Shown here: positions 1 to 64,000 of the stretch, piece after piece
How positions within the stretch are numbered: the stretch's first letter is position 1
How the letters are laid out: the number at the start of each line of letters is the position of its first letter
Source: a virus
Virus record (IMG/VR): IMGVR_UViG_3300028569_002586
Coordinates: 32,001-96,000 of that record
Strand: one strand, 5' to 3'
Length of the DNA: 64,000 nucleotides
Made by a program: the position numbers and the translations under genes
The notes under the pieces: generated by a model
Told to the model about the DNA's origin: nothing
Seen by the model: the letters and a program-made list of their open reading frames with translations, nothing else
Databases searched by the model: none

Positions 1-135
1 TGTTTTGGTTGGTGTCATGGTGGGGGTGGGTGTGGGTGAAAGATCAGGTGTGGGTGTCACAGTAGGTGTGACTGTAATGGAAGGTGTCACTGTAGGTGAC
101 ACAGTTATGGAAGGAGTCACAGTGGGTGTTGCAGT
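1..135 (-). pseudogene. In-frame continuation of the PT-repeat region beyond the TAA of the 136..1938 gene
   Basis: Reads [45 protein letters not shown] with no stop to the window edge; nt 1-36 are identical to 838-873. Confidence 0.7.
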
Positions 136-1938
136 TTAAGTTGGGGTAACAGTGGGCGTGATGGTGGGTGTTGTAGAAGGGGTTGCAGTGGGTGTTTTGG
201 TTTGAGTAGGTGTGTTTGTTACTGTCTCTATAGGCGTATAAGTTGGTGTGGGTGTGACAGTGGGTGTGGGCACTGGTGATGCACCAATGATATCCAATGT
301 GTAGGGCCAGGTATTGGAATCAAATGTGTATGTTTCTTGTGCATTTAACTGTGCAAGAGAATTGATCTTGTCTTGTGGTCTGTATTGCACAAAGTATTGA
401 CCATTTTCAGATACACCTACAACTCTGTTCATGTTTGTAAATGTGTTGGCAGATGTGAGCACATAATTGTGACTGGAATTGTTCTTGGATATTTGATACC
501 TGCCAACAATGGCAAGATGTTGATCATATGGTATGCCTGGTGTTAACGAAGGAGTGGGTGTCACAGTGGGTGTCACAGTGGGTGTGATGGTGGGTGTTGC
601 AGAAGGGGTTGCAGTGGGTGAAGGTGCAGGTGGACCAACAGAGGGCGTGACTGTTTTGGTGGGTGTTACAGTGGGTGTAGTTGTTGGAGTAGGAGTGGGC
701 GTTGCTGTTTTCGTAGGTGTAACAGTTGGTGTGACAGTTGCAGTAGGTGTGGGCGAGGGAGTCACTGTAGGTGACACAGTTATGGATGGTGTAACAGTAG
801 GCGATAGGGTGATAGTCGGTGTCACAGTGGGGGTGACTGTTTTGGTTGGTGTCATGGTGGGGGTGGGTGTGGGAGAAGGAGATGGGGCAGGGGGTTCAAC
901 AGATAATGCCATAGTATAATCAATACCACCAACCACTTGTGACCAAACACCTGTGAGTAGTGTGAATACATTTCTATTGCTGTTGTTACCTAATCCCAAT
1001 TGCCCATCGCTATTGTCTCCAGTGCCAAACCATTTAGTAGTACCTGCACTCAGTGCCATGGTTTGGTGACCACCACAAACCACTTGTGACCAAACACCTG
1101 TGAGTGGTGTGAATGTATTTCTAGGGCTATAATAATCGCCAAGACCCAATTGACCATCAGTATTACGCCCTGTGCCAAACCACTTGTTAGTATCAGCACT
1201 CAATGCCATAGTGTGTAATTGACCACATGCCATCTGTGACCAAACACCTGTGAGTGGTGTGAATACATTTCTATTGCTGTTGTCACCTAATCCTAATTGA
1301 CCATAGAAATTGTATCCTGTGGCAAACCACTTGGTAGTACCAGCACTCATGGCCATGGTGTGATTGTTACCACAAACCACCTGTGACCAGTTGCCAGTCA
1401 ATGGTGTGAGGGTGTTTCTGTCAGTACCAAAGCTACTGTTGCCCAATCCCAATTGACCATAGAAATTGTATCCTGTGGCAAACCACTTGGTAGTACCAGC
1501 ACTCATGGCCATGGTGTGATTGTTACCACAAACCACCTGTGACCAATTGCCAGTCAACTGTATGAATGTGTTTGTGCCAATTATATTACCTAATCCCAAT
1601 TCACCTCGGCTATTGTCTCCAGTGGCAAACAATTTAGTAGTACCTGCTGATAGTGCCATTGTATACCATGTACCAGTTATTATTTGACCCCAGTTACCAG
1701 TAAGTGGTTGGAATGTGTTTACATCACTGTTGGTACCAAGACCCAATTGACCATCAGTATTACGCCCTGTGCCAAACCACTTGCCAGTGTCTGCTGATAG
1801 TGCCATGGTATGAAGACTATTATTACAAACCACCTGTGACCAAACACCTGTGAGTGGTGTGAATACATTTCTATTGCTGTTGTTACCTAATCCCAATTGC
1901 CCAAAGAAATTCCGCCCTGTACCATATAATAAACTCAT
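136..1938 (-). CDS. RCC1/BLIP-II beta-propeller repeat protein with Pro/Thr linkers (putative virion fibre/adhesin); likely truncated by an in-frame TAA
   Basis: About 7 repeats of GxNxxGQLGLG...W(S/G)QVxCGxxHTMALS followed by (PT)n tracts; the frame continues as PT repeats beyond the stop at 136-138. Confidence 0.8.
938..1903. repeat. Nucleotide-level mosaic direct repeats among RCC1 blades
   Basis: 1295-1389 = 1451-1545; 1139-1186 = 1736-1783; 938-1006 vs 1835-1903 differ at one base. Confidence 0.9.
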
Positions 1939-1984
1939 ACCCTTATGTCTCCTGTGATAAAATGATGGTCATACATATAATTTA

Positions 1985-4036
1985 TCATGATATGGCTCCT
2001 AAATACTGTCCTGTGCCTCCTGGAGTCACAGCATAGCCATTCAGATTAATACATTTACCAGCAGCACCACCTCCGTAGTTTGATGTCTTTGACCCAGCAC
2101 AACCAGCCCCCGCGCCCGCAGCTCCTAAGCTTCCACCAGCTCCCAATAGCTGGGCGCCTTTGGCACCGCCTGTTTTGTAAGTACCAGCACCACCATTACC
2201 GTTCGAACCGCCTGTACCTGCAGTACCAACTGTAATACCCGCGCCACCAGCTCCTGAACCACCTCCACCAGGGCATTGTTGATATACACCGCACCAAGGC
2301 CAATTACACCCACCTGATCCACCACCACCACCGCCAATAATGCCACTATTTTGTATAGTTAGATTATAATTTAAATTGATGGCAGGTCCACCAGCTCCAC
2401 CACTTGAGTTTGTTCCCCCAGCATTACCACCTTTGCCAGCTACCATACCATTAGCAGGTGAATTTGTTGCATCAGATACTGCAGGTACAATGAGCGTAAC
2501 AGTGGACCCCGCAGGCCATACACCTGTGTCCAATGCAGCAGTTGCAGAAGAAGAACTACCAATGTTGCCTGCCACAGTGAATTCCACATTTCTTGCACCT
2601 GCAGGCACTCCGTAGGTTGCCACATATGCATCATACAGATTCACATTGTTGGTGTTGGTACTGGCTGCACCTATTGTCACAGATTGTGTGGTGGGCGATG
2701 CAGTAGGTGTCACTGTGGGTGTGGGTGTGCGTGTCACTGTGGGGGTGGGTGATACTGAAGGTGTCACAGTGGGTGTCACAGTTTTTGTAGGTGTTACAGA
2801 AGGTGTAGGTGTCATGGTGGGTGTTTTTGTAACTGTAGGTGTGTTTGTTGGTGTGGGAGTTGGTGAAGCGTCCATTGTTTTGGTGGGGGTGACTGTGGGT
2901 GTGAGTGACACAGATGGTGTCACAGTGGGTGTTCTGGTGGGGGTGGGTGTCATGGTGGGTGTTCTGGTGGGAGTGAGTGTGGGCAATACTTTGAGACGCA
3001 AAGAATATGGCACTTTTCTGCTTGTGATCAGATAAGCAGATCCAGGTTGCATCACGGTCAATGTATTTTCAATTTGCAATGGATCATATTCATCAAATTC
3101 AACAAGTGAGGATTGATCTGTGCTGGTGCCAATCACCTTGATGGTGTTGCTCATATCTATGCCAGGTAGATAATTTTCATAGTCTATATTTTGAATGTAC
3201 TGAACATATTCAGTAATTTGCACATTGGCAAAAATGGGTGTGGTGGTTGGAGTAACTGTGGGTGTAGGTGTCCTGGTAGGTGAAACTGTTATGGAGGGTG
3301 TAACTGTGGGTGAGACTGTTTTAGTAGGTGTCACAGTTGGAGTGACTGTTTTAGTAGGTGTCACAGTTGGAGTCATTGTAGGGGTAGCAGTAGGGGTAAC
3401 TGAAGGTGTTATAGTAGGAGTTATAGTAGGTGTAACAGAAGATGTTGGTGTTACTGTAGGGGTTACTGTAGGTGTAGGTGTTTGAGTGGGTGTAGGTGTA
3501 GGGGAAGGAGTTGGGCAAAGATTAGACTGAGCTACAGTTGGCAGTCCACCAAAGGTACTACCAAAACCTGTAGCTACTGTACAGTAATAGACTGTGCCTG
3601 TAACAAGTATACCTAAAGAATTGAGAGTGAGGCTAGGTGCAGTACTACCAAGAAAATACCAACTCACCATGCTAGCACAATAATCAAATGTAGTGTATGG
3701 TATGATGGTTATATTTTTGCCAATGGTAATAGTTGTCATGTAGCTACAGTCACTAAATACCTGAGTGCCAAGGCTAGTAACACCATTGCCTATGGTTGCA
3801 CTGATTAGATCCTGGCAGTTCATGAACGCTGAATTTCCAATACTTGTCACATTGTCAGGAATAATGAGACTGGTTATCCGTGTACTAGCAAATGCAGAAT
3901 TACCAATACTGGTTACTTCATTACCAAATGTAACTGCGATTAATGGTGATGGCACAAATCTATTATAACTACTTTGTGTTATAATGGTATCAGTACTGGT
4001 AGAAGTGGTACCATTAAGATAATAAAATGTTGTCAT
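1985..4036 (-). CDS. BspA-type LRR (LRR_5) protein with two Pro/Thr linkers and a Gly-rich C-terminal domain (putative fibre/adhesin)
   Basis: IPDNVTSIGNSAF / IGNGVTSLG repeats, (PT)n tracts, GGGGGGSGG tail typical of phage Gly-rich fibre domains. Confidence 0.75.
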   Translation of the reverse strand: MTTFYYLNGTTSTSTDTIITQSSYNRFVPSPLIAVTFGNEVTSIGNSAFASTRITSLIIPDNVTSIGNSAFMNCQDLISATIGNGVTSLGTQVFSDCSYMTTITIGKNITIIPYTTFDYCASMVSWYFLGSTAPSLTLNSLGILVTGTVYYCTVATGFGSTFGGLPTVAQSNLCPTPSPTPTPTQTPTPTVTPTVTPTSSVTPTITPTITPSVTPTATPTMTPTVTPTKTVTPTVTPTKTVSPTVTPSITVSPTRTPTPTVTPTTTPIFANVQITEYVQYIQNIDYENYLPGIDMSNTIKVIGTSTDQSSLVEFDEYDPLQIENTLTVMQPGSAYLITSRKVPYSLRLKVLPTLTPTRTPTMTPTPTRTPTVTPSVSLTPTVTPTKTMDASPTPTPTNTPTVTKTPTMTPTPSVTPTKTVTPTVTPSVSPTPTVTRTPTPTVTPTASPTTQSVTIGAASTNTNNVNLYDAYVATYGVPAGARNVEFTVAGNIGSSSSATAALDTGVWPAGSTVTLIVPAVSDATNSPANGMVAGKGGNAGGTNSSGGAGGPAINLNYNLTIQNSGIIGGGGGGSGGCNWPWCGVYQQCPGGGGSGAGGAGITVGTAGTGGSNGNGGAGTYKTGGAKGAQLLGAGGSLGAAGAGAGCAGSKTSNYGGGAAGKCINLNGYAVTPGGTGQYLGAIS

Positions 4037-7000
4037 AGCACTAAATCTCCTGCTGTGAAGTAGTTGACATATGTATAATTTATGGGTGCCCGGTAATAGG
4101 TAAACACTTCATTTGCATAAATGGGGTCAAATAGCACATTGGCCACAAGCTGCGTTCCAATGTATAGATTCATAGTTTCTGGTATTGTGAGAGCAGATAG
4201 GCCATTGTAACTCAGAACATCTTGACTGCCATCTGTGGTCAGGGTGACACCACTTAGACCAATGGGCCCTGGGCCTATAAGAGATGTATCCAAGTTTAAT
4301 CCAGGATCAGATGTACCCACATCATTCAAATAGAAACCATTCACATTGAAGTTCTTAATCATCATTTTGGTTGCAGACACACTGGAGCTGAATGACAAGC
4401 ATGGTTTCACATACCTGGGCAATGCTTTTGTCAAGGCATAATTGGCATATGTGTGGAACTTTTCTTGATCAGGCTTCTTATGCTGCACAATGACTTGTCT
4501 GCCCAAATTGGCAATACGCACTCTGACTCTCTTGAATTCAGGTGCACCAGCAGTGATGTACTGATAGATGGTGAATGGTTCTGCAAATGCAGAAAGTGTG
4601 GGTGTTCTGTACAGTGTTTGATATGCTTTGAAGAATGCATCTCTGATGGTAATAGAGTTCGCTACACTGGAACTGTATCCTTGTGTGTTAAAACCTTGCA
4701 AGCCAAAATTACCATTGATGTCAAATCCAACACCCAAAATACCACCAGAAAGACCTGCATAATTGATAAAATCAGCTTCATTGAGTGCATTGGCACTGAT
4801 AAATGTTGCATTGGTGTAGTTTAATCCAGGTCCAGGTGCCCCTCCTGCAGTTTGTGCTGTGTATCCCAAGAAAGATACACAGAATCCTTCACCAGCTTGC
4901 TGTTGATCACCATGGCAAGCATAATCAAATGTGACTACCACATCTTTTGTTGTGTCAAACCCACTGCTTGCATATATGATGGTGCTCACAGATTCTGGGG
5001 TGAGCTCATAATACCCAGAAGGGTAAATGGTCAAGGTAGTTGTTGCAGACCCTGTGAAATTGTCGTTTGTAACTACAGCACTCACAGTGTAGGTGCCAGT
5101 GCTAATGGGCAACACTTGGGTATTGCCTTGCAAGTAGTAAGTGTTGAATGTCAATCCACCATATGCAGCTGCATAAGCAGTCACAGTTTGAACTGTGCCA
5201 TTGTAAATGTAATTGGGTGCAGGTGGATCAAAGAATATTGCATTGGAAATATCCAATTTTTGAAGTGCAACAGTTGTTTGTGCAGTCACTGGTACAAATA
5301 TGGATGTGGAAGCAGAACTCAATAGCAGTGTCACTGTGCCAGAACCACTCAGAGCAGAAAGTGTATTTGTGGCCACCATGACACCAGGGCCAGACAACAC
5401 TGAAGCATACACTGGAATGTCATTGGTAGAGAAATAGTAGGCAGAAACACGGGTCACTGCAGTCTGCAGGTATCCCAATGTTGCAGGCACATTAATTATG
5501 TTAATTTCTGGTGTGGCTCTGGGCACAGAACCAGGTGGTTCATCTGGTGTAATGAATGCTGCATTGCTTATCAGCGTGGTGTATGCACTGTCAGTATATG
5601 CTGTTCTGCCTTGTGGGTTGCCAGTATAATAAAAAGACAATCCAAAATTAGTAGGATCAGCACTCAATTGCAAGTACAGGCTGTCTATGGCTTTGGAGCT
5701 CAATTGGCAATTTTGTACTTGCAGATCATATACAGAGGATATGTTTTGATGCAGAGTGATGGCAGTTAGTGGGTTATTGTTGCAATACAAGAAGTTTATG
5801 TTTTGTATATTGGATAAATTGAGTGCAGATAATTGATTGTTAGAAAGGTGGAGGTACTCAAATGAAGCAGAGTTTAGATTGATCTGAGATATTTGATTGT
5901 CATAAAGATATAACGTTACATAATCTTGACTCTGCGCATTGAAATTTACACCTGTTAGCTGATTAGAATTTGCATAACATTGTGTTAAATTGGGGTGTGA
6001 ATTGATTGTTAATTGTTTTAATTGATTATCATGCAGGTACAATGTATCCAAATTGCTGCTGTTGCAGTCAACAAAAGAAGATAACTTATTTGCATATGCA
6101 TACACTGTTACAAGAGAATTAAAATTACTAATATCCAGGCTTGTTATGGAATTATTATTACAAATTAAGCTGGTTAAATTGGTGGCTTGTGGCAAGTTTA
6201 CTTCATTGAGTTTGTTTTGTGTTACAGACAGGCTAACTAAATTTTTTGTGTTTATTTGTGGAGGGAGAGCAGTCAGACTTGTAAGACCAATTGAAACCGC
6301 GCTTAAGAAATTGGTGTTGGTTAGATCAATGGCAGACAAATAGTAGTGCTGGTTGCTAAGGGTAAGGCCACTTAAAGAAGGGTTATTGACAAGTGATATG
6401 GCAGATAATGAATGCCTGTTGGCTGGTGAGCTAGAAGTTGTACCTGCAATTCTAACTGTGTGGAGAGAGGGGTTATTATTAAGATTGTATCTTGGCACGT
6501 TGCGATTGGTAGAAGAATTAAAATATTTTAAACTGGGAGAATTGAAGGTCACTGCGGAACTTAAGTTGGCATTAACGGTTAAATTTACAGTTCGAAGAGA
6601 ATTGTAAGTGAGGTTGGTGTTGAGTGCAGTTAATCCAGGATTGAATTGTATGTCAATGATTTGCATTGCACTCAGCCTTTGTAAATTCAAGTCATAAGGT
6701 GCAGATGCAGATCCCATTGTGTAGAAACGGAGCCAATTTAGAGCAGAAAGTCCAGAAAAATCAAAAGAAGAAAGCTTTGGGATATTGCTGAGGTACAGTT
6801 GTTGCAAGTTTTGCAAATATGTTATATTCAAGCTGGTCAAGGAAGGCAGATTGGTAAAACTAAGGAAGTATACTTTGTTAAAATTATTAGGTGAAGACAG
6901 ATTTATAGCTGCATCAGGATTTCCATCCAAGAACAGTGAGCCAGTTCCATTGTTGGGGTATATGACGTTGGTTAATTTTGAGCAGCCATTAAGATACAGA

Positions 7001-8175
7001 TCTCCTAGGCCAGTCAAAGGTGTTAAATCCACTGAGGACAGATTTGAGCAGCCAGCAAGGGTTAAATAACTGTTAGGGAGGCTGATGGGAGGTGCAGGAT
7101 CATTGTCCAGATGCACATTACTGAAGTAGATGCTTGTTAAAGATGGGCAAGATTGTATTTGAAGATTGTACAGTCTAGTTGAACTGGGTATTTCTGCAAA
7201 ATTTAAATCAACAAGATCAGGAGAATTGCTTACATTTAGAGCCCTTAAGCTGGATAAACTGGCAATGCCTTTGATTGCACTCAAAGCACTCAGAGAACCC
7301 AATCCAGATATATCCAAATAATATAACCCAGACAATCCATCTAATGTAATGTTGTTTGCAGAAAGGGTGTATTGTGGGTCATATGGTGCTATTTCACCGC
7401 TGTATCCCCTGCCGCCCAGATACAAGTACTTCAGGGTGGGAAAATTAGGAATATTAACTGCAGTTAAGTTGTTGTTTGCCAGACTTAATATTTCAATTGA
7501 GCTTAGAGGTCCAGTAAGGTTGAAGGAATTTAATTTTCTATTGGAATATGAGACGGAATTCCAGCGACTGATTGTAAAAGTTCTTAGGGCAGATAGAAAC
7601 TGTGTGTCACACAGAGAGAAGTCTTTGACCTGTAATTGATTTTGCCCTGCATATACATTTGGAATTTGACCACCTTTGAATTCTAATGCAGAAAGAGATC
7701 CATCTGACATATTCAAACCATTAGAAAATTGACAACCACTGATATTAAAGGTTACCAAATTACCCTGTCTGAGATCTATGTAATTGATATTCCTGTTAAA
7801 TACACCTGCAATCCTCACTGCAGTAAGATTGCCATAGTAATTTCCAGCCCACATGGTAAGATTTGTAAGATACTGATTGTATCTCAAATCCAAGTCTCCC
7901 CTCATGTATGTGCCTTCTGCAAATATTCTGGCAAGATTGGGGAACAAGTCAAAATCTATGTAAGTTGCATATTGAGGGCCTCGGGGTGCAAATTGACCAG
8001 AATAAATTTCAGTTATTAGTGCAAGTTTTGAGGAAGCATTGTTGAGATATAATGTGGAGCTACTATTTGCATCTACATAGTAGTCTGTGCCAGATATGAG
8101 ATGTACATTGCTATTAAAAAACCCTGATGATGTGGTTAGTAGTGTGTTGGATGTTGCTGCTGGTACAAATGCCAT
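4033..8175 (-). CDS. Large LRR protein with MBG/Ig-like domain and L-type lectin-like C-terminal domain (putative receptor-binding protein)
   Basis: Many LxxLxLxxNxL repeats; YNG...P...GTYTVSAV (MBG-like); GEGFCVSF...GGxLGVGFD (legume-lectin-like). Confidence 0.7.
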   Translation of the reverse strand: MAFVPAATSNTLLTTSSGFFNSNVHLISGTDYYVDANSSSTLYLNNASSKLALITEIYSGQFAPRGPQYATYIDFDLFPNLARIFAEGTYMRGDLDLRYNQYLTNLTMWAGNYYGNLTAVRIAGVFNRNINYIDLRQGNLVTFNISGCQFSNGLNMSDGSLSALEFKGGQIPNVYAGQNQLQVKDFSLCDTQFLSALRTFTISRWNSVSYSNRKLNSFNLTGPLSSIEILSLANNNLTAVNIPNFPTLKYLYLGGRGYSGEIAPYDPQYTLSANNITLDGLSGLYYLDISGLGSLSALSAIKGIASLSSLRALNVSNSPDLVDLNFAEIPSSTRLYNLQIQSCPSLTSIYFSNVHLDNDPAPPISLPNSYLTLAGCSNLSSVDLTPLTGLGDLYLNGCSKLTNVIYPNNGTGSLFLDGNPDAAINLSSPNNFNKVYFLSFTNLPSLTSLNITYLQNLQQLYLSNIPKLSSFDFSGLSALNWLRFYTMGSASAPYDLNLQRLSAMQIIDIQFNPGLTALNTNLTYNSLRTVNLTVNANLSSAVTFNSPSLKYFNSSTNRNVPRYNLNNNPSLHTVRIAGTTSSSPANRHSLSAISLVNNPSLSGLTLSNQHYYLSAIDLTNTNFLSAVSIGLTSLTALPPQINTKNLVSLSVTQNKLNEVNLPQATNLTSLICNNNSITSLDISNFNSLVTVYAYANKLSSFVDCNSSNLDTLYLHDNQLKQLTINSHPNLTQCYANSNQLTGVNFNAQSQDYVTLYLYDNQISQINLNSASFEYLHLSNNQLSALNLSNIQNINFLYCNNNPLTAITLHQNISSVYDLQVQNCQLSSKAIDSLYLQLSADPTNFGLSFYYTGNPQGRTAYTDSAYTTLISNAAFITPDEPPGSVPRATPEINIINVPATLGYLQTAVTRVSAYYFSTNDIPVYASVLSGPGVMVATNTLSALSGSGTVTLLLSSASTSIFVPVTAQTTVALQKLDISNAIFFDPPAPNYIYNGTVQTVTAYAAAYGGLTFNTYYLQGNTQVLPISTGTYTVSAVVTNDNFTGSATTTLTIYPSGYYELTPESVSTIIYASSGFDTTKDVVVTFDYACHGDQQQAGEGFCVSFLGYTAQTAGGAPGPGLNYTNATFISANALNEADFINYAGLSGGILGVGFDINGNFGLQGFNTQGYSSSVANSITIRDAFFKAYQTLYRTPTLSAFAEPFTIYQYITAGAPEFKRVRVRIANLGRQVIVQHKKPDQEKFHTYANYALTKALPRYVKPCLSFSSSVSATKMMIKNFNVNGFYLNDVGTSDPGLNLDTSLIGPGPIGLSGVTLTTDGSQDVLSYNGLSALTIPETMNLYIGTQLVANVLFDPIYANEVFTYYRAPINYTYVNYFTAGDLVL

Positions 8176-8178
8176 ATG

Positions 8179-11100
8179 TTATGCAAATATAAAATTGCCT
8201 CCAGTGTTGCCAATGCTGCTGCCCACAACAGAATATGTATTAAACTGTTGATAGCTGCTTGGGTTGCTAAAATTAGTGTGCAGAGTTTCAATGGTGGGTG
8301 TGTACATGGTGTTGATCACATTGGCTAATATACCGTTAAAGTATTTAAAGTCAGTATTGAAGATATAAAACATATTAGATGTGTCTTTTCCAAGATATGT
8401 AATGCTATATGTGCTTGTTTCTGAGTTGAATCTCAAAATGGGCTTTTCCACAGTCACAATATCAATGTTTAATCCAGTACCTGATAGTGTGAAGTCAATC
8501 ACATCACTGTATTGTATGTCAGCAACACGCATGTCAGGGTAAATTTGCACCAAATTGAAGGTGTTTAAATTCAATGCATAGATCACAGGATAAATGGCTT
8601 TGAAGTTGGATGCACTCAGTGTGGGGTGCAGTATTGTCTTGGCCAAGATGAGCTCATTGTTCTTCTCATCAAACCAAACAGTGGAGAATTTTTCTATATT
8701 TTCATTGAGGTTACCCCTGGTAACATATGTTTCATTGTTTGAAGATGTTCTGACACTATTATCTGTATAGTCAAATTCTATTTTATCAAACACCAGGTGG
8801 TTTTGTGTTTCAAGTTGCAGGGTGTCATAGTAGATATCAAAATTGATGATCTTTGTGTTGATTTCATCTAATATACTGGAAGGGTACTTCAGGAAGACAC
8901 CAGATAATGCACTGGACACTGGTTGAATGATGGAGCTGTTGGAGTTCCTAAAATAAAGATCACCATAATTAATATATTTTGTTTGGTAAATGGTTTGTTT
9001 TTCATTTAACCCTGGTAGAGTTGGCACATAAGCTGTGTCTCTGTTGGGCAGGACTATATTAAAGAACCTGCTGTACAACACAAAATTTGATGGATCATAA
9101 AACTCATCATTGCATGGGGTGAATTGATCTGTGAAAGAACTCACAACAAAGTAATATGCATAATAGTTGGTTAGTGCTGATGGTGGGGGTGTGAATGTGT
9201 AAACACCTGCAAAGGCAAAGTTGGCTCTATAATCAGGCCCACTGGGATTGACACCACCATCTGCAAGGATATCATAATAAACAGGAGATGTTATGGGGTC
9301 AAATGAGGGATCATCAGAAGATGCATCTACTAACAGATCACCATTGGGAGAGATGAAGCTGAAACCATCACGCACATTGCAATCAAAGAAGATATTAATT
9401 GTATCAGAGCAGAAGCGTTCAGGTTGCAGTCGGTAAGAAACAATGGAGAAAGGTTCTCCTGAAAGTGCAAACAAAGGTATGCCATTATCATACTGTGAAG
9501 CGGAAAGCGGTGATGCACCTGTGATGCTGCTAGCATGTGTGAAGTATCCTGATCCAGGTGGAATTTGTGTTATAGTTCTGGCAATTACACCAGAATAATT
9601 TTTAGCTGGATCAACTTCTGTATAATCAAAGTTAAATCCACTTGTAAAGTCATAAAAAGTGTGACCGTCCAGTATCAAGCAATTTTTATCTTGATTTTCT
9701 ATGCTAATTGTTGACAGTATTGCTGATGTGTTTTTGTATGGTTCAGTTAATTTGTAGAGTCCGTAGTCATTGCCATACACATCTGATTTGTATTGTACCA
9801 GTGTCTTGTTGATGCTCAACAAGGTCTCCAAACGCGTTTCAATGGGAAAGAAAATTGAAGGCACAAGAGGGTACACATCTGAATTTGCCCATCTATTTTT
9901 CAGCAGATCCTCAAAAAAATCTTGTGGATCCACATGTCTGGATATGCCTTGATTGGAGAAATCTATGGACTGTTCTCTGGCTTGATAAGCTCTGAAGGTA
10001 TGCAGCAATGGATCACTCTTCACGTCACCAAATTTATAACAATTAGAATAATCAATCTGTGTGAAGCTGTTGTCTTCTATGAAAGTTAAAGGTGAAAATT
10101 GATCTTGTTGTGTATTACCAGAAATATTTCCAAATTTATTTGGGTCAGGAAAAATATAGACTGTATTTGTCTGAAGAGAGGTTACATTGACGTTGTAAGT
10201 GAAATTAAAATTGTTAAAGTTTAAAAACCCCACCCGATCTGGCTTGAAGAACAGACCTTGTTGCTTTGCAGTTTTTAAATTTGCTTCATTAGGAACAAAA
10301 GCTACAGTGGGTGATAATTTGTTCAAATAATTTGCAAAAGGGCTTTGAGCTTGAAAAAGCATTCCTGAGGCAACATTTGTGAGACTGTTACCAGTTGATA
10401 CATAATAAAAATCTGTGCCTGTGTATTTCTTGTTAAGTTCAGAAAGAAGATTTAATTTTAAATTGTTTTCTGTGTTGTTGTTGATGAGATTGATGAAATC
10501 TCTGTCTTTTAGTAGGTCCAGCCTGGAGGGATCAATTGCAGGTAAAACTGAAAAATTATTTGTTCCAATTTCAGTTAAAAAGAATGGGTAGCTTGTTATG
10601 GCATTTACTATGGAACGGTCAAAATTAAGATACAGTTCAGCATCAATGTTGAATATGTTTAAAACAAAATCAGTTTCTCTGAGACCAGATGCATTGTATG
10701 CTGAAGCAGGCAGTGTGCCCAGATCAAAATAGTCAGAATAGTTGTCATACAATTCTTCAAGTTCAACTAAAGTATCATTGCGTATGGATGAAATGGAAAG
10801 GTTCAGTGTTCTGATCAGGGCAGTTAAATCCTGTGCTTCCAAGGTTTTAGAGATTTCATTATAAATGAGTCTTTCCAATCCAGAATTGCTTCCCTTGAGA
10901 TTGTATTCCACAACAGCTGTTTTAGCTGTATCTCTAAGAGTGGAGAAGTATATGCAAATATCTTTAATTTTCTTTGCAAAGAAGGGAACTGCAATTGCAA
11001 GATCTCTATTGTTTGTATAGTCAATATTTTTTAAAAATCTTCTCTCATCCACAGATGTAAAGTTTAAAACAATTTCATTAATAAAATCTAGGTAATATGT

Positions 11101-11334
11101 TTTAACCACATCTTGTGCAGCAGTGGGTGTATAGTTCTTTGCTTCAAACCAATTGTTCAGATAGCTGTTGTAACGTGCAAACAGCTCTTCGGATGTCAAA
11201 GCTAATGAAGAATTGAATTTGAGCCATTCAATGAAGCTAATTGGATTGGTTCTGTCTATGGGTGTTTCTGCCAGGACATCTTTAGTAATAGAATTATCTA
11301 GTGTTTCATCAACAAATCTATTGATATCAAGCAT
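8179..11334 (-). CDS. Large virion structural protein (baseplate/fibre-associated, unassigned)
   Basis: 1051 aa, aromatic/Asn-rich, in baseplate cluster, own late promoter. Confidence 0.5.
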   Translation of the reverse strand: MLDINRFVDETLDNSITKDVLAETPIDRTNPISFIEWLKFNSSLALTSEELFARYNSYLNNWFEAKNYTPTAAQDVVKTYYLDFINEIVLNFTSVDERRFLKNIDYTNNRDLAIAVPFFAKKIKDICIYFSTLRDTAKTAVVEYNLKGSNSGLERLIYNEISKTLEAQDLTALIRTLNLSISSIRNDTLVELEELYDNYSDYFDLGTLPASAYNASGLRETDFVLNIFNIDAELYLNFDRSIVNAITSYPFFLTEIGTNNFSVLPAIDPSRLDLLKDRDFINLINNNTENNLKLNLLSELNKKYTGTDFYYVSTGNSLTNVASGMLFQAQSPFANYLNKLSPTVAFVPNEANLKTAKQQGLFFKPDRVGFLNFNNFNFTYNVNVTSLQTNTVYIFPDPNKFGNISGNTQQDQFSPLTFIEDNSFTQIDYSNCYKFGDVKSDPLLHTFRAYQAREQSIDFSNQGISRHVDPQDFFEDLLKNRWANSDVYPLVPSIFFPIETRLETLLSINKTLVQYKSDVYGNDYGLYKLTEPYKNTSAILSTISIENQDKNCLILDGHTFYDFTSGFNFDYTEVDPAKNYSGVIARTITQIPPGSGYFTHASSITGASPLSASQYDNGIPLFALSGEPFSIVSYRLQPERFCSDTINIFFDCNVRDGFSFISPNGDLLVDASSDDPSFDPITSPVYYDILADGGVNPSGPDYRANFAFAGVYTFTPPPSALTNYYAYYFVVSSFTDQFTPCNDEFYDPSNFVLYSRFFNIVLPNRDTAYVPTLPGLNEKQTIYQTKYINYGDLYFRNSNSSIIQPVSSALSGVFLKYPSSILDEINTKIINFDIYYDTLQLETQNHLVFDKIEFDYTDNSVRTSSNNETYVTRGNLNENIEKFSTVWFDEKNNELILAKTILHPTLSASNFKAIYPVIYALNLNTFNLVQIYPDMRVADIQYSDVIDFTLSGTGLNIDIVTVEKPILRFNSETSTYSITYLGKDTSNMFYIFNTDFKYFNGILANVINTMYTPTIETLHTNFSNPSSYQQFNTYSVVGSSIGNTGGNFIFA

Positions 11335-11339
11335 TAAAT

Positions 11340-11345
11340 TATTTA
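11340..11345 (-). promoter_or_regulatory. Late promoter box TAAATA, 5 nt before ATG 11334
   Basis: T4 gp55-type core; overlaps the upstream gene stop. Confidence 0.7.
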
Positions 11346-14300
11346 ATTGTTGAATACAATATCAACAGCACTAGTGAAGAGCTTTAATCCCTTGGTAATC
11401 TCATAGCTGAGTAGATTTTGCATGATGCCATCTGTTTTGGACCAGTCTCTATAGGAGCTCAAACTGGGGTTTAATAGTGTTAATGGGTCATACCAATTGA
11501 TTATATTGTTGTAATAGCTTCCCTGTATGCCATCAATGTATTCATTGAAACTGTAGTAATTTGCAATATCAGTACCTGAGACACTGCGGGGAGCAACCAA
11601 GCCCCATCCCCAATTGTAAGAAAACGTACTGAGAGGGACAACATCACCAATAACGTAGCCTGGTATGATGTTTGTGTTGGCCAGGCTGTATAAGTCAGAG
11701 AATGTCTCCAACACTACAACCGGCACGCCAACTGTAATTGCACCAGAAACAGGGGAAATTTTATTGCCGAGATTGCTGCCGTACAAGGGGTTATTTAAAT
11801 ATCCTTTTTTATCAAAATTGTTATTGAAGGTGTTCTTCTCACCCCATAGCAGTTTGTGCTTGATGCTCAATATATCGACCAACCGTCTCACTTGTGGTGG
11901 AAAAGGGTAATTGTACTGTTCAAACTGCAAGCTCACTTCATCACAGAATGATAATAACCTGTCCAAGTTGCATTTGTCAATATCAGCATTATTGGACACA
12001 AAATTAGCAATTTTTTCATATACTACTTTTCCAAGTTCATATGGCTGAGCGCTTATGTCACCTACTATGGTGCCAAGAAAGTTATCAAAAAATAGTTTTT
12101 TATCATCTAGTGATTCTTGATACCTGAGATTTTTATAGAATTGACTTGCATCAAAATCTTCATTAATTTTTGTTATGTTGTATTTGCCAGTGTCGGGGTA
12201 TATGTTGAAAAGCTCAGATTCACCGGTCACTGTTCTCACCACTGTGTAGGGCACCATGTACTTGTTGATCCATCTGGACCCATTCCAATCCCCATAAGAT
12301 TGAAAGAGTTGCTCAGTAAATGCTGATACAGGGTTTGCGGGGCTATTAGCGGGAAATGTGAGTGTAATGTAATCAGTGCTGCATAGAGATGTGAGATTAG
12401 TTGTGTAACTATCAATATAATACATTTTGTTATCGAAATTATTAATTGTCCAGATGTAATTGCTGGTGTCAGAAGCTATGCCGCCAATACTGCAAATATA
12501 ATTTGTTTGATTTAGTCCAGAGCCAGCAACATAATATCTTAATTGTGCAGTATCACCATCTATTCTAACAATAGTTTCTCTGTCATCTGCCACATAAGCA
12601 TTTTGACCACCATCAACAGTTATGTTGCCTGCCAGCCTGAAGCCTGACAAAGGATAGCCTGCAAGCACATTGCCAATGCTGTCAAATTTATAGACAAAAT
12701 CATTCTTGCCTGTTAATGAAGGTGAAGGTGAATTCAAATTGAGAGCTGTTAACCAGACATATTTGTTTCTATCCACTACAATTTCAACTGGTGAGATCAA
12801 GCTGGTGAGTGGTTTGGCGATTAGTAGGTTGCCGTCTGTGTCATATTTGATTAAGAAATTGGACACAGGGTGGGTGTAGGCAACCCAAATATTATTTTCA
12901 CTGTCTGTGTCTAAGGATGCAGGTAATAGAGCATTTTCACCTGCAAAACCACTCAATTCAGGAATATTATAATCAGAACTCAATGCATATACAGCATTCA
13001 TTAAGTTGGGGTAAGCAACAGCTTTCAAGTATCCTGTGTACCGGTCTATTTTAATGCATGAAACAGAATCAAACAGCGATATCCATATGTCACTGTTTCC
13101 ATCTAAGGCAACACTGTTTGGAGCTGCACTGGATAATTCCTGGGACTGCAGATCAACTGTGTTGAATGCATCCAATGGGTAAGCAGATAGGCTAAAAGCA
13201 GAAAGTATTTCACCGAAAATAGTTATTTTATAGATTTTATCTGCATTACCATCTGCAACCCATGATTGATAATCTTCTCCAGCTCCTGCACCTGAAGGTG
13301 CAACAGCAATGGCATAACTCTCTGTGCTGCCTGGTGTGGGATAATCATTAATGTACGCAGAAAGAATAACATTCATTGCACCTGCGCAAGAATCATAGAA
13401 TGTAGTTTTAAATATTCTTTTGATATAGAAATGTTGTGGTTCTGCCACCCAACCTACCAAGCTATCTTTAGGAAAATTGACTGGGTCAACAATTGCCATG
13501 CTTGCTGTGAGTTTCACATTTTCAGTGCTCTCATGTGGTATGATGTATCCTTTGTAGAAGCTGCCTACTGACTGAGGTATATCTACACTAAAATCACTAT
13601 AGAATGACAGGTTGGTAAGACATGCTGTTGCAGTGCCAGTATCTTGCACAAGTGAAATTTCTAAATTATAAGCAGATAAACCAGATAGAGAAGGGTCCAC
13701 TGTGGCAGATGAAAGAGGGGGATAGGTTCTGGTTGTGTATCCTGTTTCATCTTTCATTCTGATGACAAAAGGTATTTCAGTATTCTGCCAGCTTATGTAA
13801 GGCATGTTAAAGTTTGTAGCTGTGAGAGGCCCTTCACCGTCAATGCCGTTTGTTGTGATGGCTAATTTATTTGCAGGGTTGTGTCTTACTTTGATGATAG
13901 GCAACACAGCAGGTTGCAGATTCTGATACCCTGCAGGTGGGTAGCCAATGTAATTCTGCACATCAGTAAGCACAGCATATGCATCCTTGAATTTTGCATT
14001 ATCAAAAGTCGCCATGATCAGGATGGGTGGCTCCCTTGAGGTGTAATTTTTTGTTTTATCATCCACATAGTAAAAATCTGCATAACCTGTGGTCCCTGCA
14101 AAGTATGCTCCTGCATCTTCTTCCCTGCATGCTTCAATGCTGTTGTTGACTATTCTTGCATATACGTCAGTATCTTTGGTATTGACATGATCAACAATAA
14201 CAAATTCATCATTATCACCTATGGTTTGCACTTCATAAAAGCGGGACAAGCTTCGAAGATGGCTCCATTTATCATTGATAAAAGAATTGTAATCAATGTA

Positions 14301-14789
14301 GCTGCCTGCAGCTCCTGATGCATACAGATTAATGGTGTATGTGCCGCTCAAAGCATCATATGATTGCCAGCTGTTTTGGCGCTGGATGGTCAAGGGCTCT
14401 ATGATTCTGCTTGCAGGTACGTCATATATGAATCTCTTGAAATCTTTAAACTCAAGCTTATCTGCAACAAAGTCATGTATTTGTATTGTGGGCTGGTAGC
14501 TACTGTCATATGCATTGCCATAGTTGTCAAAAACAGTTAAACGTGGTTTGTAATTGCCAGGCCATCTGTAAACATGTGAAGCAGTGAGATCATTGGAAAA
14601 GGTACCATCACCAAAATTCCACTCAATTTTTTTATTACTAAGCACCACAGCTCCAGTTAGCAAGGGTGAGGATGTAAAATCAGGAATAAAAGTAATTGGT
14701 GTAATGTCTAATGTATATGAAGATAAAACATTATTACCGGTATAATCATTACTAAAGAAAAAGAGGTAAGAAAAATTAACAGAAGCCAT
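11343..14789 (-). CDS. Baseplate-associated protein with PKD domain, NHL/beta-propeller repeats and a possible gp7/tail-protein-I-like C-terminus
   Basis: WNFGDG...HVY..PG.Y PKD motif; repeated D...NIWV blades; directly downstream of gp6. Confidence 0.6.
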   Translation of the reverse strand: MASVNFSYLFFFSNDYTGNNVLSSYTLDITPITFIPDFTSSPLLTGAVVLSNKKIEWNFGDGTFSNDLTASHVYRWPGNYKPRLTVFDNYGNAYDSSYQPTIQIHDFVADKLEFKDFKRFIYDVPASRIIEPLTIQRQNSWQSYDALSGTYTINLYASGAAGSYIDYNSFINDKWSHLRSLSRFYEVQTIGDNDEFVIVDHVNTKDTDVYARIVNNSIEACREEDAGAYFAGTTGYADFYYVDDKTKNYTSREPPILIMATFDNAKFKDAYAVLTDVQNYIGYPPAGYQNLQPAVLPIIKVRHNPANKLAITTNGIDGEGPLTATNFNMPYISWQNTEIPFVIRMKDETGYTTRTYPPLSSATVDPSLSGLSAYNLEISLVQDTGTATACLTNLSFYSDFSVDIPQSVGSFYKGYIIPHESTENVKLTASMAIVDPVNFPKDSLVGWVAEPQHFYIKRIFKTTFYDSCAGAMNVILSAYINDYPTPGSTESYAIAVAPSGAGAGEDYQSWVADGNADKIYKITIFGEILSAFSLSAYPLDAFNTVDLQSQELSSAAPNSVALDGNSDIWISLFDSVSCIKIDRYTGYLKAVAYPNLMNAVYALSSDYNIPELSGFAGENALLPASLDTDSENNIWVAYTHPVSNFLIKYDTDGNLLIAKPLTSLISPVEIVVDRNKYVWLTALNLNSPSPSLTGKNDFVYKFDSIGNVLAGYPLSGFRLAGNITVDGGQNAYVADDRETIVRIDGDTAQLRYYVAGSGLNQTNYICSIGGIASDTSNYIWTINNFDNKMYYIDSYTTNLTSLCSTDYITLTFPANSPANPVSAFTEQLFQSYGDWNGSRWINKYMVPYTVVRTVTGESELFNIYPDTGKYNITKINEDFDASQFYKNLRYQESLDDKKLFFDNFLGTIVGDISAQPYELGKVVYEKIANFVSNNADIDKCNLDRLLSFCDEVSLQFEQYNYPFPPQVRRLVDILSIKHKLLWGEKNTFNNNFDKKGYLNNPLYGSNLGNKISPVSGAITVGVPVVVLETFSDLYSLANTNIIPGYVIGDVVPLSTFSYNWGWGLVAPRSVSGTDIANYYSFNEYIDGIQGSYYNNIINWYDPLTLLNPSLSSYRDWSKTDGIMQNLLSYEITKGLKLFTSAVDIVFNN

Positions 14790-16651
14790 TAGAACTCTCT
14801 TTCAATAGATTGTATTGAAGGAGTTATGACATTAATTTTATTGATGAAATCGAGTTGGTTGTTGAGGAAGGGGAATTTAAAGAATGGGAGTGCAGTGTCT
14901 TGTGTTATAATGGCTATATCGTCATAGGGATAGACCGGATTATATACAAGCAGACTGACTCCAGGTACTTTTATTGTACTTCCATTAACTGTACGTACTG
15001 TATTGATTTCATTTACTCCTTCAATCTGTAGTATACTGTTTGATATATCAGTAAGAGATATTGTTAAACCTAAATTATTTTTTGTTGTAGAGAAATAATT
15101 AATAAAGATTTCTGCAATCTGTTTTTTAAGTGTTTCAGGGTTTCTCCTGGCAGTAACACTTCTTGAGATTTGTAAGAAAGTAGTATCAGCAATTGATGGT
15201 GCAAGATCTTCACCTGAAGCTTTTAGCCCAAGATCAACAAGCACATAAACAGGGTCAGCAACGACCACTTCAGCAGTTGCTAGCTTAGTACTGTTCACAT
15301 CGTTGAGGATGACTTGTTTTTGTGCGCTATTTAAATAGTTTGCTCTAGTTGTAAGTGAAGTGACTTTTTCAAGTCTGGGAACTGCATAAACATACACGTT
15401 ATTAAAGTTACATGAATCAGAAAATTTAACTTGATTGAATAATACTCTGGATTCAATATTTGGTTTTTCAACTCCGATATCAAAATAATACTTCACATGT
15501 TGGCTTAGAAAGTCCCAATTGTTAACTACTTTAGCTGAAGCAAGAATGTTGCTGTAATTTTTAAGAATATAATTTGTAAAATCCTCAGCAGTAATCAAAC
15601 GGTATTGGCTCTTGAATGTATTGATGGAGTTTTGTTTTATGCTGGTGACACTCTCTGCTTCAACGTAGTTGGTAGATGGGTCACTGTTTGTAAAGGTAAT
15701 ATAAGAAGCTTGTGTGGGTGTTATGACAGTTAGATTAACAGGTGTAGTATCATTCTTGATTTCATTGAATCGTGTTGTTGCATAGGAAAATAAGTTGTTA
15801 TTGTTTAGAATATTTGGTCCAATTTGTCCTGATGTGCCACCAGACTTGAGATAGTATATGGCCACCTCATCACCCGCATTGAGTTGCTTGCCATTAATAT
15901 TATTACCAAACTTTATTTCATATCGCCCACTTTCATTGAGTCTAATTTCATATTTCAAAGAATTGGACCTTTCAAGGAACAGCGATGCTGTTGGGCTCCA
16001 TTTGGACCATGTAGGATTTGATGTGGTATTGTCTCTGACATACACATCAATATTAAAATGGTCAATAACAATATTATTACCTGCATTATCAACAACTGTG
16101 AGTGTAATGACTTCAAAAGGTTCCCCAGCAGCGACATACGTAGGGTATTCAACATATGTTCCTTGATAGAGGAGATTTTGACTACTAAAGTCAGATAAAA
16201 ATTCTGTTCCTGAAGTGGCTTTTGTAAATGATATGTCGTTATTAAAAGAATAGTTAACACCGTTTACAGTAAAATAAGAATATCTTTGAATGGTGTAGGT
16301 CTCAGGTACTAGCTGTTGTGAGGCAGTTGCTTGAAAAGGCAATATGGATGTTTGATTGCCCACAGGGCTGTAGTTGATTAGCTTAACAATTTTATTGATG
16401 TTTTCATAAAGCTCAGCATTTGTAAAAGAACTTTCAGAGCTTGTACGGTTAAGATAGAATAACAACACATGGTATGCATAAGCAACAATATCAATGATAG
16501 AAGAGATGTTGCTACCTTCAAAATTTTGATCAGTGAAGACGTCATTGCTGTTTAATCTCTTGATGATGAGGTTTTTCAGGGATAGTGCGTCAAACGCTGC
16601 ATAGCCATCAACATTCAGATTGAAATTATTAAATGTGTTTTGTGTTGCCAT
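14789..16651 (-). CDS. gp6: Baseplate wedge protein (T4 gp6-like)
   Basis: FTDQNFEGSNIS..IDIVAY, YEIKFGNNINGK, QYRLITAEDF motifs; follows gp25. Confidence 0.85.
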   Translation of the reverse strand: MATQNTFNNFNLNVDGYAAFDALSLKNLIIKRLNSNDVFTDQNFEGSNISSIIDIVAYAYHVLLFYLNRTSSESSFTNAELYENINKIVKLINYSPVGNQTSILPFQATASQQLVPETYTIQRYSYFTVNGVNYSFNNDISFTKATSGTEFLSDFSSQNLLYQGTYVEYPTYVAAGEPFEVITLTVVDNAGNNIVIDHFNIDVYVRDNTTSNPTWSKWSPTASLFLERSNSLKYEIRLNESGRYEIKFGNNINGKQLNAGDEVAIYYLKSGGTSGQIGPNILNNNNLFSYATTRFNEIKNDTTPVNLTVITPTQASYITFTNSDPSTNYVEAESVTSIKQNSINTFKSQYRLITAEDFTNYILKNYSNILASAKVVNNWDFLSQHVKYYFDIGVEKPNIESRVLFNQVKFSDSCNFNNVYVYAVPRLEKVTSLTTRANYLNSAQKQVILNDVNSTKLATAEVVVADPVYVLVDLGLKASGEDLAPSIADTTFLQISRSVTARRNPETLKKQIAEIFINYFSTTKNNLGLTISLTDISNSILQIEGVNEINTVRTVNGSTIKVPGVSLLVYNPVYPYDDIAIITQDTALPFFKFPFLNNQLDFINKINVITPSIQSIEREF

Positions 16652-16652
16652 A

Positions 16653-17132
16653 TTAATTATTGAAGTAGAACCCAGAATTACTTAATGTTCCTATGAGCTT
16701 AAAGGATGTATTTGTTATGCGTGGAGCAGATACAGTTAGTGTGATAATGTACTGGCTGTTCACCTCATCCACCACAATGTCTATCTTCTTGATAGAGACT
16801 CTTGGTTCAAAGGTGGCAATACCATTTAAAATCTCATTACCAATTGAATTGGCAATATTCTTGCTCACAGGGTCAAACAGATATTGTACCAAGTTTAGTC
16901 CAAAATAGGGGTTTAATATCTTTTGGCCTGGTATAGTGGTAAACAAGTTGAAGATGCTTGTTTTAATAGCATCATAATCAAGACTATTGATGGAATCTTT
17001 GATTTCTTGTGTCTTGAGCAACTCATTGTTTCTTGTGTAGTCAAATTCTAAATCAAGCTTTATATCAGAATATGTGAATCCTTGGTATGTTTCTGCAGGT
17101 TTTTGAACTGTCTTTATATTGATAGAAGCCAC
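16653..17132 (-). CDS. gp25: Baseplate wedge subunit (gp25/GPW family)
   Basis: YSDI.L, AIKTSIFNLFTTIPGQKILNPYFG, FEPRV motifs. Confidence 0.9.
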   Translation of the reverse strand: MASINIKTVQKPAETYQGFTYSDIKLDLEFDYTRNNELLKTQEIKDSINSLDYDAIKTSIFNLFTTIPGQKILNPYFGLNLVQYLFDPVSKNIANSIGNEILNGIATFEPRVSIKKIDIVVDEVNSQYIITLTVSAPRITNTSFKLIGTLSNSGFYFNN

Positions 17133-17137
17133 AAAAA

Positions 17138-17145
17138 TATTTATA
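17138..17145 (-). promoter_or_regulatory. Perfect T4 late promoter TATAAATA, 5 nt before GTG 17132
   Basis: Exact match to the T4 late consensus. Confidence 0.8.
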
Positions 17146-17181
17146 TTTAAAATTAAATTAAGAAACTTATATCTTATAAGA

Positions 17182-17187
17182 TAAATA
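17182..17187 (+). promoter_or_regulatory. Late promoter box TAAATA, 5 nt before GTG 17193
   Basis: Divergent from the gp25 promoter. Confidence 0.7.
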
Positions 17188-17192
17188 TTAAT

Positions 17193-17798
17193 GTGGAAAT
17201 GAAATTTATTAAACTATATGAAGCTGCTATTAGCAGATACAACAGAGGTGGGTTTCTAACAAGTGATAGAGTTAAGTTTGTTGACGGTGTTTTGAAGAAT
17301 GACTTCTTTAAAAACCAGCCAGACTCCATCAAAACAGCTGTAAAATCACTGATTGACTCTGGTTTAAACCTCAGAGTGAAGAATGTCAAATCAGCAATGC
17401 CAGCAGTAATGGGTGCTGGTAATCCTGATAATTTTGGTTATAGCTTTTCCATTGAAGTAGTGCCTGAGATTGCTCCAGGTCGATTTGATTACAACAGAAC
17501 AGTAGTAGTACCTGCAAACTTTCTTTCCCATCAGAATGATGGCATCAATCTGCCTCCAGTGCCTGATCAGTTCAAATACGACAACAAAGTTCAAATTGAA
17601 CCAACAGAAGTGGAAGTACATGATACAAAGAATCATTACACACCTCAGCAGCAAACACACATGTCAGATCTTGGCAACAAAAAGCTTGCTACAGGTGATA
17701 GAGAGTTAACAGATAAAAATACAGTCATCCCCAGCTCACCAGCAGTGGGTCATAGGGACCCTGCTTCATACACTGCTCAATATTTACCGAAAAACTGA
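17193..17798 (+). CDS. Hypothetical late protein with capsid-targeting-like N-terminus (MKFIKLYE)
   Basis: ORF with late promoter; L-Y-E motif resembles a gp21 cleavage site. Confidence 0.55.
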   Translation: MEMKFIKLYEAAISRYNRGGFLTSDRVKFVDGVLKNDFFKNQPDSIKTAVKSLIDSGLNLRVKNVKSAMPAVMGAGNPDNFGYSFSIEVVPEIAPGRFDYNRTVVVPANFLSHQNDGINLPPVPDQFKYDNKVQIEPTEVEVHDTKNHYTPQQQTHMSDLGNKKLATGDRELTDKNTVIPSSPAVGHRDPASYTAQYLPKN

Positions 17799-18734
17799 AA
17801 ATAGGCTTGGGTCTGCAAGAAGGATAAAACAACTAAAACAATTGATCTCTTGATCTGCAACAAAAGCTGATCTGTACAAATGTTCAGCAACAATCACAAG
17901 AAATTTTCTTTTTAAATCAACATCCTGTTCTTCTTCTTCAATATACTTGAAAAGATTGCGCAATAACGACACATAATCAGAATTGAACGCATGTTCATTT
18001 TCAATCAAAGCTTTTCTCAAGGCATTCACATTTTTAGCTTTAATCTCTTTGTATACCAATGAAACCAGTTCATTGTTATTGAAATTAGAAATGTTTAGCT
18101 TGCCGCTAACAGAGAACTTCTGCAATTCATTTATGCAAAATCTCAGATCAGGGTAGCATGATTTTACAAAATCAATTAAAATTGATTTTTGGTCTTCATT
18201 TATTTCAATCTTTTCATATTTTAAGATGGACACACATCTCTTCAAGACACCATTCAAAGGTGGAGTCACATCAAAGCTCTGACATCTGCTTTGCAGAGCA
18301 GGTATGATTCTGTATTTGTAATTAGCGGTGAGAATAAAGCGTGTGATGCCAGCAAACTCTTCCATGGTATTGCGGAGTGCCCGCTGGCCTTCTAAAGATA
18401 TGCCATCTGCTTCATCCAAAATGACCACCTTGATGTTACCATCAAAGCTCTTGGTCTGCGCAAAACTAGTGACCTTGGTTCTTATGGTATCAATGCCATT
18501 CTCATCACTTGCGTTGATATACAGGTATTGACACTTTAAAATATCATTAACAATAATTTTGGCTAGAGATGTTTTGCCCAGGCCTTGTTTTCCAGCCAGG
18601 AGGATGTTGGGAATTTGATTCTTCTTTGCAAAGCTATTGATAATCTCCAGATTTGTATCTGATACAACGAAATCTGTGAGTGTTTTTGGACGGTATTTTT
18701 CTATCCAAAGATTTGAAAAATCATTTATGTTCAT
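17784..18734 (-). CDS. gp44: Clamp loader large subunit (gp44/RFC small-subunit family)
   Basis: LWIEKYRP, GKQGLGKT Walker A, ILDEAD, ALQSRC. Confidence 0.92.
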   Translation of the reverse strand: MNINDFSNLWIEKYRPKTLTDFVVSDTNLEIINSFAKKNQIPNILLAGKQGLGKTSLAKIIVNDILKCQYLYINASDENGIDTIRTKVTSFAQTKSFDGNIKVVILDEADGISLEGQRALRNTMEEFAGITRFILTANYKYRIIPALQSRCQSFDVTPPLNGVLKRCVSILKYEKIEINEDQKSILIDFVKSCYPDLRFCINELQKFSVSGKLNISNFNNNELVSLVYKEIKAKNVNALRKALIENEHAFNSDYVSLLRNLFKYIEEEEQDVDLKRKFLVIVAEHLYRSAFVADQEINCFSCFILLADPSLFSVFR

Positions 18735-19183
18735 TTACCAGAGGAACCAAATCCCTTGTCACCGCGTGAAGTTTCCTGTGCAGTGCCCCATTCAACATGC
18801 ATGTGAATATTAAAGTATATGGCAAATTGTGCAATGCGATCGCCTATTTTAACTTGGTAGTCAGTATCTGTATGGTTGTAGAGCTTGACACCAGCATCAC
18901 CTCGGTATCCATTATCAATGATTCCTGGGTGTGCTGAGATGCCATGTTTGAACCCCAAGCCACTTCTGCTCTCAACTTTAATCCAATAACCTTCTGGTAT
19001 ATCAGCAAACTTAAAGCCCACATTTATCACACCACTGCCTCTTGCAGGTATTGTCTTGTCTTCAATGCTATAAACATCATAACCTGTATCAGATTCATGG
19101 TTTTTTGAGGGAAGCTTGGCATCCGGATGTGTCTTTTCAAACTTTAAAACAGGCATATAGGCAAGGTTGGGGTCTGCATTCAT
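18731..19183 (-). CDS. dut: dUTPase
   Basis: TGYD, RSGLG, GIIDNGYRG, RIAQ, RGDKGFGSSG motifs. Confidence 0.95.
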   Translation of the reverse strand: MNADPNLAYMPVLKFEKTHPDAKLPSKNHESDTGYDVYSIEDKTIPARGSGVINVGFKFADIPEGYWIKVESRSGLGFKHGISAHPGIIDNGYRGDAGVKLYNHTDTDYQVKIGDRIAQFAIYFNIHMHVEWGTAQETSRGDKGFGSSGK

Positions 19184-19189
19184 AATCCT

Positions 19190-19217
19190 ATTATAATATA
19201 AGTTTATAAAAACTCAA
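19190..19217 (-). promoter_or_regulatory. sigma70-type promoter TTGAGT-16-TATAAT, 6 nt before dut ATG
   Basis: Near-consensus -35/-10. Confidence 0.7.
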
Positions 19218-19224
19218 ACGTTAA

Positions 19225-19230
19225 TAAATA
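19225..19230 (+). promoter_or_regulatory. Late promoter box TAAATA, 7 nt before ATG 19238
   Basis: Motif and position. Confidence 0.65.
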
Positions 19231-19237
19231 TTTTATA

Positions 19238-19714
19238 ATGAGTGATGAATTGAATGAGATGGTGGGTGATCTGTTGAACCAACTAAATGATGCGCAACAG
19301 GTTGCAAAAAAAGTTGAAAAAGAGAATAACCCTCTCAAGAAAGAGAATTTAGAAAAATTTGTTGTAGAGAGAGCTGGAACACTTGTGGAAGAGAGCCTTG
19401 CCATGCTGCAAAACGTAAAGGATTACATTGTCTCAGCTCCAGAGAATAAGGATGTAGCAGCTTTTTCAGATTTAGTTGCAGCCACATCTTCTGCCATTGA
19501 AACTCTTAATAAAATCTTGATGAGTGACAGAAGAAATGAAACACTTGTACAGGTTAAGAAGATGGATATTGATTCTAAGAGAGAGCTCAAACAGGAAGAC
19601 ACATCACAGAAGCTGTTGGCAACCAGAGAAGAAGTATTTAAGATGCTTATGAATAATGTTAAGGTAACTGAAAAACAAGCAATAGAAATTGAGCCTGATC
19701 TTCCCAATAGTTAG
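19238..19714 (+). CDS. Probable terminase small subunit (T4 gp16-like)
   Basis: Helical 158 aa; SAPENKDVAAFSDLV..SAIETLNKI and LLATREEVFKML resemble the gp16 central and C-terminal motifs; late promoter. Confidence 0.55.
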   Translation: MSDELNEMVGDLLNQLNDAQQVAKKVEKENNPLKKENLEKFVVERAGTLVEESLAMLQNVKDYIVSAPENKDVAAFSDLVAATSSAIETLNKILMSDRRNETLVQVKKMDIDSKRELKQEDTSQKLLATREEVFKMLMNNVKVTEKQAIEIEPDLPNS

Positions 19715-21366
19715 CACTTGGCAACACCATCAATAAACTTATTAAACGATTTAACAATCTTATCTCCAAAGTCTTTTGCTGTTTTCTCTAAAGTCTGATC
19801 AATATTTCCTAATCCAGAGAAATCAAACTTAGGTAGTACACTCAGAAGTTTATTGGCTATGTCATCAAAACTAACATTGAAATTAAAGTTAGGGAAATCT
19901 GATAGATTGAAGTTTGGTGGCAAAAAATTACATATAACTCCTTTGATCTGTTGCGCAGTATTGTATATGGACATTGGGTCGTTAAAGGATGGGAGCCCAC
20001 CATTTATTAGCCCTATGACATCATTTATCGATGTCCCAATTGTGTTGGGCAATAGGAACTGAGCTGTCTCTGTTACAAGACCGGGGATATTATTGCCCTG
20101 ACTAGCAATATTAGTAAGCTGTGACAGCAATGCATTGTCCTGTGATGGTAAGAAATTGGGTATATTAGGCATTTGTATGGCACTGAAGATGGAGTTTGTA
20201 ATAGGTTCTGCAGGTATTATATTAGAGAATTGATACCCAGGTATAAATTTGTTTATGCCCAACTGATCAGTGAATGATGTAATATATTTTGTAGTGTCAA
20301 CATTTAAATTGGAGAGTCCATCAGACAATTTTGTTGAAATTTCAGTTATTTGATCAAAAGCTGCAGGTATTGCAAGGTTTTGCACAGATGGGACACGATT
20401 TACACTTTGGGTGGATTGTTCTTGAGCAGATGTGAGCATATTTGAAAGAACTTTTTTTATGGTTTGCTTGGACCGAACATCTTTAATTTTATTTTGAAGA
20501 AGATCCATATTAACATCAGTGCCTTCCACATCCATTGCAAAGTAAGCATTGTCAATTTTCTGTAAATTTGATTTCTTGATATCTCGCAAATTACATGCAA
20601 TACCATTTGCTATGTTATTGAAATATTGAATGTAGGTGAAAGTTGTGCTGTACAGATCAATTAATCTAAGAAACACCTGGCCAAAGACTTGTGTGTAAGA
20701 AATGTAGTACTTGTAATCAGGTACTAAGTTGAGACCATGGGAGGTCGTGGCATCGACATATGGTGGTGTATCTGAGCTCACAAAATAAACATTGCGTAAA
20801 TTTGCTCTCATGAGCGCAGTTGTTTTTTTGCTCATGTCTTTTGTTAAATTGGATGTGGTTGGGGACACCTTATTTCTCAACTGTACTGGTATGTAGTCTG
20901 GTGCACCGTATATGGTACAGTACATGTCATAAATGGGTGTAACTGAATCATCAAGTTTATTTTCAGTATTAACCAGGGTGCCAATGGAATCACTTATGTT
21001 TTCAAGGTAGTTCTTCTTATTAGATATCTTTTCCTTGATCTTGTCTTTGATTGGTTGAATTAAGCTATCATACCTTTTGGACCAAAATTCTATGTATTCA
21101 TTATCAAGACTGGTGAATTTGTTGTTGTTTAAATCTATAAAAAATTCAGATAAATCTGTAACAGGGTCTCCAGACTGAAGAGAATTATAGTACGATAGGC
21201 TCACATTAACTTGATTTTCAATATCAGCTATTTGATCAAGGTAATCTGAAAAATCTTTTAGTAAGGCAATATCAGAGGTGTAGTTTATATCAGCAAGCTT
21301 GGGCTTGGTAGTTTTTACTACAGTTTTGACATTGGTCTTTTGAGCATTAAATTCTGGTGTAATCAT
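19711..21366 (-). CDS. Hypothetical tail/baseplate-region protein
   Basis: 551 aa, translationally coupled to the hub-like gene. Confidence 0.45.
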   Translation of the reverse strand: MITPEFNAQKTNVKTVVKTTKPKLADINYTSDIALLKDFSDYLDQIADIENQVNVSLSYYNSLQSGDPVTDLSEFFIDLNNNKFTSLDNEYIEFWSKRYDSLIQPIKDKIKEKISNKKNYLENISDSIGTLVNTENKLDDSVTPIYDMYCTIYGAPDYIPVQLRNKVSPTTSNLTKDMSKKTTALMRANLRNVYFVSSDTPPYVDATTSHGLNLVPDYKYYISYTQVFGQVFLRLIDLYSTTFTYIQYFNNIANGIACNLRDIKKSNLQKIDNAYFAMDVEGTDVNMDLLQNKIKDVRSKQTIKKVLSNMLTSAQEQSTQSVNRVPSVQNLAIPAAFDQITEISTKLSDGLSNLNVDTTKYITSFTDQLGINKFIPGYQFSNIIPAEPITNSIFSAIQMPNIPNFLPSQDNALLSQLTNIASQGNNIPGLVTETAQFLLPNTIGTSINDVIGLINGGLPSFNDPMSIYNTAQQIKGVICNFLPPNFNLSDFPNFNFNVSFDDIANKLLSVLPKFDFSGLGNIDQTLEKTAKDFGDKIVKSFNKFIDGVAKC

Positions 21367-22919
21367 ATGGTATTTTTGTTTAAGAATATGTCTTCATTTA
21401 AGTATGTTTTGACACAAACAACATCATTAAAGTAATTGGCGTTTTCAAATATGTGTTTGACATTCACTATTAAATACACTCCAAGTACTTTTTTATCAAA
21501 ATCAGAGCCTGGCAGGGATGTATCGCGTGTGATGGAGATGAATCTGCCTGCCTGTCTGTGAGTTGATCCTATGACTCTGAAGATAAACACATTATTATTC
21601 ATTACATAGTCATTGAAAAATTTTGATCTGCCAAGAGACAGGCGCTGATCTGCAGATGTTTCAACAGAAGCAAAAATATTTTTAGTATTTTTGTTTGTTT
21701 CTCTATAATTGCCTGCAAGAATTGTGGGGCTGAATTGGCCATTGAAACAATTGATGTAATTGTTTTGTAGTGCATCGAATGTCTGTTTAGAGGCATTGCG
21801 TTCGCTATCAATTTCAAATTGTTTATCATTGTAGCTGTAGAAATGTACTATTTTAGGCACAAGTTCATCTTGAGAAAAGAGACCTGCCATGTTATCAAAG
21901 GAATATGTGCTTATGTTTCCAATGGTTCTAAAGTAAGGAGCAAATTGTGGGCCATAATTTGTACTGAAATTATATGAAGATGATCCGTCTTTGCTTGCAT
22001 TGTAGCCAGTTATTTTATATTCTTCTAAAAAGTATACACCCGGGGCTCCTGTGGCTTTATCCACTGCATTATCAAAATATTTTTTAAGGCTTATGAGAGA
22101 AAATTCTTTGGGGTAGCGTTCAAATCTTAGAACTCCAGGATCAAAATTTGATTCTCTATTAGAGACATGACGAGATAACAGATAATTGAGACTGTCAATA
22201 GCTTTGTATTGTGCTGGAGCAGAAAAAAAGATGGACGTTGATCCTTCATCAAAATCTTTACTGAAAGCAGGTATTGCTCCTTCAGCATCATCAAAAGAAT
22301 TCTTTAAGAGCTCCTTGATTGCAGTACCTGTTTTAATTGCTCTATCACCATTGGACAAATCTTCAATGTCTGCTGTGTCTACTGTATTAGCTGTTGAAAA
22401 GTATGAATTTTTTTCACGTAAAATTTCATAATTATAATCCCAGAAATAGAATTTTTTAAGTTTGGTATTTAAGCTGTCCCCTTTGATATCTTCTTCATTG
22501 TAAATCGAAAACTCAAAAAACAGTAAAAAATGCTGCAAAACATCCTCACTGTAATTGTAACTTGTATTTTCATCGAGCTTGGGTAATACCACAACACGCA
22601 GAACATCTCTGCAATCGCCTTTGAGAAAAAATTGATCTGTTGACGTGTTTTGTGAAGCACCAGGAATATAGGATTGAGGGTTGCCTGTTTCTTTTAAATT
22701 TAAATAGGTTTGCTCCAGGTTATCAAATTTATTATCCAGTACTATGTACCCTTTGTGAAAAGGAGATTCAAAATCATCCTCAATGACTAATTGTTTGATG
22801 GAATCAGGGTTTACTTGCTTCAATCTGCCATCAAATGTCACCAGATGCACATTAAACAGGTAATAGTTGTTGTTAATCTGATAAGGGAAGTCATTAAATA
22901 AATTTTGATCAAGTTTCAT
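21363..22919 (-). CDS. Baseplate hub protein (gp27/late control D-like)
   Basis: L.IEDDFESPF.KG.I.L.N N-terminus; G.T.RQAGRFI...GVYLIVNVKH.F C-terminus; follows gp53. Confidence 0.6.
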   Translation of the reverse strand: MKLDQNLFNDFPYQINNNYYLFNVHLVTFDGRLKQVNPDSIKQLVIEDDFESPFHKGYIVLDNKFDNLEQTYLNLKETGNPQSYIPGASQNTSTDQFFLKGDCRDVLRVVVLPKLDENTSYNYSEDVLQHFLLFFEFSIYNEEDIKGDSLNTKLKKFYFWDYNYEILREKNSYFSTANTVDTADIEDLSNGDRAIKTGTAIKELLKNSFDDAEGAIPAFSKDFDEGSTSIFFSAPAQYKAIDSLNYLLSRHVSNRESNFDPGVLRFERYPKEFSLISLKKYFDNAVDKATGAPGVYFLEEYKITGYNASKDGSSSYNFSTNYGPQFAPYFRTIGNISTYSFDNMAGLFSQDELVPKIVHFYSYNDKQFEIDSERNASKQTFDALQNNYINCFNGQFSPTILAGNYRETNKNTKNIFASVETSADQRLSLGRSKFFNDYVMNNNVFIFRVIGSTHRQAGRFISITRDTSLPGSDFDKKVLGVYLIVNVKHIFENANYFNDVVCVKTYLNEDIFLNKNTI

Positions 22920-23281
22920 CTTAAATTGTTACCAACTTCATTTAATACATTCTTAACAGCATAAGGGTTCAGTATCTTCAATACAGTTCCTATGGCAGGT
23001 GCTTTGATAGGATTATCAATCTTATTAAGCAAACATATTAACCACCACAATTCAATGGTTTGATACACATTAAAACTTATCGCTGTCCAGGGCAATGATT
23101 GTTTCACTGTGATATATGTAATTTGTGTGTTATCAATATTGTCTGGAAAGTTTATAGATTTGAGAAGATTGTAATAGTATTGCCCAGTCTTCAGATCATA
23201 CACTTTAAAGATATTTTCATACCTCTGGTTGTTAAGTTTGGGCAGATCTTGAATAGAATTCTGGTATTTACCTAAATCCAT
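22916..23281 (-). CDS. gp53: Baseplate wedge subunit with LysM-like domain (gp53-like)
   Basis: WTAISFNVYQTIELWWLICLLNKIDNP...GTVLKI. Confidence 0.75.
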   Translation of the reverse strand: MDLGKYQNSIQDLPKLNNQRYENIFKVYDLKTGQYYYNLLKSINFPDNIDNTQITYITVKQSLPWTAISFNVYQTIELWWLICLLNKIDNPIKAPAIGTVLKILNPYAVKNVLNEVGNNLR

Positions 23282-23287
23282 ATGAAT

Positions 23288-23293
23288 TATTTA
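23288..23293 (-). promoter_or_regulatory. Late promoter box TAAATA, 6 nt before ATG 23281
   Basis: Motif and position. Confidence 0.7.
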
Positions 23294-23327
23294 TGAATAA
23301 ATGTATTTTATAAACTCATAGACCAGG

Positions 23328-24713
23328 TCAGATGAGGTTATTGAGTGCTTCTGAACTAGCCGTATTCTGTGGAGATGAGGCATTATCTGATATGAATGTG
23401 TTGTTGAAAAGGTTATTGCCATTGGTATCAGTAACATTCACTATATTTTGTTGTGCAGCAAGGTTATATGTGTAAGCCATGAAATTCTTTGTCTCAGCAA
23501 CTAATGACTGCAGGGTAATTTTGACTTGATAAGCATCAGGTATGATGGCTTCAATTTGTTGATCACTGTATGTTACTTGTTCACTTATGATCTGTCTTCC
23601 AGGCACAAAGCTGTTGGGTGCACCATTGGATTGACCAGATGTTGTGGGTGACACAAAGATGGAGTTGCGTTGAGGCAGTGAAAAGTTGACAGTTCTTCTG
23701 GATCCTTTGAAAGATACCTGCATGTCTGAAATATAACAGTAGGGTAGAAACTTTTGACCTGGTATTTCGACTTGATACAGCACAGGTGGTTCAATAACAG
23801 TACGATTCAATCTTGAAGGCTTATTTTGATACAGCAACAAGAATATTAACTGCCAATTTTTAATGACATCATCAAATGTAGCAGAACCAGTGTTGATCAA
23901 GGGAAAAGAAACTGTGAGTGATTCACCTGTTTGTGGAAAATTGTAGAATTTGGCTCTTTCTTGAAAGGAGAATCCAAAAGGTTGTTGAACAATGCCGGCA
24001 AGGGAAGCAAATTCAGCGATCCCGCCTGCAATATTGGCAAAAGGACTGGCAGGTGAATCATCACCAAATTGGTTGCTGCTGCTATTGAGATAATCCTCAA
24101 AATATGGTAGTATATAAGTGAATCCAGTTGGTTCTGTGATATAAAGATCTTTGTACGCCTTTAATAGCTCATTGTTCATTAAAAAATTATCATCATCTGT
24201 TGCATTCTTGATGTCTTGCACAATTTGTGAATTACCAGCTACATTTTGAAATGTTTGACTGCCTGCTTGCTGTAAATTGGATGCAAGGCCTTGAAGAGTT
24301 TTAAAGAAACTGGAATTAGCTATGCCTTGTGCCACAGTTGAACTGCTTTTGATGTAATCTATGACTCTGGATGTACCTTCAATGGAAGCACCAAATGATG
24401 ATTTGATTTGTGAAATTAAGGAGTTAGTTTTTAATCTTTTTTCTCTCAAATATATGGCTGGTACCTCCAGTCTGTTGGGTGTTCCTTTTTTGGAATATGT
24501 CCAATAAAAATCATTTACTACGTCAATAATTTGAGAAGATCCACCAGGTGGTTTTAAAACAGGTGGGTTGCTTTCAAGGACTTGTTGTTGTTGTGTTGCA
24601 AGTAGATTGCTATTAGAATTATTAACAAAACCGCTTACATTAGGCCCAGAACCAAGCAATCCATAGAAAGGATTCGAGGCAGTAAAGTCCTTGACAAATA
24701 AAGATTCAGCCAT
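23328..24713 (-). CDS. Baseplate-tail tube junction/cap-like protein (gp48-like)
   Basis: SFPL.N...PP.LY.VEIPG...CYIS.M.V.F tube-fold pattern; lies between tape measure and gp53. Confidence 0.5.
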   Translation of the reverse strand: MAESLFVKDFTASNPFYGLLGSGPNVSGFVNNSNSNLLATQQQQVLESNPPVLKPPGGSSQIIDVVNDFYWTYSKKGTPNRLEVPAIYLREKRLKTNSLISQIKSSFGASIEGTSRVIDYIKSSSTVAQGIANSSFFKTLQGLASNLQQAGSQTFQNVAGNSQIVQDIKNATDDDNFLMNNELLKAYKDLYITEPTGFTYILPYFEDYLNSSSNQFGDDSPASPFANIAGGIAEFASLAGIVQQPFGFSFQERAKFYNFPQTGESLTVSFPLINTGSATFDDVIKNWQLIFLLLYQNKPSRLNRTVIEPPVLYQVEIPGQKFLPYCYISDMQVSFKGSRRTVNFSLPQRNSIFVSPTTSGQSNGAPNSFVPGRQIISEQVTYSDQQIEAIIPDAYQVKITLQSLVAETKNFMAYTYNLAAQQNIVNVTDTNGNNLFNNTFISDNASSPQNTASSEALNNLI

Positions 24714-24718
24714 AATAA

Positions 24719-24724
24719 TACTTA
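24719..24724 (-). promoter_or_regulatory. Late promoter variant TAAGTA, 5 nt before ATG 24713
   Basis: Motif and position. Confidence 0.65.
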
Positions 24725-26914
24725 GGCAGGCATTCCTGGACTACGTCCTAGCCGGCTCCTGTAAGTTGATCCAGTATAAGTATCAGCATTAATAATATTG
24801 TTGTTTACTGAGTTGTTGACGAAGGCGCCACCTGTTCCAGCTTGATCTGCCATGGTCTCATTAGAAGATACAAGCTTTCCAAGCAGTTCTGTATGTTTTC
24901 TGTTCTCAAGTACACTGCTTTCAGTTAATTTTTGCTGGTCAGCAAAAGTTTTTTGAATCATTTCAGCAATTTTTCTGTAGTTAGCATCAATCTTGCCCTC
25001 AATGGAGTCAAAGATATTGGTTTTCTTAAAAGCTACTACAGTATCTTGACTGGAGAATGCAATAGGTGGTTGATTGGGACGGGATATGAAATCTTGCTGC
25101 ACTTTTGCAGGTAGCCCAGGCTGTGTAGGTGCAGGTAGCCTAGGCTGTGTAGGTGCAGGTAGCCCAGGCTGTGTAGGTGCAGGTACTGTGGTGATATTGC
25201 CTAGTCTATCGAGTTTTAAGTTGTTTAAATTCTCGATTGCACGTTTTACATCATCTCCACCGCCCATGCCAATGGCCTTGAATAAATTTTTAATTGATTC
25301 TGCGTTTTTATTCAATCGATCACCATCTAGTTGTTCATATTTTCTGATGGTTTCATATGGTGATTCTTTGCCAGTGACCCAATTCATGAATTTAGTAACG
25401 CCTCCTGTTAAAGCAGTTGCAAATCCGCCTATGGATTGCAGAGTTAATGCACCAAATAGTGCTGTGATGCCACCAGCAACACTCATTAAATTGCTGCCAT
25501 CCATTTTGGAGTACTTTTCAAACAAAGCTTGTAAGTCGTAATATGAATCCATTGTATAGTCTAATGCTTTGCCGATCATCAAAATGGAACCAGCAATTGC
25601 TGCACCACCCAAGAAGAAGACTCCTATGCCTTGAAGTGCAGCTGGACTGGCTAACAATCGTGCAGCTGCAAGCCCACCAAAGAGAGCAGTAAGTGCAGCA
25701 CCACCTTTGCCTATAGTCTCCCAATCAATGCCTTGAAATTTTATTAAAGCGTCAGCTGTGCTGTCAAGATATTTAACTACAGTGAATGCCATGCCACCAA
25801 CAGCAAAAAACCCCAGGAGATCTTTGAAGTTTGCTCCTTGAAATGATTTGCTTGTGAAAGTCAATGCAGCAAAGAGCCCAGCAATTGCTACTGCGCCTTT
25901 GCCTATGGTTTCCCAAGAAATGTTTTGATACATGGCAAAGCTTTCTGCTAGTTTTTTGAGACCTTCGGCAATTAACAAGAAAGCACCACCAGCAGCTAAT
26001 CCTTTCCAGCTACCCAATGTACCGGTTACTAGACTCAAGGCTTCCTTTGCTGCAAACCATACTCCAACAGCCACAGCAATGGTACTAATCTTATCAGCAA
26101 TGGTGAGTTGATTGAACTCTTTGCCCAATTCAATTAAATCATGTGCAAAACCTGTGACTGTTTCTCTTATGACTGGTAATTTGGTTAATAGTATATCTAA
26201 CAGCTTTGGCAAGGCATTGGTAAAGAAACTATCAATGCTAGTCATGACTCTATCGAACAAGCTTTTGATAGTAGCATCAAGCTCTTGCAAGAAAGGTAAA
26301 ATATTCTTTGATAGAGTATCAGCAATTGTAGGTAAATTTTCCTTGCCAGATCTTAACATCAGGTCTACAGCCTTAGCAATTTTTTCTATATTTTTTACAA
26401 TGTAGAAAGCTAGTGCCAATCCACCTGCAGCAAGTAAAAATGGTACAATCTTGTTTAATGCACCCACAGCTCCAAATGCACCGCCAATTATGTCGCCAAG
26501 GAAACTGAATATACCACCTTTGCCACCAGCAGCTTTCTTGCTATCCTTTGAAAGCTGATCAAAAAAATCAGGCAAAACTGTTTTTAAAGTTTTTTCCAAC
26601 CCTTTAAAACTTTTTTTATCAAGAGTAACCAGTAGAGGTGTTGTCTTGTCTTTGACTTGCTGTTTACCATCAGCATTAGCTGTTAAATCTAACTCTTCAA
26701 ATTCTTTTTTAAAAATTTTTGCTATTTTTTGAATCTTCTTCTTTTCCCTGCCTGTCATTTTATCAGTATCTTTATCAGTCTCAAGCGCAGAAACCATAGC
26801 AGCGGTAATATCTTTTTCAGAGAGCTGCTGAGGCTTGCTTTTGGCAAGCTTATCTAAAGAAGATGATATGCTATCAAGCTTCCTTATGAGAACTTCAAAA
26901 TCTTGTGGGTCCAT
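24722..26914 (-). CDS. Tape measure-like protein (gp29-like); start likely ATG 26914
   Basis: Helical Ala/Gly-rich with repeated I.WETIGKG units and hydrophobic segments; follows hub genes; TAAGTA at 26924-26929. Confidence 0.7.
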   Translation of the reverse strand: MDPQDFEVLIRKLDSISSSLDKLAKSKPQQLSEKDITAAMVSALETDKDTDKMTGREKKKIQKIAKIFKKEFEELDLTANADGKQQVKDKTTPLLVTLDKKSFKGLEKTLKTVLPDFFDQLSKDSKKAAGGKGGIFSFLGDIIGGAFGAVGALNKIVPFLLAAGGLALAFYIVKNIEKIAKAVDLMLRSGKENLPTIADTLSKNILPFLQELDATIKSLFDRVMTSIDSFFTNALPKLLDILLTKLPVIRETVTGFAHDLIELGKEFNQLTIADKISTIAVAVGVWFAAKEALSLVTGTLGSWKGLAAGGAFLLIAEGLKKLAESFAMYQNISWETIGKGAVAIAGLFAALTFTSKSFQGANFKDLLGFFAVGGMAFTVVKYLDSTADALIKFQGIDWETIGKGGAALTALFGGLAAARLLASPAALQGIGVFFLGGAAIAGSILMIGKALDYTMDSYYDLQALFEKYSKMDGSNLMSVAGGITALFGALTLQSIGGFATALTGGVTKFMNWVTGKESPYETIRKYEQLDGDRLNKNAESIKNLFKAIGMGGGDDVKRAIENLNNLKLDRLGNITTVPAPTQPGLPAPTQPRLPAPTQPGLPAKVQQDFISRPNQPPIAFSSQDTVVAFKKTNIFDSIEGKIDANYRKIAEMIQKTFADQQKLTESSVLENRKHTELLGKLVSSNETMADQAGTGGAFVNNSVNNNIINADTYTGSTYRSRLGRSPGMPA
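25107..25185. repeat. 24-bp tandem repeat x3.3 encoding PAPTQP(G/R)L
   Basis: gcaggtagcc(c/t)aggctgtgtaggt repeated three times plus a partial copy. Confidence 0.95.
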
Positions 26915-26923
26915 GCCTATCAA

Positions 26924-26929
26924 TACTTA
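26924..26929 (-). promoter_or_regulatory. Late promoter variant TAAGTA, 9 nt before ATG 26914
   Basis: Motif and position. Confidence 0.6.
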
Positions 26930-26948
26930 GTAAAAAGTACCAATAGAA

Positions 26949-27716
26949 CTATTCTTTAAAGAAGAAAGCGGAATCAATTGTTATGTTGTATTTTTCTTGT
27001 GCGTCAACCACTTCTAGAAGTTTTAACTCTGTCTCTCTTACAGCAGTCACGTGTTTTACAAGTTTGTAATTAAGAGACATGGGCAGGGTTTCAAAGGTCT
27101 TTAATTTTTGATCAAAGCTGAGTGTGTTTAGATCAATCTTTACCATGTCTGTGCCACTTTTAAAATTAATTTCTTTAACATATTTGATTAGTTCAATGAC
27201 AAACAGCTCACCTATTACTTCTCTAAGCTTCTGCTCATCCTTAAGCTTGTCAAAAAGCTTTTTAACTTCTAGATTTATTTTGGTATCTTCATCCAATGTT
27301 GGTGTTTTTGTTGTTAAGGAAATGTCTCCTTCCTCGAGAATGGGGTGATTAGCATTTGTTGGTACATTTGCATTTGCAATGACACTAGTAATAGTGGTTT
27401 TAAACTCTTTGCCGTCCTTAGTGAGTGTAATGTCGTCTCCAACAGATTTTTTACGCAAGTTGAGAAGAATTAGAGGTTTATCTGTGACAAGGTATTCTTT
27501 TGGTTCTGCGCTGTTTGCTTTGATTATGTCATTGGTTGCTATGGAGAATGTTAATGATGCAAGCAAGCCATCCACTGCAGATTTGATTATCTCTTTTTGT
27601 TGCTTGATGTTGAGCGGGTGAAACTTGGCAGTTGCACCAGCAGAAGGCACATAACTCTCCACCCATTCAGAAGACACAATTTGTTTGAGCTTATCTAAGG
27701 AAGTTAAATCTGACAT
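26949..27716 (-). CDS. gp26: Baseplate hub assembly protein (gp26-like)
   Basis: YVPS...KFHPLNIKQQKEI...D...ILLNLR.KSVG pattern. Confidence 0.7.
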   Translation of the reverse strand: MSDLTSLDKLKQIVSSEWVESYVPSAGATAKFHPLNIKQQKEIIKSAVDGLLASLTFSIATNDIIKANSAEPKEYLVTDKPLILLNLRKKSVGDDITLTKDGKEFKTTITSVIANANVPTNANHPILEEGDISLTTKTPTLDEDTKINLEVKKLFDKLKDEQKLREVIGELFVIELIKYVKEINFKSGTDMVKIDLNTLSFDQKLKTFETLPMSLNYKLVKHVTAVRETELKLLEVVDAQEKYNITIDSAFFFKE

Positions 27717-27722
27717 TACTAT

Positions 27723-27728
27723 TATTTA
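27723..27728 (-). promoter_or_regulatory. Late promoter box TAAATA, 6 nt before ATG 27716
   Basis: Motif and position. Confidence 0.7.
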
Positions 27729-27738
27729 AACTAGGTGT

Positions 27739-28605
27739 CTATTTTGCAACATTTTTGCCGAGTGGCACACTCTTGGTTTCATTAGCTCTCTTTATTTCTT
27801 CTTGTTCTTTTATGTATAGATTTAGCATAAGTGTTGATTCAGCAGGTGTTAATTCATAGTAATCAGAAAGACTTGCATGAATTTTATTTGTAAAGATATA
27901 CATCAGATTGTAGAAATTGAGTAAGCTGTCTTTGAATACACTGGATAGCAATCCAAATCCTGTATTTTTAAACAGACTCAAATCTATTTGTTCCAGTTGA
28001 AAATTTTTATCTTCTTTTATCAAAGGGTATTTGTTTAAAATATTTTCTAGATTATCAAAAAAATGTTTTGCTTGAGTGAAAATAGTGCCTGGAAGATTGT
28101 TGATGTATTCTTTTTTTATTTGTGCATCCAATTTGCTAAAAAATATGGTTTCCCTGTCAAGGGTGATATATTCTATGCAATCTTCAATTATGTTATCAAA
28201 AGAAGGGTAATACAACTCTTTTGGTATATTGAACCCCACAACAATGTTGCTACAGTCTACAGTGGCTTTTAGCTGTATTGTCTCAAGTTGTTTGTAAATT
28301 GAATAAATGTCAATTTTTTTACTAAATTTAATTTTATCTTTGGATTCAAATTCTATATCTGGTGCAATGCAAATGCTTCTCAGTGTTAGAAGGATGATTA
28401 GCTTATCTATAAAATTTAAATTTACATATTCACTTTTTTCAATAACCAAATCAAATATAATGGAATTAAAGTAGTCATTTAAATTGTTAAAATCTTGATT
28501 TTGTATGAACTTGAGCAAGTTGAAATACTGTTTATTCTTAAGTTGTAAGAAATTTATAGTTCTGTTGTCTGTAATCTTTATGGGTATGAAGAAATCTTTG
28601 ATCAC
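27739..28605 (-). CDS. Second gp26-like hub assembly protein, possibly with a gp51-like C-terminus
   Basis: FIDKLIILLTLRSIC; C-terminal SL.NFY.L.Y.F....SLSDYYELTP.E. Confidence 0.55.
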   Translation of the reverse strand: MIKDFFIPIKITDNRTINFLQLKNKQYFNLLKFIQNQDFNNLNDYFNSIIFDLVIEKSEYVNLNFIDKLIILLTLRSICIAPDIEFESKDKIKFSKKIDIYSIYKQLETIQLKATVDCSNIVVGFNIPKELYYPSFDNIIEDCIEYITLDRETIFFSKLDAQIKKEYINNLPGTIFTQAKHFFDNLENILNKYPLIKEDKNFQLEQIDLSLFKNTGFGLLSSVFKDSLLNFYNLMYIFTNKIHASLSDYYELTPAESTLMLNLYIKEQEEIKRANETKSVPLGKNVAK

Positions 28606-28610
28606 ATGAA

Positions 28611-28616
28611 TACTTA
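28611..28616 (-). promoter_or_regulatory. Late promoter variant TAAGTA, 5 nt before GTG 28605
   Basis: Motif and position. Confidence 0.65.
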
Positions 28617-28639
28617 AAACAAAGTATCAAAATAACAAA

Positions 28640-29548
28640 TTATAAGAAAGCGTAAGGGTTTATTGAGCCAATACCGTTTTGGAAGGAAGTTATTCTTGGA
28701 ATTTGGCCAGTTGATATTCTGTTGATAATATCTGCAACAGGCAGATAAAGATTGTTTTCAACAGTATAGTTGCTGTATGTCCAGCGTGTGTTGTAAATCT
28801 GTTGCTTTTCATCAGAGTACTCCAAAGTCTGTGTACTGATACTGTAAGGAGCACAATTGTAAAAGGTATACACTTTGCGAGGTATCATAGACACACCATT
28901 GTATGTTCTAGTGTATTGTAACAAGGTCATGTTAGCTTTCATGTTATACTGATCTTTTTTTCCTGGCCTGTCACCTGGTCTGGCAGCCAATCCAAAATGA
29001 GAGGTGAGAATTGTCCAGGGTCTCAGGACAAAGTCAACAAACGAAGTATTTGTTTCGCGAAAATCAATTGCTAATTCAGGAAATGTGTCTGTTCTTCTGC
29101 CTCCTAAAATACCAGGTAAGAATCCTCTGTTGTTTGGTACACTGATTGATTCAGGTGCAAATTCTTCCACAGGAACTGTAACAGAATATGCAAAAAGACA
29201 TCCAACTATTTTCTGCAATGGGAAGCTTTTTAAAATGGTAGCAGCAGTGGATATATCAAAACCTTTTTTACTGCCATCTACTCGTTCCAATCCTTGTATG
29301 ACTTGTGTTCTTATGGCTGCTGGATAGTTGTCAATGACAATAACCCATTGGGTTGACATGGGAATCGAGGTAAACCAAGATTCCATTTGTGTGAGAAAAT
29401 AATCTCTAACACTAATAATGGGCACACCAGGAATATTGAAGCCAAATAGATTGATTGCTTGAGGTGCAAATAGTGTGTTGGTACCATTGCCAAGGCCGGT
29501 AAAATTCTGTCCAAGCGAATTTAAAGCATCGGTAAGAGGGTTATTCAC
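28640..29548 (-). CDS. Tail-tube-fold baseplate protein (gp54-like tube initiator)
   Basis: SVTVP...L.IDFRET...RPW...YTFYNC.P.SI...L.Y...W.Y pattern; adjacent to tail tube. Confidence 0.6.
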   Translation of the reverse strand: MNNPLTDALNSLGQNFTGLGNGTNTLFAPQAINLFGFNIPGVPIISVRDYFLTQMESWFTSIPMSTQWVIVIDNYPAAIRTQVIQGLERVDGSKKGFDISTAATILKSFPLQKIVGCLFAYSVTVPVEEFAPESISVPNNRGFLPGILGGRRTDTFPELAIDFRETNTSFVDFVLRPWTILTSHFGLAARPGDRPGKKDQYNMKANMTLLQYTRTYNGVSMIPRKVYTFYNCAPYSISTQTLEYSDEKQQIYNTRWTYSNYTVENNLYLPVADIINRISTGQIPRITSFQNGIGSINPYAFL

Positions 29549-29553
29549 CTAAT

Positions 29554-29559
29554 TATTTA
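29554..29559 (-). promoter_or_regulatory. Late promoter box TAAATA, 5 nt before GTG 29548
   Basis: Motif and position. Confidence 0.7.
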
Positions 29560-29574
29560 AGAAAAAATAATATT

Positions 29575-30123
29575 TTAGGTAACATTTCTCCAATAGTGAT
29601 AGGAGAGTGTAGCAGCAAATTCAATAGTGTTACCAGTTCCATCAGAGATGTTGTATGTCAGAGCACCAACGCTTCTTACTGATACACCCACTAGCTGATA
29701 CTGTGCAACCTTATTCATTTGATTGTCCAGCTGAACAAGATCAATGACTGCAGTCTGATTGGGTGAAAAGTAATTACCTGTGCTGGTGGCGTCATTGAAA
29801 ATATCTTGTGACCAGGTTTCAAATTTCTGACGGATCTTGGACTGTGCATCAGCGTAGAATGTCAATGTGTAAGCATCAGAGCCAGGATATGTTGCATTGC
29901 CAGGGAGATTGAAGTTTAATCCCATGTATGGCACAGAAACATTGGTAATGCTTCTTTCTGGTAATGAAGCTGTCTTCACATAAACGAGATCATTATCATC
30001 AAATGTGACAGTACTTGCACCACCAGTGCTGATGGAAAGTACTCTGAAGTTATAATCACGAGTAAACTCGCGATTTTGTGCTACTCTGTAGAAGTCCTGA
30101 ATGAGTTGATTTACGTCTGCCAT
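29575..30123 (-). CDS. gp19: Tail tube protein (gp19)
   Basis: KTASLP....VPYMG...PG, IRQKFETW, QLD; follows sheath. Confidence 0.88.
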   Translation of the reverse strand: MADVNQLIQDFYRVAQNREFTRDYNFRVLSISTGGASTVTFDDNDLVYVKTASLPERSITNVSVPYMGLNFNLPGNATYPGSDAYTLTFYADAQSKIRQKFETWSQDIFNDATSTGNYFSPNQTAVIDLVQLDNQMNKVAQYQLVGVSVRSVGALTYNISDGTGNTIEFAATLSYHYWRNVT

Positions 30124-30128
30124 ATAAT

Positions 30129-30134
30129 TATTTA
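30129..30134 (-). promoter_or_regulatory. Late promoter box TAAATA, 5 nt before tail tube ATG
   Basis: Motif and position. Confidence 0.75.
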
Positions 30135-30137
30135 TCC

Positions 30138-32432
30138 TTAAGCAACAATCTCCTGGAAATTAACACCGGTTCTTGTTGCATAGAAGTTAGCAAGAATATA
30201 TTCAGCTGTTCTCACAGGCTTGATGTAGATATCTATCACCAAGGTATTATCATCCACAACAGATGGTGGGTTGTTTCTTTCGTCACAAATTAACAAGTAG
30301 TCATATATGCCTTGTGTATTCTTTGCATTTTCAAAGATGGGTGTCAAGGTGTTAACAACTTGTGTTCTTGTGAAGAGTGTGTTGGGTTCAAACACAAAGT
30401 ACTTGATGGTATTCTTTGTGGCTGTCTCAAGATTCAAGAACAATCTGCGTACATTAATTCTATCAAATGCACTGGGTCTCTGTTGTAGTGTCTTTTGACC
30501 GAAGATTACAAATCCTTCTGCAGGGAAGAAAGCCACAGGGTTGAGACCCTGTTTGTAAAGATCATCTCTTTGTTTCTGCTTAGGATATATGGCGAGATCA
30601 GTTATTCCTGTTACAACACCGCGGGTAAACCCAGCAGGTGCATACCAAGGTTGATAATTTGTGTCAGTGTTTGCAAAGCTAGCTGCAGCAAACCCAGAGA
30701 ATGGTACCCACACATCTAGATTTGCGGCAATATCGGATACTCTCACACATGTTGCAAATGTACAAGTGTAATTTGAATCAATTCCAGAAAATTGATTCTT
30801 TAGCGGCCAATATATGTCTGTTGAGAATGCTTTGGCAGGGTTATCAATTGTCTTGAGCCCACCAGAAACAAGAATGTTTGTCAAAGGATCAAGTATCGCC
30901 ATGTTGTCTTTGCGTGCATTCTGTGCAAAACTAACTAGCTCTGTGGCTACTTCAAGATATTTTGAAGCAGCATTAGGCAATGTAGTTGATCTCTGAGCAG
31001 TTAATGCATTAAATGCTGAATCATATGGCACAGAATCATCAAAGTAACCTGATGTTGCAGGGTTAAATGAGTTGACATACACTGTTCCCAGGCCTGCCTC
31101 AACAACAATATTGAGAGGATACAGATCAGAGTTATCAACCTTACCAAACAATTTCTGTAGCTTGGTTGGTACACTGCCAATCTTCTTTGTGTTAAGGTCT
31201 TGACTTGTATAGTCCCCAATTGGGAACAATGCATCAGTATCACCAATAAGATTTCTAAAGGCATTTACTGTTGCTTCTGGTGCACCAACACGTGTTGTGT
31301 AATCACCAGCGCTCTCACCATCCAATGGCTGTGCTAGACGTGTGCTTAGGAAACGGGTCTTCTTGGTAGGAACACCATTGACATTAAGCCATGTTGGTCC
31401 ATTCTTATTGGAAATGTATGGATTAATAAGAGTTATGATCTGTAAAGACTGGTCATCTTTATTCTCCATGAAAAAGCTAATGGCAGGGCCACCATTTTGA
31501 CTGTTAATCTGTCTGTTAGCATCAAATGATGCAACATAACTCTCTTCTAGAACAAATCCTAATGCAATTGTATCAGGAGAGAACACAGTTTGACGGAGTT
31601 TGAATACACCGAACACTGCTGTATCATCATACAGATCATTGCTAATTGGAAAGGTGGGGATATCTTCTAGAACTTGTGAAATGCTTCCAGCAGGGCTAGA
31701 TTTTGTAGCAGAAAGAACAAAGTCTAATCTTGCTTGTGGTAGCTCCACATAATTGGTTGTAAAGAGATTTGAGTTATTGATAGAGTAAACTTGCTGAACA
31801 GTATCATATTCTGTTGCAGGGTTGAGATTAGTATTATCTATTGCACCAAGATAATACCCTTCAAATCTGCTATTGATTGTGGATTGTGATTTATTCAGTA
31901 CAACCATTCCAGCGTATTGGAAAGAATCAATAGTACTAAATGCTGTGGCACCACCGTAGCCAGATGTATTAGCAGACCATGTAAAGGCATCGCCTCTTAG
32001 TATGCTGAGATATTCTTCTTGTGTCAATTTAACATGTGTAGGCTTGCCAAAGAAATATGTGGAAGAAGCTGCTGCAACATTTGTTGAAGAAACCCCGTTA
32101 GCATATGATACAACAGGGTATACTAGTGCACTGAAACTATCAGAGGTATCAATGCCTGATCCTTCGCCATATGGCATTCTGTATACTAAAACATCAGAAG
32201 GGCTTTGAAAAACTGCTTTAACAGTGTGGTAGAAATATCTTTCTGCACCATTGGTAGGTTGGCCGTAAATTTGTTCAAATTCTGATAGGCTTCCAACTTT
32301 AATTGCTTCTGAAACAGGGCCTTTTGTAGCGAAACCAGGGATTAAAACTGTTGTTGCAGCATTACCAACTGCTCGCAATGAAAGATCTATCTCACTTATT
32401 TGTACACCAGGACTTTGAATTACGCGCGCCAT
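30138..32432 (-). CDS. gp18: Tail sheath protein (gp18)
   Basis: SPGVQISEID, PWYAPAGFTRG, FDRINVRRLF, FEPN, IYIKP. Confidence 0.95.
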   Translation of the reverse strand: MARVIQSPGVQISEIDLSLRAVGNAATTVLIPGFATKGPVSEAIKVGSLSEFEQIYGQPTNGAERYFYHTVKAVFQSPSDVLVYRMPYGEGSGIDTSDSFSALVYPVVSYANGVSSTNVAAASSTYFFGKPTHVKLTQEEYLSILRGDAFTWSANTSGYGGATAFSTIDSFQYAGMVVLNKSQSTINSRFEGYYLGAIDNTNLNPATEYDTVQQVYSINNSNLFTTNYVELPQARLDFVLSATKSSPAGSISQVLEDIPTFPISNDLYDDTAVFGVFKLRQTVFSPDTIALGFVLEESYVASFDANRQINSQNGGPAISFFMENKDDQSLQIITLINPYISNKNGPTWLNVNGVPTKKTRFLSTRLAQPLDGESAGDYTTRVGAPEATVNAFRNLIGDTDALFPIGDYTSQDLNTKKIGSVPTKLQKLFGKVDNSDLYPLNIVVEAGLGTVYVNSFNPATSGYFDDSVPYDSAFNALTAQRSTTLPNAASKYLEVATELVSFAQNARKDNMAILDPLTNILVSGGLKTIDNPAKAFSTDIYWPLKNQFSGIDSNYTCTFATCVRVSDIAANLDVWVPFSGFAAASFANTDTNYQPWYAPAGFTRGVVTGITDLAIYPKQKQRDDLYKQGLNPVAFFPAEGFVIFGQKTLQQRPSAFDRINVRRLFLNLETATKNTIKYFVFEPNTLFTRTQVVNTLTPIFENAKNTQGIYDYLLICDERNNPPSVVDDNTLVIDIYIKPVRTAEYILANFYATRTGVNFQEIVA

Positions 32433-32438
32433 ATAAAG

Positions 32439-32444
32439 TATTTA
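32439..32444 (-). promoter_or_regulatory. Late promoter box TAAATA, 6 nt before sheath ATG
   Basis: Motif and position. Confidence 0.75.
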
Positions 32445-32475
32445 TTGATTCTGAACTAAAGTTTTGAAAAAAAAA

Positions 32476-33105
32476 TTATAAACTGTCAACATTTTCTACT
32501 AATCTTACATAGAATTGTGAATAAGCAAAGGTAAAAGAGGTTTCTAGTTCATTTGAAGTGCGGTAATTTAAATCTAAAGCACCTAAGCTTATTGGAAAAG
32601 CTTTTTTAAAAATAAATTCTACAGTGCGTTTATCATATTCATCTAGAGAAAATAAAGACAAGTCAGCAGTATAATCAATGTCCACAATGGGTTTTTTAGC
32701 TCTATCAGTTGGATTAAAAAATTTACCTGTAAGATTATTTTTATCATACAAACCTGTGGCATCATCATTCAAGAAATTAAGCCAAGAGTATATTGTCCAA
32801 TAATTGTTGAATCTGTTGTCCACAGTGAACCCTACAGAAACAGGGTCCCATGCAGGGCGTGTGAGACTGGATTGTGCGTATGTCTGACCTCCATATAATG
32901 TATCAACTTTGGGTATATTGATTGCAGGTATGGCAGCAGAAAAAACAGAAAACTGAATAGAGTCAAAAGATACTTTTTCATCTCTTCTTTCAAACTTGCT
33001 ATCTGTCTTTCTTATGCTAGGTGGCAAATTGAGAACCAGTAAAAATTTATCTTGACGTTGTTTGTTAAAAGGGCTTTGAATGTATGTGCTGTTCAGATCT
33101 GTCAT
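32476..33105 (-). CDS. gp3: Tail completion / tube terminator (gp3-like)
   Basis: IP.I.I, P.SV.F.VD..F.NY..IY.W, F..AFPISL..L, F.Y motifs. Confidence 0.7.
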   Translation of the reverse strand: MTDLNSTYIQSPFNKQRQDKFLLVLNLPPSIRKTDSKFERRDEKVSFDSIQFSVFSAAIPAINIPKVDTLYGGQTYAQSSLTRPAWDPVSVGFTVDNRFNNYWTIYSWLNFLNDDATGLYDKNNLTGKFFNPTDRAKKPIVDIDYTADLSLFSLDEYDKRTVEFIFKKAFPISLGALDLNYRTSNELETSFTFAYSQFYVRLVENVDSL

Positions 33106-34799
33106 TTTAGAAACCTCCAGCCTTGTCCTTGCAAGTCACTGACATCATTGAAATTGTTTTCATTATTTCCTTGCATGATAATAGGCAAGGGTGTGAAAGC
33201 TGTTCTGTCTTTTTCATTGTTGTATGAACTTGATGGGTTCACATAATATTTAATGCCATAGTCCAGTGCTCGTATCTTTAACGGTTTTTTATTGTCATCA
33301 AATTCCACAATCTCAAGATACTTTTCTGCTAACTCATTTTCAAGAATAATTAAAGCCCATACCAGAGACATCACTCTGTCATCCCAATTGTCTGCTCCAG
33401 GTTTGGTACTCCATGTGCCATTGGCATGACGAATAAAATTCTTAAGCTCAATGAGCGTTTGCATATCACGAATCTTGACCACTCTTAGCTCATTAATCCA
33501 GTAGCGCATATTGGTGATGCCTTTATACTTTGTATTAGTGTGGGCTTGTACACCAATTTTATTGACCAGTGCTCTGATGCCATATGAAACAATGTTTTCA
33601 TAATTGTGAGTATTTTTAAGTTGATCGACAACCTGGGCACCACAATTGTTCCTTTCAATTAGTGCCAGAGGCGCACCCCAGTGCTGCAATATGTCAAAAA
33701 GTTTAGCAGTAAAATTATAAGGAGAAATGTTTCTATTATGATAAGTGGCAACTTGAGTGATGTTTCTAAGATCAGTTATATCTAGTATTTGTATGACACT
33801 TGCAGCTTCACCAACACCTTCACTTATATCCACACCAGCCACATACACATGATCTTGCTTAAAAGTGTCCCACAACAGATAGCTACCCTCATCATACACA
33901 AATTCAGGCTCCATTACTTCAGCTTTTAATTCTTCGAAAAGCTTTTCATTAATAGAACTCTCTCCTGTTTGAATAAACTCATTACAGAATTCTTGACTAA
34001 ATGCTTCAACGCTGCCTAGAGTGCGGATGGTCTTTTCTTTCCATTCCTCATCTCTGCCTGGAACTTCCCACCAATCCACTCTTTCAGAGTGCCATCCATT
34101 TTTACCTTCAAGTGCACCAGTGTAGAGTTCATGAAAAAGATTTCCTGTACCGTTTGGAGTTGAAGCAACAAATATTTTTGATTTCTTGGAACTGGATATG
34201 ATGGGATATACAGATTTCCAAAAAGCTTCTACAAGATGATTGTCAATAAAAGCTAATTCATCTAATATAAGGCAATTTACAGATGAACCTCTGCCTGCAT
34301 CACTTGATGTAGTAGAAATGCCAATGGAGCTTCCATTGCCCAGGGTCATGGAAGTTTTGCCATACTCTACAGCGCCAGGCTTTATGTAATTAGGTAGCTG
34401 CTCATAAGCTAATCGTATTCTCTTGAAAATGTTAATTGCTGTACTCTCTTTGTTTGCCACAACTAATATGTTCTGATCTTCATTGAAGCATGCAACCCAC
34501 AAGGCATATATGGTCATCATGGTACTTTTGCCTGATTGTCTAGAAGAAAGCAGCACAACAAATCTGTTATCCCTCAATGCTCTCAAGATTTTTTTCTGAT
34601 ATCCATGCAGAGCAATTTTTTCACGACCTCTGTCAAGATTTACTATATAAAAAAAGTTTTCTGCAAAATATAAAATATTTTTTCTGCACTTATCAATGTC
34701 TTTTACCCATTCAGGGTGATCAGCATAATTAAATGATGCATCAGGCCGTGGTAGATTTTGATTACCAAGATAAAATTGTTTGCTGTTCTTATCGGTCAT
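33102..34799 (-). CDS. gp17: Terminase large subunit (gp17)
   Basis: YLGN.NL, RQSGKST Walker A, LILDELAF, STPNG, WWEVPGRD, DDRVMSL. Confidence 0.95.
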   Translation of the reverse strand: MTDKNSKQFYLGNQNLPRPDASFNYADHPEWVKDIDKCRKNILYFAENFFYIVNLDRGREKIALHGYQKKILRALRDNRFVVLLSSRQSGKSTMMTIYALWVACFNEDQNILVVANKESTAINIFKRIRLAYEQLPNYIKPGAVEYGKTSMTLGNGSSIGISTTSSDAGRGSSVNCLILDELAFIDNHLVEAFWKSVYPIISSSKKSKIFVASTPNGTGNLFHELYTGALEGKNGWHSERVDWWEVPGRDEEWKEKTIRTLGSVEAFSQEFCNEFIQTGESSINEKLFEELKAEVMEPEFVYDEGSYLLWDTFKQDHVYVAGVDISEGVGEAASVIQILDITDLRNITQVATYHNRNISPYNFTAKLFDILQHWGAPLALIERNNCGAQVVDQLKNTHNYENIVSYGIRALVNKIGVQAHTNTKYKGITNMRYWINELRVVKIRDMQTLIELKNFIRHANGTWSTKPGADNWDDRVMSLVWALIILENELAEKYLEIVEFDDNKKPLKIRALDYGIKYYVNPSSSYNNEKDRTAFTPLPIIMQGNNENNFNDVSDLQGQGWRFLK

Positions 34800-34804
34800 T
34801 TACA

Positions 34805-34814
34805 TAAATATTTA
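34805..34814. promoter_or_regulatory. Palindromic bidirectional late promoter TAAATATTTA (5 nt to ATG 34816 on +, 9 nt to terminase ATG on -)
   Basis: Perfect 10-bp palindrome in a 16-nt intergenic gap. Confidence 0.75.
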
Positions 34815-34815
34815 C

Positions 34816-35673
34816 ATGAACAAAGCACGCGAACTAGTAGAAATGGGAAATCTTTATAATGAGAAGGTTACGTTCCCTCCAAAGGGTACATTTGAATTGG
34901 CAAAAGATGCTAAAGAGAAGAAAAAACCTTTTGTTGGTAAGCCTACAGGTCCTGAAGGCTCACAAGGATTCAGGCAAGATGCCATTACAGACCCTAAAGT
35001 TACTAAGAATAAAGAAACCTTTCAAGACGTGAAAAAGTTTTCCGCAGAAAAATTTCATGAAAAAGTTGGAAAAAGTGAGACCAAGAATATAAATAATTGT
35101 ATGAGCAACATATTTGATAAACTTTTTGAAGACGTAATGGGCCTTTCCCAAGATGATCAAGACGCACAAGATCTTGGTCTACCAGCAGCTGCTGGTGCTG
35201 AGAAAGCCGAAACCCCAGAGGGCGGTGAAGAGACAGTAACCATTACTCTTGACAAAGCTCTTGCTCAGAAGCTTCATGACGTTTTGATGTCTGCCATGGG
35301 TGGTGAAGAAGAAGTTCCTGAAGCCCCAGAAGGGGAAGAAAATGCTGAACATTCAGAGGACCATGGAAATGGTGAACAAGAGAATGCTGAAGAAATTGCT
35401 GGTGAAGGCACTGAGACGACAGAAGTCAAACCTGCTGCAGGTCAGTCTTTGCAGGGTAAAAGCAATAAAGTTGGTGGAACAGTAGATAGTCTTGTTGCTA
35501 AAGGCGGTGGAGATGGCAAAGTTAAGAGTGAAGTTGATGGCAAAGGTAAGGATGAAGGTCATGCCTTAGTTGGTAGCGGTGTCAAGGGTGGTGCTCCAAC
35601 ATCTCCTAAAGGGAAAGCCAATGTAGTAGCTGGTAAAGCTTCTAATGTTGGTCATTATCTCTTCCAGAAATAA
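34816..35673 (+). CDS. Acidic/Gly-Lys-rich late protein, possible prohead core or internal protein; start reassigned to ATG 34816
   Basis: Late box 5 nt upstream; low-complexity E-rich then G/K-rich; second in-frame promoter-driven start at 35101. Confidence 0.55.
   Translation: MNKARELVEMGNLYNEKVTFPPKGTFELAKDAKEKKKPFVGKPTGPEGSQGFRQDAITDPKVTKNKETFQDVKKFSAEKFHEKVGKSETKNINNCMSNIFDKLFEDVMGLSQDDQDAQDLGLPAAAGAEKAETPEGGEETVTITLDKALAQKLHDVLMSAMGGEEEVPEAPEGEENAEHSEDHGNGEQENAEEIAGEGTETTEVKPAAGQSLQGKSNKVGGTVDSLVAKGGGDGKVKSEVDGKGKDEGHALVGSGVKGGAPTSPKGKANVVAGKASNVGHYLFQK
35088..35095 (+). promoter_or_regulatory. Internal perfect late promoter TATAAATA, 5 nt before in-frame ATG 35101
   Basis: TAAATAATTGTATG is identical to the context at 38553-38566. 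Confidence 0.7.
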
Positions 35674-35690
35674 TAGATACTTACAAAATA

Positions 35691-35723
35691 AAAAAAGCCT
35701 AACGAAAGTTAGGCTTTTTTTTT
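35691..35723. terminator. Rho-independent terminator, probably bidirectional
   Basis: AAAAAAGCCTAAC-GAAA-GTTAGGCTTTTTTTTT hairpin with GNRA loop. Confidence 0.9.
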
Positions 35724-35726
35724 GAT

Positions 35727-35732
35727 TAAATA
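35727..35732 (+). promoter_or_regulatory. Late promoter box TAAATA, 5 nt before ATG 35738
   Basis: Immediately after the terminator. Confidence 0.7.
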
Positions 35733-35737
35733 ACTAC

Positions 35738-36046
35738 ATGGACTCTTTTAAGAAATTTTTCAATATTAACATAGGCACAAAGAAGAGGCACATGCATCCT
35801 ATTCTGAATACCAAGCGTCCACATGAAACAGTGCCAGTCATGCATAGAACCAAGAAAGACATCTACAAGTTTAAGATACTAAAGAAGATGCAGTCAGGTA
35901 CAAAGATTATAACAAATCGTGAAGCACAAGAATTAATGAAAAGATTCAATGTAAAATTCTCTACAGACAATAAGGCCACTCTAGGCAACACAGGCATTTC
36001 ACTATACAAAAATCCAAATGGGGAAGGTTATATTTTACACAAATGA
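35738..36046 (+). CDS. Small basic late protein (MDSFKKFF N-terminus)
   Basis: ORF with late promoter, coupled to neck gene. Confidence 0.5.
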   Translation: MDSFKKFFNINIGTKKRHMHPILNTKRPHETVPVMHRTKKDIYKFKILKKMQSGTKIITNREAQELMKRFNVKFSTDNKATLGNTGISLYKNPNGEGYILHK

Positions 36047-36786
36047 CAAACGAAGATTGCACAAATTATTTCAAGGGTAATCCTGATATAAAGACATATC
36101 CAGAGTCAAAGAATACTACAAATGATTGCTTTTCATTTGTTGATAAAGATAATACAGCAGGTGAAAGAGATTTGTATTCTAACTACTGGAAAGAACAGAT
36201 TGGTCTGTATGGTCAAAAAGTAGGGTATATTCTGCATAACTATAACCTCAACTTGAGCGGCAATAATCTGTATGGAGAGCAACCTACCCAGCAATATTCG
36301 CCACCTGTGACAATTAAGATGCTGGTTAATTTGAATGAAAATGCCTTGATGCTTTCAAAGTATGGATTGCAGTCAGATGATGAGTTGACTGCTTTTGTGC
36401 ACATTAGCTCTTTCTATGAAGCTTTTGGATATGGTGCAGAGCCAAAATCTGGTGACTTGTTCCAGCTAACAGAATATGGTGATGACAGGCCAGGTGGCAG
36501 AACAGGAAAGATATTTGAGATAACAGAGCGTCTGGATGAAGATGTGGCTCAAATTAACCCACTAATGGGTCATTATGTTTGGTTGTTAAAGGCTAAGCGC
36601 TTTGAATACAGCTTTGAACCAGGTCTTTCTGGAGGGGAAGTTGTTAACCAACAAGTGTTTGATGACACTAAAAACCCCAGTGCTTCAGGTGCTAGCAAGC
36701 CTTATTCATTCAGTGCGGATGTGGCGTCAAAAGATATATTTGATTATAGCAAGACAAATTATGATAGTGCTTACGGTGGTTATTAA
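36043..36786 (+). CDS. gp14: Neck / head-closure protein (gp14-like)
   Basis: E.I.LYG..V.Y, LSKYGL..DDE.T, P.SGDL, IFEIT, Y.W.L.AKRFEYS. Confidence 0.75.
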   Translation: MTNEDCTNYFKGNPDIKTYPESKNTTNDCFSFVDKDNTAGERDLYSNYWKEQIGLYGQKVGYILHNYNLNLSGNNLYGEQPTQQYSPPVTIKMLVNLNENALMLSKYGLQSDDELTAFVHISSFYEAFGYGAEPKSGDLFQLTEYGDDRPGGRTGKIFEITERLDEDVAQINPLMGHYVWLLKAKRFEYSFEPGLSGGEVVNQQVFDDTKNPSASGASKPYSFSADVASKDIFDYSKTNYDSAYGGY

Positions 36787-37043
36787 AGATCCAGATTGTT
36801 ATGCATTGTGACAGGCAAAGGCTTGTTTAAGCACAATGCAATGAACTCATCTGCTTCTCTGCATGTGGAAAATTCAACTTTTAGTTGGGTTCTATTTTCC
36901 TTGACAAAATTATACTCAAACTTATTATCTTTTTTTCTTATGGTAAGAAGCTTGTAGATGCCATCTTCAAAGAGCTTGGTCTTTGGATGTGCCTTGATTG
37001 AGTATTTGTTTACTTTAAAAGTGGTTCCGGAAATGAAATGCAT
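36783..37043 (-). CDS. Hypothetical protein
   Basis: ORF, last gene of a coupled minus-strand operon. Confidence 0.5.
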   Translation of the reverse strand: MHFISGTTFKVNKYSIKAHPKTKLFEDGIYKLLTIRKKDNKFEYNFVKENRTQLKVEFSTCREADEFIALCLNKPLPVTMHNNLDL

Positions 37044-37318
37044 ATGGGATTGCTTGTTGTTTGAATGTTAGTTTTTTCATTAAACTCAATTTCATCAACC
37101 ATGGATTCATGTCTTTCAACAATATATTTTTGAAAAGCAAGAGGCTTGATCCAATCAAAATCCTTGTTGCTGTTGAGTTTCATTTGATGAGCCTTCTTGC
37201 AGACCAATTCAATGCCTTCTATTAAGCTTAACCAACGAGCATACTCCACCATGCTCATCTTATGCTCTTTAGTTTTGCCTTGAATGTTAACTGCTTTTTT
37301 TGGTGTTTGAGATTCCAT
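37010..37318 (-). CDS. Hypothetical protein
   Basis: ORF overlapping both neighbours. Confidence 0.55.
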   Translation of the reverse strand: MESQTPKKAVNIQGKTKEHKMSMVEYARWLSLIEGIELVCKKAHQMKLNSNKDFDWIKPLAFQKYIVERHESMVDEIEFNEKTNIQTTSNPICISFPEPLLK

Positions 37319-37730
37319 ATCCTATTATTATCATGAAAAGCTTGCGGGCGTCAAATACTTTTTTATCTATTTTTAAAGCATTTACTAGATTATTATGAAT
37401 GCTGAGATTATTTTCGAAGTTCTTAAAGATAGCTTCTAAGCTCTGTGTCATGGCTTGCTGTTTTTCAACCTCTATGGTTGTGTCCTTGAGCATATTACTA
37501 TAGAAATTAACAAACAAGAGCATGATATTTTTAAGAAAAGCGGCATCATCATTGTTGGAGGTTTTATAAAAATTATACCCTAAATCAAAATATTTTCTGA
37601 GTTCAAAAGGTATAATCTCCTGAATGCATTGGAAAAATTTATCAGCATCAAATTTTTGAGCTGGTGGTGCATCAAGAGAGGTTGCAGGTTTAACAGTAGT
37701 AATTGTGTCAATGCTATTCGAGTTTTGCAT
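37287..37730 (-). CDS. Hypothetical protein (start likely ATG 37730)
   Basis: ORF; this ATG overlaps the upstream gene end. Confidence 0.5.
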   Translation of the reverse strand: MQNSNSIDTITTVKPATSLDAPPAQKFDADKFFQCIQEIIPFELRKYFDLGYNFYKTSNNDDAAFLKNIMLLFVNFYSNMLKDTTIEVEKQQAMTQSLEAIFKNFENNLSIHNNLVNALKIDKKVFDARKLFMIIIGYGISNTKKSS

Positions 37731-38139
37731 TTGAAATAATTTCTGGCTTTGTTGTATCTGTATCAGCGATTGGCTCAGTAGCAATTGCTGTAAAGGGCTC
37801 TACTAGTACTGTTATTGTCTTCTGACAATCATTGCATTTGTATCTGTTGTCTGTATTGAATCTGAAAGGAACTAGCTGCTTTATTTGTTTGTGGCAAGGG
37901 CATTTCACCTCAACACCCTGATAGCTAAATTCCCGGATACGATCATTTTCCAGGGCCTTGTTCTTGAGCTCAACGTATGAATCTGTAAAGCGGTCAATGG
38001 CGTAGTTGATGACAAATTGTATGCATATGCCAAAGAACAATCCAAGGTAAAAATTTAATCCCATTGTGTTGAACACAACACCAGATATTACAGAGATAGA
38101 TGCAAGCAAAAATAATCTGAATAGTACTGATCCCATCAA
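37714..38139 (-). CDS. Membrane protein with two N-terminal hydrophobic helices and a Cys4 zinc ribbon
   Basis: Hydrophobic residues ~5-48; CPC...CNDC. Confidence 0.55.
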   Translation of the reverse strand: MMGSVLFRLFLLASISVISGVVFNTMGLNFYLGLFFGICIQFVINYAIDRFTDSYVELKNKALENDRIREFSYQGVEVKCPCHKQIKQLVPFRFNTDNRYKCNDCQKTITVLVEPFTAIATEPIADTDTTKPEIISNAKLE

Positions 38140-38531
38140 TTCATTTTAATGGCAATTTTTAAATTATCAAGATTATTAACTGCTTTTGTGATGGATTTGG
38201 AAGCTTCTTCTAAATTTTTAATGGCCTCATGTATATTTGTGTTGTTGTTTTCTTCTTCTTTCAGAACAGGGTTATTCAATGAGCTTCTTGTGAGATTCAG
38301 GGATATGCCCAGATTTGTTATAACTGTTCCAAGAGCAGGAATTAAATTGTTAAGCGGGTAAGGAATGATGTTGTTGTTCATGACTTGGTTGGGGTATTGT
38401 CCACCTTCATTGGGCTTGCCAAGTAAATCCTTAATAAACACCTTTTTAGAGCTAAATTCTCTGGAAGCAATGCCTTGAACCCATTTGTTGTAATTCATCA
38501 CATCTTCTTCATTCAGAATAACATTATTCAC
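38136..38531 (-). CDS. Hypothetical late protein (MNNVILNE N-terminus)
   Basis: ORF with late box 5 nt upstream. Confidence 0.55.
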   Translation of the reverse strand: MNNVILNEEDVMNYNKWVQGIASREFSSKKVFIKDLLGKPNEGGQYPNQVMNNNIIPYPLNNLIPALGTVITNLGISLNLTRSSLNNPVLKEEENNNTNIHEAIKNLEEASKSITKAVNNLDNLKIAIKMN

Positions 38532-38536
38532 AGAAA

Positions 38537-38558
38537 TATTTAATCATTTTCATAAATA
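38537..38558. promoter_or_regulatory. Divergent late promoter pair (TAAATA - strand 38537-38542; TAAATA + strand 38553-38558), each 5 nt from a start codon
   Basis: Motifs and positions. Confidence 0.7.
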
Positions 38559-38563
38559 ATTGT

Positions 38564-38983
38564 ATGGATTTGTTTAAAAGAGCGTTCTCTGTTGTATTGG
38601 AGCAAGATAATGATGTTGAAGATGTAGCAGAACCAGGTGCAGCTGCTGCAACACCAGCTAATGATAGAGAGGCCATGGCACAAAAGCTTGATACAGCTAA
38701 GCCTGAAGATTTCGGTGTCAAGGGTGGTATCACTAATGTTGATGCCATCAAAGCAAAGCAAAAGGGCAAGCTCAGTGAATGGATTGGCAAGATTGATGAG
38801 TTTATTGAATACCTTAATGGTACAAATGATGGTTCTATCCAAACACAGTTGCATGCAGCGCAATGTGAAACTATTTTTCAAGATATTGCAAGAAGTGAGA
38901 AAAAGAAAATTGCAAGACTTGCAGCAGAGTTGAGTTCCTTGAGTGAATCCTTTAAGGGTTATCTTATTTCTTCCACCGACTAA
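38564..38983 (+). CDS. Hypothetical late protein with capsid-targeting-like N-terminus (MDLFKRAFSVVLEQD)
   Basis: Late promoter; LE|QD shared with the 61923 gene. Confidence 0.55.
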   Translation: MDLFKRAFSVVLEQDNDVEDVAEPGAAAATPANDREAMAQKLDTAKPEDFGVKGGITNVDAIKAKQKGKLSEWIGKIDEFIEYLNGTNDGSIQTQLHAAQCETIFQDIARSEKKKIARLAAELSSLSESFKGYLISSTD

Positions 38984-40007
38984 TTTCAATCATTAGCAAT
39001 TTAGCTTTGATATCACTGAAAGAGTTTTGAATTACAAAATCAGTATCTAAGCTATTCATATTATTGGCAATACAATATTCATTTAAATCTTTGAATTCTT
39101 TGCCCATTTTCTCAGGCCATATAAAAACAGTTTCACCATTTTCAACTAACTTCATGGTTTTCTTTCTGCTAGCTGAATCATTCCATTGACTGTCTAAAAA
39201 CCAAACTTTTTTATAGAACTTGAAATTACTGAGCTGGTCAGTTTGTAGCTTGGTGAAATTAGCATTACTATTCTCTTGAATGCCTGCTACAGCTGTACCA
39301 TTTTTAATGAAGAAAGAATCAATTGGGCCTTCGAAAATAAAAACATATTCCAAATCTGAAGTTATGGTATTGATATTATATAATGATTTTTCACTGTTTA
39401 CCTTTGAGAGATATTTTGGGTAGTACTTTAAGCTATCATTTAATATTGTTCTGGATTGATAGAATATAATGTCATTGTTTTGATCATAAAATGGAATAAT
39501 AAGTCTATTTTTATGAACCTTATCAACAAGCGATAGCCACAGTGTTTGTGGTTTATTGATTGCAGTATGTAGCTTTCTCTTGACAATTAGTTTGAGAGCT
39601 TCTCTAACAATTGGATTATCTTTATAGTAGGTTAATTGCTGCTTGTCAAATAGATTAATTGAATCTTTTGGCAGCTTATTAACTGGTATTATTTTCTTAA
39701 CTTCAGGTTTATCGAGCAACAGATCGAGGGGTAGTATGTCAAAGTTTTTAGATTCATCAAAAATTTCTTTTGGTGTTAAGCAGGCTACTGTTTCAATCCA
39801 TTTGAAGGGGTTGCTAAACCAACCACAGTTGTGACAGCAGATATTATTTTTTTCGACAACATAATAACAGCGCCTCTTCTTGCCCCAAGATGCCCCTTCT
39901 CTGCATATAGGGCACCCAGCCTCATACACGTTGGTAAACTTCTTGAAGCGTGGATAACCAGCGTATTGGTAGAATTTCTGAACAATATACTCTCTAGGCA
40001 GTATCAC
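38964..40007 (-). CDS. gp61: DNA primase (gp61)
   Basis: CPIC...CHNCG zinc finger, RLIIPF, YQSR, EGPIDS TOPRIM, KDLNE. Confidence 0.92.
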   Translation of the reverse strand: MILPREYIVQKFYQYAGYPRFKKFTNVYEAGCPICREGASWGKKRRCYYVVEKNNICCHNCGWFSNPFKWIETVACLTPKEIFDESKNFDILPLDLLLDKPEVKKIIPVNKLPKDSINLFDKQQLTYYKDNPIVREALKLIVKRKLHTAINKPQTLWLSLVDKVHKNRLIIPFYDQNNDIIFYQSRTILNDSLKYYPKYLSKVNSEKSLYNINTITSDLEYVFIFEGPIDSFFIKNGTAVAGIQENSNANFTKLQTDQLSNFKFYKKVWFLDSQWNDSASRKKTMKLVENGETVFIWPEKMGKEFKDLNEYCIANNMNSLDTDFVIQNSFSDIKAKLLMIEISRWKK

Positions 40008-40013
40008 TACTAT

Positions 40014-40041
40014 AGTATACAGGAAGCAGATGCAAAGTTAA
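40014..40041 (-). promoter_or_regulatory. sigma70-type promoter TTAACT-16-TATACT, 6 nt before primase GTG
   Basis: Good -10, weaker -35. Confidence 0.55.
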
Positions 40042-40043
40042 AC

Positions 40044-40232
40044 TTATTTTTGTTCGGGCTTTGTAATTTCTCTGATGGAGACAGTGCCTTTTCTGATAAA
40101 GGTGCCACTTGCTGGATCAATCCATTCAGCTTCAACAATCTCTTTATTTCCCCTTATATATGTCTTGAGGATGGGTCTGCACGGTTGTCCGCTTATGGGG
40201 GATACAATAACCTTTGGTTCTACCATGTCCAT
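40044..40232 (-). CDS. Small late protein (62 aa, MDMVEPK...); start reassigned to ATG 40232
   Basis: TAAATA at 40238-40243, 5 nt upstream. Confidence 0.55.
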   Translation of the reverse strand: MDMVEPKVIVSPISGQPCRPILKTYIRGNKEIVEAEWIDPASGTFIRKGTVSIREITKPEQK

Positions 40233-40236
40233 ATTA

Positions 40237-40530
40237 CTATTTACTCTCAGATTGTGGAATTCTATAGTCAATAAGGTTTTTATTATACTGCACGTTACAC
40301 ACGTTAAACACTTTTCTTGGCAAGCGTTCCACAATGTCTATAATTTTATTATCCAACCCAAATTTAAATTTATCGCATGGCACTGTGCGTATCTTCATTT
40401 CTGGTAAAGAAAGAAAGAAGTCTTGACTGTCATTATTCTCCATGAAGACAAAGAGCTCTCCTAGATATTTGCCTCCTGTGATGGCATACACATATCCTTT
40501 CTTGGGGTGTGTTTTCTTAAAAAAAATCAT
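40237..40530 (-). CDS. Hypothetical protein
   Basis: ORF coupled (ATGA) to the RmlD-like gene. Confidence 0.55.
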   Translation of the reverse strand: MIFFKKTHPKKGYVYAITGGKYLGELFVFMENNDSQDFFLSLPEMKIRTVPCDKFKFGLDNKIIDIVERLPRKVFNVCNVQYNKNLIDYRIPQSESK

Positions 40531-41375
40531 ATGTGTTTTGATAGATCATAGATGCATCTATCTACAGCAGTAAGGGTATCAGAAAGCTCCAAGCCCATAC
40601 TACAGATTTTATCTGTTGCTAGCACACAATTAGATCTGCCAGCAATAATATTAAGTTTATCAATATCAACAAAAGTCCAGTTGGGATTAGTCATATTATG
40701 ATGTCTGAACATTTCAACAATATGTTTTGCATTAGTGGATGCAGTATTAACAACATTGTATATACCAGGTTTAAAGTTATGTAAGAATTTGAAAATAAAG
40801 GTGTTGAGATCATCGATGCTTGTTAGGCTGTTATCAAAGCTTATTAGATTATTGTATTTGAAGATTTTGTACAAGTAATTCTTTGATTCCAGAGTATTAG
40901 TAAAGGGCATTCTTATTCTCAAGATTGCAGCGTAGTCAAGATCTGTAACAGTTTCAAAGGCATGCTTGGTTTTTGAGTAAAAGCTTGAATCTGTGTAAAA
41001 AAGTCCAAAATTGGGTGCATCTTTTTCAGTGAATCTCTTTTCATATCCTGTGTATATGCAGCCGCTGGACACATGCATGCAAGGTACACTCAGATCTTTG
41101 CATACTTTGGTGATGATATTAGGAACAACAACGTTATAAAGCCAACATAAATCTTTATTCAACTCACATGCATCAACATTGGGTGCACCTGTGTATCCTG
41201 AACAATTAACAACTGCTGTTATTTTATTCTGTATAATAAAATCAATTAAATGTGAAGGCTTGCTATAGTCAATATCACTTTTTCCAATTAATGCGGACTT
41301 GAAATCTATATTATCAAAATAGTTCTTGAGTTTGGTACCAACAAAACCTTTGCCTAAAATAAGAGTATGAGACAT
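40527..41375 (-). CDS. NAD(P)-dependent sugar epimerase/reductase, RmlD / NDP-rhamnose synthase-like
   Basis: GKGFVG Rossmann motif, GYTGAPNVDACE, SSGCIY, YSKTK (YxxxK), ILRIRMP. Confidence 0.85.
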   Translation of the reverse strand: MSHTLILGKGFVGTKLKNYFDNIDFKSALIGKSDIDYSKPSHLIDFIIQNKITAVVNCSGYTGAPNVDACELNKDLCWLYNVVVPNIITKVCKDLSVPCMHVSSGCIYTGYEKRFTEKDAPNFGLFYTDSSFYSKTKHAFETVTDLDYAAILRIRMPFTNTLESKNYLYKIFKYNNLISFDNSLTSIDDLNTFIFKFLHNFKPGIYNVVNTASTNAKHIVEMFRHHNMTNPNWTFVDIDKLNIIAGRSNCVLATDKICSMGLELSDTLTAVDRCIYDLSKHI

Positions 41376-41382
41376 CTCTATA

Positions 41383-41410
41383 ATAATAGAGGGGAGCTAG
41401 ATAATATCAA
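41383..41410 (-). promoter_or_regulatory. sigma70-type promoter TTGATA-16-TATTAT, 7 nt before ATG 41375
   Basis: Motifs and spacing. Confidence 0.65.
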
Positions 41411-41727
41411 CTGTCTTCTCGGGAATTGCAATTTATAAAAAACTTATTTACAAGTGTTGCAAGAGAGTCAGCTTCTTGCTGATTATGTGCAGAGATAATA
41501 TTGACTGGTTCACCTTCTTCAGTGTAACCCAGTATGATGAAGCTATTGAGGAACTCTTGCACTGTGTGGTTTAATGCCTCGAGATCTTTTCTGCGATCTG
41601 ATTTTTCTAGTATTTTTTTGTGAAGAAATTTTTGAATTGCTTTGTTGGTGACGTCAGTAACTTCCTCGTGTTTGGCAGGATCAAAAGAATCAGAATTACT
41701 TTTCTGTTTGTTGGATGGTTTCTTCAT
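41407..41727 (-). CDS. Hypothetical late protein
   Basis: ORF; TAAATA at 41734-41739, 6 nt upstream, inside the upstream CDS. Confidence 0.55.
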   Translation of the reverse strand: MKKPSNKQKSNSDSFDPAKHEEVTDVTNKAIQKFLHKKILEKSDRRKDLEALNHTVQEFLNSFIILGYTEEGEPVNIISAHNQQEADSLATLVNKFFINCNSREDS

Positions 41728-42079
41728 TTGAAGTATTTAATGTTTTGGTACTATATCTATCCTTGCCTGGGTAAGAATCATTATTAATACCATGTTTCAT
41801 AAGAAAATCAATAATAACATTCATACTGTCAGTCTTAATATAGAAGTTTTTAGGTATGCGTACACCGCCATCATCAAATTCAAATAATGTCTCATTCATC
41901 TCATTTTTATTGCTATAGCATGTGCAGAATACAGAATTGAAGCTGGGGTTAATCATGATGGTCCATCTGCGTGGATCACTCTTTGCAAAGACAGAAAAGA
42001 GTCTTATGACAACAAATCCATTGTCTCTAAGTCTTTTGATGAAATAACCAGGTGTTCTTATTTTATTTTTTGATATCAT
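41696..42079 (-). CDS. Hypothetical protein
   Basis: ORF starting 3 nt after the gp45 stop. Confidence 0.55.
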   Translation of the reverse strand: MISKNKIRTPGYFIKRLRDNGFVVIRLFSVFAKSDPRRWTIMINPSFNSVFCTCYSNKNEMNETLFEFDDGGVRIPKNFYIKTDSMNVIIDFLMKHGINNDSYPGKDRYSTKTLNTSNEETIQQTEK

Positions 42080-42082
42080 AAA

Positions 42083-42814
42083 TTAATTGGCTAAGGCAGA
42101 TATTACAAATTTTATTTGTGTATTAGTTAGTACAGTATCAAACATGAAGACGCCTATTTTTGCAGAAAATGAGCAGTTTAGCTCTTTAAACTTCATAGAA
42201 GAAATTATTCTAAAGATTTCAAAATTCAACGGCGTAGCTACAGCTAGTTGCGGTCCACTGTATGTTGTAGATATCTTCAAACCATAGGAATCAACATTAG
42301 GGCGTGTTTTATCCGTTAATTCCCCGGTCACAGTATTGTCTCTAAAGGTGAGATAGATCTTGTTGGTGTCAGTAGCTACTGAGCTTCCTTTGATAAGATT
42401 AATAATGTCAGGATAATTGAGAGTAAATTTACCATCAAAAGTGAGGTTATTGAGTTTATCTACACTGAGCTTTGGAACAATGATAATACCATCCTCAAAC
42501 AAATGATATTTGAATCTTATATCATCGGATTTGTAGGATATGTTGTTCCCGTCAACATCTAAGACAATTTCATTCTTATCTATTACTGATAATATTCTAA
42601 CTAATTTAGTTAAATCAGGTATATTCAGTATTAGCTCATCATACTTGTCAGGCAGTGTGTAAATAGAGCTTAGAATAATTGTATTATCAGAAGTAGCAAT
42701 GAGAGTGGATAATATGTTGTCTTTTAGTTTTAGAACAGCGCTGTTAGTTACCTTACTTACTGGGATGAGAAAATTAGTTAAAAAGGTATTCTTATCTACT
42801 ATCTTGAGATTCAT
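42083..42814 (-). CDS. gp45: Sliding clamp (gp45-like)
   Basis: 243 aa alpha/beta; LNIPDL.KL.RILS pattern; replication cluster. Confidence 0.7.
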   Translation of the reverse strand: MNLKIVDKNTFLTNFLIPVSKVTNSAVLKLKDNILSTLIATSDNTIILSSIYTLPDKYDELILNIPDLTKLVRILSVIDKNEIVLDVDGNNISYKSDDIRFKYHLFEDGIIIVPKLSVDKLNNLTFDGKFTLNYPDIINLIKGSSVATDTNKIYLTFRDNTVTGELTDKTRPNVDSYGLKISTTYSGPQLAVATPLNFEIFRIISSMKFKELNCSFSAKIGVFMFDTVLTNTQIKFVISALAN

Positions 42815-42821
42815 TTAACTT

Positions 42822-42849
42822 ATTTTAACTGATAGTATTTGTAAATCAA
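42822..42849 (-). promoter_or_regulatory. sigma70-type promoter TTGATT-16-TAAAAT, 7 nt before clamp ATG
   Basis: Motifs and spacing. Confidence 0.65.
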
Positions 42850-42862
42850 TACAAATACAGAT

Positions 42863-43249
42863 TTATCGCGAGGAAAGCTTTGTTACTATTTTTTCAAGAG
42901 CTTCAATTTTTCTTAGAATGGTATCAATGCGGTCAAATATTTTTTGTGCAGTAGCGCTGTTATCAAAATTAAATTCCAATTGATTGGGGTCACCTTGAGG
43001 TTGCTGAAGCATAGGAGCTGGAGCGGGTGGCAGCTGTGGCTGAATATATTGTGGTGCTTGTTGGTTTCTTGTAATACCAGGTATGGAGTTAAGAATATCT
43101 TGAGGCTGTATTGTAAGTCCTTGCAGATTTCTATTCCTATCAATAATATTTTTATCGATTTCCTTGACTTCACCCATTAAATTTTGCCCCAAAAACTGGA
43201 GCGTAATGAGCTTTGCCTCGTCAGGTGAAATGTCCCTAAATGTATCCAT
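42863..43249 (-). CDS. Hypothetical protein with Gln/Pro linker and C-terminal coiled coil
   Basis: ORF downstream of gp32. Confidence 0.55.
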   Translation of the reverse strand: MDTFRDISPDEAKLITLQFLGQNLMGEVKEIDKNIIDRNRNLQGLTIQPQDILNSIPGITRNQQAPQYIQPQLPPAPAPMLQQPQGDPNQLEFNFDNSATAQKIFDRIDTILRKIEALEKIVTKLSSR

Positions 43250-43255
43250 TATGGA

Positions 43256-44110
43256 TTATAGGTCGTCAAGGAGCTTCTTAAGAGCATCATCTTCACTAGA
43301 AGAGGCTGCAGTAGCAGTTGACACTTCTTTTTTGGGCACAACATTGCTCTTAGCTTGTGGCTTAGCTTCTTGAGTTTCTTTAACAACCTCTTCAATATCC
43401 ACATTACAATAGTAATGTCTATTGAGAAGATCTTTGAGTTCATCATAACTCTTAACAGTTACATATGACTCCAATTCAAAGACATTCTTATAGATCTTAT
43501 CATAGGCGTCTTCATCTAGCCCCTCAACCTCTTTAGGAGTTGTAAACTTTGAAGATACATATGTTGGATAATCACCTTGTTTCTCAACTTTAATCTTCAA
43601 GTTAACGCCTTTGGGTGTCAGATCAAAGATGCGAGGTCCAAGCTCTTCAGCTTCTTCACCCTGCATGGCATCCATGACAATCTTGTAAAGTTGTTTACCA
43701 AACCTCAATACTTTGATCTTGTTATTATTCTCCTCGTTAACAGGATCATTGATAACATAGCAATTTACTAACCAACGTTCAGTACGAACAATACTTTTAG
43801 CTTTTTCCTTCTCTTGCTCAGTACCGCTCCTCAAGACACGGTATCTCTCTTCAGCAATAGGATCACGTTGATTCCAGGTGGTGGGGCTCACTGCAGTAAT
43901 AAGTTGGCCTGTAGAGAAGCTGTTCCATCCATAAGAATAGTGATGCAAAAATGTTTTAGATGGGTCTTTGATATTAGGAAGAAGACGGACTGTGTAAGTA
44001 TTGCCTACTTCAGTGCGCAAATAATCTTTAATTTTGTTAGAGCTAGCTTGGTTTTCTTTAGTGAGAGCAGACTTGATGCTCTCAAACATCGAGGAAGTTA
44101 ATGAATTCAT
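43256..44110 (-). CDS. gp32: Single-stranded DNA-binding protein (gp32)
   Basis: VRLLP, DPI.E, N.YVINDP...NN.KIKV.RFGKQLYK, IFDL..G.N.KIK, acidic tail. Confidence 0.9.
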   Translation of the reverse strand: MNSLTSSMFESIKSALTKENQASSNKIKDYLRTEVGNTYTVRLLPNIKDPSKTFLHHYSYGWNSFSTGQLITAVSPTTWNQRDPIAEERYRVLRSGTEQEKEKAKSIVRTERWLVNCYVINDPVNEENNNKIKVLRFGKQLYKIVMDAMQGEEAEELGPRIFDLTPKGVNLKIKVEKQGDYPTYVSSKFTTPKEVEGLDEDAYDKIYKNVFELESYVTVKSYDELKDLLNRHYYCNVDIEEVVKETQEAKPQAKSNVVPKKEVSTATAASSSEDDALKKLLDDL

Positions 44111-44116
44111 AAACTT

Positions 44117-44144
44117 ATAATATATGTTATTTTATATAGTTCAA
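44117..44144 (-). promoter_or_regulatory. sigma70-type promoter TTGAAC-16-TATTAT, 6 nt before gp32 ATG
   Basis: Motifs and spacing. Confidence 0.65.
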
Positions 44145-44145
44145 C

Positions 44146-44781
44146 TTAAATTTTAATTTTTTTTAAGCCTTCTTCCACCAATATTCTGCACTTGTTAGAA
44201 TTTAAGAACTTTACTTTGAACATGCTGAAGTTGTTAGAAAAGTCTTCACCGAGCATGAATCTTGTTATTTCTAAATCTGCTTTTTTATAATTACTCTCAA
44301 AATCCAAGAATCCAAATAAGGCATATATATTAATATTTCTTTCTTTGAGGTGCAGCAAGAAGGTGGCCATATTGTTTGTTGTGTGGTATATGTATTGATC
44401 AACGTTGATGCTGTTTATTTTGCAAAAATCGCGTATAAAAACAAGGGAATCCTTAGTAAAGGCTAGTTGCTCAATTTCATCAGGATCTAGCTTTTCACGT
44501 CTTTTTTGAACAATTGTATATGCTTTTGAAGCTTTTAAAGAGGTAAAGTATTTCAAATCAAGAAACTGAGAATCTGAATAAACAAGGAACGATGCTCTGA
44601 AGAACTCCTCAGGCTTAATATTTTTATTACGTGTAAAGAAGTTGGAAAGTTTCTTTAGATATACAAATTTTTCATCATCAAGGGTATCAAAATCTTTTCT
44701 AATTTTGTACGGCTTGTTGTTTGACGATCTAGATACTTTTAAATATGTGTTGTATATGTGTTTGTCAAAATCATTTACCAT
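44146..44781 (-). CDS. Probable helicase loader (gp59-like)
   Basis: 211 aa basic; IY.TYL...KF.YL.KLS pattern; directly upstream of gp32 as in T4. Confidence 0.55.
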   Translation of the reverse strand: MVNDFDKHIYNTYLKVSRSSNNKPYKIRKDFDTLDDEKFVYLKKLSNFFTRNKNIKPEEFFRASFLVYSDSQFLDLKYFTSLKASKAYTIVQKRREKLDPDEIEQLAFTKDSLVFIRDFCKINSINVDQYIYHTTNNMATFLLHLKERNINIYALFGFLDFESNYKKADLEITRFMLGEDFSNNFSMFKVKFLNSNKCRILVEEGLKKIKI

Positions 44782-44986
44782 TATAAAATTTCCACTTATT
44801 TCTGTAGAGTTGTGATCTTAGTTTTCTTTTCATGCTTGGTTTATAATGGTATCTTCTAGCTCTCGATTCTTCAAGCACAAAGTTTTTTTGAACTTCACTT
44901 GAGAACTTTTTCAGCATTTTATCAAAGTATGCTTTATCTGTGCATCTTTCTTTTTTGAGTTTCACTTCAGCTCGTATTATTATCAT
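44771..44986 (-). CDS. rpsU: Ribosomal protein bS21 (phage-encoded)
   Basis: FDKMLKKFSSEVQKNFVLEESRARRYHYKPSMKRK aligns with the E. coli S21 core [35 protein letters not shown]; 71 aa, basic. Confidence 0.85.
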   Translation of the reverse strand: MIIIRAEVKLKKERCTDKAYFDKMLKKFSSEVQKNFVLEESRARRYHYKPSMKRKLRSQLYRNKWKFYNGK

Positions 44987-45264
44987 AAAGCATTAAAATT
45001 CTTAGAATTTATAAATTTCATTATATATTTACTCTTATAAAGAGTTGGATCATACTGTAAGAAATATCTTAGTGCAAAATAGTCATTCTTAAAATCACAA
45101 TAATTCTTGAGAAGGTCACGGTACTTCTTATTCTTGAGAACAAGTAGAAAAACGTTAGCGAGGTTTAGCTTTTTTGTGCCAAGCAATGTGCAGAAAGTGC
45201 AAAATGAGAGAAACAGATGTGCGACCTCGAAGTGTGCTATCTTTTCAGAAGGATCAATATTCAT
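44983..45264 (-). CDS. Hypothetical protein
   Basis: ORF coupled to both neighbours. Confidence 0.55.
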   Translation of the reverse strand: MNIDPSEKIAHFEVAHLFLSFCTFCTLLGTKKLNLANVFLLVLKNKKYRDLLKNYCDFKNDYFALRYFLQYDPTLYKSKYIMKFINSKNFNAL

Positions 45265-45614
45265 TAATTCAGAGGGTGAAGAGATTTGGAGAGCTGTATG
45301 AAATTGCTGTTGAGTTTGCCTATAGCAATATTTTCGATGCCGCCACCTTCAAATAGCTTTGCAGCAAATTTGCTTGCGTTGAGAGTACAGTTAGCAGTTT
45401 TAATAAGAATAATTTTTTTGTCAATATCAACAACCAAGGCAACATTACATTGCAAGAACTTTATAAGATTGTCAGCTGTTTCATCATACCTGTCCTTAGT
45501 AAAGGTACTTGCAACATTATACTCTTGGTTTTGAGATCCAAGAGTTATAACTCCTTGAAAGATATCTTTTTTACTGGATTCGTTGGTCACATAATCATTT
45601 ATAGATTCAGCCAA
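45264..45614 (-). CDS. Stand-alone DHHA1-like domain protein
   Basis: FAAKLFEGGG..IAIG resembles the DHHA1 GGGH..AAG motif (His absent). Confidence 0.45.
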   Translation of the reverse strand: MAESINDYVTNESSKKDIFQGVITLGSQNQEYNVASTFTKDRYDETADNLIKFLQCNVALVVDIDKKIILIKTANCTLNASKFAAKLFEGGGIENIAIGKLNSNFIQLSKSLHPLN

Positions 45615-45627
45615 GAAGGCAACTATG

Positions 45628-46953
45628 TTAATCTATGGATAAATTAGCAAGTGTAGATAATGATGAATTTGAAGCTTCAGTTTCGTTATTGATCTCGTCC
45701 TCCGTTAAGGTTAGTGTTGAATAATCAATTCTCATATTCACTGATCCAAAATTTGCGCCAAGTCTGTTTTTCATCATGCCCATTTTAATAATGCCAAGTT
45801 CTTTATCTGCATCTTCTTGCCAAATACTCAAAATAACATCTGCTGTGAAGCCCAGTCCCATGGATTCAGATAATGTATTAAGACCTGGGTCACTTATTTC
45901 ATAGCCTTGTCTGTTGAGCTGGGTGGCAGAAATAATTGGAAAATTGAACACGTAGCTCAAGGCTCTTAACTGTTCAGTAATGTACTTGACACGCTCATAT
46001 GTGTTGCTGCCGATTGTTGTGTGTAATAGATTGACATAATCAACAACAAGCGCATCAATCTTGATGCCTTTATTGGTTATCTTCTTGATAAAAGCTTTGA
46101 GATGATTTGTAGTGATTGTTGAAGGTGGAAACTCTTTAATGATAATTTTAGATTTTGACTTTGAATCTTTGTATTCTTGAAGCTGTTGAAAAAGGGTAGG
46201 TGCTTCAGACTTTAATTGACTAAATGGAATTTTGGTGATATTTGTGCACAATCTCTTAGCATATATCATTTCAGGCATTTCAAGAGTGACAAGCAGCACT
46301 GTTTTGCCTTGCTCAGCGATATTCACAGCAAGATTGCCTAAAAAGATACTTTTACCAATATTTGTTTCACCAGCAAAAATATAAATGGCTCTTCCCTGTT
46401 CCAGGAACCCTCCACCAATTTTGTCATCTAACCATTTCCACTTGGAAGGAATATAGTTTTCCACCTTGTTAAGATCATCGATGATTAAGTTTGCATCTTC
46501 AAGCAAATCAAGGCCAATATTAGTTGTTAGCGACACATTGCATACTTTCTCAAATTTGTCTAGGATAACACTGGTATCAACAGAGTTTTTATTAATATCA
46601 TCAACTGCTTCGAGCATTGCATGATAAACACCTTTTTCTTTTAAGAAAGTTTCTGTATTGCTATAAAGTTCATCGGTATTTAAGTTTTTATCAAAGCTCT
46701 CAAAACTCCTGACCACTGTCTTGAAGCTATTCTTGAGCTCATATGTGATCAGATAACTTTTGATTTCTGTAGGCGTTGGCCTGACACCCCTCTTCTGGTA
46801 GAAGTCCCTTATGACTTCAAAAATACTTTTAATATCTTTGCTCTTGAAGAACTTTGGATTTATGTGGTCAATGACAGAAGCAAGGTATGTCTCGTCTGTG
46901 AGAGACTTGTACATGACTATATTTTCAAAAAAATCTAAATCTAGCTTCTGCAT
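45628..46953 (-). CDS. gp41: Replicative DNA helicase (gp41, DnaB family)
   Basis: AGETNIGKS, TLEM, IKEFPP, VVDYVNL, SATQLNRQG, SESMG, KNR. Confidence 0.93.
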   Translation of the reverse strand: MQKLDLDFFENIVMYKSLTDETYLASVIDHINPKFFKSKDIKSIFEVIRDFYQKRGVRPTPTEIKSYLITYELKNSFKTVVRSFESFDKNLNTDELYSNTETFLKEKGVYHAMLEAVDDINKNSVDTSVILDKFEKVCNVSLTTNIGLDLLEDANLIIDDLNKVENYIPSKWKWLDDKIGGGFLEQGRAIYIFAGETNIGKSIFLGNLAVNIAEQGKTVLLVTLEMPEMIYAKRLCTNITKIPFSQLKSEAPTLFQQLQEYKDSKSKSKIIIKEFPPSTITTNHLKAFIKKITNKGIKIDALVVDYVNLLHTTIGSNTYERVKYITEQLRALSYVFNFPIISATQLNRQGYEISDPGLNTLSESMGLGFTADVILSIWQEDADKELGIIKMGMMKNRLGANFGSVNMRIDYSTLTLTEDEINNETEASNSSLSTLANLSID

Positions 46954-46959
46954 AGTAAC

Positions 46960-46965
46960 ATTATA
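46960..46965 (-). promoter_or_regulatory. -10 element TATAAT, 6 nt before gp41 ATG
   Basis: Perfect -10; no clear -35. Confidence 0.55.
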
Positions 46966-47635
46966 TACTATTGTTTGAGTATTCTCTCATAAAAGTTTCC
47001 TGGCTATCAGTAAACATTTTATCATTAATGTTCAAGAGACCAGGAGAATTATGCACAACCCATATTGGAGCAACTCCAAGTTTAAGTTTTTTCTGATTTG
47101 CATCAATGCAGCTAGCAATATCATAGTGATGAAATTTATAATTTTCATTGAACTGCCATTTCTTGCTCCTAATGCTGGCAACCTTTACACTTAAAAATAG
47201 CCCATCAAGAATAGCAACTCTGGCAGGTGTAGAGCCAAAGCTAGTCATTGCCACTGCTTCGGGTCCAGCAGGGTGGGCAACTGCACCTCTTAAATTACCA
47301 CTACCTACACCACCGCACATTATATGCCACAAGGCAGGTTTTTGTATGATAGGGTTAATACCACCAGCCAACCCAACAATATCAAAATCTCTGTGTGCAT
47401 GAATAAGTTTTTGGCACACATTAAAATCATCAACAAAGACATCGTCATGCACAAAGACTATATACTCATATAAATTTTTAGATGTTCTAATGAAATCATT
47501 ATACCTTTTGCTTAAACCTTCAGTATTGTTCTGTTCATACACAACATCGACTTCATCTGCAAGTCGATTCACAGATTCATAGAACATAGTATTAATAATG
47601 CTGCCTCTTGTGACGCTATAGAAGGCAAACTTCAT
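46961..47635 (-). CDS. GT-A fold glycosyltransferase (GT2/StrF-like)
   Basis: LS..YN, FVHDDV (DxD-like), VGLAG, LDGLF, FHHYD...C. Confidence 0.8.
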   Translation of the reverse strand: MKFAFYSVTRGSIINTMFYESVNRLADEVDVVYEQNNTEGLSKRYNDFIRTSKNLYEYIVFVHDDVFVDDFNVCQKLIHAHRDFDIVGLAGGINPIIQKPALWHIMCGGVGSGNLRGAVAHPAGPEAVAMTSFGSTPARVAILDGLFLSVKVASIRSKKWQFNENYKFHHYDIASCIDANQKKLKLGVAPIWVVHNSPGLLNINDKMFTDSQETFMREYSNNSI

Positions 47636-48318
47636 GCAGTGTAGAATGGTGAATTGGGTTTAAAGGTTCCAACAGAGGTTAGACCTTCAACAGTTTGAAG
47701 GTACAGTATCCCCTCTTGCAGAGGATTAAATCCTGCTTGCGGCAAAGAAGAAAAGTCATTAGTTATAAAATGTGCATATAGTGTGCTGCCTGATCTTGCA
47801 AGATACACGTGCCCTGTTTTGGAAGAATATATCCAGAGTCCAAATGTACCTTTGAGCTCAGTAAGAGCTTTGCAAATGCAGTCCACTTCTTTTTTTGAAA
47901 CAGCACAATAAGAAGTGATAAGTGCTGGTATGGCAGATGAATCAACTTGGTTGATGGACTTATATTTTTTAAGCTTTCTCTTGAGTTCTGGGAAGTTGGA
48001 CAAAACACCATTGTGAGCAACATACCAGTTTAGATTGCTAAAAGGGTGAGTTGTCTTGTGAGTGTATTCTCTTATTGCTGATGTGGGTGCTTGTGTATGG
48101 CCCAAGTAATTTTGGAAGGAACTGAGTGGTTTGGTTTTTTTCCCTTGAATCTCTAATTCAAGATTACCTTTGAACCCAAACGTACCTTTTGTTTTAATAA
48201 GAGCATGTAACTTGTTATCAATAAACAGCCCTCCATATGAAAAACTGCCCCTTTTTTTATTTTTATTGTAAAGAGCAACGTATCGTTTGTAATCTGTTGA
48301 ACCAAATATACCACACAT
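47632..48318 (-). CDS. Class II (Ntn) glutamine amidotransferase, stand-alone
   Basis: MCGIFG N-terminal nucleophile, GHTQAPT, HPF, VAHNGVLSN, VDS. Confidence 0.88.
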   Translation of the reverse strand: MCGIFGSTDYKRYVALYNKNKKRGSFSYGGLFIDNKLHALIKTKGTFGFKGNLELEIQGKKTKPLSSFQNYLGHTQAPTSAIREYTHKTTHPFSNLNWYVAHNGVLSNFPELKRKLKKYKSINQVDSSAIPALITSYCAVSKKEVDCICKALTELKGTFGLWIYSSKTGHVYLARSGSTLYAHFITNDFSSLPQAGFNPLQEGILYLQTVEGLTSVGTFKPNSPFYTA

Positions 48319-48324
48319 TCATAT

Positions 48325-48353
48325 ATTATAGTCTCAAAGCATAAGTATTTCAA
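48325..48353 (-). promoter_or_regulatory. sigma70-type promoter TTGAAA-17-TATAAT, 6 nt before GATase ATG; contains the + strand late box TAAGTA (48342-48347) in its spacer
   Basis: Near-perfect consensus. Confidence 0.75.
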
Positions 48354-48354
48354 G

Positions 48355-49230
48355 ATGAATAACGACACAAAGTTAATATTTGAAGCATATGTGGCAAAGA
48401 AGAAGATGCTGAATGAAGCACCTCCTTCATATGCAGTGGGTGACTTGAATATATCAGATGATAAATTGAAGGCAGCGCCAGGAGGCGGTTACGGTCTTAA
48501 GAAAGCAGCTGCAAAAACTGGCAAATCTATGAAAGATGTTACTGATGCTCTAGTCAAGAAAATTCAATCTACCCTTTTTAAGTCAGAAGAGCATAGAGTT
48601 GATGGGATTGAGTACAATCTCTACTACCCTGGCAACGAAATGAAATTAAGAAGCGATTTACAAAATCTGGTGCAAAGTGAATTGGGCCTGGGCAAGACAG
48701 ATGCAGGCTATACAGCCAGAATTATAAAAAATCTGCTCAACATAGTTGTTAAGGATGAAGTGACAGGTGGTGTAGCCACAAGACAAGATAGAGTAGCTGC
48801 AGCTGTAAAAAATGCAGCTGCCACGCCTGCTAAGATGGAAACAGTTTATGAAATTGAGAAAAGTGTAAAAATTGGTGATAAAAATATGAGAGCTCTTGTT
48901 TTAAGTTTGCCTGATGAAGATGTTCCAGAAAGAGAAATTCTTGGTGTACTAAAAACTGCCATAACAGAGTATAATGACAAGCCTGGGCTTGAAAAACAGG
49001 ATATTATTAAAGTAAGACCTTTGGAGCTTGTTGACAGATTAACTGAGCTGGGCATATTAAAGACAAAGCAGATTGAGCAAGCTCCTAAAGAAGGTGAAGG
49101 CACTGGTGAGGTTGCTACACCTGATGATGGATACCCAGAAGGCGATGATGCAAGTTCAGAGCTTAGATCTATAGGAGCAGTCGGTAGAGGTATGGGATAT
49201 GATCCAGGTAGCTTCAGCTACGGTAACTAA
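48355..49230 (+). CDS. Hypothetical late protein with capsid-targeting-like N-terminus (MNNDTKLIFEAY...MLNEA)
   Basis: Late box 7 nt upstream; N-terminus similar to the 63572 gene. Confidence 0.6.
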   Translation: MNNDTKLIFEAYVAKKKMLNEAPPSYAVGDLNISDDKLKAAPGGGYGLKKAAAKTGKSMKDVTDALVKKIQSTLFKSEEHRVDGIEYNLYYPGNEMKLRSDLQNLVQSELGLGKTDAGYTARIIKNLLNIVVKDEVTGGVATRQDRVAAAVKNAAATPAKMETVYEIEKSVKIGDKNMRALVLSLPDEDVPEREILGVLKTAITEYNDKPGLEKQDIIKVRPLELVDRLTELGILKTKQIEQAPKEGEGTGEVATPDDGYPEGDDASSELRSIGAVGRGMGYDPGSFSYGN

Positions 49231-49960
49231 TCGGTTTGCACTTGTATTTTTCCCAAGGAATAGAAGTTTTATATGAAATAGGGTCTATGTATCCTGCATC
49301 TAGAAATCCTTTGATGCGTAATGAGCAAGCTGTGCATTCACCACAAGCCTGTTCTTCTCCCTCATAACAGGTCCAAGTCTTACTAAAATCAACACCTAGC
49401 TTCACACCAAGTTTTATGATTTGTTCTTTGGATTTATCAATTAATGGTGCTTGTACTGTAATTTTATTTCTTCTGTTAAGAGCAGAAACTTTGTTAATTT
49501 GCTCCAGAAATTCTTCACTGCCATCCCAGAACCCTGCAACACTGTCGGCTTGTGCAGCACCATGAAAAACAGTGCTAGCCCCAGCATTCTCTGCTATTGC
49601 CAGTGATATGCTGAGCAGCATTAAGTTTCTGTAGGGAACATAATTTACTGTCTGTGGATCGCCCATCACATCTTTAGCCTTGGCTACAGCAATTTTGGTA
49701 TTGAGTAGTGATGATACCTCACAAATATCCTTAAAAAATGGTAAATCTATCCATTTGTATTCCACTGGAGTATCTGTGGATTCAACTTGGAATGCAGCAC
49801 AGTTTAACTCTTTGTCCTTGTGCTTCTGACCATAATTGTAACTGATTGCTATGACCTCATCATAGCGGCTTGCTGCTAAATGCAACAGTACAGAGCTATC
49901 CATGCCCCCTGAAATGGGCACTACTGCTTTACTGGATGGGTTCTTCTGTTTGCGCTTCAT
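49214..49960 (-). CDS. queC: 7-cyano-7-deazaguanine synthase QueC
   Basis: SGGMDS PP-loop, YGQKH..E, YVPYRNL, TWTCY...CGECTAC zinc site. Confidence 0.92.
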   Translation of the reverse strand: MKRKQKNPSSKAVVPISGGMDSSVLLHLAASRYDEVIAISYNYGQKHKDKELNCAAFQVESTDTPVEYKWIDLPFFKDICEVSSLLNTKIAVAKAKDVMGDPQTVNYVPYRNLMLLSISLAIAENAGASTVFHGAAQADSVAGFWDGSEEFLEQINKVSALNRRNKITVQAPLIDKSKEQIIKLGVKLGVDFSKTWTCYEGEEQACGECTACSLRIKGFLDAGYIDPISYKTSIPWEKYKCKPISYRS

Positions 49961-51044
49961 TGGAGTTGTACTGGTAATCTAGCACAAGACGTTTGTCCAA
50001 TTCAGGTATAATAAATTCTTCATAAAACAAGGGATCCTTAGCAAAGGTCTTGGCATAACCAAGCTTGTCACCTTTTTTGTACTTGCCTGATGTGATACCC
50101 ACAGAATATGTGGCACCAGCTTGTTCCACAATACCACGGGCGGCTGCCATGGCCAGTAGTCCGCTGTATTTGTTCAAGCCTGTCTTGAAGGACAAGTACA
50201 TTTCTGCTTCAAGAAATGGTGGTATGAACCGATTCTTCACAGTCAGAGCTCGCAGAGTGGTGCCAGAGTATTTGTTGGCTTCAGCAATCTTCTTGTCATC
50301 TGCATCCATGGAATCACCTTCACCTTCCTTTTCATTGCGCTTGGCCAATTGCACCAAAATACTGGACATGTATACTGGACCTGATCCACCTGCCTGACTT
50401 TTCACCAATGTGGGGTACATGGAGCCTGGGTCTTCATATGTATGGTTGGTGAACAGAATGGTTACACCTGCTTTGGCGGCTTTAAATGTGAGAGTACGGA
50501 ACAAACTCTTGAGTGACTTGGCACGCAAACCCATGTCTGTGGCAGACTTGTCCTTGATGATGTCATCCAGCTCTTTCTGAGAGGCCAGATTGCCCAAACT
50601 GTCAATGCTGATGATAAACTTGCCCTTGGCATTGTTTTCAATAACACTGTCCAGGAATGCAGCAATTTGATTTCTGCATTGATCAATGGTATCCACAGGC
50701 ACATATTTGGTATTTTCTGCATCCAGTCCTACACCTTTGGTGCTGTTCTCATCAATGGCTATTTCAGTATCAAATATGACTGGAGTCAATCCTCTTTTTT
50801 GTGCACTGGCCAGGATCTTGTTCACAATGAATGTCTTGCCAGTCTGGCTGGGACCAGAGAATCCTATGATTCTGCCCTTGGGTACACCACCATTGCGACA
50901 GCTGCCACCCAAAATGGCATTGAGGGCATAACAACCTGTGTCAAACCATTCATCCACTTTGCTGAGTGCATTTTCATTTAACATGGAAGCTTCACTGTTG
51001 AGTTTGTCCAGTGACGCAAATACTTGTTTAAGATCTTTATTCAT
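49929..51044 (-). CDS. uvsX: RecA-like recombinase (UvsX)
   Basis: DTG.YALN, GPSQTGKT, IDSLGNL, NHTY, KNRF. Confidence 0.92.
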   Translation of the reverse strand: MNKDLKQVFASLDKLNSEASMLNENALSKVDEWFDTGCYALNAILGGSCRNGGVPKGRIIGFSGPSQTGKTFIVNKILASAQKRGLTPVIFDTEIAIDENSTKGVGLDAENTKYVPVDTIDQCRNQIAAFLDSVIENNAKGKFIISIDSLGNLASQKELDDIIKDKSATDMGLRAKSLKSLFRTLTFKAAKAGVTILFTNHTYEDPGSMYPTLVKSQAGGSGPVYMSSILVQLAKRNEKEGEGDSMDADDKKIAEANKYSGTTLRALTVKNRFIPPFLEAEMYLSFKTGLNKYSGLLAMAAARGIVEQAGATYSVGITSGKYKKGDKLGYAKTFAKDPLFYEEFIIPELDKRLVLDYQYNSNEAQTEEPIQ

Positions 51045-51050
51045 AGATCC

Positions 51051-51078
51051 AGTATATATGAAATGTTTTTAAAAACAA
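51051..51078 (-). promoter_or_regulatory. sigma70-type promoter TTGTTT-16-TATACT, 6 nt before uvsX ATG
   Basis: Motifs and spacing. Confidence 0.6.
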
Positions 51079-51085
51079 GTAAAAA

Positions 51086-51448
51086 TTACTCGTCAAACAG
51101 TTTGATTACTTTTTCAGGGCTACTGGCAACTGCAGCTGCTGGCTGAGCGCTAAAAAGCCTGGTGTACTGCTCCAAGAGCCTGGGATCATTCTCAACGTCC
51201 ACAGCTTCAACAATGGAGCTCTTATTGAAAGCCCATGTAGTGCCATTTTCCCGGTTCTTCTCAGAGATAAACTCCTTGAAGTAAAGAGGGATAGTCTGAA
51301 CATTGAGCTGTCCTTGCTGTGTGGGTTGCACATGGAGGATGGCTGGGTTTTTAACCGTAAGTTTATCTTTAGTGCTGCTAATCTCCTCAGCAATAATGGT
51401 ACGGCCAATGTGATCAATGAAGGTTACTAGGTTTGTTTTGTCGCTCAT
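51086..51448 (-). CDS. Small conserved protein, possibly Sm-like fold
   Basis: G..IIAE.....LTVKNPAIL...P.Y...L.EQY..LF resembles the Sm-like small proteins of T4-like phages. Confidence 0.45.
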   Translation of the reverse strand: MSDKTNLVTFIDHIGRTIIAEEISSTKDKLTVKNPAILHVQPTQQGQLNVQTIPLYFKEFISEKNRENGTTWAFNKSSIVEAVDVENDPRLLEQYTRLFSAQPAAAVASSPEKVIKLFDE

Positions 51449-51454
51449 AAAGTA

Positions 51455-51483
51455 ATATTAACTTAACAATGATAAAAAATCAA
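51455..51483 (-). promoter_or_regulatory. sigma70-type promoter TTGATT-17-TAATAT, 6 nt before ATG 51448
   Basis: Motifs and spacing. Confidence 0.6.
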
Positions 51484-51486
51484 CTA

Positions 51487-54072
51487 CTAAACACTAAGAA
51501 GTTCAAATAAATCTGTTTGAACTTGTGTGCCTGGCGCTTTTAGCTTCCAATTAACTGATTCATAAAATCTCTCAATCACAGAGTAAATGATCTTCTCGAA
51601 CATCTTTTCATGATCAGGCTCAAAGATTTTCACAAATTCCTTTGGATAATAGTACTTGAACCCAATTACTGATATGCCATATCTGTTTGGTTGTTTCACA
51701 TAGAAGTAACGCACTTTGTCCCCAGATGATAGTTTCTCATATTTTCTATCTATACCAAACTTTTCCACTAACACGTTATGATAGTAGGCTGCTTTAACAT
51801 GAATAGGCATGTGTTTTGCAACATTAAAACCATCACATAAGCCTTCATATTTTTCATATCCTTTGACACCCATAACAAATGCTATATCTTCCAAACTCAA
51901 TCCTTTGAATATGTCGTATGTTTCATTAAAAATTTTATTGGTTTCTGTTTGGCTCTTAGTTGTGAGCATGGTTTCAATAATGCCTTTGACATAAGGTTTG
52001 ATGGGGGCAGGCATTGTGGTACGAACAACCTCGACACCTGTATATTTGAACTTGTCTGTGGGGATGCCTTCTTCATCAAGAATATGCAAAACATATCTTT
52101 TTTTCTGCAGGAAGAGACCGGTATCAGCAATTACCTCTCTCTTAAAATTCAATCTGCAATCTGCAGAATTAAGAGCAGTTGTTCCCCATTTCATAATCTC
52201 AGTATTTAAATAGCTTTCAATGTCTAGTACGATCTTATAATATTCGTCAGAGATTTTTCCTTCTTTATTAAACATCTTGATTTTTAAATTATCAACAAGG
52301 TGCTTGATAGAGATGTAGCTTGAGTCAGTATCATTGTATATGATTGGTGTGTATTGCTCGAGCTCTTTGTCTGTCAGTGAGGTCTTGCTTTTAATGTAAT
52401 CTATTAAGAGTTTGTTTGATTGCTTGATGACAGCTTGTCCTGTGAGAGTGATTGACTCTGCTAGTTCGTCGTCACCAAGAGGGCTGTGTTTGTTGCCAAA
52501 GTAACCGTAGATCGTATTGATTAAAATCTTGATGGTGTGTTGCTGAATATTAAGATTGTCTACTTGATGCTTGAGCTTAGGGTATTCAGGATCTGTTTTC
52601 TTGAGGTGAGAGAGCTTGCGTTTTGACGTTTGATGCTGCTTTTTGAGCGCTACTCTCTTTGCATAATACCAGTCCACAGTTTCAGGTATAATTCCCCTCT
52701 CTTTCTGAGAAAATAAAACCTTGGCCTTGGATATTGCTAGTTTTTCTTTTTGTACAAACTTTGCAAAATTAGGCTTTGAGAGTTTATATGTCTGACCGTT
52801 AACATGTTTAAGTGTTATTTCATCATCAGTTTTATCAATAATAGTTGCAACTTTTGTCTCTGGTGAAAGATTCAATGTGATCATTACGTTTGGATACAGA
52901 CTATTTGCATCAAAAGATACTATGTGCTCTTGAAAGCCTTTTACTGGCTCACCAACATACGCACCAGCATTTTGTTCATCGCTTTCTTTGCCTTTTTTAA
53001 ATGTAGGAATTCTTCTGTCTCTATACCTTGCGCGGATAACACACAGACCAGTAATTACTGATAGTGATCCAAGTGCGCCTTCAAACGTAGTTAAGCCAGC
53101 ATAAGCTATCATTCTTAACAATTCAAGATATTGTAACTTTTCCTCTAGGCGTAACAAAAGGTTAACGTCTTGAATGTTGTAATCAACAAATAATTCCCAA
53201 TTATCATCAGCCAAACTAGCCAAGTTTGTGTCACCATAATCAATCTTATTTTCACCCAACTCTGTCTGGCCAATTGCATCTAGTTTGTATGATTCTCTGA
53301 GCACAGGACAGAAGCGTTTGTATATATCTAGATAATCGACACATGAGATGCCTTCAATATGCCAGTGCACCTGCTCTCTGCCAAACTTACCAGTAAATAC
53401 AATGGGGCGTATGTATCTCACAGGAGAAAGCCTTCTTGTGTTATCTTCACCCAGTATCTTTGTTATTCTATTGACAATGTAAGGCAGATCAAAGAACTCA
53501 GAATTCCAACCAGAAAGAATGTCAGGGTAATCAGATTCAAAAAAAGTAATAAACTTCTCTAAAAGCTCTCTCTCGGTCTTGCAATGATAATAAACACAAT
53601 TCTCTTTCTTTTTTGCATATGGCTTGAGTCCAAAAGTTGTAAATTTTTTCCTGAGTGTATCATAGACAGTTATGATATTGATTGGGTGTTCAGGATTGGA
53701 AGGTACAGGAAAGGTGTCAGGACTATAGGTCTCAATATCAATAAAGAATACCTTGAGTGGATGCTTGTTAAAATCTTCACTTTCATTAGTCTTCCAGAAA
53801 GTATCAATTAAGAATTGCTGCTGCACATTAAGATTCTCAAATACCCTGGTGATACTATTATCCTTAAGGTAGCGTGATCTTTCAGCTTGGTTTTTGAATT
53901 TTTTCTTTTTGAGCTTAGTATTAAAGATGCTTAGAACATCACTCTCATAGTTGGTTTCTAGAAATATGTATGGTTCAAAGGTGGTATCATAGGCAATGCG
54001 GTTGCCGTTTTCATCCCAGGTAAATAAACGTATTACCTGATCTCTAGGAATATAAGCTACATTTCTAAACAC
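51487..54072 (-). CDS. gp43: Family B DNA polymerase (gp43)
   Basis: DIET exonuclease, GWNSEFFD, YNIQDV, SFDANSLYP, KILINTIYG, YNDTDS, KKRY. Confidence 0.97.
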   Translation of the reverse strand: MFRNVAYIPRDQVIRLFTWDENGNRIAYDTTFEPYIFLETNYESDVLSIFNTKLKKKKFKNQAERSRYLKDNSITRVFENLNVQQQFLIDTFWKTNESEDFNKHPLKVFFIDIETYSPDTFPVPSNPEHPINIITVYDTLRKKFTTFGLKPYAKKKENCVYYHCKTERELLEKFITFFESDYPDILSGWNSEFFDLPYIVNRITKILGEDNTRRLSPVRYIRPIVFTGKFGREQVHWHIEGISCVDYLDIYKRFCPVLRESYKLDAIGQTELGENKIDYGDTNLASLADDNWELFVDYNIQDVNLLLRLEEKLQYLELLRMIAYAGLTTFEGALGSLSVITGLCVIRARYRDRRIPTFKKGKESDEQNAGAYVGEPVKGFQEHIVSFDANSLYPNVMITLNLSPETKVATIIDKTDDEITLKHVNGQTYKLSKPNFAKFVQKEKLAISKAKVLFSQKERGIIPETVDWYYAKRVALKKQHQTSKRKLSHLKKTDPEYPKLKHQVDNLNIQQHTIKILINTIYGYFGNKHSPLGDDELAESITLTGQAVIKQSNKLLIDYIKSKTSLTDKELEQYTPIIYNDTDSSYISIKHLVDNLKIKMFNKEGKISDEYYKIVLDIESYLNTEIMKWGTTALNSADCRLNFKREVIADTGLFLQKKRYVLHILDEEGIPTDKFKYTGVEVVRTTMPAPIKPYVKGIIETMLTTKSQTETNKIFNETYDIFKGLSLEDIAFVMGVKGYEKYEGLCDGFNVAKHMPIHVKAAYYHNVLVEKFGIDRKYEKLSSGDKVRYFYVKQPNRYGISVIGFKYYYPKEFVKIFEPDHEKMFEKIIYSVIERFYESVNWKLKAPGTQVQTDLFELLSV

Positions 54073-54078
54073 TTTATA

Positions 54079-54106
54079 ATAATAAAGGAAATTTTAAAAA
54101 TATCAA
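54079..54106 (-). promoter_or_regulatory. sigma70-type promoter TTGATA-16-TATTAT, 6 nt before gp43 GTG
   Basis: Motifs and spacing. Confidence 0.65.
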
Positions 54107-55320
54107 TATGTATTGATGCTATTCAAATATTTTCTCTCTGAGGCACCAACACCAAAGTTATATAGCTCGTAGTACTTAGATATATTTTCTTCATTCTCTA
54201 AAAATCTTGATTCTGCAACTTTTCTGGCTTTTGAGCAAATATTCATGTACCTGCCTTTTTTGGACAATGTCTCCTCTATTTGTGCAATCATCTCATCTCC
54301 GGTTTTGAATTTAATAGGTGCTTCAGAATACGTTACCAGATCCTGACATGCAATAGGAAGGCCATAGCAAGAAGCTTCAATATACTTGAGATCACTCTTA
54401 GCCTTATTGAAGGTGTTGTCTTGCAGGGGTGCAACCATCATATTGATGTTTAGTTTAGCAATTTTTTCAGGATACCTATACAATGTTTCCCAGGGATGAA
54501 ATTCGAGCTTACCGGCTTTGACATAGGGGTGTAAAGGCAGGGGAAATGCTCCAAGAAATACCCACTGAAACTTGTCGTGAGTCTTGGCAATTATTTCACA
54601 TACATGGGCAAAATCATCCTGCTGCCCCACTCTATTTTCCACATCAAAATGAGCGCCAGAACCTGCATAAAGAATTCTTGGCTTCTTTGCATATAAATCA
54701 TAATTCTCTGAAATTTTCTTTTCGTTATAAAAATTACCCATCCACCATTTGGGTGGGTAATTGGGTATAATCGTTACGTTTTGGTTTTTTGTCTTTTCTT
54801 TATAATAGTCGCGCATGAATTCACATGTAACAGTAACTTCATCGCAAAGCTCCATAATTTCTTGACAATTCTTACGTATTGAAGGATCAGTAAATGCAGG
54901 TTTAAACTTATTATACTCAGGGATATCTTCACTAAAAACAAGATCGTCGATTTCATATATGATTTTAAATCCTGCTTGTTTGGATATTTCTTTCAAACGC
55001 TTGACAAACTGCAATTGATGACTGGTGGCTTGTCTCTGAATGCGGACAGCTTTTACACCTCTGTAATAATTTGGATCAAGAACCATCACAGTGCTGCCAT
55101 GAACAATCATCTTTTGATGTGCATTGAGAAGATGTTCTGGCCAAATCATTCTCCAAAATCCACATCCACTGTAATCAGCATAGTAGTTAAGAGCTCTGGT
55201 TAGTGAAAGTTCTGGTGGTTGAGGAAGTGCTGGTTGTGCATTCTGTGCAGGCATAAAGCCAGGATGGGGCTGTACAAAAGGTGAAACATATGGCGAAGTG
55301 AAAGGTGAAGGTACAATCAT
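54103..55320 (-). CDS. GT-B fold glycosyltransferase (GT1/GT4-like)
   Basis: GCGFWR..WP, YEIDD, IIPN, APL.DN.FN.AKS.LKYIEA. Confidence 0.82.
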   Translation of the reverse strand: MIVPSPFTSPYVSPFVQPHPGFMPAQNAQPALPQPPELSLTRALNYYADYSGCGFWRMIWPEHLLNAHQKMIVHGSTVMVLDPNYYRGVKAVRIQRQATSHQLQFVKRLKEISKQAGFKIIYEIDDLVFSEDIPEYNKFKPAFTDPSIRKNCQEIMELCDEVTVTCEFMRDYYKEKTKNQNVTIIPNYPPKWWMGNFYNEKKISENYDLYAKKPRILYAGSGAHFDVENRVGQQDDFAHVCEIIAKTHDKFQWVFLGAFPLPLHPYVKAGKLEFHPWETLYRYPEKIAKLNINMMVAPLQDNTFNKAKSDLKYIEASCYGLPIACQDLVTYSEAPIKFKTGDEMIAQIEETLSKKGRYMNICSKARKVAESRFLENEENISKYYELYNFGVGASERKYLNSINTY

Positions 55321-55337
55321 GTAATAGTTATTTTATT

Positions 55338-57152
55338 CTATTCACGGTGATATTCAACATAATCAACTTTTCTTGTGATGCCATTATTTTTCTCTAAGAA
55401 GATGATTTCACCAGTAGCTGCCTTGATGCTTTCTTTTCTATGACTTATAACCATTGCACACTCTTTATACTTTTCCACACGTTCCTTAAGAATATTGATA
55501 ACTAATTCTACTCCCTTTTCATCTAAACTAGAATCAAAAAGTTCATCATAAATACTGAAGTTAAAGGAAACATCACCTTGCAATCTTCTGATGTCCATGA
55601 AGGTGAACAAACAGGCCAGATCTATATTCTTTCTCTCGGCACCGCTAAAGTTAAAGTAGGAACATTCTTTGCCTTTATCATCCAGAATGTTTTCTTCAAA
55701 ATATTCATTAAAGACACATATGCAATTGGCATCCATCTTCTTGAGATAATATGCGAGTTTAGTATTGAAGATCTGCAATATTTTTTTGACAATATATGAC
55801 TTCACACCTTCTTCAGACATAACAAACTTGACAGCTTCAAGTTTTCTGAGATCTTTTTTAATACTTTCAATTTCTTCAGAAAGATTTTTTATCTTATCTT
55901 CTTGCTCTACTATAAGTCCATCAAACTGATTGTTACTCACCTCAAGTTCTTTCAGATCAACCTCAAGCTCTTTCTGCCATTTGTTGAGTTGCGTAATCCT
56001 TTCTTTTGTATTCTCAAGACCTTTAACTTGTATTCTATATTCTTGAATTTTATTTTTTAGTACATCTATGCCTTTAACAATCTTTAATTCAAGATCAGCA
56101 TACTCTTCTTCTTTGTCTTGTGACTCTTTAATTTGTTTATTAAACTCTGTTACTTCAGTTTTAATTTTTTGCTTTTCTTCTTTTATATGAGATTTATCCT
56201 TATCACCAAGAGCGCGTAAGCAGGTAGGGCAATTATCTTTATCTGTACCGATAAGCTTGTAGGTTTTTTCTTTTATATCAATCTGTGTTTTGAGAGAAGA
56301 GACTGTATCACGTACAACTTTAATATCATTATCAATTTTACCAGATTTAGCTTCAAGTGTCTTGATATCTTTTTCTATTTTTGAAACATCAAGCTCTATA
56401 GAGCTGTCAAGCTTTTCATTAAGTACAACAAGTTCTTTGGTATTATTATTTCTTCTTGTCTCATATTTTTTTTGCTTTGCAACTCTCTCAAGCTTAAAAT
56501 TTTCAGCTTGTTTCTGGAGATTGGTTAGCATTTTTGAAGCTTCATCGTACTTTGCAGACAGCACATCAAATGACTTCTTCTGTTCACTGATATCATTCTT
56601 TACATCAGTATTCATATTACTAAACACCGAGAGGTTGAATATGTCTTCAATAAACTTCCTCTTTTCATGCTTTTTCTTAGCCATGAAAGGCACAGTATTA
56701 TTAAGTGTCATTATTACACAATTCTGAAATATCTCAGGAGTACACTGAAAGAGTGTCATGATATACTCATTTGTATTGGAGATACTGTCACGGGTCTTAT
56801 CATCACCATTAACAAAGATATAACACTTTGAGGGGTCTATGGTGCGTATAATTTGAATTTTATCAACTTTATTATATCCTGACACTTCAGCTTCTAAAAC
56901 AACTTCGCATGTCTTTTTATTGATATTGTTGATGATAAAATCTTTTTTGAGATCTCTAAGAGTTTCGCCGAATACAGCAAAGTAAATTGCATCAGCTATT
57001 GTGGATTTTCCAACACCGTTTCTGCGGTCATCTTTATCCTTATTAATACCTGTTATGACATGAAGGCCTGGTTTGAAGTCAACAACCACAGGTGCACTAC
57101 CTACAGAAAGAAAGTTCTTAATTGATATATTTTTAAAGCTAATTTTTTTCAT
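55338..57152 (-). CDS. gp46: Recombination endonuclease ATPase subunit (gp46, SbcC/Rad50-like)
   Basis: KNFLSVG, NGVGKST, coiled coil with CPTC hook, FSGAE, DELFDSSLD, ISH. Confidence 0.95.
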   Translation of the reverse strand: MKKISFKNISIKNFLSVGSAPVVVDFKPGLHVITGINKDKDDRRNGVGKSTIADAIYFAVFGETLRDLKKDFIINNINKKTCEVVLEAEVSGYNKVDKIQIIRTIDPSKCYIFVNGDDKTRDSISNTNEYIMTLFQCTPEIFQNCVIMTLNNTVPFMAKKKHEKRKFIEDIFNLSVFSNMNTDVKNDISEQKKSFDVLSAKYDEASKMLTNLQKQAENFKLERVAKQKKYETRRNNNTKELVVLNEKLDSSIELDVSKIEKDIKTLEAKSGKIDNDIKVVRDTVSSLKTQIDIKEKTYKLIGTDKDNCPTCLRALGDKDKSHIKEEKQKIKTEVTEFNKQIKESQDKEEEYADLELKIVKGIDVLKNKIQEYRIQVKGLENTKERITQLNKWQKELEVDLKELEVSNNQFDGLIVEQEDKIKNLSEEIESIKKDLRKLEAVKFVMSEEGVKSYIVKKILQIFNTKLAYYLKKMDANCICVFNEYFEENILDDKGKECSYFNFSGAERKNIDLACLFTFMDIRRLQGDVSFNFSIYDELFDSSLDEKGVELVINILKERVEKYKECAMVISHRKESIKAATGEIIFLEKNNGITRKVDYVEYHRE

Positions 57153-58258
57153 CTGTATTTCTTATAGAGATCTTGACTGTATTTGATTATAGAAGGCTTA
57201 TCTTCTATATCTAGCAAGTTAACAAACTCTTCAATTGCTTTTGCAACATCAACACCTGAAACATCTAAACTGGCTTCATCAGTTATTTGCAATGTATCGC
57301 TAACAAGAGAATAATCGACAGACAAAGAAAATGGCTTGTATACAGAAAACTTTTTAAGAAGAGTGTCAACATGATCAGGAGCAACCTTCATATCAATTAT
57401 TAGCTTAACAATGTTGTTCTCAATTTCAGCCTGTATCTTTTTAATGTCTTTTTGATCCTTAACAACAGCACCAAATTTATCGCTTGTGATAAGATCGGTA
57501 AGAAGCATTTTCTTGTGTTTGGGTGACTTGCAGTTTTCAAAAAATTCTAAAACAAGATTATTAAAATCTAGGAGGTAATACCCTTTGGTTGATCCTGTAT
57601 CACCAAAATCCATTTCAAATGGATTGCCTACATAGATAATCTTCTTATCTCCGTATTCGCGTTCATCTCTGAGATGAAAATGACCTGATAGAATTAAGGA
57701 TGCTTTGTTGAGTAACTCTTCTGTTTTAAGACCATGATCACACAGCTTATAGCTATTCATCTTGAAACTCTCTATTTCAAAATGACCAAACACAATGTCA
57801 GAATTCTTGATGTCATTAATATCAAACCCCCATGGAGCAAAGCAACATTTCTTGCCAAATATTACAGTATTAAGTGTTTCAGAAATAATGGTTATGTTCT
57901 TCCATCCATCAAACAAGGAGAGAGAATTAATATCTGATCTATCTTTATAATATGAATCGTGGTTACCTACAAGAATAATAATATTAAAGTCCTTCCAGAG
58001 TTTGAACATCTCATTAACAACATGCAGTGTATTGACTGCAATTTCATCACGATAATGAAATACATCACCAAGAATAAGAATGTCTTTGATGTCTTGTTTT
58101 TTAAGTGATTCTCTCAGCCATTTAGCCCAACTCAGAGCTGTTTCATGCCAAAAAATACTATTTTGATGTATGCCCAGGTGCAAATCAGCAATACAACAAA
58201 CTTTATTGTTTTTTAGAGTAAATTCTTTAGTTTCCTGCGGTGTTATAGTTGTCGTCAT
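57149..58258 (-). CDS. gp47: Recombination endonuclease nuclease subunit (gp47, SbcD/Mre11-like)
   Basis: DLHLG, LGDVF, GNHD, GHFE, SGHFH, YVGNP. Confidence 0.95.
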   Translation of the reverse strand: MTTTITPQETKEFTLKNNKVCCIADLHLGIHQNSIFWHETALSWAKWLRESLKKQDIKDILILGDVFHYRDEIAVNTLHVVNEMFKLWKDFNIIILVGNHDSYYKDRSDINSLSLFDGWKNITIISETLNTVIFGKKCCFAPWGFDINDIKNSDIVFGHFEIESFKMNSYKLCDHGLKTEELLNKASLILSGHFHLRDEREYGDKKIIYVGNPFEMDFGDTGSTKGYYLLDFNNLVLEFFENCKSPKHKKMLLTDLITSDKFGAVVKDQKDIKKIQAEIENNIVKLIIDMKVAPDHVDTLLKKFSVYKPFSLSVDYSLVSDTLQITDEASLDVSGVDVAKAIEEFVNLLDIEDKPSIIKYSQDLYKKYR

Positions 58259-58808
58259 CTCGATTATTTGACGTGTCTACATAGATATGATAATTGGCAT
58301 CAGGGTTATGATCAGTCATCAAATCTGTATAAACACGATCTTTGTAGTTTGTTACAGTCTCATGATGTTTTTTTTCTTTTTTAATTCTATTGATAAATGC
58401 ATGAAAAGCAATTGTGGTGAAATAAGAGAAGGGACTAAAACCAGAATCCAGTCTAAACTTTTTATTCTTTAGAGCAGAAACCATTTTTACAATAGCATCA
58501 CCTATCATGTCATCTTTATATGAGTAATTTATAAAATTAGGAGCATATGATAGTCCGTTAGCAATTTTGTTTATTGATTCACCAAGCTTAATAGAAATAA
58601 AATCTGTGTTGTAATAGTGTCTTATTTCCTCCTCAAATTCCCTACCATTAACATAGTGTACTTTTTCTTTGCCTCTGGGTTTTTTTTCTGTTTTTAAGCT
58701 GGGAGGGAGTGAAGCTTCAATCTCTGCAGATGTAAGAGATTTTCGTTGGTCTTCAGGAGCATTACTCTCTGATTTCTTTGATTTGATGTGTAATGTTCTC
58801 TTTTTCAT
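58227..58808 (-). CDS. gp55: Late transcription sigma factor (gp55)
   Basis: HYVN..EF, IA.GLSY.PNFINYSY.DDMI.D, PFSYFT.IAF.AFI.RIKKEKK. Confidence 0.92.
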   Translation of the reverse strand: MKKRTLHIKSKKSESNAPEDQRKSLTSAEIEASLPPSLKTEKKPRGKEKVHYVNGREFEEEIRHYYNTDFISIKLGESINKIANGLSYAPNFINYSYKDDMIGDAIVKMVSALKNKKFRLDSGFSPFSYFTTIAFHAFINRIKKEKKHHETVTNYKDRVYTDLMTDHNPDANYHIYVDTSNNRDDDNYNTAGN

Positions 58809-60216
58809 AAAGTGCTCTTCTTTTTAGGAAGTGCTGATAACCATATTGTAGATTATCAGCAATGTCAATGATTATAAGCTTATCTTTGTCCTTATGCAAC
58901 CGTAAACCTCTTCCGATGGACTGTAATATCTTTATTTTTGCCTTTCCTCCGCCTGCAAAGATAATGTAGTGTAAGTTTTTAATATTAATACCTGTGGAGA
59001 ATATCTTTGAAATGGCTACAACAATGACATCGGAATGCTCCTCCATGAGCTTTCTAACCTCTTCTCTTTCATTAATTTCGACTTCTCCTCTGATGTAGAA
59101 TATTTTCTTGGCAGGGCAAGTATTCTTAAGCAGATTGAAAATGTTTTCACCATGCTCAATGTAGTCAACTAATATAAGTGTGTTCTGTGATGCACCACAG
59201 GCAGCTTTAGAAATAAGGTTGTTTCTAAAATTATTTTTTATTAAAAAGTCAACTTCTGCTCTATATCTATCTGCTGCATTAATTAACTCAGAAGGATATT
59301 GTGGCAGTGTTTTGTAGTTTATCATTAATACAGCAACAGACACATTGCTGACATAACTCTCTAGTCTGAGCTCATAGCTTGTTTTTTCATAGATGATGGG
59401 CCCAATTTTACCAATGATATTCCATTGATCTAGCTGGCCTTCGGGCATAGTGCCTGTCAATCCAAAGCGCAAAGGTGTTTTAATTATTTTAAATAATTTA
59501 TTAATTTCATTTCCTTTGCGAACCTTATGTACCTCATCAACAAACAATACATCTATTTCCGATAACCAAGATGTATCGCTGTTTTTGCTTTGAAGAATCC
59601 CTATATTTGCTACGACAACATTAGCGCTACGATCCAACTCATGGCTGCCAGTCCATTTGCTGATTGTGAATGGCACATTATAAGAAAGAAAATCTGCTGA
59701 TGTTTGTTGTACCAGTCCAAGATCAGGGACAATGAACAAACATTTGAATCTGGGATTAGATAAAAATATGTTGGAAAGAATTGTAGCTGATGTGAGTGTC
59801 TTGCCCCCTGCAGTAGCCAGTACAATAGTACCGCGACCAGTATTTAATGACTTTACAACAATTTCTTCTTGGTAGTCTCTAAGTGGTATGCTTAGCTTGA
59901 ACGGCGTTGTGGTGAAAGCACCTCTGTCCTGAAGATATTTCTTAGCAGGCAGTAATTCTTCAAGTAATTCTGCATCTATTTTTATTTCATCAGGGTACTG
60001 GTTTGTTATAAACAAGCGCTTGATCTCCAGGGCAAGACAGGGATCAAATTTGCCCATGGGTGTTATGGCGTAGGTTCTTTGCGGTATGAATCGACCATAC
60101 CCTCTGATAAATTTAGCTGCCTCGTTCTTTACTGAGAAGTGCTCTCTAATCTCATCAAATCTATCGCTTACAAGAATACCTTGGCGCTTTTTTGCATCAA
60201 GCTTAAGCTCGGTCAT
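58762..60216 (-). CDS. uvsW: SF2 DNA helicase UvsW
   Basis: LRDYQ, TAGGKT, DEVH, GLTGT, FSTGINI.NLH, QSIGRGLR. Confidence 0.93.
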   Translation of the reverse strand: MTELKLDAKKRQGILVSDRFDEIREHFSVKNEAAKFIRGYGRFIPQRTYAITPMGKFDPCLALEIKRLFITNQYPDEIKIDAELLEELLPAKKYLQDRGAFTTTPFKLSIPLRDYQEEIVVKSLNTGRGTIVLATAGGKTLTSATILSNIFLSNPRFKCLFIVPDLGLVQQTSADFLSYNVPFTISKWTGSHELDRSANVVVANIGILQSKNSDTSWLSEIDVLFVDEVHKVRKGNEINKLFKIIKTPLRFGLTGTMPEGQLDQWNIIGKIGPIIYEKTSYELRLESYVSNVSVAVLMINYKTLPQYPSELINAADRYRAEVDFLIKNNFRNNLISKAACGASQNTLILVDYIEHGENIFNLLKNTCPAKKIFYIRGEVEINEREEVRKLMEEHSDVIVVAISKIFSTGINIKNLHYIIFAGGGKAKIKILQSIGRGLRLHKDKDKLIIIDIADNLQYGYQHFLKRRALYEKENITHQIKEIRE

Positions 60217-60605
60217 TAGGTTGTCTCGAGTTTAATAATTTCAAGAATATTTTTGACATCATAAGAGGCGCTGCTAAATGTTTTTTCTGATTTCTCTAAA
60301 AGCTCAATAACTAGTTCAATCTCTTTTATCTTTGCTTCATATTCTTTTAATTCTGTAGCACTTTCTGCTGTCTTCTCTAGAACAGGTATAGATAATTTTA
60401 CAGAAGATGTTTCATTTAATTTTTTAACAATATCGGACTTAAGTTTTTCTTTTTGTTTTTTTAATGTAACTAGTTCAAGCTTATGCCTTATGCATCTGCC
60501 AGTCCACTTGTGCTTAATGCCTGGTAGCTTTAATGCGTAATCCTTGAGGTAAATCTCATCTATCTTTAGATCAGCTTCCAATTCTTTTATATAATTTTCT
60601 AGCAC
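60216..60605 (-). CDS. uvsY: Recombination mediator UvsY; start reassigned to GTG 60605
   Basis: DLKIDE..L......P..K.KW, coiled coil, Y..KNI.E; adjacent to uvsW; promoter 6 nt upstream. Confidence 0.8.
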   Translation of the reverse strand: MLENYIKELEADLKIDEIYLKDYALKLPGIKHKWTGRCIRHKLELVTLKKQKEKLKSDIVKKLNETSSVKLSIPVLEKTAESATELKEYEAKIKEIELVIELLEKSEKTFSSASYDVKNILEIIKLETT

Positions 60606-60606
60606 A

Positions 60607-60639
60607 TATAAATAATAGTATAAAGAATACAATAATCAA
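60607..60639. promoter_or_regulatory. Overlapping divergent promoters: sigma70-type TTGATT-16-TATTAT (- strand, 60612-60639) and late TATAAATA (+ strand, 60607-60614)
   Basis: Motifs and spacing. Confidence 0.65.
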
Positions 60640-60896
60640 TGATAACGTTTAACCAGTTTTGCAGTGAGATGAATGTGGCAGGAGGTGCCGGCAGTGTATT
60701 TGGACCGGGTACCGCTGGTAGTATAGGTGCATTTGGCAATCAATTTCCTTCACAAAATGATAAAGCGTATAATCCTGGTGATTTGAGAATTGCTACTGTT
60801 TTAGGTGCAAGAAGAGGTGCAAGAAGAGGTACAAAAAGGAAGAAAAAAAATAAACAAAAAATACCTGTACAAAGAAGAGCTTTGCCAGGTCTGTAA
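60639..60896 (+). CDS. Small Gly-rich protein with very basic C-terminus and capsid-targeting-like N-terminus (MITFNQFCSE)
   Basis: N-terminus resembles T4 MKTYQEFIAE; GARRGARRGTKRKKKNKQK tail. Confidence 0.55.
   Translation: MITFNQFCSEMNVAGGAGSVFGPGTAGSIGAFGNQFPSQNDKAYNPGDLRIATVLGARRGARRGTKRKKKNKQKIPVQRRALPGL
60803..60834. repeat. 12-bp tandem duplication (aggtgcaagaag x2 plus partial)
   Basis: Seen directly; encodes GARR-GARR-GT. Confidence 0.85.
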
Positions 60897-60914
60897 TTGA
60901 AGCTAAGTAGTCAG

Positions 60915-61331
60915 ATGAATACAGGTCACTGGATGCTTGCTGAAGGTGTCAAAATAACAGAACACAGTTTTGGTTTTATTTACGAAATTACTAATACTGT
61001 AACAAATAAAAAATATATTGGTAAAAAGCAGTGCAAGTCCAAGCTTAAGCGCAAACCTTTGAAGGGTAAGGTTAATAAGAGAATAGAGATCAAGGAATCA
61101 GATTGGAGGGAGTACACAAGTTCATCCAATGAACTCAATCAAGACATAGAAAGGATTGGTAAGGATAAATTTGTTTTTAAAATACTCAGAGAGTGTGGAT
61201 CAAAGTGGGAGTTAGCATATTTTGAAATTAGAGAGCAACTAGACAGGAATGTTCTTCTTAAGGAAGATTATTATAATGGCATTATAAATGTAAGAATTGG
61301 CAGACCTCCAAAAAATTTCTTGATTACTTGA
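60915..61331 (+). CDS. GIY-YIG endonuclease; start likely ATG 60915
   Basis: GFIYEITN...YIGKK, ESDW..Y.SS, YYNG; TAAGTA at 60904-60909, 5 nt upstream. Confidence 0.85.
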   Translation: MNTGHWMLAEGVKITEHSFGFIYEITNTVTNKKYIGKKQCKSKLKRKPLKGKVNKRIEIKESDWREYTSSSNELNQDIERIGKDKFVFKILRECGSKWELAYFEIREQLDRNVLLKEDYYNGIINVRIGRPPKNFLIT

Positions 61332-61353
61332 CTGTTTCATGCAATAATACAGT

Positions 61354-61911
61354 ATGCTAAAAGATGTTATACTGAAGGAACACAATCTGCATATTGTAAA
61401 TTTTTTTTATGTTTTTAAGACACAGGTGGAGAGAGATCTTGTGGATGAGCTGCATAGGTTTGAGCTACTTGGTGATACATGCAGTACGACAATAAGGAGA
61501 TTGTTCCTACACCACACCATCTATAAGCTTTGCGAGTATTTGCTGAAATGCAGTAGCAGAGAGAAAGTTATAATTTATTTTGATCTGAATAATATTTACG
61601 ACAGCGAGCTGGCAAAATATCTTACAGAAGAAAAGGTTAAAAAATATTTAGAATTAGTTTTTCGAAAAATAAAGAGTATACTGCCATTGCGCATATACTT
61701 CTCAACATTCTCTCTCGACTATCTCAATAACAAGAGAAAAGAAGGTATAGGCATAGAAACCATTAATAGGATAAAAAATATGCTCTATAAGCATGATTTT
61801 AACAGGTTTACATTTGAAAGATGTAAGAAGTTCATTAAAAAAGAGGGGCTATACTTTCTTGATAAGCATTACTTTGATAATCTTAAATCTAAACAATTGT
61901 TGCTTGTATAA
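61354..61911 (+). CDS. Hypothetical protein, possibly a degenerate RNase H / 5'-3' exonuclease N-terminal (PIN-like) fold
   Basis: IRRLFLHHTI...KVIIYFD resembles T4 Rnh VRHLILNSI...KIVLCID; catalytic acids not evident. Confidence 0.35.
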   Translation: MLKDVILKEHNLHIVNFFYVFKTQVERDLVDELHRFELLGDTCSTTIRRLFLHHTIYKLCEYLLKCSSREKVIIYFDLNNIYDSELAKYLTEEKVKKYLELVFRKIKSILPLRIYFSTFSLDYLNNKRKEGIGIETINRIKNMLYKHDFNRFTFERCKKFIKKEGLYFLDKHYFDNLKSKQLLLV

Positions 61912-61917
61912 TAAATA
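61912..61917 (+). promoter_or_regulatory. Late promoter box TAAATA, 5 nt before ATG 61923
   Basis: Motif and position. Confidence 0.7.
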
Positions 61918-61922
61918 ATGAT

Positions 61923-62387
61923 ATGGGATTTAAGGAAAAGCTTAACGAATATGTACTATCTTTAGAACAAGATGCAGCTGCAGTAGGTCAGCCTGCACAA
62001 CAAGATGCTTCTCAACCTATTACACAGCCTGTAGCAATGCCTGCCCCTGATAAAGGCAAAGCAGCAGAGCCTCAGGGCATTGCGCCTGAGGGGTATGTGG
62101 AGCTTGTAAGATTGTTAGCTAAAGCTCTTGTAATGAATGTACCACCAGAATCTATTGATGACCTCTTCTCAACACCTGTAACTAAGGAAAACGCAGAAGA
62201 GGTAAGAGAAGCGCTAGAGAAGCTAATGGGTACATCCAATAACTATAAGAACAATCCAGAGAAAGTTGACAATGTAAGTTTCATGAAATTTTATGATTCA
62301 ATTAATGAAAATAATTTTTATAATAAGCTCAAACATGTCATTTCTGTAATGAAGAAGTATAGTAATGATGTGGATGTAAAGCTATGA
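61923..62387 (+). CDS. Hypothetical late protein with capsid-targeting-like N-terminus (MGFKEKLNEYVLSLEQD)
   Basis: Late promoter; LE|QD shared with the 38564 gene. Confidence 0.55.
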   Translation: MGFKEKLNEYVLSLEQDAAAVGQPAQQDASQPITQPVAMPAPDKGKAAEPQGIAPEGYVELVRLLAKALVMNVPPESIDDLFSTPVTKENAEEVREALEKLMGTSNNYKNNPEKVDNVSFMKFYDSINENNFYNKLKHVISVMKKYSNDVDVKL

Positions 62388-63541
62388 AGTCAGGAAAAAA
62401 GTATACTTCTTTAGGAGAAGTTTATATAGAAAACACTCTAGGAAAAAAGCTGCCTCCGCTGCCCAGACAAATACTAGAAAGAGTAAGGATTTCGGTACAA
62501 AATGATCAGGGCGATACAGAAGATTTTATTGTTTCAGATACATGGTATAACAAAGCAATTAGAGAAAAGCTTAAATTAGGCAGTCAAAATCAAGATACAT
62601 ATTATGAATTGATACACAGCAGGTGTGTTGATGCAGGTATTCTGCCTCAAGGCCATGAAGATATAAATGTAGATGCAGTAAAAATAATCTATAGTTATAT
62701 TTTAAAGATAGCTGGTCCAGAGAAGATGAATGTGTTTTTTGAAAAATTTGTTGATAATGGTGAAAAAGTGGCACAGTTATTTGTTGGTGAGTTGAAGAAA
62801 TTTCAACGGTTTAATATATTTGATGTATTATCTAGCTTTTATGGCATACCGTTTGTTTATGACCCTGATATCTTTGTATTAAGGCCTTTTAAAGCAGCAA
62901 AAAGTACAAGAGGCGCAGCAGGGCCTGGTGAAGCATTTATGTCGTTTTTCTTTTTTGGTAAAAAATACGAGGTGGGTGATCTTGTTATTCCTTATGGCGG
63001 TGCAGCATTTGAAATAGAAATCAAGAAGCAAAAAGGACGCATAGGGAAAGATGTTAATCGTAACGGTGGGATGAATGCGAGAAAATTATATCCAACGTTG
63101 GCAGGACTAGATGTAAATGCTTTACAAGAGTTTATTAAAAAGTATAATTTAAAAACATTAAGAGATATATTGCTGGGTACTGATGCCTTTGCAGGTATTT
63201 CAGGGGTATCAAAATATCCTAACTTACAATTAGATTCCTCTTTTTTAAATCAAAATATAACATCATTCAAGGATTATTTTAGTACTTTGAATGATCTAGA
63301 GCCATATATTGGCTTGATGCAGATGAAGCAGTATTTTGAGCTTATTAAAAAGTTTGATTGCATTATGATTTTTACAGAAAAAGGTATTGCTCTGGGTATT
63401 GAGAGAGATCTAGTTTTAGCTAAATCTCTGCTAGATCTTGTAGCGCACATGAAGACCATAGGTGTTAGGTTGAAGAGAAAAACAGCAGTAAAAGGTGGTG
63501 CTACGGTTTATGATAACGAGGGCTTGCAGATCTTGATATGA
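62384..63541 (+). CDS. Putative PD-(D/E)XK restriction-like endonuclease
   Basis: GPGE...VGDL...FEIEIK.QKGR pattern (E...D...ExK); coupled to a late gene. Confidence 0.55.
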   Translation: MKSGKKYTSLGEVYIENTLGKKLPPLPRQILERVRISVQNDQGDTEDFIVSDTWYNKAIREKLKLGSQNQDTYYELIHSRCVDAGILPQGHEDINVDAVKIIYSYILKIAGPEKMNVFFEKFVDNGEKVAQLFVGELKKFQRFNIFDVLSSFYGIPFVYDPDIFVLRPFKAAKSTRGAAGPGEAFMSFFFFGKKYEVGDLVIPYGGAAFEIEIKKQKGRIGKDVNRNGGMNARKLYPTLAGLDVNALQEFIKKYNLKTLRDILLGTDAFAGISGVSKYPNLQLDSSFLNQNITSFKDYFSTLNDLEPYIGLMQMKQYFELIKKFDCIMIFTEKGIALGIERDLVLAKSLLDLVAHMKTIGVRLKRKTAVKGGATVYDNEGLQILI

Positions 63542-63560
63542 TAACTATAGAGCAAATAAA

Positions 63561-63566
63561 TAAATA
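63561..63566 (+). promoter_or_regulatory. Late promoter box TAAATA, 5 nt before ATG 63572
   Basis: Motif and position. Confidence 0.7.
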
Positions 63567-63571
63567 ATAGT

Positions 63572-64000
63572 ATGAACAAAGATGTACATCTAATATATGA
63601 AGCATTTGTCAACAAAGGTGTGCAGATCACGATTACGGACTACATTGAAGAGGACAAGGTTTTCTCAATTAACACAACAGTCAAACAATTTGATGCCAAG
63701 CATGTGGCTCATGCATTTGTGAAACATGCATATGGCAAATATGACCAAGAAAGAGTGGAGCCAGCATTGCAATCTGTGTTGGCCAGTATGCAAGTTAATC
63801 CATATGGTGAAAAGCCAGGCATCATAGAATTGAGCATACAAGAATTTGCAGGTGATGGCATGGATCATTATGTGGAAGCCAAGATGTTTGGCAAAGAAGA
63901 GAATGCAGAGCAATATGAACAGAACCGCATTGTGGGTAACACCATCATGCAAGATGATCAGGAAGTTGGAGCATTTTTGGGTGATTCATACAGCAGCAAA
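63572..64000 (+). CDS. Partial late protein with capsid-targeting-like N-terminus (MNKDVHLIYEAFV...), open to the window end and absent from the ORF track
   Basis: Manual translation gives 143 codons with no stop; N-terminus similar to the 48355 gene. Confidence 0.7.
   Translation, partial: MNKDVHLIYEAFVNKGVQITITDYIEEDKVFSINTTVKQFDAKHVAHAFVKHAYGKYDQERVEPALQSVLASMQVNPYGEKPGIIELSIQEFAGDGMDHYVEAKMFGKEENAEQYEQNRIVGNTIMQDDQEVGAFLGDSYSSK

Follow-up and report, generated by a model that had tools for sequence, protein, structure and literature searches.

A close described counterpart of the gene arrangement discussed here is that of Haloferax and other haloarchaea, in which co-directional genes are joined by the same ATGA and TGATG junctions, first cistrons are mostly leaderless and followed by overlapping downstream genes, and the SD motif is dispensable for reinitiation in Haloferax (Huber et al. 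2019, PMC6728339; review PMC12548453). Reinitiation without an SD at overlapping pairs has been shown experimentally both in Haloferax and in E. coli (PMC6728339; review PMC12548453), and distances of -4 and -1 are the commonest junctions across nearly all prokaryotes (PMC6728339). However, haloarchaea and most bacteria keep SD motifs at overlapping pairs, while in the phage analysed here, an uncultured T4-like myophage from lake freshwater, the SD signal is near background and coupling is deduced from sequence. In this respect the lake phage resembles the 'fourth pattern', reported for Bacteroidetes only (PMC6728339). The leaderless genes of Deinococcus-Thermus (PMC12340547) are similar in that only a few bp separate a -10 element from the start codon, an SD is absent and GTG starts are tolerated, according to the passages of that work on leaderless expression, which are silent on the fate of downstream cistrons.

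Among phages, T4 (NC_000866) shares with the lake phage a similar frequency of tight junctions and gp55-type late transcription; examples of its operons are 47-46.2-46.1-46 and 44-62, the former joined by 4-nt overlaps, as are the gp47 and gp46 genes of the lake phage. T4 differs in that its mRNAs have leaders and in that an SD is present at 62–77% of its coupled starts, compared to 20% in the lake phage. In a cyanomyophage the late box is located 25–40 nt upstream of the start codon, as opposed to 11–13 nt in the lake phage. Thermus phage phiYS40 reportedly produces leaderless middle and late transcripts; unlike the T4-like lake phage with its gp55-type late sigma factor, it belongs to another lineage, with no sequence relation detected. 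Literature searches on leaderless late transcription among T4-like phages turned up nothing relevant. Since both stop-start overlaps and coupled translation are textbook knowledge, the finding as worded in the initial annotation is not new; what deserves attention is the setting, i.e. a T4-like phage with a background level of SD even at coupled junctions and with promoters fixed on start codons.

The phage and its promoter boxes

Genes were called anew on the whole 157-kb contig, which comprises the 64,000-nt stretch analysed here (the window), giving 187 genes and 147 same-strand junctions. A megablast search of public phage genomes with 20 kb yielded no match, and tblastn searches with TerL, DNA polymerase and gp55 matched only distant T4-like phages (30–40% identity), thus there is no cultured relative. 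The terminase is matched by 188 IMG/VR contigs, and conservation was assessed in a set of 80 related environmental contigs. Scanning the window for Rfam families and tRNAs gave no hit, the contig has no tmRNA according to ARAGORN, and a phage tRNA(CAT) was ruled out as an initiator tRNA, as its 1:72 pair is formed and the G-C run is missing. The phage encodes a homologue of bS21 (gene 44771–44986), for which a protein-atlas search, carried out for a clue to the host, returned viral clusters only and a scan of genome contigs found no bacterial relative.

The expectation that many genes have private promoters was borne out. In about 40–47% of genes (74 of 187 in the census) the distance between a promoter box and the start codon is fixed such that the predicted transcription start site (TSS) coincides with that codon. 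Two kinds of box occur, one of the T4 late type, TAAATA, 11–13 nt upstream (40 cases observed, 0.3 expected; consensus (A/T)TAAATA), the other a sigma70-like -35/-10 pair, TTGAnn-N17-TAnnnT, whose spacing to the start peaks sharply at 6 nt. The late box of T4 occupies positions -13 to -6 relative to the TSS (PMC1524935); the box of the lake phage has the same geometry, so that transcription is predicted to begin at the start codon. The gp55 homologue (58227–58808, minus strand) was identified by similarity to phrog_234 (E=9e-26), and its tblastn matches are late sigma factors of cyanophages, so two elements of T4-type late transcription are present, namely a late sigma factor of the gp55 type and, at -13 to -6, a box resembling TATAAATA. 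The arrangement typical of leaderless genes, a -10 element at a fixed distance (5–7 nt) before a start codon that has no SD, is also found, and the boxed genes are predicted to yield leaderless transcripts. In the 80 relatives the spacing of the box is 11 nt in 290 cases, 12 nt in 107 and 13 nt in 46, and genes of the promoter type retain their box (e.g. in 45 of 45, 32 of 34 and 41 of 49 cases).

A divergent late-promoter region (34800–34815) separates the terminase gene from gene 34816–35673; it contains the palindromic TAAATATTTA, and its plus-strand box is 11 nt away from the ATG of the latter gene (34816). Logan contigs from lake metatranscriptomes cover 5–11% of words at 90–97% identity, indicating that relatives are present in the RNA libraries, although 5' ends cannot be mapped from them. 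Contigs of close relatives start at 34837–34840, i.e. 21–24 nt inside gene 34816–35673, and none reaches upstream of this gene despite a word depth of 60–130x, which may be taken as a weak hint that transcription begins at the start codon.

Stop-start junctions and SD signal across the contig

The 147 same-strand junctions include 25 at a distance of -4, 10 at -1, 10 at +1 and 34 between 0 and +10. The geometry of short overlaps permits only -4 and -1. If the 70 junctions that fall within ±10 nt were distributed evenly across the 16 possible distances, far fewer would be expected at -4 (binomial p=3e-13), and the -1 class is in excess as well (p=0.01). All but one of the 25 4-nt overlaps read ATGA, the remaining one being GTGA; TGA is a minority stop (46 of 187 genes) and 25 of the 46 TGA stops fall in these NTGA overlaps. 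About one third of all genes start on the preceding stop or a few bases from it. The value for the first 50 kb of T4 is 13 of 82 junctions (16%) at -4 or -1, compared to 24% in the lake phage; within -4 to +10 lie 41% of T4 junctions, compared to 47%. The overlap pattern is real and non-random, yet it is ordinary in frequency, and constitutes an ordinary operon feature. In T4 and in a cyanophage such tight junctions are just as common and call for no particular explanation, a point that weakens the case for the mechanism proposed below.

Start sites were regarded as SD-like at an anti-SD duplex energy of -4.4 kcal/mol or lower. The premise that the genome is poor in SDs was confirmed, with no bulk enrichment (12.4% of starts, compared to 10–12% of internal ATGs), while in its absolute form it did not hold, as good SDs precede four long-gap genes and three or four coupled genes, clustered at the right end of the contig and in the tail-fibre module. 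Promoter-class starts are nearly devoid of the signal (1 of 74 at or below -4.4 kcal/mol, none of 74 at or below -6 kcal/mol). Sixty starts without a box lie at -4 to +10 relative to the upstream stop; 48 of them pair more weakly than -4.4 kcal/mol, which differs little from internal ATGs, of which 11% reach this value or a lower one. In other words, an SD-like sequence is absent from 80% of these coupled starts, compared to 38% in T4, and present in 20%, against a background of ~11% and 62% in T4 (Fisher p=9e-5). The coupled starts also differ from the promoter-adjacent ones in the usage of ATG (95% versus 78%, Fisher p=0.006). Of 43 coupled chains, 26 have a strict promoter-on-start gene at the head and relaxed variants head several others.

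According to the mechanism we propose, expression would proceed in short units, in which the box of the first gene, either gp55-type (A/T)TAAATA or sigma70-like TTGAnn-N17-TAnnnT, sets the start of transcription on the start codon or 1–2 nt before it, and the transcript, being leaderless, would have no room for an SD at the first gene. One or two more genes per unit, rarely up to five, would follow via ATGA, TAATG or TAA-N1-8-ATG, with start codons that overlap the upstream stop or fall within ~10 nt of it. Because these downstream starts mostly lack an SD, it is most likely that the terminating ribosome would stay on the mRNA and re-initiate at the nearest AUG (termination-reinitiation), and the output of neighbouring genes would be roughly proportional as a consequence. 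The scanning particle may be the 70S ribosome or the 30S subunit, both being compatible with the sequence. We regard SD-independent termination-reinitiation as the best reading of the tight junctions, with a confidence somewhat better than even, and stop-start coupling as probably the main translation route for genes without their own promoter. The explanation given in the initial annotation is supported in part, e.g. by the position of the 60 box-less starts and their paucity of SDs; the dependence of downstream on upstream translation is itself a prediction.

The same junctions could, with a lower but appreciable likelihood, be a by-product of genome compaction, with each gene initiating independently and without an SD on unstructured, A-rich starts, as in Bacteroidota or cyanobacteria, and depending little on its upstream neighbour. 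Such an explanation is compatible with the universal occurrence of -4 and -1 as the sole possible short overlaps (PMC6728339), with the phage-encoded bS21 homologue and with the Bacteroidetes pattern, in which the SD is known to be absent at leading and overlapping genes alike (PMC6728339). Besides, ~15 same-strand genes start 10–47 nt inside the upstream gene and ~10 sit after a spacer without any recognisable signal, and to account for these ~25 genes, internal initiation without an SD or back-scanning over long distances must occur to some extent. One such exception to the two-state rule is the gp55 gene itself, for which the sole possible start lies 47 nt inside the helicase gene and lacks a promoter box. 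On the other hand, efficient free internal initiation would make it largely unnecessary to fix promoters on such a large fraction of start codons. The strong two-state architecture also argues against independent initiation: sorted into promoter-adjacent, coupled and neither, the 187 genes comprise 74 boxed and 60 stop-adjacent ones, and promoter-on-start, stop-adjacent or SD-led starts make up ~83% of same-strand genes. The remaining ~17% of same-strand genes belong to neither class, so that the SD-independent logic described by the initial annotation as complete would apply to most genes only. Furthermore, the early promoters follow TTGAnn/TAnnnT and not the pattern of Bacteroidota, and good SDs precede a few genes, hence the host ribosome can probably use an SD.

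The regions around coupled starts are A-richer and less structured than those of internal ATGs (-6.2 versus -8.6 kcal/mol), and such A-rich, weakly folded starts fit independent initiation too. However, the coupled starts of T4 show reduced structure as well, and reduced mRNA structure was therefore rejected as a discriminator for coupling.

Beyond the reading of individual junctions in terms of termination-reinitiation, it is conceivable, with a chance we put a little below even, that the phage represents a widespread uncultured aquatic T4-like lineage with nearly SD-free expression, in which leaderless transcripts arise from promoters on start codons, both gp55-type late and sigma70-like ones, every distal cistron is reached by SD-independent reinitiation, and bS21 maybe tunes the ribosome. 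If true, the translation logic of this T4-like phage would resemble that of haloarchaea; if confirmed, it would provide a compact natural system in which to study how ribosomes reinitiate without an SD once a leaderless first cistron has been translated. The annotation of this large group of environmental phages would be affected too, in which starts could be placed by box distance or by the upstream stop, while SD-based gene finders would misplace start codons.

Individual junctions in the window

All 15 overlaps listed in the initial annotation were recovered from ORF coordinates and sequence, although the junction at 38136–38139 had been misread as ATGA and is in fact TTGA/TGATG; the four reported gaps of 1–6 nt measure 3, 1, 3 and 6 nt. 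The features below are on the minus strand unless stated otherwise. An ATGA overlap (4033–4036) joins the stop of a 1380-aa fibre-like gene (4033–8175) with the start of a 683-aa gp38/LRR gene (1985–4036), and the fibre-like gene itself follows gene 8179–11334 across a 3-nt gap (8176–8178, TAA CAT ATG) without an SD. In the 8-nt-gap class, exemplified by 11335–11345, the TAAATA box of gene 8179–11334 begins with the upstream TAA stop. TAATG (1-nt overlap at 14789) connects a gp6-like baseplate gene (14789–16651) with a 1148-aa PKD gene (11343–14789), and a 1-nt gap (16652, TAA T ATG) separates the gp6-like gene from the preceding baseplate wedge gene (16653–17132), whose start codon is GTG and whose TAAATA box lies 11 nt upstream of it. 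Next, ATGA (18731–18734) links a dUTPase gene (18731–19183), whose ATG is 6 nt away from a sigma70-like promoter, to a clamp-loader gene (17784–18734). Gene 22916–23281 (late box 12 nt before the ATG) heads a three-gene chain that continues with 21363–22919 and 19711–21366 through ATGA overlaps at 22916–22919 and 21363–21366.

Similar pairs occur further to the right. ATGA at 40527–40530 joins 40527–41375 (sigma70-like promoter, 7 nt spacing) to 40237–40530; a 3-nt gap (42080–42082) lies between 42083–42814 (sigma70-like promoter) and 41696–42079. Gene 44983–45264 is joined to the bS21 gene by ATGA (44983–44986) and preceded by 45264–45614 via TAATG at 45264; gene 47632–48318 (sigma70-like promoter, 6 nt spacing) overlaps 46961–47635 by ATGA (47632–47635), and 7 nt after the latter follows the DnaB-like helicase gene (45628–46953). 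An SbcD-like gp47 gene (57149–58258) and an SbcC-like gp46 gene (55338–57152) share ATGA at 57149–57152; gp47 and gp46 are two subunits of one nuclease. A TAATG overlap (60216) leads from 60216–60605 to the helicase gene 58762–60216, and on the plus strand ATGA at 62384–62387 joins 61923–62387 (late box at 11 nt) to 62384–63541.

For most coupled genes, a promoter of their own could instead have gone unrecognised within the upstream gene, so that they would be leaderless as well and the proximity of stop and start incidental, but this seems improbable. A few junctions do look like this: a perfect TATAAT lies 5–6 nt before the ATG of the coupled genes 42863–43249 and 45628–46953 (6 nt in the latter), and gene 37714–38136, whose ATG stands directly behind TTGA at its junction with 38136–38531 (38136–38139), is preceded by an embedded full pair, TTGATA-N17-TAAAAT, with 6 nt spacing. 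Gene 42863–43249, separated by 6 nt (43250–43255) from 43256–44110, may own a -10 box, since the upstream TAA is a part of the hexamer 5 nt before its ATG. Relaxed boxes were found at 10 of the 60 coupled starts (5.3 expected, p=0.04), but the excess over background amounts to ~5 genes and 50 of the 60 lack even a relaxed box. The overlapping junctions leave no space for a terminator between the genes.

Coupling of the classical, SD-assisted kind known from T4 or E. coli, for which an SD would have to be concealed in the 3' end of the upstream gene, is even less credible. SD-like sequences are present at the starts of 1985–4036 (AGGAG-like, -7.4 kcal/mol) and of the tail-tube gene 32476–33105 (-10.0 kcal/mol) and at two in the right-end cluster, but for 80% of coupled starts the pairing energy is at background and T4 is strongly different. 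The tail-tube gene is joined to the large terminase gene (33102–34799) by ATGA (33102–33105), and the GGAGG 10–14 nt upstream of its start falls in the conserved Q-G-W codons of TerL and varies in its distance to the ATG among relatives, so it was rejected as a conserved SD. The distance at this junction in relatives is -13, -8, -4, -1 or +3 to +9, and in some of them a late box is found instead. For strict coupling as in the mechanism proposed above, the linkage of a high-copy tail-tube gene to a low-copy terminase gene is awkward.

In the 80 relatives the coupled junctions hold within a few nt. For instance, the plus-strand ATGA overlap at 36043–36046, between 35738–36046 (late box at 11 nt) and a head-closure gene (36043–36786), has 47 orthologous counterparts, 22 of them at -4, 7 at -1, 5 at -8 and 3 at +1. 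Some orthologous genes flip between the promoter-on-start and the stop-adjacent state.

Stop-start junctions

The window (bases 32001-96000 of one 157,011-bp contig) has a G+C content of about 37%, yielded no rRNA or other Rfam match in an Rfam scan and exhibits, as judged from sequence similarity, the gene content of a T4-like myophage. It encodes structural and packaging proteins (a gp6-like baseplate wedge protein, a gp38-type adhesin domain, tail sheath, tail tube and large terminase), replication and repair proteins (a gp43-type DNA polymerase, a DnaB-like helicase, UvsX, the gp46/gp47 nuclease and a clamp loader) and, among expression-related proteins, a gp55-type late sigma factor and a homolog of bS21. 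TerL, the DNA polymerase and gp55 share only 30-40% identity with cultured phages. A relative of TerL is encoded on 188 IMG/VR stretches, 80 of which (55-98% identity) were kept for comparison, and contigs with 90-97% identity to the window occur in metatranscriptomes of lake water. Two phage tRNAs, tRNA-Gln(CTG) and tRNA(CAT), lie outside the window at contig positions 29877-29949 and 154398-154472; the latter is predicted to be of the elongator Met or Ile2 type, not an initiator, because position 1:72 is paired and the anticodon stem has no G-C run.

Genes were called across the contig by means of a hexamer model that had been trained on the long ORFs of the same contig; the calls, whose start codons were then refined, number 187 and have a coding density of 96%. 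ORF coordinates and sequence confirmed all overlaps reported by the initial annotation, i.e. 11 ATGA, 3 TAATG and one exception at 38136-38139, where the junction exists but reads TTGA in place of ATGA and is followed immediately by an ATG (TGATG). The short gaps are present too, all four of them, at 3, 1, 3 and 6 nt. Among the 147 same-strand junctions of the contig, counted from upstream stop to downstream start, 25 fall at -4, 10 at -1 and 34 at 0 to +10, including 10 at +1. Only -4 and -1 are geometrically possible as short overlaps. Measured against a uniform distribution over the 16 distances possible for junctions within ±10 nt, the -4 class shows a strong excess (p=3e-13), and 25 of the 46 TGA stops on the contig lie within 4-nt NTGA overlaps. 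The frequency of overlap junctions is nevertheless ordinary: the first 50 kb of T4 have -4 or -1 at 13 of 82 junctions and 41% of junctions within -4 to +10 (47% in this phage), and pairs of these types occur in nearly all of 720 genomes (Huber et al., PMC6728339).

Promoter-like boxes before start codons

The hexamer TAAATA begins 11-13 nt before the called start in 40 cases against 0.3 expected, at exactly 11 nt in 24 of them, and is preceded by A or T in every case. By its sequence it is the T4-family late box, and since that box occupies -13 to -6 relative to the transcription start in T4 (PMC1524935), the spacing predicts transcription from the first base of the start codon. In a second class, TTGAnn-N16-18-TAnnnT, the distance from the -10 hexamer to the start codon peaks sharply at 6 nt, which again predicts a transcription start on the codon; the early promoters resemble standard sigma70 promoters and not the Bacteroidota type. 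With TAAGTA variants and refined starts included, the classes comprise 55 late-box and 19 sigma70-like genes. GTG starts without a nearby alternative follow the same spacing rule; on the whole contig GTG opens 13 of the 55 late-box genes as well as the DNA polymerase gene, whose promoter is sigma70-like. In a cyanomyophage, TAAATA lies 25-40 nt before the ATG; thus, the zero-leader geometry characterizes this lineage rather than T4-like phages at large. Across the 80 relatives the spacing is conserved, with box counts of 290 (11 nt), 107 (12 nt) and 46 (13 nt). Gaps of 8 nt form a distinct peak (six on this contig and 38 in relatives), in which the upstream TAA stop doubles as the opening TAA of the next gene's late box, as at 11335-11345 (TAAATA) and 24714-24724 (TAAGTA), with stop codon, promoter and start codon all within 14 nt.

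Gene 34816-35673 (+; 285 aa, no PHROG match), with its box at 34805, has by far the deepest coverage, in four lake metatranscriptome runs. In two runs, the relatives' RNA contigs start at 34837-34840, just inside the gene, and none reaches upstream of it; these contig ends, the sole transcript evidence of the kind, hint weakly at a leaderless start. Between this gene and the terminase gene (33102-34799), the palindromic TAAATATTTA at 34800-34815 serves both divergent genes, its terminase-side box lying 15 nt from the ATG; the terminase 5' side reads ATG TAA ATG, a one-codon start-stop ORF abutting the terminase start. In 35674-35737, 3' of the gene, lies a G+C-rich hairpin flanked by A and T runs, which probably acts as a bidirectional terminator. 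In relatives, 9 nt are inserted near 35326-35334.

Starts without a strict promoter box

Sixty genes on the contig lack a strict box and start within -4 to +10 nt of an upstream same-strand stop. ATG is used at 95% of these starts, here termed coupled, versus 78% of promoter-type starts (p=0.006), GTG at only 3 of 60, and relaxed promoter boxes are barely enriched (10 of 60, 5.3 expected). The coupled genes group into 43 chains (32 of a single gene, 8 of two, at most five), of which 26 are headed by a gene with a strict promoter on its start and several more by one with a relaxed box or a Shine-Dalgarno (SD) sequence. Some coupled pairs are partners of one machine, e.g. gp47/gp46 and the baseplate wedge genes. 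The gene of the bS21 homolog (44771-44986, -; phrog_21469, E=1e-4), within the replication-gene block, is itself coupled (ATGA at 44983-44986), and its nearest atlas clusters are all viral.

In the comparison of window genes with their orthologs in the 80 relatives, where counts are not phylogenetically independent, the box is kept in 45/45 relatives for gene 34816-35673, 32/34 for 28640-29548, 41/49 for the sheath gene and 31/33 for 38564-38983. Coupled junctions remain tight and drift in exact distance: for the one at 36043, 22 relatives have -4, 7 have -1, 5 have -8 and 3 have +1, and that at 41696 is -1, 0, +1 or +4. Genes 22916-23281, 23328-24713, 26949-27716 and 27739-28605, boxed here, are stop-adjacent in some relatives. 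The counts nonetheless agree with a two-state rule maintained by selection.

In this phage SD sequences do not rise above background overall: anti-SD pairing of -4.4 kcal/mol or lower is found at 12.4% of all starts and 10-12% of internal ATGs, whereas in T4 the values are 65% and 8%. Coupled starts show a mild excess (12/60, 20%; p=0.03), far below the 62% of T4 (Fisher p=9e-5).

The initial annotation proposed that genes without their own promoter are translationally coupled to the upstream stop in an SD-independent manner; its junctions hold, and the interpretation is supported in part. Coupling by termination-reinitiation is the best-supported reading and somewhat more probable than not. 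Expression would proceed in short units, with a leaderless first cistron and one or two later cistrons on which the ribosome, having terminated upstream, would begin again at the closest AUG with no help from an SD. SD-less reinitiation at overlapping pairs has been demonstrated experimentally in Haloferax and E. coli (PMC6728339); the scanning particle may be either a 30S subunit or a 70S ribosome, in model systems too (PMC12548453). Or perhaps each start is initiated independently, without an SD, at unstructured, A-rich sequence? Coupled starts do have more A and weaker folding than internal ATGs, but those of T4 show the same trend, so this property does not discriminate, and we regard this main rival as possible, though distinctly less likely. 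Termination-reinitiation is a mechanism of an already known kind; what deserves attention is the combination of near-background SD signals at coupled junctions with promoters fixed on start codons.

Exceptions

The scheme is less complete than had been claimed: about 15 same-strand genes start 10-47 nt within the upstream gene (among them gp55 at -47, 37287-37730 at -17, gp47 at -32), and about 10 lie behind spacers without box or SD. The gp55 late-sigma gene (58227-58808, -) has a single possible start, in a 47-nt overlap with the upstream helicase gene, with no promoter box and no clear SD at that start. Relaxed boxes occur in a third of the unclassified genes (17/52; background 9%, p=1e-6).

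SD-independence likewise applies overall but not everywhere, as good SDs are present at four long-gap genes (136-1938 and three outside the window near the right end of the contig) and at three or four coupled genes, and an SD is therefore probably usable by the host ribosome. Good SDs of the AGGAG type are concentrated in two places: the small genes grouped at contig 154-157 kb, beyond the window, and the tail-fibre module (136-4036), where the G+C content (46%) is higher. The two fibre genes share an upstream stretch, ATAAATTATA...CAGGAGA, which looks like a late box followed by a leader of about 40 nt with an SD, the classical T4 arrangement. The tail-tube gene, needed in high copy, is coupled to the low-copy terminase gene, which is awkward for strict coupling; overlapped here, it carries in other relatives a late box or a variant of that box with one mismatch.

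Follow-up and report, generated by a model that had tools for sequence, protein, structure and literature searches.

How are the genes of a phage translated when its promoters adjoin the start codons? This question is raised by a window of 64,000 nucleotides (positions 32,001 to 96,000 of the IMG/VR record IMGVR_UViG_3300028569_002586), for which an initial annotation had claimed that Shine-Dalgarno (SD) sites are absent and that both the early and the late programme, abundant structural genes included, run largely on leaderless mRNA. Here, we investigated the whole 157 kb genome of this uncultured T4-like phage using our own gene calls (177 genes with longest-ORF starts, of which 175 starts were scored). 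TAAATA or TAAGTA was found at each of the 22 late-box positions previously listed, in the orientation of the gene that follows and 5-7 nt before an ATG or GTG, and the 9-nt spacing described for terminase and tape measure was seen at TerL (34799) and at the 730-aa gene (26914) (Table 1).

Table 1. Promoter elements and associated features in the window. Distances are counted from the end of the box to the start codon.
Feature	Coordinates	Strand	Context
Late box TAAATA	11340..11345	-	5 nt before ATG 11334 (1051-aa gene); its TAA doubles as stop codon of the upstream gene
Late box TAAATA	17138..17143	-	5 nt before GTG 17132 (baseplate wedge subunit)
Late box TAAATA	17182..17187	+	5 nt before GTG 17193; divergent partner of box 17138 over a 60-nt spacer
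sigma70-type TTGAGT-N16-TATAAT	19190..19217	-	6 nt before ATG 19183 (dUTPase)
Late box TAAATA	19225..19230	+	7 nt before ATG 19238
Late box TAAATA	23288..23293	-	6 nt before ATG 23281 (baseplate wedge-like)
Late box TAAGTA	24719..24724	-	5 nt before ATG 24713 (461-aa gene)
Late box TAAGTA	26924..26929	-	9 nt before ATG 26914 (~730-aa gene, putative tape measure); predicted leader 3-4 nt
Late box TAAATA	27723..27728	-	6 nt before ATG 27716 (baseplate hub)
Late box TAAGTA	28611..28616	-	5 nt before GTG 28605
Late box TAAATA	29554..29559	-	5 nt before GTG 29548
Late box TAAATA	30129..30134	-	5 nt before ATG 30123 (tail tube)
Late box TAAATA	32439..32444	-	6 nt before ATG 32432 (tail sheath)
10-bp palindrome TAAATATTTA, two overlapping late boxes	34805..34814	both strands	In 16-nt spacer, 9 nt before TerL ATG 34799 (minus) and 5 nt before divergent ATG 34816 (plus)
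Full TATAAATA	35088..35095	+	5 nt before internal in-frame ATG 35101 of gene 34816-35673; 35088 is the first T of the octamer, hexamer at 35090-35095
Intrinsic-terminator-like hairpin (-11.8 kcal/mol) + T9	35696..35723	+	
Late box TAAATA	35727..35732	+	5 nt before ATG 35738; starts ~3-4 nt past the terminator, T-run end to ATG 14 nt
Late box TAAATA	38537..38542	-	5 nt before GTG 38531
Late box TAAATA	38553..38558	+	5 nt before ATG 38564; with box 38537 fills the 32-nt divergent spacer
Weak -35 TTTAAC-N17-TATACT	40014..40042	-	6 nt before GTG 40007 (primase)
Late box TAAATA	40238..40243	-	5 nt before ATG 40232 of small uncalled ORF (40044-40232, ~62 aa)
sigma70-type TTGATA-N16-TATTAT	41383..41410	-	7 nt before ATG 41375 (RmlD-like)
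Late box TAAATA	41734..41739	-	6 nt before ATG 41727
sigma70-type TTGATT-N16-TAAAAT	42822..42849	-	7 nt before ATG 42814 (putative sliding clamp)
-10 box TATAAT only	43255..43260	-	5 nt before ATG 43249
sigma70-type TTGAAC-N16-TATTAT	44117..44144	-	6 nt before ATG 44110 (gp32 SSB)
Phage bS21 gene	44771..44986	-	PF01165, 34.8 bits, cut-off 27
-10 box TATAAT only	46960..46965	-	6 nt before ATG 46953 (gp41-type helicase)
sigma70-type TTGAAA-N17-TATAAT	48325..48353	-	6 nt before ATG 48318 (GATase); takes up 29 nt of the 36-nt divergent spacer, overlapping late box 48342
Late box TAAGTA	48342..48347	+	7 nt before ATG 48355
sigma70-type TTGTTT-N16-TATACT	51051..51078	-	6 nt before ATG 51044 (UvsX)
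sigma70-type TTGATT-N17-TAATAT	51455..51483	-	6 nt before ATG 51448
sigma70-type TTGATA-N16-TATTAT	54079..54106	-	6 nt before GTG 54072 (gp43 DNA polymerase)
gp55-type late sigma factor gene	58227..58808	-	E 1e-18 to HTVC008M gp55
Late box TAAGTA	60904..60909	+	5 nt before ATG 60915 (refined start, ORF 60897-61331)
Late box TAAATA	61912..61917	+	5 nt before ATG 61923
Late box TAAATA	63561..63566	+	5 nt before ATG 63572

Genome-wide and with unrefined starts, TAA[A/G]TA ended 5-7 nt 5' of the start in 46 of 175 genes (at 5, 6 and 7 nt in 29, 10 and 7 genes, respectively), compared with 2.5 expected when these upstream regions were shuffled 1000 times (maximum 7); the motif-to-start peak, on which the earlier claim had been made to depend, thus persists against an AT-matched background. 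An unbiased positional count of 5-mers ranked TAAAT at -11 first. Start refinement shifted 13 starts onto a box-adjacent codon and yielded 54 late-box genes of 177 with a spacer mode of 5 nt (36/54); start codons are backed by three paralogues with the common N-terminus M-P-N and by the N-termini of orthologues. Compared with the T4 octamer, only TAAATA/TAAGTA is invariant, and the two 5' positions vary. Among the 15 A4T2 hexamers, TAAATA has the fewest copies genome-wide (178, of which 40 lie 4-7 nt before a start) and is avoided on both strands; no other A4T2 hexamer in the genome shows a comparable peak before starts.

The box geometry is kept in hundreds of lake relatives, the 5-6 nt peak being retained in loci with 47-76% sheath protein identity. 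ATG and a box at 5-7 nt are present in 77/77 tail tube orthologues, while orthologues of gene 29548 keep the start codon in 56/67 cases (49 GTG, 7 ATG) and a box at 5-6 nt likewise in 56/67. One could suspect that AT-rich intergenic sequence or the choice of box-adjacent starts has produced the pattern artificially, given that the upstream regions are 74% A+T and that 13 of the longest-ORF starts were later shifted to a box-adjacent codon. We rejected this explanation and give it virtually no credence: the 46 boxes were tallied ahead of any refinement, shuffling does not reproduce them, the remaining A4T2 hexamers lack such a peak, N-termini and box co-vary among the tube orthologues, and T4, run through the identical script, has no 5-7 nt peak.

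The early genes bear a different signal. TTGnnn-N16-18-TAnnnT ended 5-7 nt before the start in 13 genes genome-wide versus 0.93 expected (500 shuffles, maximum 5), 9 of the 13 at 6 nt, and with refined starts 30 of the 177 genes are abutted by a sigma70-like element (mode 6 nt, 15/22). The sigma70-type promoters proposed initially are present at dut, the RmlD-like gene, the putative clamp (gp45), gp32, GATase, uvsX, the 51448 gene and gp43, and the claim of a lone -10 box at gp41 was confirmed. At the primase the -10 element was found at 6 nt as described and the -35 is weak; 12/24 primase orthologues have the full promoter, 10 of those 12 at 6 nt. The so-called uvsY (61354) has no such promoter, as a non-consensus AATAAT is all that is found there. 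Orthologues of gp32 (>=51% identity) keep an A-tract upstream of the -35 as well as TTGA, N16-17, TAtnAT, the 6-nt spacing and the ATG, and lack an SD.

The two promoter classes follow gene function. Late boxes front the genes of baseplate wedge and hub, tube, sheath and TerL, sigma70 boxes those of dUTPase, gp32, UvsX, helicase, primase and gp43, and among orthologues no gene class has mixed promoter types. The late boxes are presumably read by the encoded gp55-type sigma factor, which shares 41% identity with gp55 of P-SSM2 (E 9e-22) and 34.5% over the core with that of T4.

The -10 hexamer of sigma70 promoters spans -12 to -7. The T4 late promoter, TATAAATA, is located at -13 to -6 (PMC2988020). 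As the modes observed here (5 nt for late boxes, 6 nt for sigma70 boxes) equal these canonical box-to-+1 distances, +1 would coincide with the first base, A or G, of the start codon. In genomes, leaderless transcription is conventionally recognised by a Pribnow box 6-8 nt from the start (PMC6028130). With +1 placed by canonical geometry, we consider it probable that box-abutted genes are leaderless and the others stop-start coupled. Expression signals would be compressed, with nearly every unit-heading gene using a promoter whose -10-type element adjoins the start codon: for late (virion) genes a T4-type gp55 box ending 5 nt (mode) before ATG/GTG, for early (replication, nucleotide) genes a host sigma70-type TTGAnn-N16/17-TAtaaT at a modal distance of 6 nt from the start and, in relatives, with an A-tract upstream. 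Primary transcripts would begin 5'-AUG or 5'-GUG with a leader of 0-3 nt and be translated via the SD-independent leaderless route, and genes further down the unit would rely on stop-start coupling (ATGA, TAATG, gaps <=3 nt). Such coupling was found for 58 of 177 genes (23 ATGA), which carry neither promoter motif nor a general SD; about one third of the genes are thus not leaderless themselves and are coupled behind a leaderless-type first gene. Genes left without explanation number 29 of 177.

Every sequence-level prediction of the leaderless reading was borne out. The claim on abundant structural genes holds for sheath and tube, not for capsid: the major capsid gene, which lies outside the window, has TAAGTA 73 nt upstream, and its leader appears to measure 68 nt. 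Promoter-abutted genes begin with purines only (68 ATG, 16 GTG, 0 TTG), and GTG is enriched relative to coupled genes (13/47 versus 1/58, p = 9e-5). Leaderless GUG mRNAs are poorly translated in E. coli, and the 16 GTG starts would therefore need a host that accepts them.

Many late boxes follow a same-strand gene at a distance of 8-46 nt, and terminators are scarce, with a single terminator-like hairpin next to a box; read-through polycistronic transcripts with internal AUGs must therefore exist as well. Five late boxes share their TAA with the stop codon of the preceding gene (gap 8 nt), so that the genes behind them can be reached both ways. Possibly, then, the boxes are real promoters, but most protein comes from the longer transcripts by reinitiation or SD-independent A/U-rich initiation at internal AUGs, the 5'-AUG transcripts being minor or poorly translated. 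Pervasive coupling would agree with this, as would a purine-rich GGAG/AAGG stretch often seen 12-15 nt upstream in tail-tube orthologues, 5' of the box, which could act on read-through transcripts. We regard this explanation as rather unlikely, since it does not account for the canonical distance that each promoter class keeps to the start across deep divergence, nor does it predict the missing TTG starts or the GTG enrichment. It also fails at unit heads. Divergent start codons are separated by 12, 16, 32, 36, 44, 54 and 60 nt, each spacer holding both boxes, and gene 35738 lies behind a terminator; together, the short spacers and this terminator leave no room for leaders. Inside the range of the initial annotation the spacers measure 16-60 nt, the 12-nt spacer being located elsewhere in the genome.

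Anti-SD duplexes of <= -4.4 kcal/mol were obtained for 11% of genes versus 17% of random genomic 22-mers and for 0/47 late-box genes; the same method gave 57% for T4 and 49% for the Pelagibacter phage HTVC008M. Pairing is therefore at random background and the general lack of SD sites stands. Their total absence does not, as GGAGG precedes the coupled gene 32476-33105 within the annotated range. Genes with canonical AGGAG/AAGGAG sites number 7 genome-wide (~0.5 expected) and lie at 136-4036 and at the genome's right end; SD-led initiation is therefore available in this system.

A general lack of SD would also be expected if TAAATA at 5-7 nt were, or doubled as, a non-SD ribosome-binding motif on leadered mRNAs in a Bacteroidota host that ignores SD. 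TAAAAA with spacers peaking near 7 nt occurs in 30/30 Flavobacterium genomes (GeneMarkS-2 group B; PMC6028130), likewise an A/T-rich hexamer at near-identical distance with SD generally absent, and the phage has a GC content of 37% and encodes bS21. The bS21 gene is stop-start coupled within the replication operon, and its candidate role as a translation modifier is speculative. However, the Flavobacteriia motif fronts all genes on leadered mRNAs, internal ones included, whereas here the motif is confined to late/virion genes, equals the T4 late promoter consensus in its core, is missing before coupled and internal genes, and is accompanied by a gp55 homologue. In early genes the signal is another one, comprising an A-tract and a -35 box at 16-17 nt; TAnnTTTG, the promoter motif of Bacteroidetes, is unenriched (5 versus 7.5 expected), canonical AGGAG sites occur above expectation, and TAAATA is avoided on both strands. 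A ribosome-binding role for the hexamer is therefore quite improbable.

Returning to leaderless initiation, we compared the phage with known systems. T4 late transcription (gp55 late sigma, gp33 co-activator, gp45 clamp) uses the same box core with no conserved -35 element, and the two phages have in common boxes confined to virion/late genes, a gp55 homologue and many closely spaced late promoters. In T4, however, 9-39 nt (mostly 21-28) separate the box from the start, and an SD follows the box. The abutting geometry was not found in T4, P-SSM2, Melnitz, C48C1 and Cr30, whose late boxes lie 9-43 nt upstream, and is partial in the cultured, Kyanoviridae-related HTVC008M, a distant relative (sheath 39% identical over the C-terminal third): TAAATA lies 4-5 nt before ATG in 4/39 virion-region genes, while most late genes have a 19-36 nt leader and a GGAG-type SD, a mixed rather than pervasive state.

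Leaderless-rich bacterial genomes include those of mycobacteria (PMC4633059) and Deinococcus deserti, in which 47% of transcription start sites are exactly at AUG/GUG (PMC4007540). Such Actinobacteria and Deinococcus-Thermus form GeneMarkS-2 group C (PMC6028130), which shares with this phage the -10 box 6-8 nt before an operon's first gene, the lack of an SD there and the use of AUG and GUG. Unlike group C, this is a virus with two promoter classes, one presumably read by its own sigma factor, and internal genes rely on overlap coupling instead of SD; the leaderless share of unit-heading genes is predicted to exceed the 25-50% reported for group C. Among phages, cI of lambda transcribed from PRM is a single leaderless mRNA (PMC10491246) and shares the predicted trait of a transcript starting at AUG and translated without SD. 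Whereas lambda cI-type cases are isolated regulatory genes, about half of all genes would be concerned here, and the abutted set includes sheath, tube, baseplate, terminase, DNA polymerase, SSB and recombinase genes. The abutting-promoter arrangement is without earlier description in T4-type phages and, if the leaderless reading is true, roughly half of the genes of this phage would be expressed from messages without a ribosome-binding leader.

The virus record is a single sequence of 157,011 bp with 37% GC, the window being its bases 32001-96000. PHROG and Pfam scans identified the baseplate wedge and hub, tail tube, sheath and large terminase, and likewise a dUTPase, a gp32-type SSB, UvsX, a DnaB-type helicase and a primase, together with an RmlD-like enzyme, a GATase and bS21; the putative clamp matched the C48C1 clamp with an E-value of 0.099 only and had no Pfam or PHROG match. 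The phage belongs among the T4-like myoviruses but is deeply divergent: cyanophage and pf16 polymerases share only about 30% identity with its gp43 polymerase, the best sheath match among cultured phages reached at most 40% identity and covered the C-terminal third only, and no nucleotide-level match was found among 50,697 phage records. Genes were called with a purpose-built procedure combining ORF length and codon log-odds, which yielded 177 genes covering 94% of the genome. For the first box count, longest-ORF starts were picked blind to motifs; in a start refinement, 13 doubtful and mostly TTG starts were then shifted to nearby in-frame ATG or GTG codons. The called starts aligned with orthologue N-termini, and three paralogues with a common M-P-N N-terminus differ in their starts: one begins with TTG and is leadered with a Shine-Dalgarno (SD) site, another has ATG 5 nt from a box, and the third has GTG 6 nt from a box. 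On the basis of these two comparisons we consider the called start codons sound.

The late box TAA(A/G)TA, a gp55-type promoter element, ended 5, 6 or 7 nt before the start codon in 29, 10 and 7 genes, respectively, i.e. in 46 of 175 genes before start refinement. The initial annotation had placed such boxes at 22 starts, all of which were correct, and had proposed a comparison of the distance peak with an AT-matched background; the peak persisted, since 1000 shuffles of the same upstream sequences averaged 2.5 genes and never exceeded 7. When positional 5-mers were ranked without motif bias, TAAAT at -11 came first. Genome-wide, TAAATA is the rarest of the 15 hexamers with four A and two T (178 copies; 200-438 for the others), yet 40 copies lie 4-7 nt before starts, compared with 1-4 for its non-overlapping permutations. 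The hexamer is thus avoided elsewhere and concentrated at starts. Gene classes after start refinement and feature positions are compiled in the table.

Gene classes by mode of initiation (after start refinement) and positions of individual features; window coordinates unless marked G000:C1 (record coordinates) or HTVC008M
Feature	Position or scope	Detail
Late-box-abutted genes	whole genome; 11334-63574	54/177; 19/58
Sigma70-like-abutted genes	whole genome; 11334-63574	30/177 (22 with -35 box); 13/58
Stop-start coupled genes	whole genome; 11334-63574	58/177; 20/58
SD class	whole genome; 11334-63574	6/177; 0/58
Unresolved genes	whole genome; 11334-63574	29/177; 6/58
Stop, late box and start packed into 14 nt	11335-11345; 24714-24724	two of five cases
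gp55 late sigma homologue	58227-58808 (-)	
Putative clamp	42083-42814	
Phage bS21 gene	44771-44986	
Internal late box	35088-35103	in-frame ATG at 35101, gene 34816-35673
Small uncalled ORF	40044-40232 (-)	about 62 aa
Coupled gene with GGAGG upstream	32476-33105	
Canonical SD gene clusters	136-4036; G000:C1 ~154000-157000	fibre/adhesin genes; genome right end
Tagged gene	116199	box 21 nt upstream, then AAGGAG
Major capsid gene	G000:C1 ~124869-124944	92869-92944 in window coordinates, outside the window
One-piece tmRNA	G000:C1 1648-2063 (-)	RF00023, 94.6 bits
HTVC008M (L082), TAAATA 4-5 nt before ATG	1684, 27483, 27754, 37499	one directly after a terminator-like hairpin

The late core and the consensus of T4 late promoters are identical, and a gp55 homologue is among the phage genes (E = 1e-18 against HTVC008M gp55, 41% identity to P-SSM2 gp55). 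Late boxes precede virion genes (baseplate wedge and hub, tube, sheath, TerL) and never replication genes. Based on the consensus core, the gp55 homologue and this functional partition, the late boxes are interpreted as promoters. A box resembling TATAAATA is their sole conserved element, with its two 5' positions degenerate; the core TAAATA/TAAGTA was invariant at 63/63 and 51/51 orthologue sites, while the flanking bases varied. No -35 element was detected at late-box genes, where only a weak A enrichment was present at -29 to -26. This enrichment (0.47-0.60 in late-box genes genome-wide) lies about 15 nt upstream of the box; to our knowledge, T4 late promoters have no upstream element. The full T4 consensus TATAAATA also occurs within a gene, 5 nt before an internal in-frame ATG, which suggests a nested late transcript for a putative N-terminally shortened protein of about 190 aa. 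Additionally, the small uncalled ORF between primase and the next early gene carries a late box at 5 nt.

Sigma70-type boxes precede replication and nucleotide genes. The pattern TTGnnn-N16-18-TAnnnT was found at 22 genes genome-wide, and the composite with its -10 box 5-7 nt from the start was present at 13 genes (9 at exactly 6 nt), compared with 0.93 in shuffles. The two motif classes partition by gene function and were never mixed among the orthologues of relatives. In the early class, the -35 box stands at the correct spacing of 16-17 nt. The gp32 promoter of relatives (loci L090-L129) shows a conserved A5-8 tract directly upstream of -35, which resembles an UP element. Because of the -35 spacing and the A-tract of the gp32 orthologues, the early signal has the anatomy of a strong bacterial promoter and not that of a ribosome site.

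A sigma70 -10 hexamer spans -12 to -7 and leaves 6 nt before +1. The modal box-to-start distance was 6 nt for sigma70-type promoters (15/22) and 5 nt for late boxes (36/54), and the T4 late box occupies -13 to -6, leaving 5 nt before +1 (PMC2988020). Since both modes equal the canonical distances, each promoter class, independently of the other, is predicted to start transcription at the initial base of the start codon. With +1 taken from box geometry only, the transcripts of the abutted genes should be leaderless. The accepted genomic signature of leaderless transcription is a Pribnow box lying 6-8 nt before first genes (PMC6028130), the distance used for this class by GeneMarkS-2, and the abutting boxes found here agree with it. 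The intergenic space is correspondingly narrow: divergent start codons lie just 12, 16, 32, 36, 44, 54 and 60 nt apart with both boxes within the spacer. The 36-nt spacer 48318/48355 accommodates a complete 29-nt sigma70 promoter overlapping the opposing late box, both late boxes of the 34800-34815 spacer fall within a 10-bp palindrome, and at gene 35738 the box sits in the 14 nt that separate the ATG from the end of a terminator-like hairpin with its T-run. The start codons of promoter-abutted genes are ATG (68) and GTG (16), with no TTG among them, which is consistent with a purine at +1; GTG was enriched in abutted over coupled genes (13/47 vs 1/58, p = 9e-5). Contig ends of relatives, taken as a proxy for transcripts, fell on start codons no more often than by chance (6 of 320). 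The scan of metagenome contigs with a degenerate tail-tube pattern returned mostly chance matches, and each of the 7 true tube genes it recovered lay on a DNA contig running through the promoter. Folding of the first 40 nt was weaker than that of internal windows in all gene classes and is therefore non-discriminating. Enrichment of A at +4, reportedly proposed for lambda cI, was not seen in the late class.

Genes were counted as coupled when stop and start on the same strand overlapped or were no more than 3 nt apart. Of the 58 coupled genes, 23 have ATGA, 7 overlap by a single base and 14 are separated from the upstream gene by 0-3 nt; coupled and internal genes carry no promoter-type motif. 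At five places in the genome, an upstream gene ends on the TAA that opens the next late box, and the gap to the downstream gene is exactly 8 nt. Ribosomes could enter such a downstream gene at a 5'-terminal AUG or, on read-through RNA, by reinitiation. That read-through transcripts carry most of the translation is a less likely alternative, partly compatible with promoters placing +1 on the start codon, but it leaves the class-specific canonical distances and the genes heading transcription units unexplained.

SD sites were scored by pairing the anti-SD with the 22 nt that precede each start and taking the most stable duplex, with a threshold of -4.4 kcal/mol or lower. This threshold was reached by 11% of genes, compared with 17% of random genomic 22-mers, and by none of 47 late-box genes; the identical script gave 57% for 53 annotated T4 genes. 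The absence of SD sites claimed in the initial annotation holds for the late genes and as a general scarcity, but not throughout: AGGAG, AAGGAG or AGGAGG at normal spacing was found at seven genes genome-wide (about 0.5 expected from composition), and GGAGG lies upstream of one coupled gene. These canonical sites suggest that the host anti-SD is usable. They cluster in fibre/adhesin genes of higher GC (about 45%) and at the right end of the genome, which may be recently acquired modules keeping a foreign expression style. Where the late box is away from the start, an SD-like element is present instead, as in the tagged gene and the major capsid gene. The capsid mRNA is probably leadered, because the nearest late-type box (TAAGTA) is 73 nt away and AAGGA stands 12 nt before the ATG.

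The most serious alternative is that TAAATA acts as a non-SD ribosome motif of the Flavobacterium type, which is TAAAAA at about 7 nt (PMC6028130). The GC content of 37%, the presence of bS21 and the general scarcity of SD sites would fit such a motif, but early and late genes bear different, class-specific motifs, internal and coupled genes have none, and the early promoters are canonical sigma70 promoters; the handful of canonical SD sites also speaks against it, as does the lack of enrichment of the Bacteroidetes promoter motif TAnnTTTG, which occurred 5 times (7.5 expected) with no positional peak. Bacteroidota-type expression as a whole (group B RBS, -33/-7 promoters) is contradicted by this promoter count and by the absence of a motif shared by first and internal genes. 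Scans for bS21 and sheath in 185,579 species genomes returned no relative, no WhiB gene was found, and bS21 had no informative neighbour among phages or in the Atlas. The tmRNA, not called by ARAGORN, has a large insertion within the tag-coding region; it is an ordinary one-piece molecule rather than one of the two-piece alpha or cyano kinds, which says little on the host.

More than 590 contigs in IMG/VR carry sheath relatives, and the 5-6 nt peak was kept in loci at 62-76%, 50-55% and 47-49% sheath identity. ATG with a box at 5-7 nt was found in 77 of 77 tail-tube orthologues; for gene 29548, GTG was kept in 49 and the box at 5-6 nt in 56 of 67 orthologues. Chance or mis-annotation is excluded as the source of the pattern by the shuffles, the hexamer counts, the orthologue starts and this peak in relatives. 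The abutting sigma70 promoter was retained in gp32 orthologues of at least 51% identity. In gp32 relatives at 40-49% identity (loci L130-L169), the ATG comes about 12 nt after TTGATA...TAAAAT, and the leader in between is A/C-rich and contains no G; this different SD-less style marks the edge of the architecture. In contrast, the same scripts located late boxes 9-43 nt upstream in T4, Prochlorococcus phage P-SSM2, Methylophilales phage Melnitz, C48C1 and Caulobacter phage Cr30. Virion genes of Cr30 (L171) carry AATAAGTATT about 20-35 nt upstream, and TAAGTA, a variant in the present genome, predominates in Cr30. An intermediate state is seen in Pelagibacter phage HTVC008M, where 4 of 39 genes have a box at 4-5 nt and the remainder are leadered with SD; the arrangement in this cultured pelagiphage resembles a partial form of the architecture described here.

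In E. coli, leaderless translation reportedly benefits from the loss of bS21 and uS2 (PMC10491246), which makes a variant bS21 a plausible lever. Across relatives, bS21 near gp32 did not cleanly track with the architecture. We regard it as rather unlikely that this freshwater T4-like clade, nearly without SD-led initiation, produces a bS21 of its own that remodels host ribosomes and lets leaderless (5'-AUG/GUG) and coupled phage messages beat SD-led host mRNAs; if true, the phage would shut off its host at the level of translation, by means of an 11-nt module in which promoter and start are combined. A testable role for phage bS21 follows from the architecture, which is also a clue to the host, as it requires ribosomes accepting 5'-AUG and 5'-GUG. 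Standard gene callers and promoter scans that expect an RBS, or that drop promoters overlapping starts, will overlook genes of these phages or assign them wrong starts, with GTG starts and small ORFs most exposed. Few known expression signals would be as compact as TAAATA plus 5 nt plus ATG, at 11-12 nt.

T4 is the textbook case of phage late transcription and of SD-led translation tuned by RegB and RegA. Our literature search found no published link between T4-type late promoters and leaderless mRNAs. A large, environmentally abundant T4 sister lineage keeps the gp55 promoter but appears to have it fused to the start codon; if true, the coupling of transcription and translation signals in this virus family would be far more plastic than thought.

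Follow-up and report, generated by a model that had tools for sequence, protein, structure and literature searches.

Why bS21 is so frequent in aquatic phages has been a standing question since 2019, and the uncultured T4-like phage studied here raises it in a particular form. Within the stretch analysed (the window: 64,000 nucleotides, bases 32001–96000 of a 157,011-bp linear IMG/VR virus record with an estimated completeness of 74%), a gene for this ribosomal protein lies among replication genes, in a genome that has no Shine–Dalgarno (SD) signal and carries promoter boxes on its start codons. What would such a phage gain from a bS21? A first-pass annotation had proposed a takeover switch, in which the aromatic tail of the phage protein would sequester the anti-SD, shutting down SD-led host mRNAs and sparing those of the phage, which are leaderless or coupled. 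This interpretation is partly supported.

The bS21 gene and its operon

The 71-aa open reading frame (ORF) matches the Pfam model Ribosomal_S21 at 34.8 bits (cut-off 27, E 1.3e-8), or 34.9 bits in a whole-genome Pfam scan, and its PHROG match is annotated 'ribosomal protein S21' (Table 1). The protein has an N-terminal extension of about nine residues, a core with the K-P-S motif, and a tail, R-N-K-W-K-F-Y, that is both basic and aromatic. In an alignment of 31 family members, F21, F28, P50, and S51 are invariant and K49 is nearly so, and both the K-P-S/T motif and the two phenylalanines of the first helix are present in the family. A structural model (pLDDT 85.8) retrieves bS21 chains as its top three Foldseek rows in the PDB with TM scores of 0.50–0.59, but with E values of at least 1, and such weak values are expected at about 60 residues. 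Judged by its sequence, the ORF is a real bS21 homolog, and the median dN/dS of the family (0.147, for 64 pairs over a 56-codon core) reveals purifying selection, which indicates a working gene.

The gene follows the gp41 helicase gene and two small ORFs, and precedes a gene for a gp59-like helicase loader, with gp32 next; a wider T4-type replication module, including primase, UvsX, DNA polymerase, and QueC, lies further out. The bS21 start codon overlaps the stop codon of the upstream ORF through the sequence ATGA, and the final 11 bases of bS21 overlap the start of the downstream ORF. These overlaps indicate that bS21 is translationally coupled inside the gp41 operon, as the first-pass annotation had proposed.

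Table 1. Coordinates of the bS21 gene, its neighbours, and nearby promoter elements in the window
Feature	Position	Strand	Evidence or remark
Phage bS21 gene	44771..44986	(-)	71 aa; Pfam PF01165, PHROG 21469
gp41-type DnaB-like replicative helicase	45628..46953	(-)	PF03796 1.7e-27; PHROG 19 3.9e-73
116-aa ORF, second gene of the operon, variably conserved	45264..45614	(-)	No Pfam/PHROG match
Conserved 93-aa ORF, TGA stop overlapping bS21 ATG	44983..45264	(-)	No Pfam/PHROG match
gp59-like helicase loader, 211 aa	44146..44781	(-)	AlphaFold/Foldseek/VIA match to 1c1k; gene order
gp32 single-stranded DNA-binding protein	43256..44110	(-)	PF08804 4.9e-18; PHROG 224 1.4e-37
TATAAT box, -12..-7 of gp41 start codon	46960..46965	(-)	Genome-wide positional peak
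TTGAAA-17-TATAAT promoter	48325..48353	(-)	11/12 consensus matches; -10 ends 6 nt before ATG of ORF 47632-48318
TTGAAC-16-TATTAT promoter abutting gp32 start	44117..44144	(-)	Marks end of bS21 operon

The AlphaFold model of the gp59-like protein (pLDDT 94.3) has T4 gp59 (1c1k) as its best PDB match (Foldseek probability 0.98, E 0.1). In VIA, the comparison with 1c1k gave a Z score of 7.2, which is non-decisive for a helical protein, as is any value below 8 (rmsd 13.9, 177 of 211 residues aligned, next best Z 4.8). The protein has no Pfam match, the gp59-like profile has no PDB sequence match, and no similarity to the gp59 of the Pelagibacter myophage HTVC008M was found. The label 'gp59-like' is a reasonable one for a moderate match, given the structural hit and the position between gp41 and gp32. 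Of the relatives with enough sequence downstream of gp41, almost every one has a homolog of the 93-aa ORF in the interval from gp41 to the gp59-like gene, whether or not it carries bS21; the product of this ORF is probably a replication-module protein.

No promoter box of its own precedes bS21, which is the fourth gene after the TATAAT box at gp41. That box is the predicted promoter of a leaderless gp41–bS21–gp59 transcript, and the same transcription unit may begin further upstream, at the TTGAAA-17-TATAAT element. From its position behind the gp41 box, and perhaps also behind the upstream promoter, bS21 is predicted to be an early or middle gene.

Genome design and relatives with and without bS21

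ORFs were called naively, by taking the longest ORF with greedy removal of overlaps, which gave 180 ORFs in the window genome, and the SD cores GGAG, GAGG, and AGGA were counted at -17..-5 of the starts. Such cores precede 9% of the 180 starts, compared with 6% at a control offset, whereas the same script finds them at 46% of starts in T4, 45% in HTVC008M, and 22% in cyanophage P-RSM6. The window phage genome is without an SD signal, in agreement with the first-pass annotation. Hexamers of the form TAnnnT, TAAATA, or TAAGTA start at -12 or -11 in 61 ORFs (34%), compared with about seven at each other offset. They fall into two classes, one late-like (TAAATA, n = 44) and one sigma70-like (n = 30), and a TTG lies 16–18 nt upstream of 13 of the 30 sigma70-like boxes compared with 4 of the 44 late-like ones, chance being about 8%. 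Boxes precede 65% of genes with an upstream gap of at least 8 nt and 6% of genes that overlap their upstream neighbour. The two classes, the TTG spacing, and the bias toward gaps mark the hexamers as promoters and not as translation signals, and since transcription from a -10 hexamer at -12..-7 of the ATG is expected to begin at the start codon itself, the mRNAs are likely leaderless. The genome looks as if it were built of leaderless first genes and coupled downstream genes.

The early promoters are of the sigma70 type (TTGnnn, 16–17 nt, TAnnnT), and TAnnTTTG, the Bacteroidota promoter type, shows no positional peak relative to start codons in the window, which bears out the earlier assignment of these promoters. 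A global sigma70 scan of the window gave no enrichment over shuffles (76 vs 69.6 ± 7.9), so the promoters are visible by positional analysis only. The exact T4 late box, TATAAATA, was likewise not enriched in the window (3 vs 5.6), and TAAATA or TAAGTA serves as the working late box of this phage. TAnnTTTG is commoner in the window than in shuffles (122 vs 86 ± 10), possibly as an effect of composition.

With gp41 as a probe, 80 relatives were fetched, and 67 of them had enough flanking sequence to be scored. Nearly all 80 share the order gp41, an optional ORF, the homolog of the 93-aa ORF, bS21 where present, the gp59-like gene, and gp32. At this site, bS21 is present in 30 of the 67 relatives and absent from 37. 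On the gp41 tree, its distribution requires at least three changes (gains or losses): one positive clade of 27 contains a single clean loss, a separate positive clade has four members, and bS21-negative clades lie between the two. In the relative with the clean loss (L062:8258-9205), about 24 nt are left between the homolog of the 93-aa ORF and the gp59-like gene.

Among the negative relatives is a complete genome, G003 (the record of L116; L137-L146), of 184,542 bp with direct terminal repeats and a CheckV completeness of 100%. No bS21 was found in it by Pfam, by the family profile, or by an unfiltered six-frame hmmsearch, in which the bS21 of the window genome, as a control, scored 1.8e-36. 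Of the 273 ORFs of G003, 105 have a box at -12 or -11, and SD cores precede 5%. When starts were pooled, the frequency of a box at -12 ± 1 was 0.41 in the window genome, 0.39 in bS21-positive relatives, 0.41 in bS21-negative relatives, and 0.35 in a second lineage carrying the gene (group B), and the corresponding frequencies of SD cores were 0.09, 0.05, 0.05, and 0.06. Positive and negative sisters are thus alike in both respects. The initiation factors IF3 and IF1, as possible stand-ins for bS21, were not found in G000, G003, or G004.

Genes for bS21 also occur at other sites in related phages. Group B, a second T4-like lineage of about 28 loci, has the tailed bS21 among its structural genes, close to those for the portal and the tail-sheath stabiliser (L005, L006, L008, L011, L014, L023, L035, and L042 are among these loci, with bS21 at about 10001–10204 of 20-kb loci). 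Of 20 distinct sequences, at least 13 have a TAAATA box 4–5 nt ahead of the bS21 start codon, and this late-type box marks the group B gene as a late gene, whose mRNA would probably itself be late and leaderless. The genome G004 (the record of L131; 211 kb, 99% complete) has no bS21 at the gp41 site and instead has an unrelated, more canonical bS21 of 65 aa (L136:1453-1650, minus strand) beside tail-fibre-like and QueD-like genes, which looks like an independent acquisition. Repeated uptake of this kind suggests a recurring benefit. As bS21-negative sisters keep the SD-free design, the leaderless design belongs to the wider clade and does not require bS21; the gene is an optional, mobile addition to a leaderless T4-like clade. 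The first-pass annotation had reasoned that leaderless relatives lacking bS21, together with SD-using relatives carrying it, would speak against a takeover switch. That pattern is largely what is seen: 37 relatives of the same design, as well as one complete genome (G003) in full, are negative, and HTVC008M, which uses SD sites at 45% of its starts, carries a bS21.

The different surroundings of the gene also bear on whether the protein acts on the ribosome at all. A basic RNA- or DNA-binding protein derived from bS21 could serve the replication module off the ribosome, perhaps by chaperoning nucleic acids or by repressing translation in the manner of RegA, and the fixed place between helicase and helicase loader, coupled to both neighbours, would suit such a role, as would the strong divergence from cellular bS21; an extraribosomal partner of bS21, the OLE RNP, is reported (PMC12054373). 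However, the occurrence of the same family in the structural module of group B means that the replication context is not essential, and the core of bS21 that contacts 16S rRNA is conserved. We consider an off-ribosome role very unlikely.

The phage has no cultured relative, since neither the region (blastn) nor bS21 (tblastn) has a match among 50,697 phage records, and its gp41 and DNA polymerase are only about 30% identical to those of cyanophages and others. A search of its genome for host clues found no WhiB. Outside the window, at genome bases 1648-2063 (L050:1648-2063, minus strand), Rfam RF00023 matches a tmRNA of the one-piece form at 94.6 bits, which ARAGORN did not call and whose tag-coding region holds an insert of some 77 nt; a one-piece tmRNA is a weak argument against hosts with two-piece tmRNA. 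Deinococcus–Thermus and Actinobacteria are known for many leaderless mRNAs. In ten bacterial control genomes, the Pfam bS21 model matched six and found nothing in Thermus, Deinococcus, Thermotoga, or Corynebacterium.

The bS21 family and its tail compared with known systems

Close relatives of the window protein are few, with four clusters at 90% identity in one search and eight representatives among 1.84 billion proteins in another. A degenerate-pattern scan of IMG/VR found 47 loci that carry the family, and beyond these, another 30 gp41-syntenic relatives carry it at the position seen in the window. Of the Atlas clusters, the nearest three are viral throughout (100%), with scores of 0.88–0.89, under the lead threshold of 0.9. 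In a pattern-seeded scan that covered 185,579 species genomes, one weak cellular relative was confirmed, with 34% identity, and P0011 and P0012, the most distant of the relatives, come from phage-like contigs full of small genes without a family match. The clade of the window bS21 appears to be confined to virus-like contigs.

The aromatic-rich C-terminus noted in the first-pass annotation is a property of the whole family: the motif K-W-K-[FY]-[YH] is conserved in 45 of 47 distinct members, with W65 nearly invariant. In all 47, the C-terminal part is strongly basic (pI 10.0–12.0). Relative to cellular bS21, about nine residues are added ahead of the first helix, and the C-terminal part is short, with 16–20 residues after K-P-S; K-[FY]-[YH] is often followed by one to three more. 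The E. coli tail runs for 29 residues after K-P-S, so the motif cannot sit at the same distance in the two proteins. In E. coli and Betaproteobacteria, a terminal RLY or KLY motif of bS21 contacts h37 and A1167 of 16S rRNA, and KLY-like motifs have been noted in some phage S21 proteins (Watson 2020, PMC7550191). The family resembles these proteins in having a basic-hydrophobic-Tyr motif at or near the C-terminus and differs from them in a tail that is about ten residues shorter, with up to three residues after the motif; with the motif K-[FY]-[YH] on a tail of 16–20 residues, the resemblance is loose, and assignment to the Gamma/Betaproteobacterial RLY/KLY-tailed type was rejected.

In Bacteroidota, bS21 sequesters the anti-SD together with bS18 and bS6, and a bS21 tyrosine helps (Jha 2021, PMC7797042). 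The signature of this type is a tyrosine 12 residues past the K-P-S serine (S42+12; Tyr54 in Flavobacterium johnsoniae) with a weakly basic C-terminal part (PMC7797042). The window family shares with it a variant bS21, a system that ignores SD sites, and an aromatic side chain that would lie near the 3' tail of 16S rRNA, but it has neither the signature tyrosine nor the weakly basic C-terminal part, and the promoters of the window phage are of another type. The family profile aligns ungapped with F. johnsoniae bS21 at an offset of nine (profile positions 19–60 correspond to residues 10–51 of 7jil_z), which places N63 at the Tyr54 position, a register that is extrapolated because both residues lie just past the aligned stretch. 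The nearest aromatics are Y61, which is not conserved, and W65. The profile scores 28.6 bits against F. johnsoniae bS21 and 34–37 bits against the proteins of Lactococcus, Pseudomonas, and E. coli. With an asparagine in place of the tyrosine, in this extrapolated register, and a strongly basic tail, the Bacteroidota anti-SD-sequestering type was rejected as well, and the likeness to Bacteroidota anti-SD masking suggested in the first-pass annotation was not upheld. The tail appears to fit neither known type.

Phage-encoded bS21 is a known class. Mizuno 2019 (PMC6375957) counted about 1,300 viral contigs with bS21, and bS21 is by far the commonest ribosomal protein of aquatic phages, spread over many host phyla and genomic contexts (PMC6375957; PMC9723584). 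The protein of HTVC008M is 54% identical to that of its host and enters E. coli 70S ribosomes, which then translate a GFP template in vitro at about 5%; bS21 is a loosely bound, exchangeable protein (PMC6375957). HTVC008M resembles the window phage in being T4-like, lytic, and aquatic and in having a small bS21 gene that is under purifying selection, for which replacement of host bS21 in favour of phage transcripts has been proposed (PMC6375957). Unlike the window phage, it has a bS21 without the K-W-K-Y-Y tail, located elsewhere, beside cobS and hsp20, and it combines its frequent SD sites with no box peak at -13..-11.

The freshwater myophages of Chen 2022 (PMC9723584), to which Bacteroidetes hosts were assigned, are likewise uncultured and have bS21 at a fixed genomic place, and their C-terminal aromatic residue has been discussed with regard to the anti-SD. 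Group B is like them in that its bS21 lies among structural genes, behind a late box, whereas the window phage has it in an early or middle replication operon; in that study, only 30 of 900 phages had a DNA helicase no more than ten genes away from bS21 (PMC9723584). Their proteins are Flavobacteriia-like, with an aromatic residue at the Tyr54 position, where the window family has an asparagine, and no K-W-K-Y-Y sequence was found in the supplements (PMC9723584).

The takeover system had been put forward in the first-pass annotation as undescribed. The general idea, that a phage bS21 replaces the host protein and favours phage mRNA, was put forward as a hypothesis in Mizuno 2019 (PMC6375957), was developed further in Chen 2022 (PMC9723584), and is also mentioned in Jha 2021 (PMC7797042); Chen 2022 credits it to Al-Shayeb 2020 (PMC9723584). 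Only the link between phage bS21 and leaderless phage mRNAs was not found in the literature searched.

Several features would suit the proposed anti-SD switch: SD sites are missing from the phage genome and promoter boxes lie on its start codons, its bS21 tail is aromatic with a nearly invariant tryptophan, the Bacteroidota tyrosine provides a precedent (PMC7797042), the GFP output of ribosomes with HTVC008M bS21 was only about 5% in vitro (PMC6375957), and predicted early or middle expression would fit host shut-off. Yet same-design sisters, including the complete G003, do without bS21, HTVC008M has one and uses SD sites, the residue at the Tyr54 position is non-aromatic in the extrapolated register, the C-terminal pI of 10–12 departs from the weakly basic Bacteroidota part (PMC7797042), sequestration in Bacteroidota also needs features of host bS18 and bS6, and the late group B protein is a poor fit to shut-off. 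A preprint reports that E. coli ribosomes without uS2 and bS21 favour the leaderless lambda cI mRNA (PMC10491246), a loss of bS21 accompanied by better leaderless translation, which is contrary to a simple reading in which more bS21 helps leaderless mRNA. A switch that acts through the anti-SD seems to us rather improbable.

Candidate roles and meaning

The reading that we favour, with modest confidence, is a virus-adapted bS21 that would join host 30S subunits as an accessory factor. The gene would encode a functional, virus-adapted paralogue of bS21, made early or in mid-infection by translational coupling in the sigma70-type gp41–gp59 operon; the protein would most likely bind the exchangeable bS21 site on the 30S platform, replacing or supplementing host bS21, and act there as an accessory fitness factor that tunes the initiation of translation. 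Homology, conservation, selection, operon position, genome architecture, and patchy distribution are observed here, whereas binding to the ribosome, expression timing, and any influence on mRNA choice are inferred. In favour of this reading are the Pfam match, the K-P-S core, the conservation, the low dN/dS, and the virus-only relatives, together with the sigma70-type boxes that abut start codons at the operon's promoters, the entry of HTVC008M bS21 into E. coli 70S ribosomes (PMC6375957), and the repeated uptake, in group B and G004, among leaderless phages. Against it, the family diverges from all cellular bS21 in its N-terminal extension and its short, odd tail, and 30S binding is assumed; the gene is dispensable, with at least three gains or losses on the gp41 tree and none present in the complete G003; and box and SD frequencies are equal in sisters with and without it.

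A phage might also simply replenish a protein that binds loosely, assembles late, and becomes scarce in slow-growing or shut-off hosts, which would keep ribosomes complete with no mRNA selectivity. The frequency of bS21 among aquatic phage ribosomal proteins (PMC6375957; PMC9723584), its accessory nature with repeated gain and loss in these phages, and its different timing between lineages would all agree with plain supply. A supply gene would, however, be expected to stay near host bS21, as that of HTVC008M does (PMC6375957), whereas close cellular relatives of this family are lacking, and its tail and N-terminal extension are conserved features of its own; we judge plain supply unlikely.

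More speculatively, the K-W-K-Y-Y-tailed bS21 could be a virus-evolved ribosome modifier that lowers initiation on leadered or SD-led host mRNAs and spares leaderless and coupled phage mRNAs, an optional shut-off module that moves among the leaderless T4-like clade; this seems quite doubtful to us. In a proposed variant, the host lineage would naturally be without bS21, like the four control genomes in which the Pfam model found none, and the phage would add a protein that its ribosome never had.

Whichever role applies, the leaderless clade provides a natural comparison, in which close relatives share the same SD-free design and differ in the presence of bS21, and G003 is a ready negative control for any hypothesis about the protein. 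W65 and the aromatic tail define bS21 variants for reporter and cryo-EM tests, and should the protein indeed shift the preference of ribosomes, it could serve as a compact means of biasing translation. The window gene encodes a phage bS21 of a known class with a distinctive tail, and the same protein is predicted to stand under early or late control in different lineages of leaderless phages. The comparison of sister phages speaks against bS21 as the factor that enables leaderless translation in this clade.
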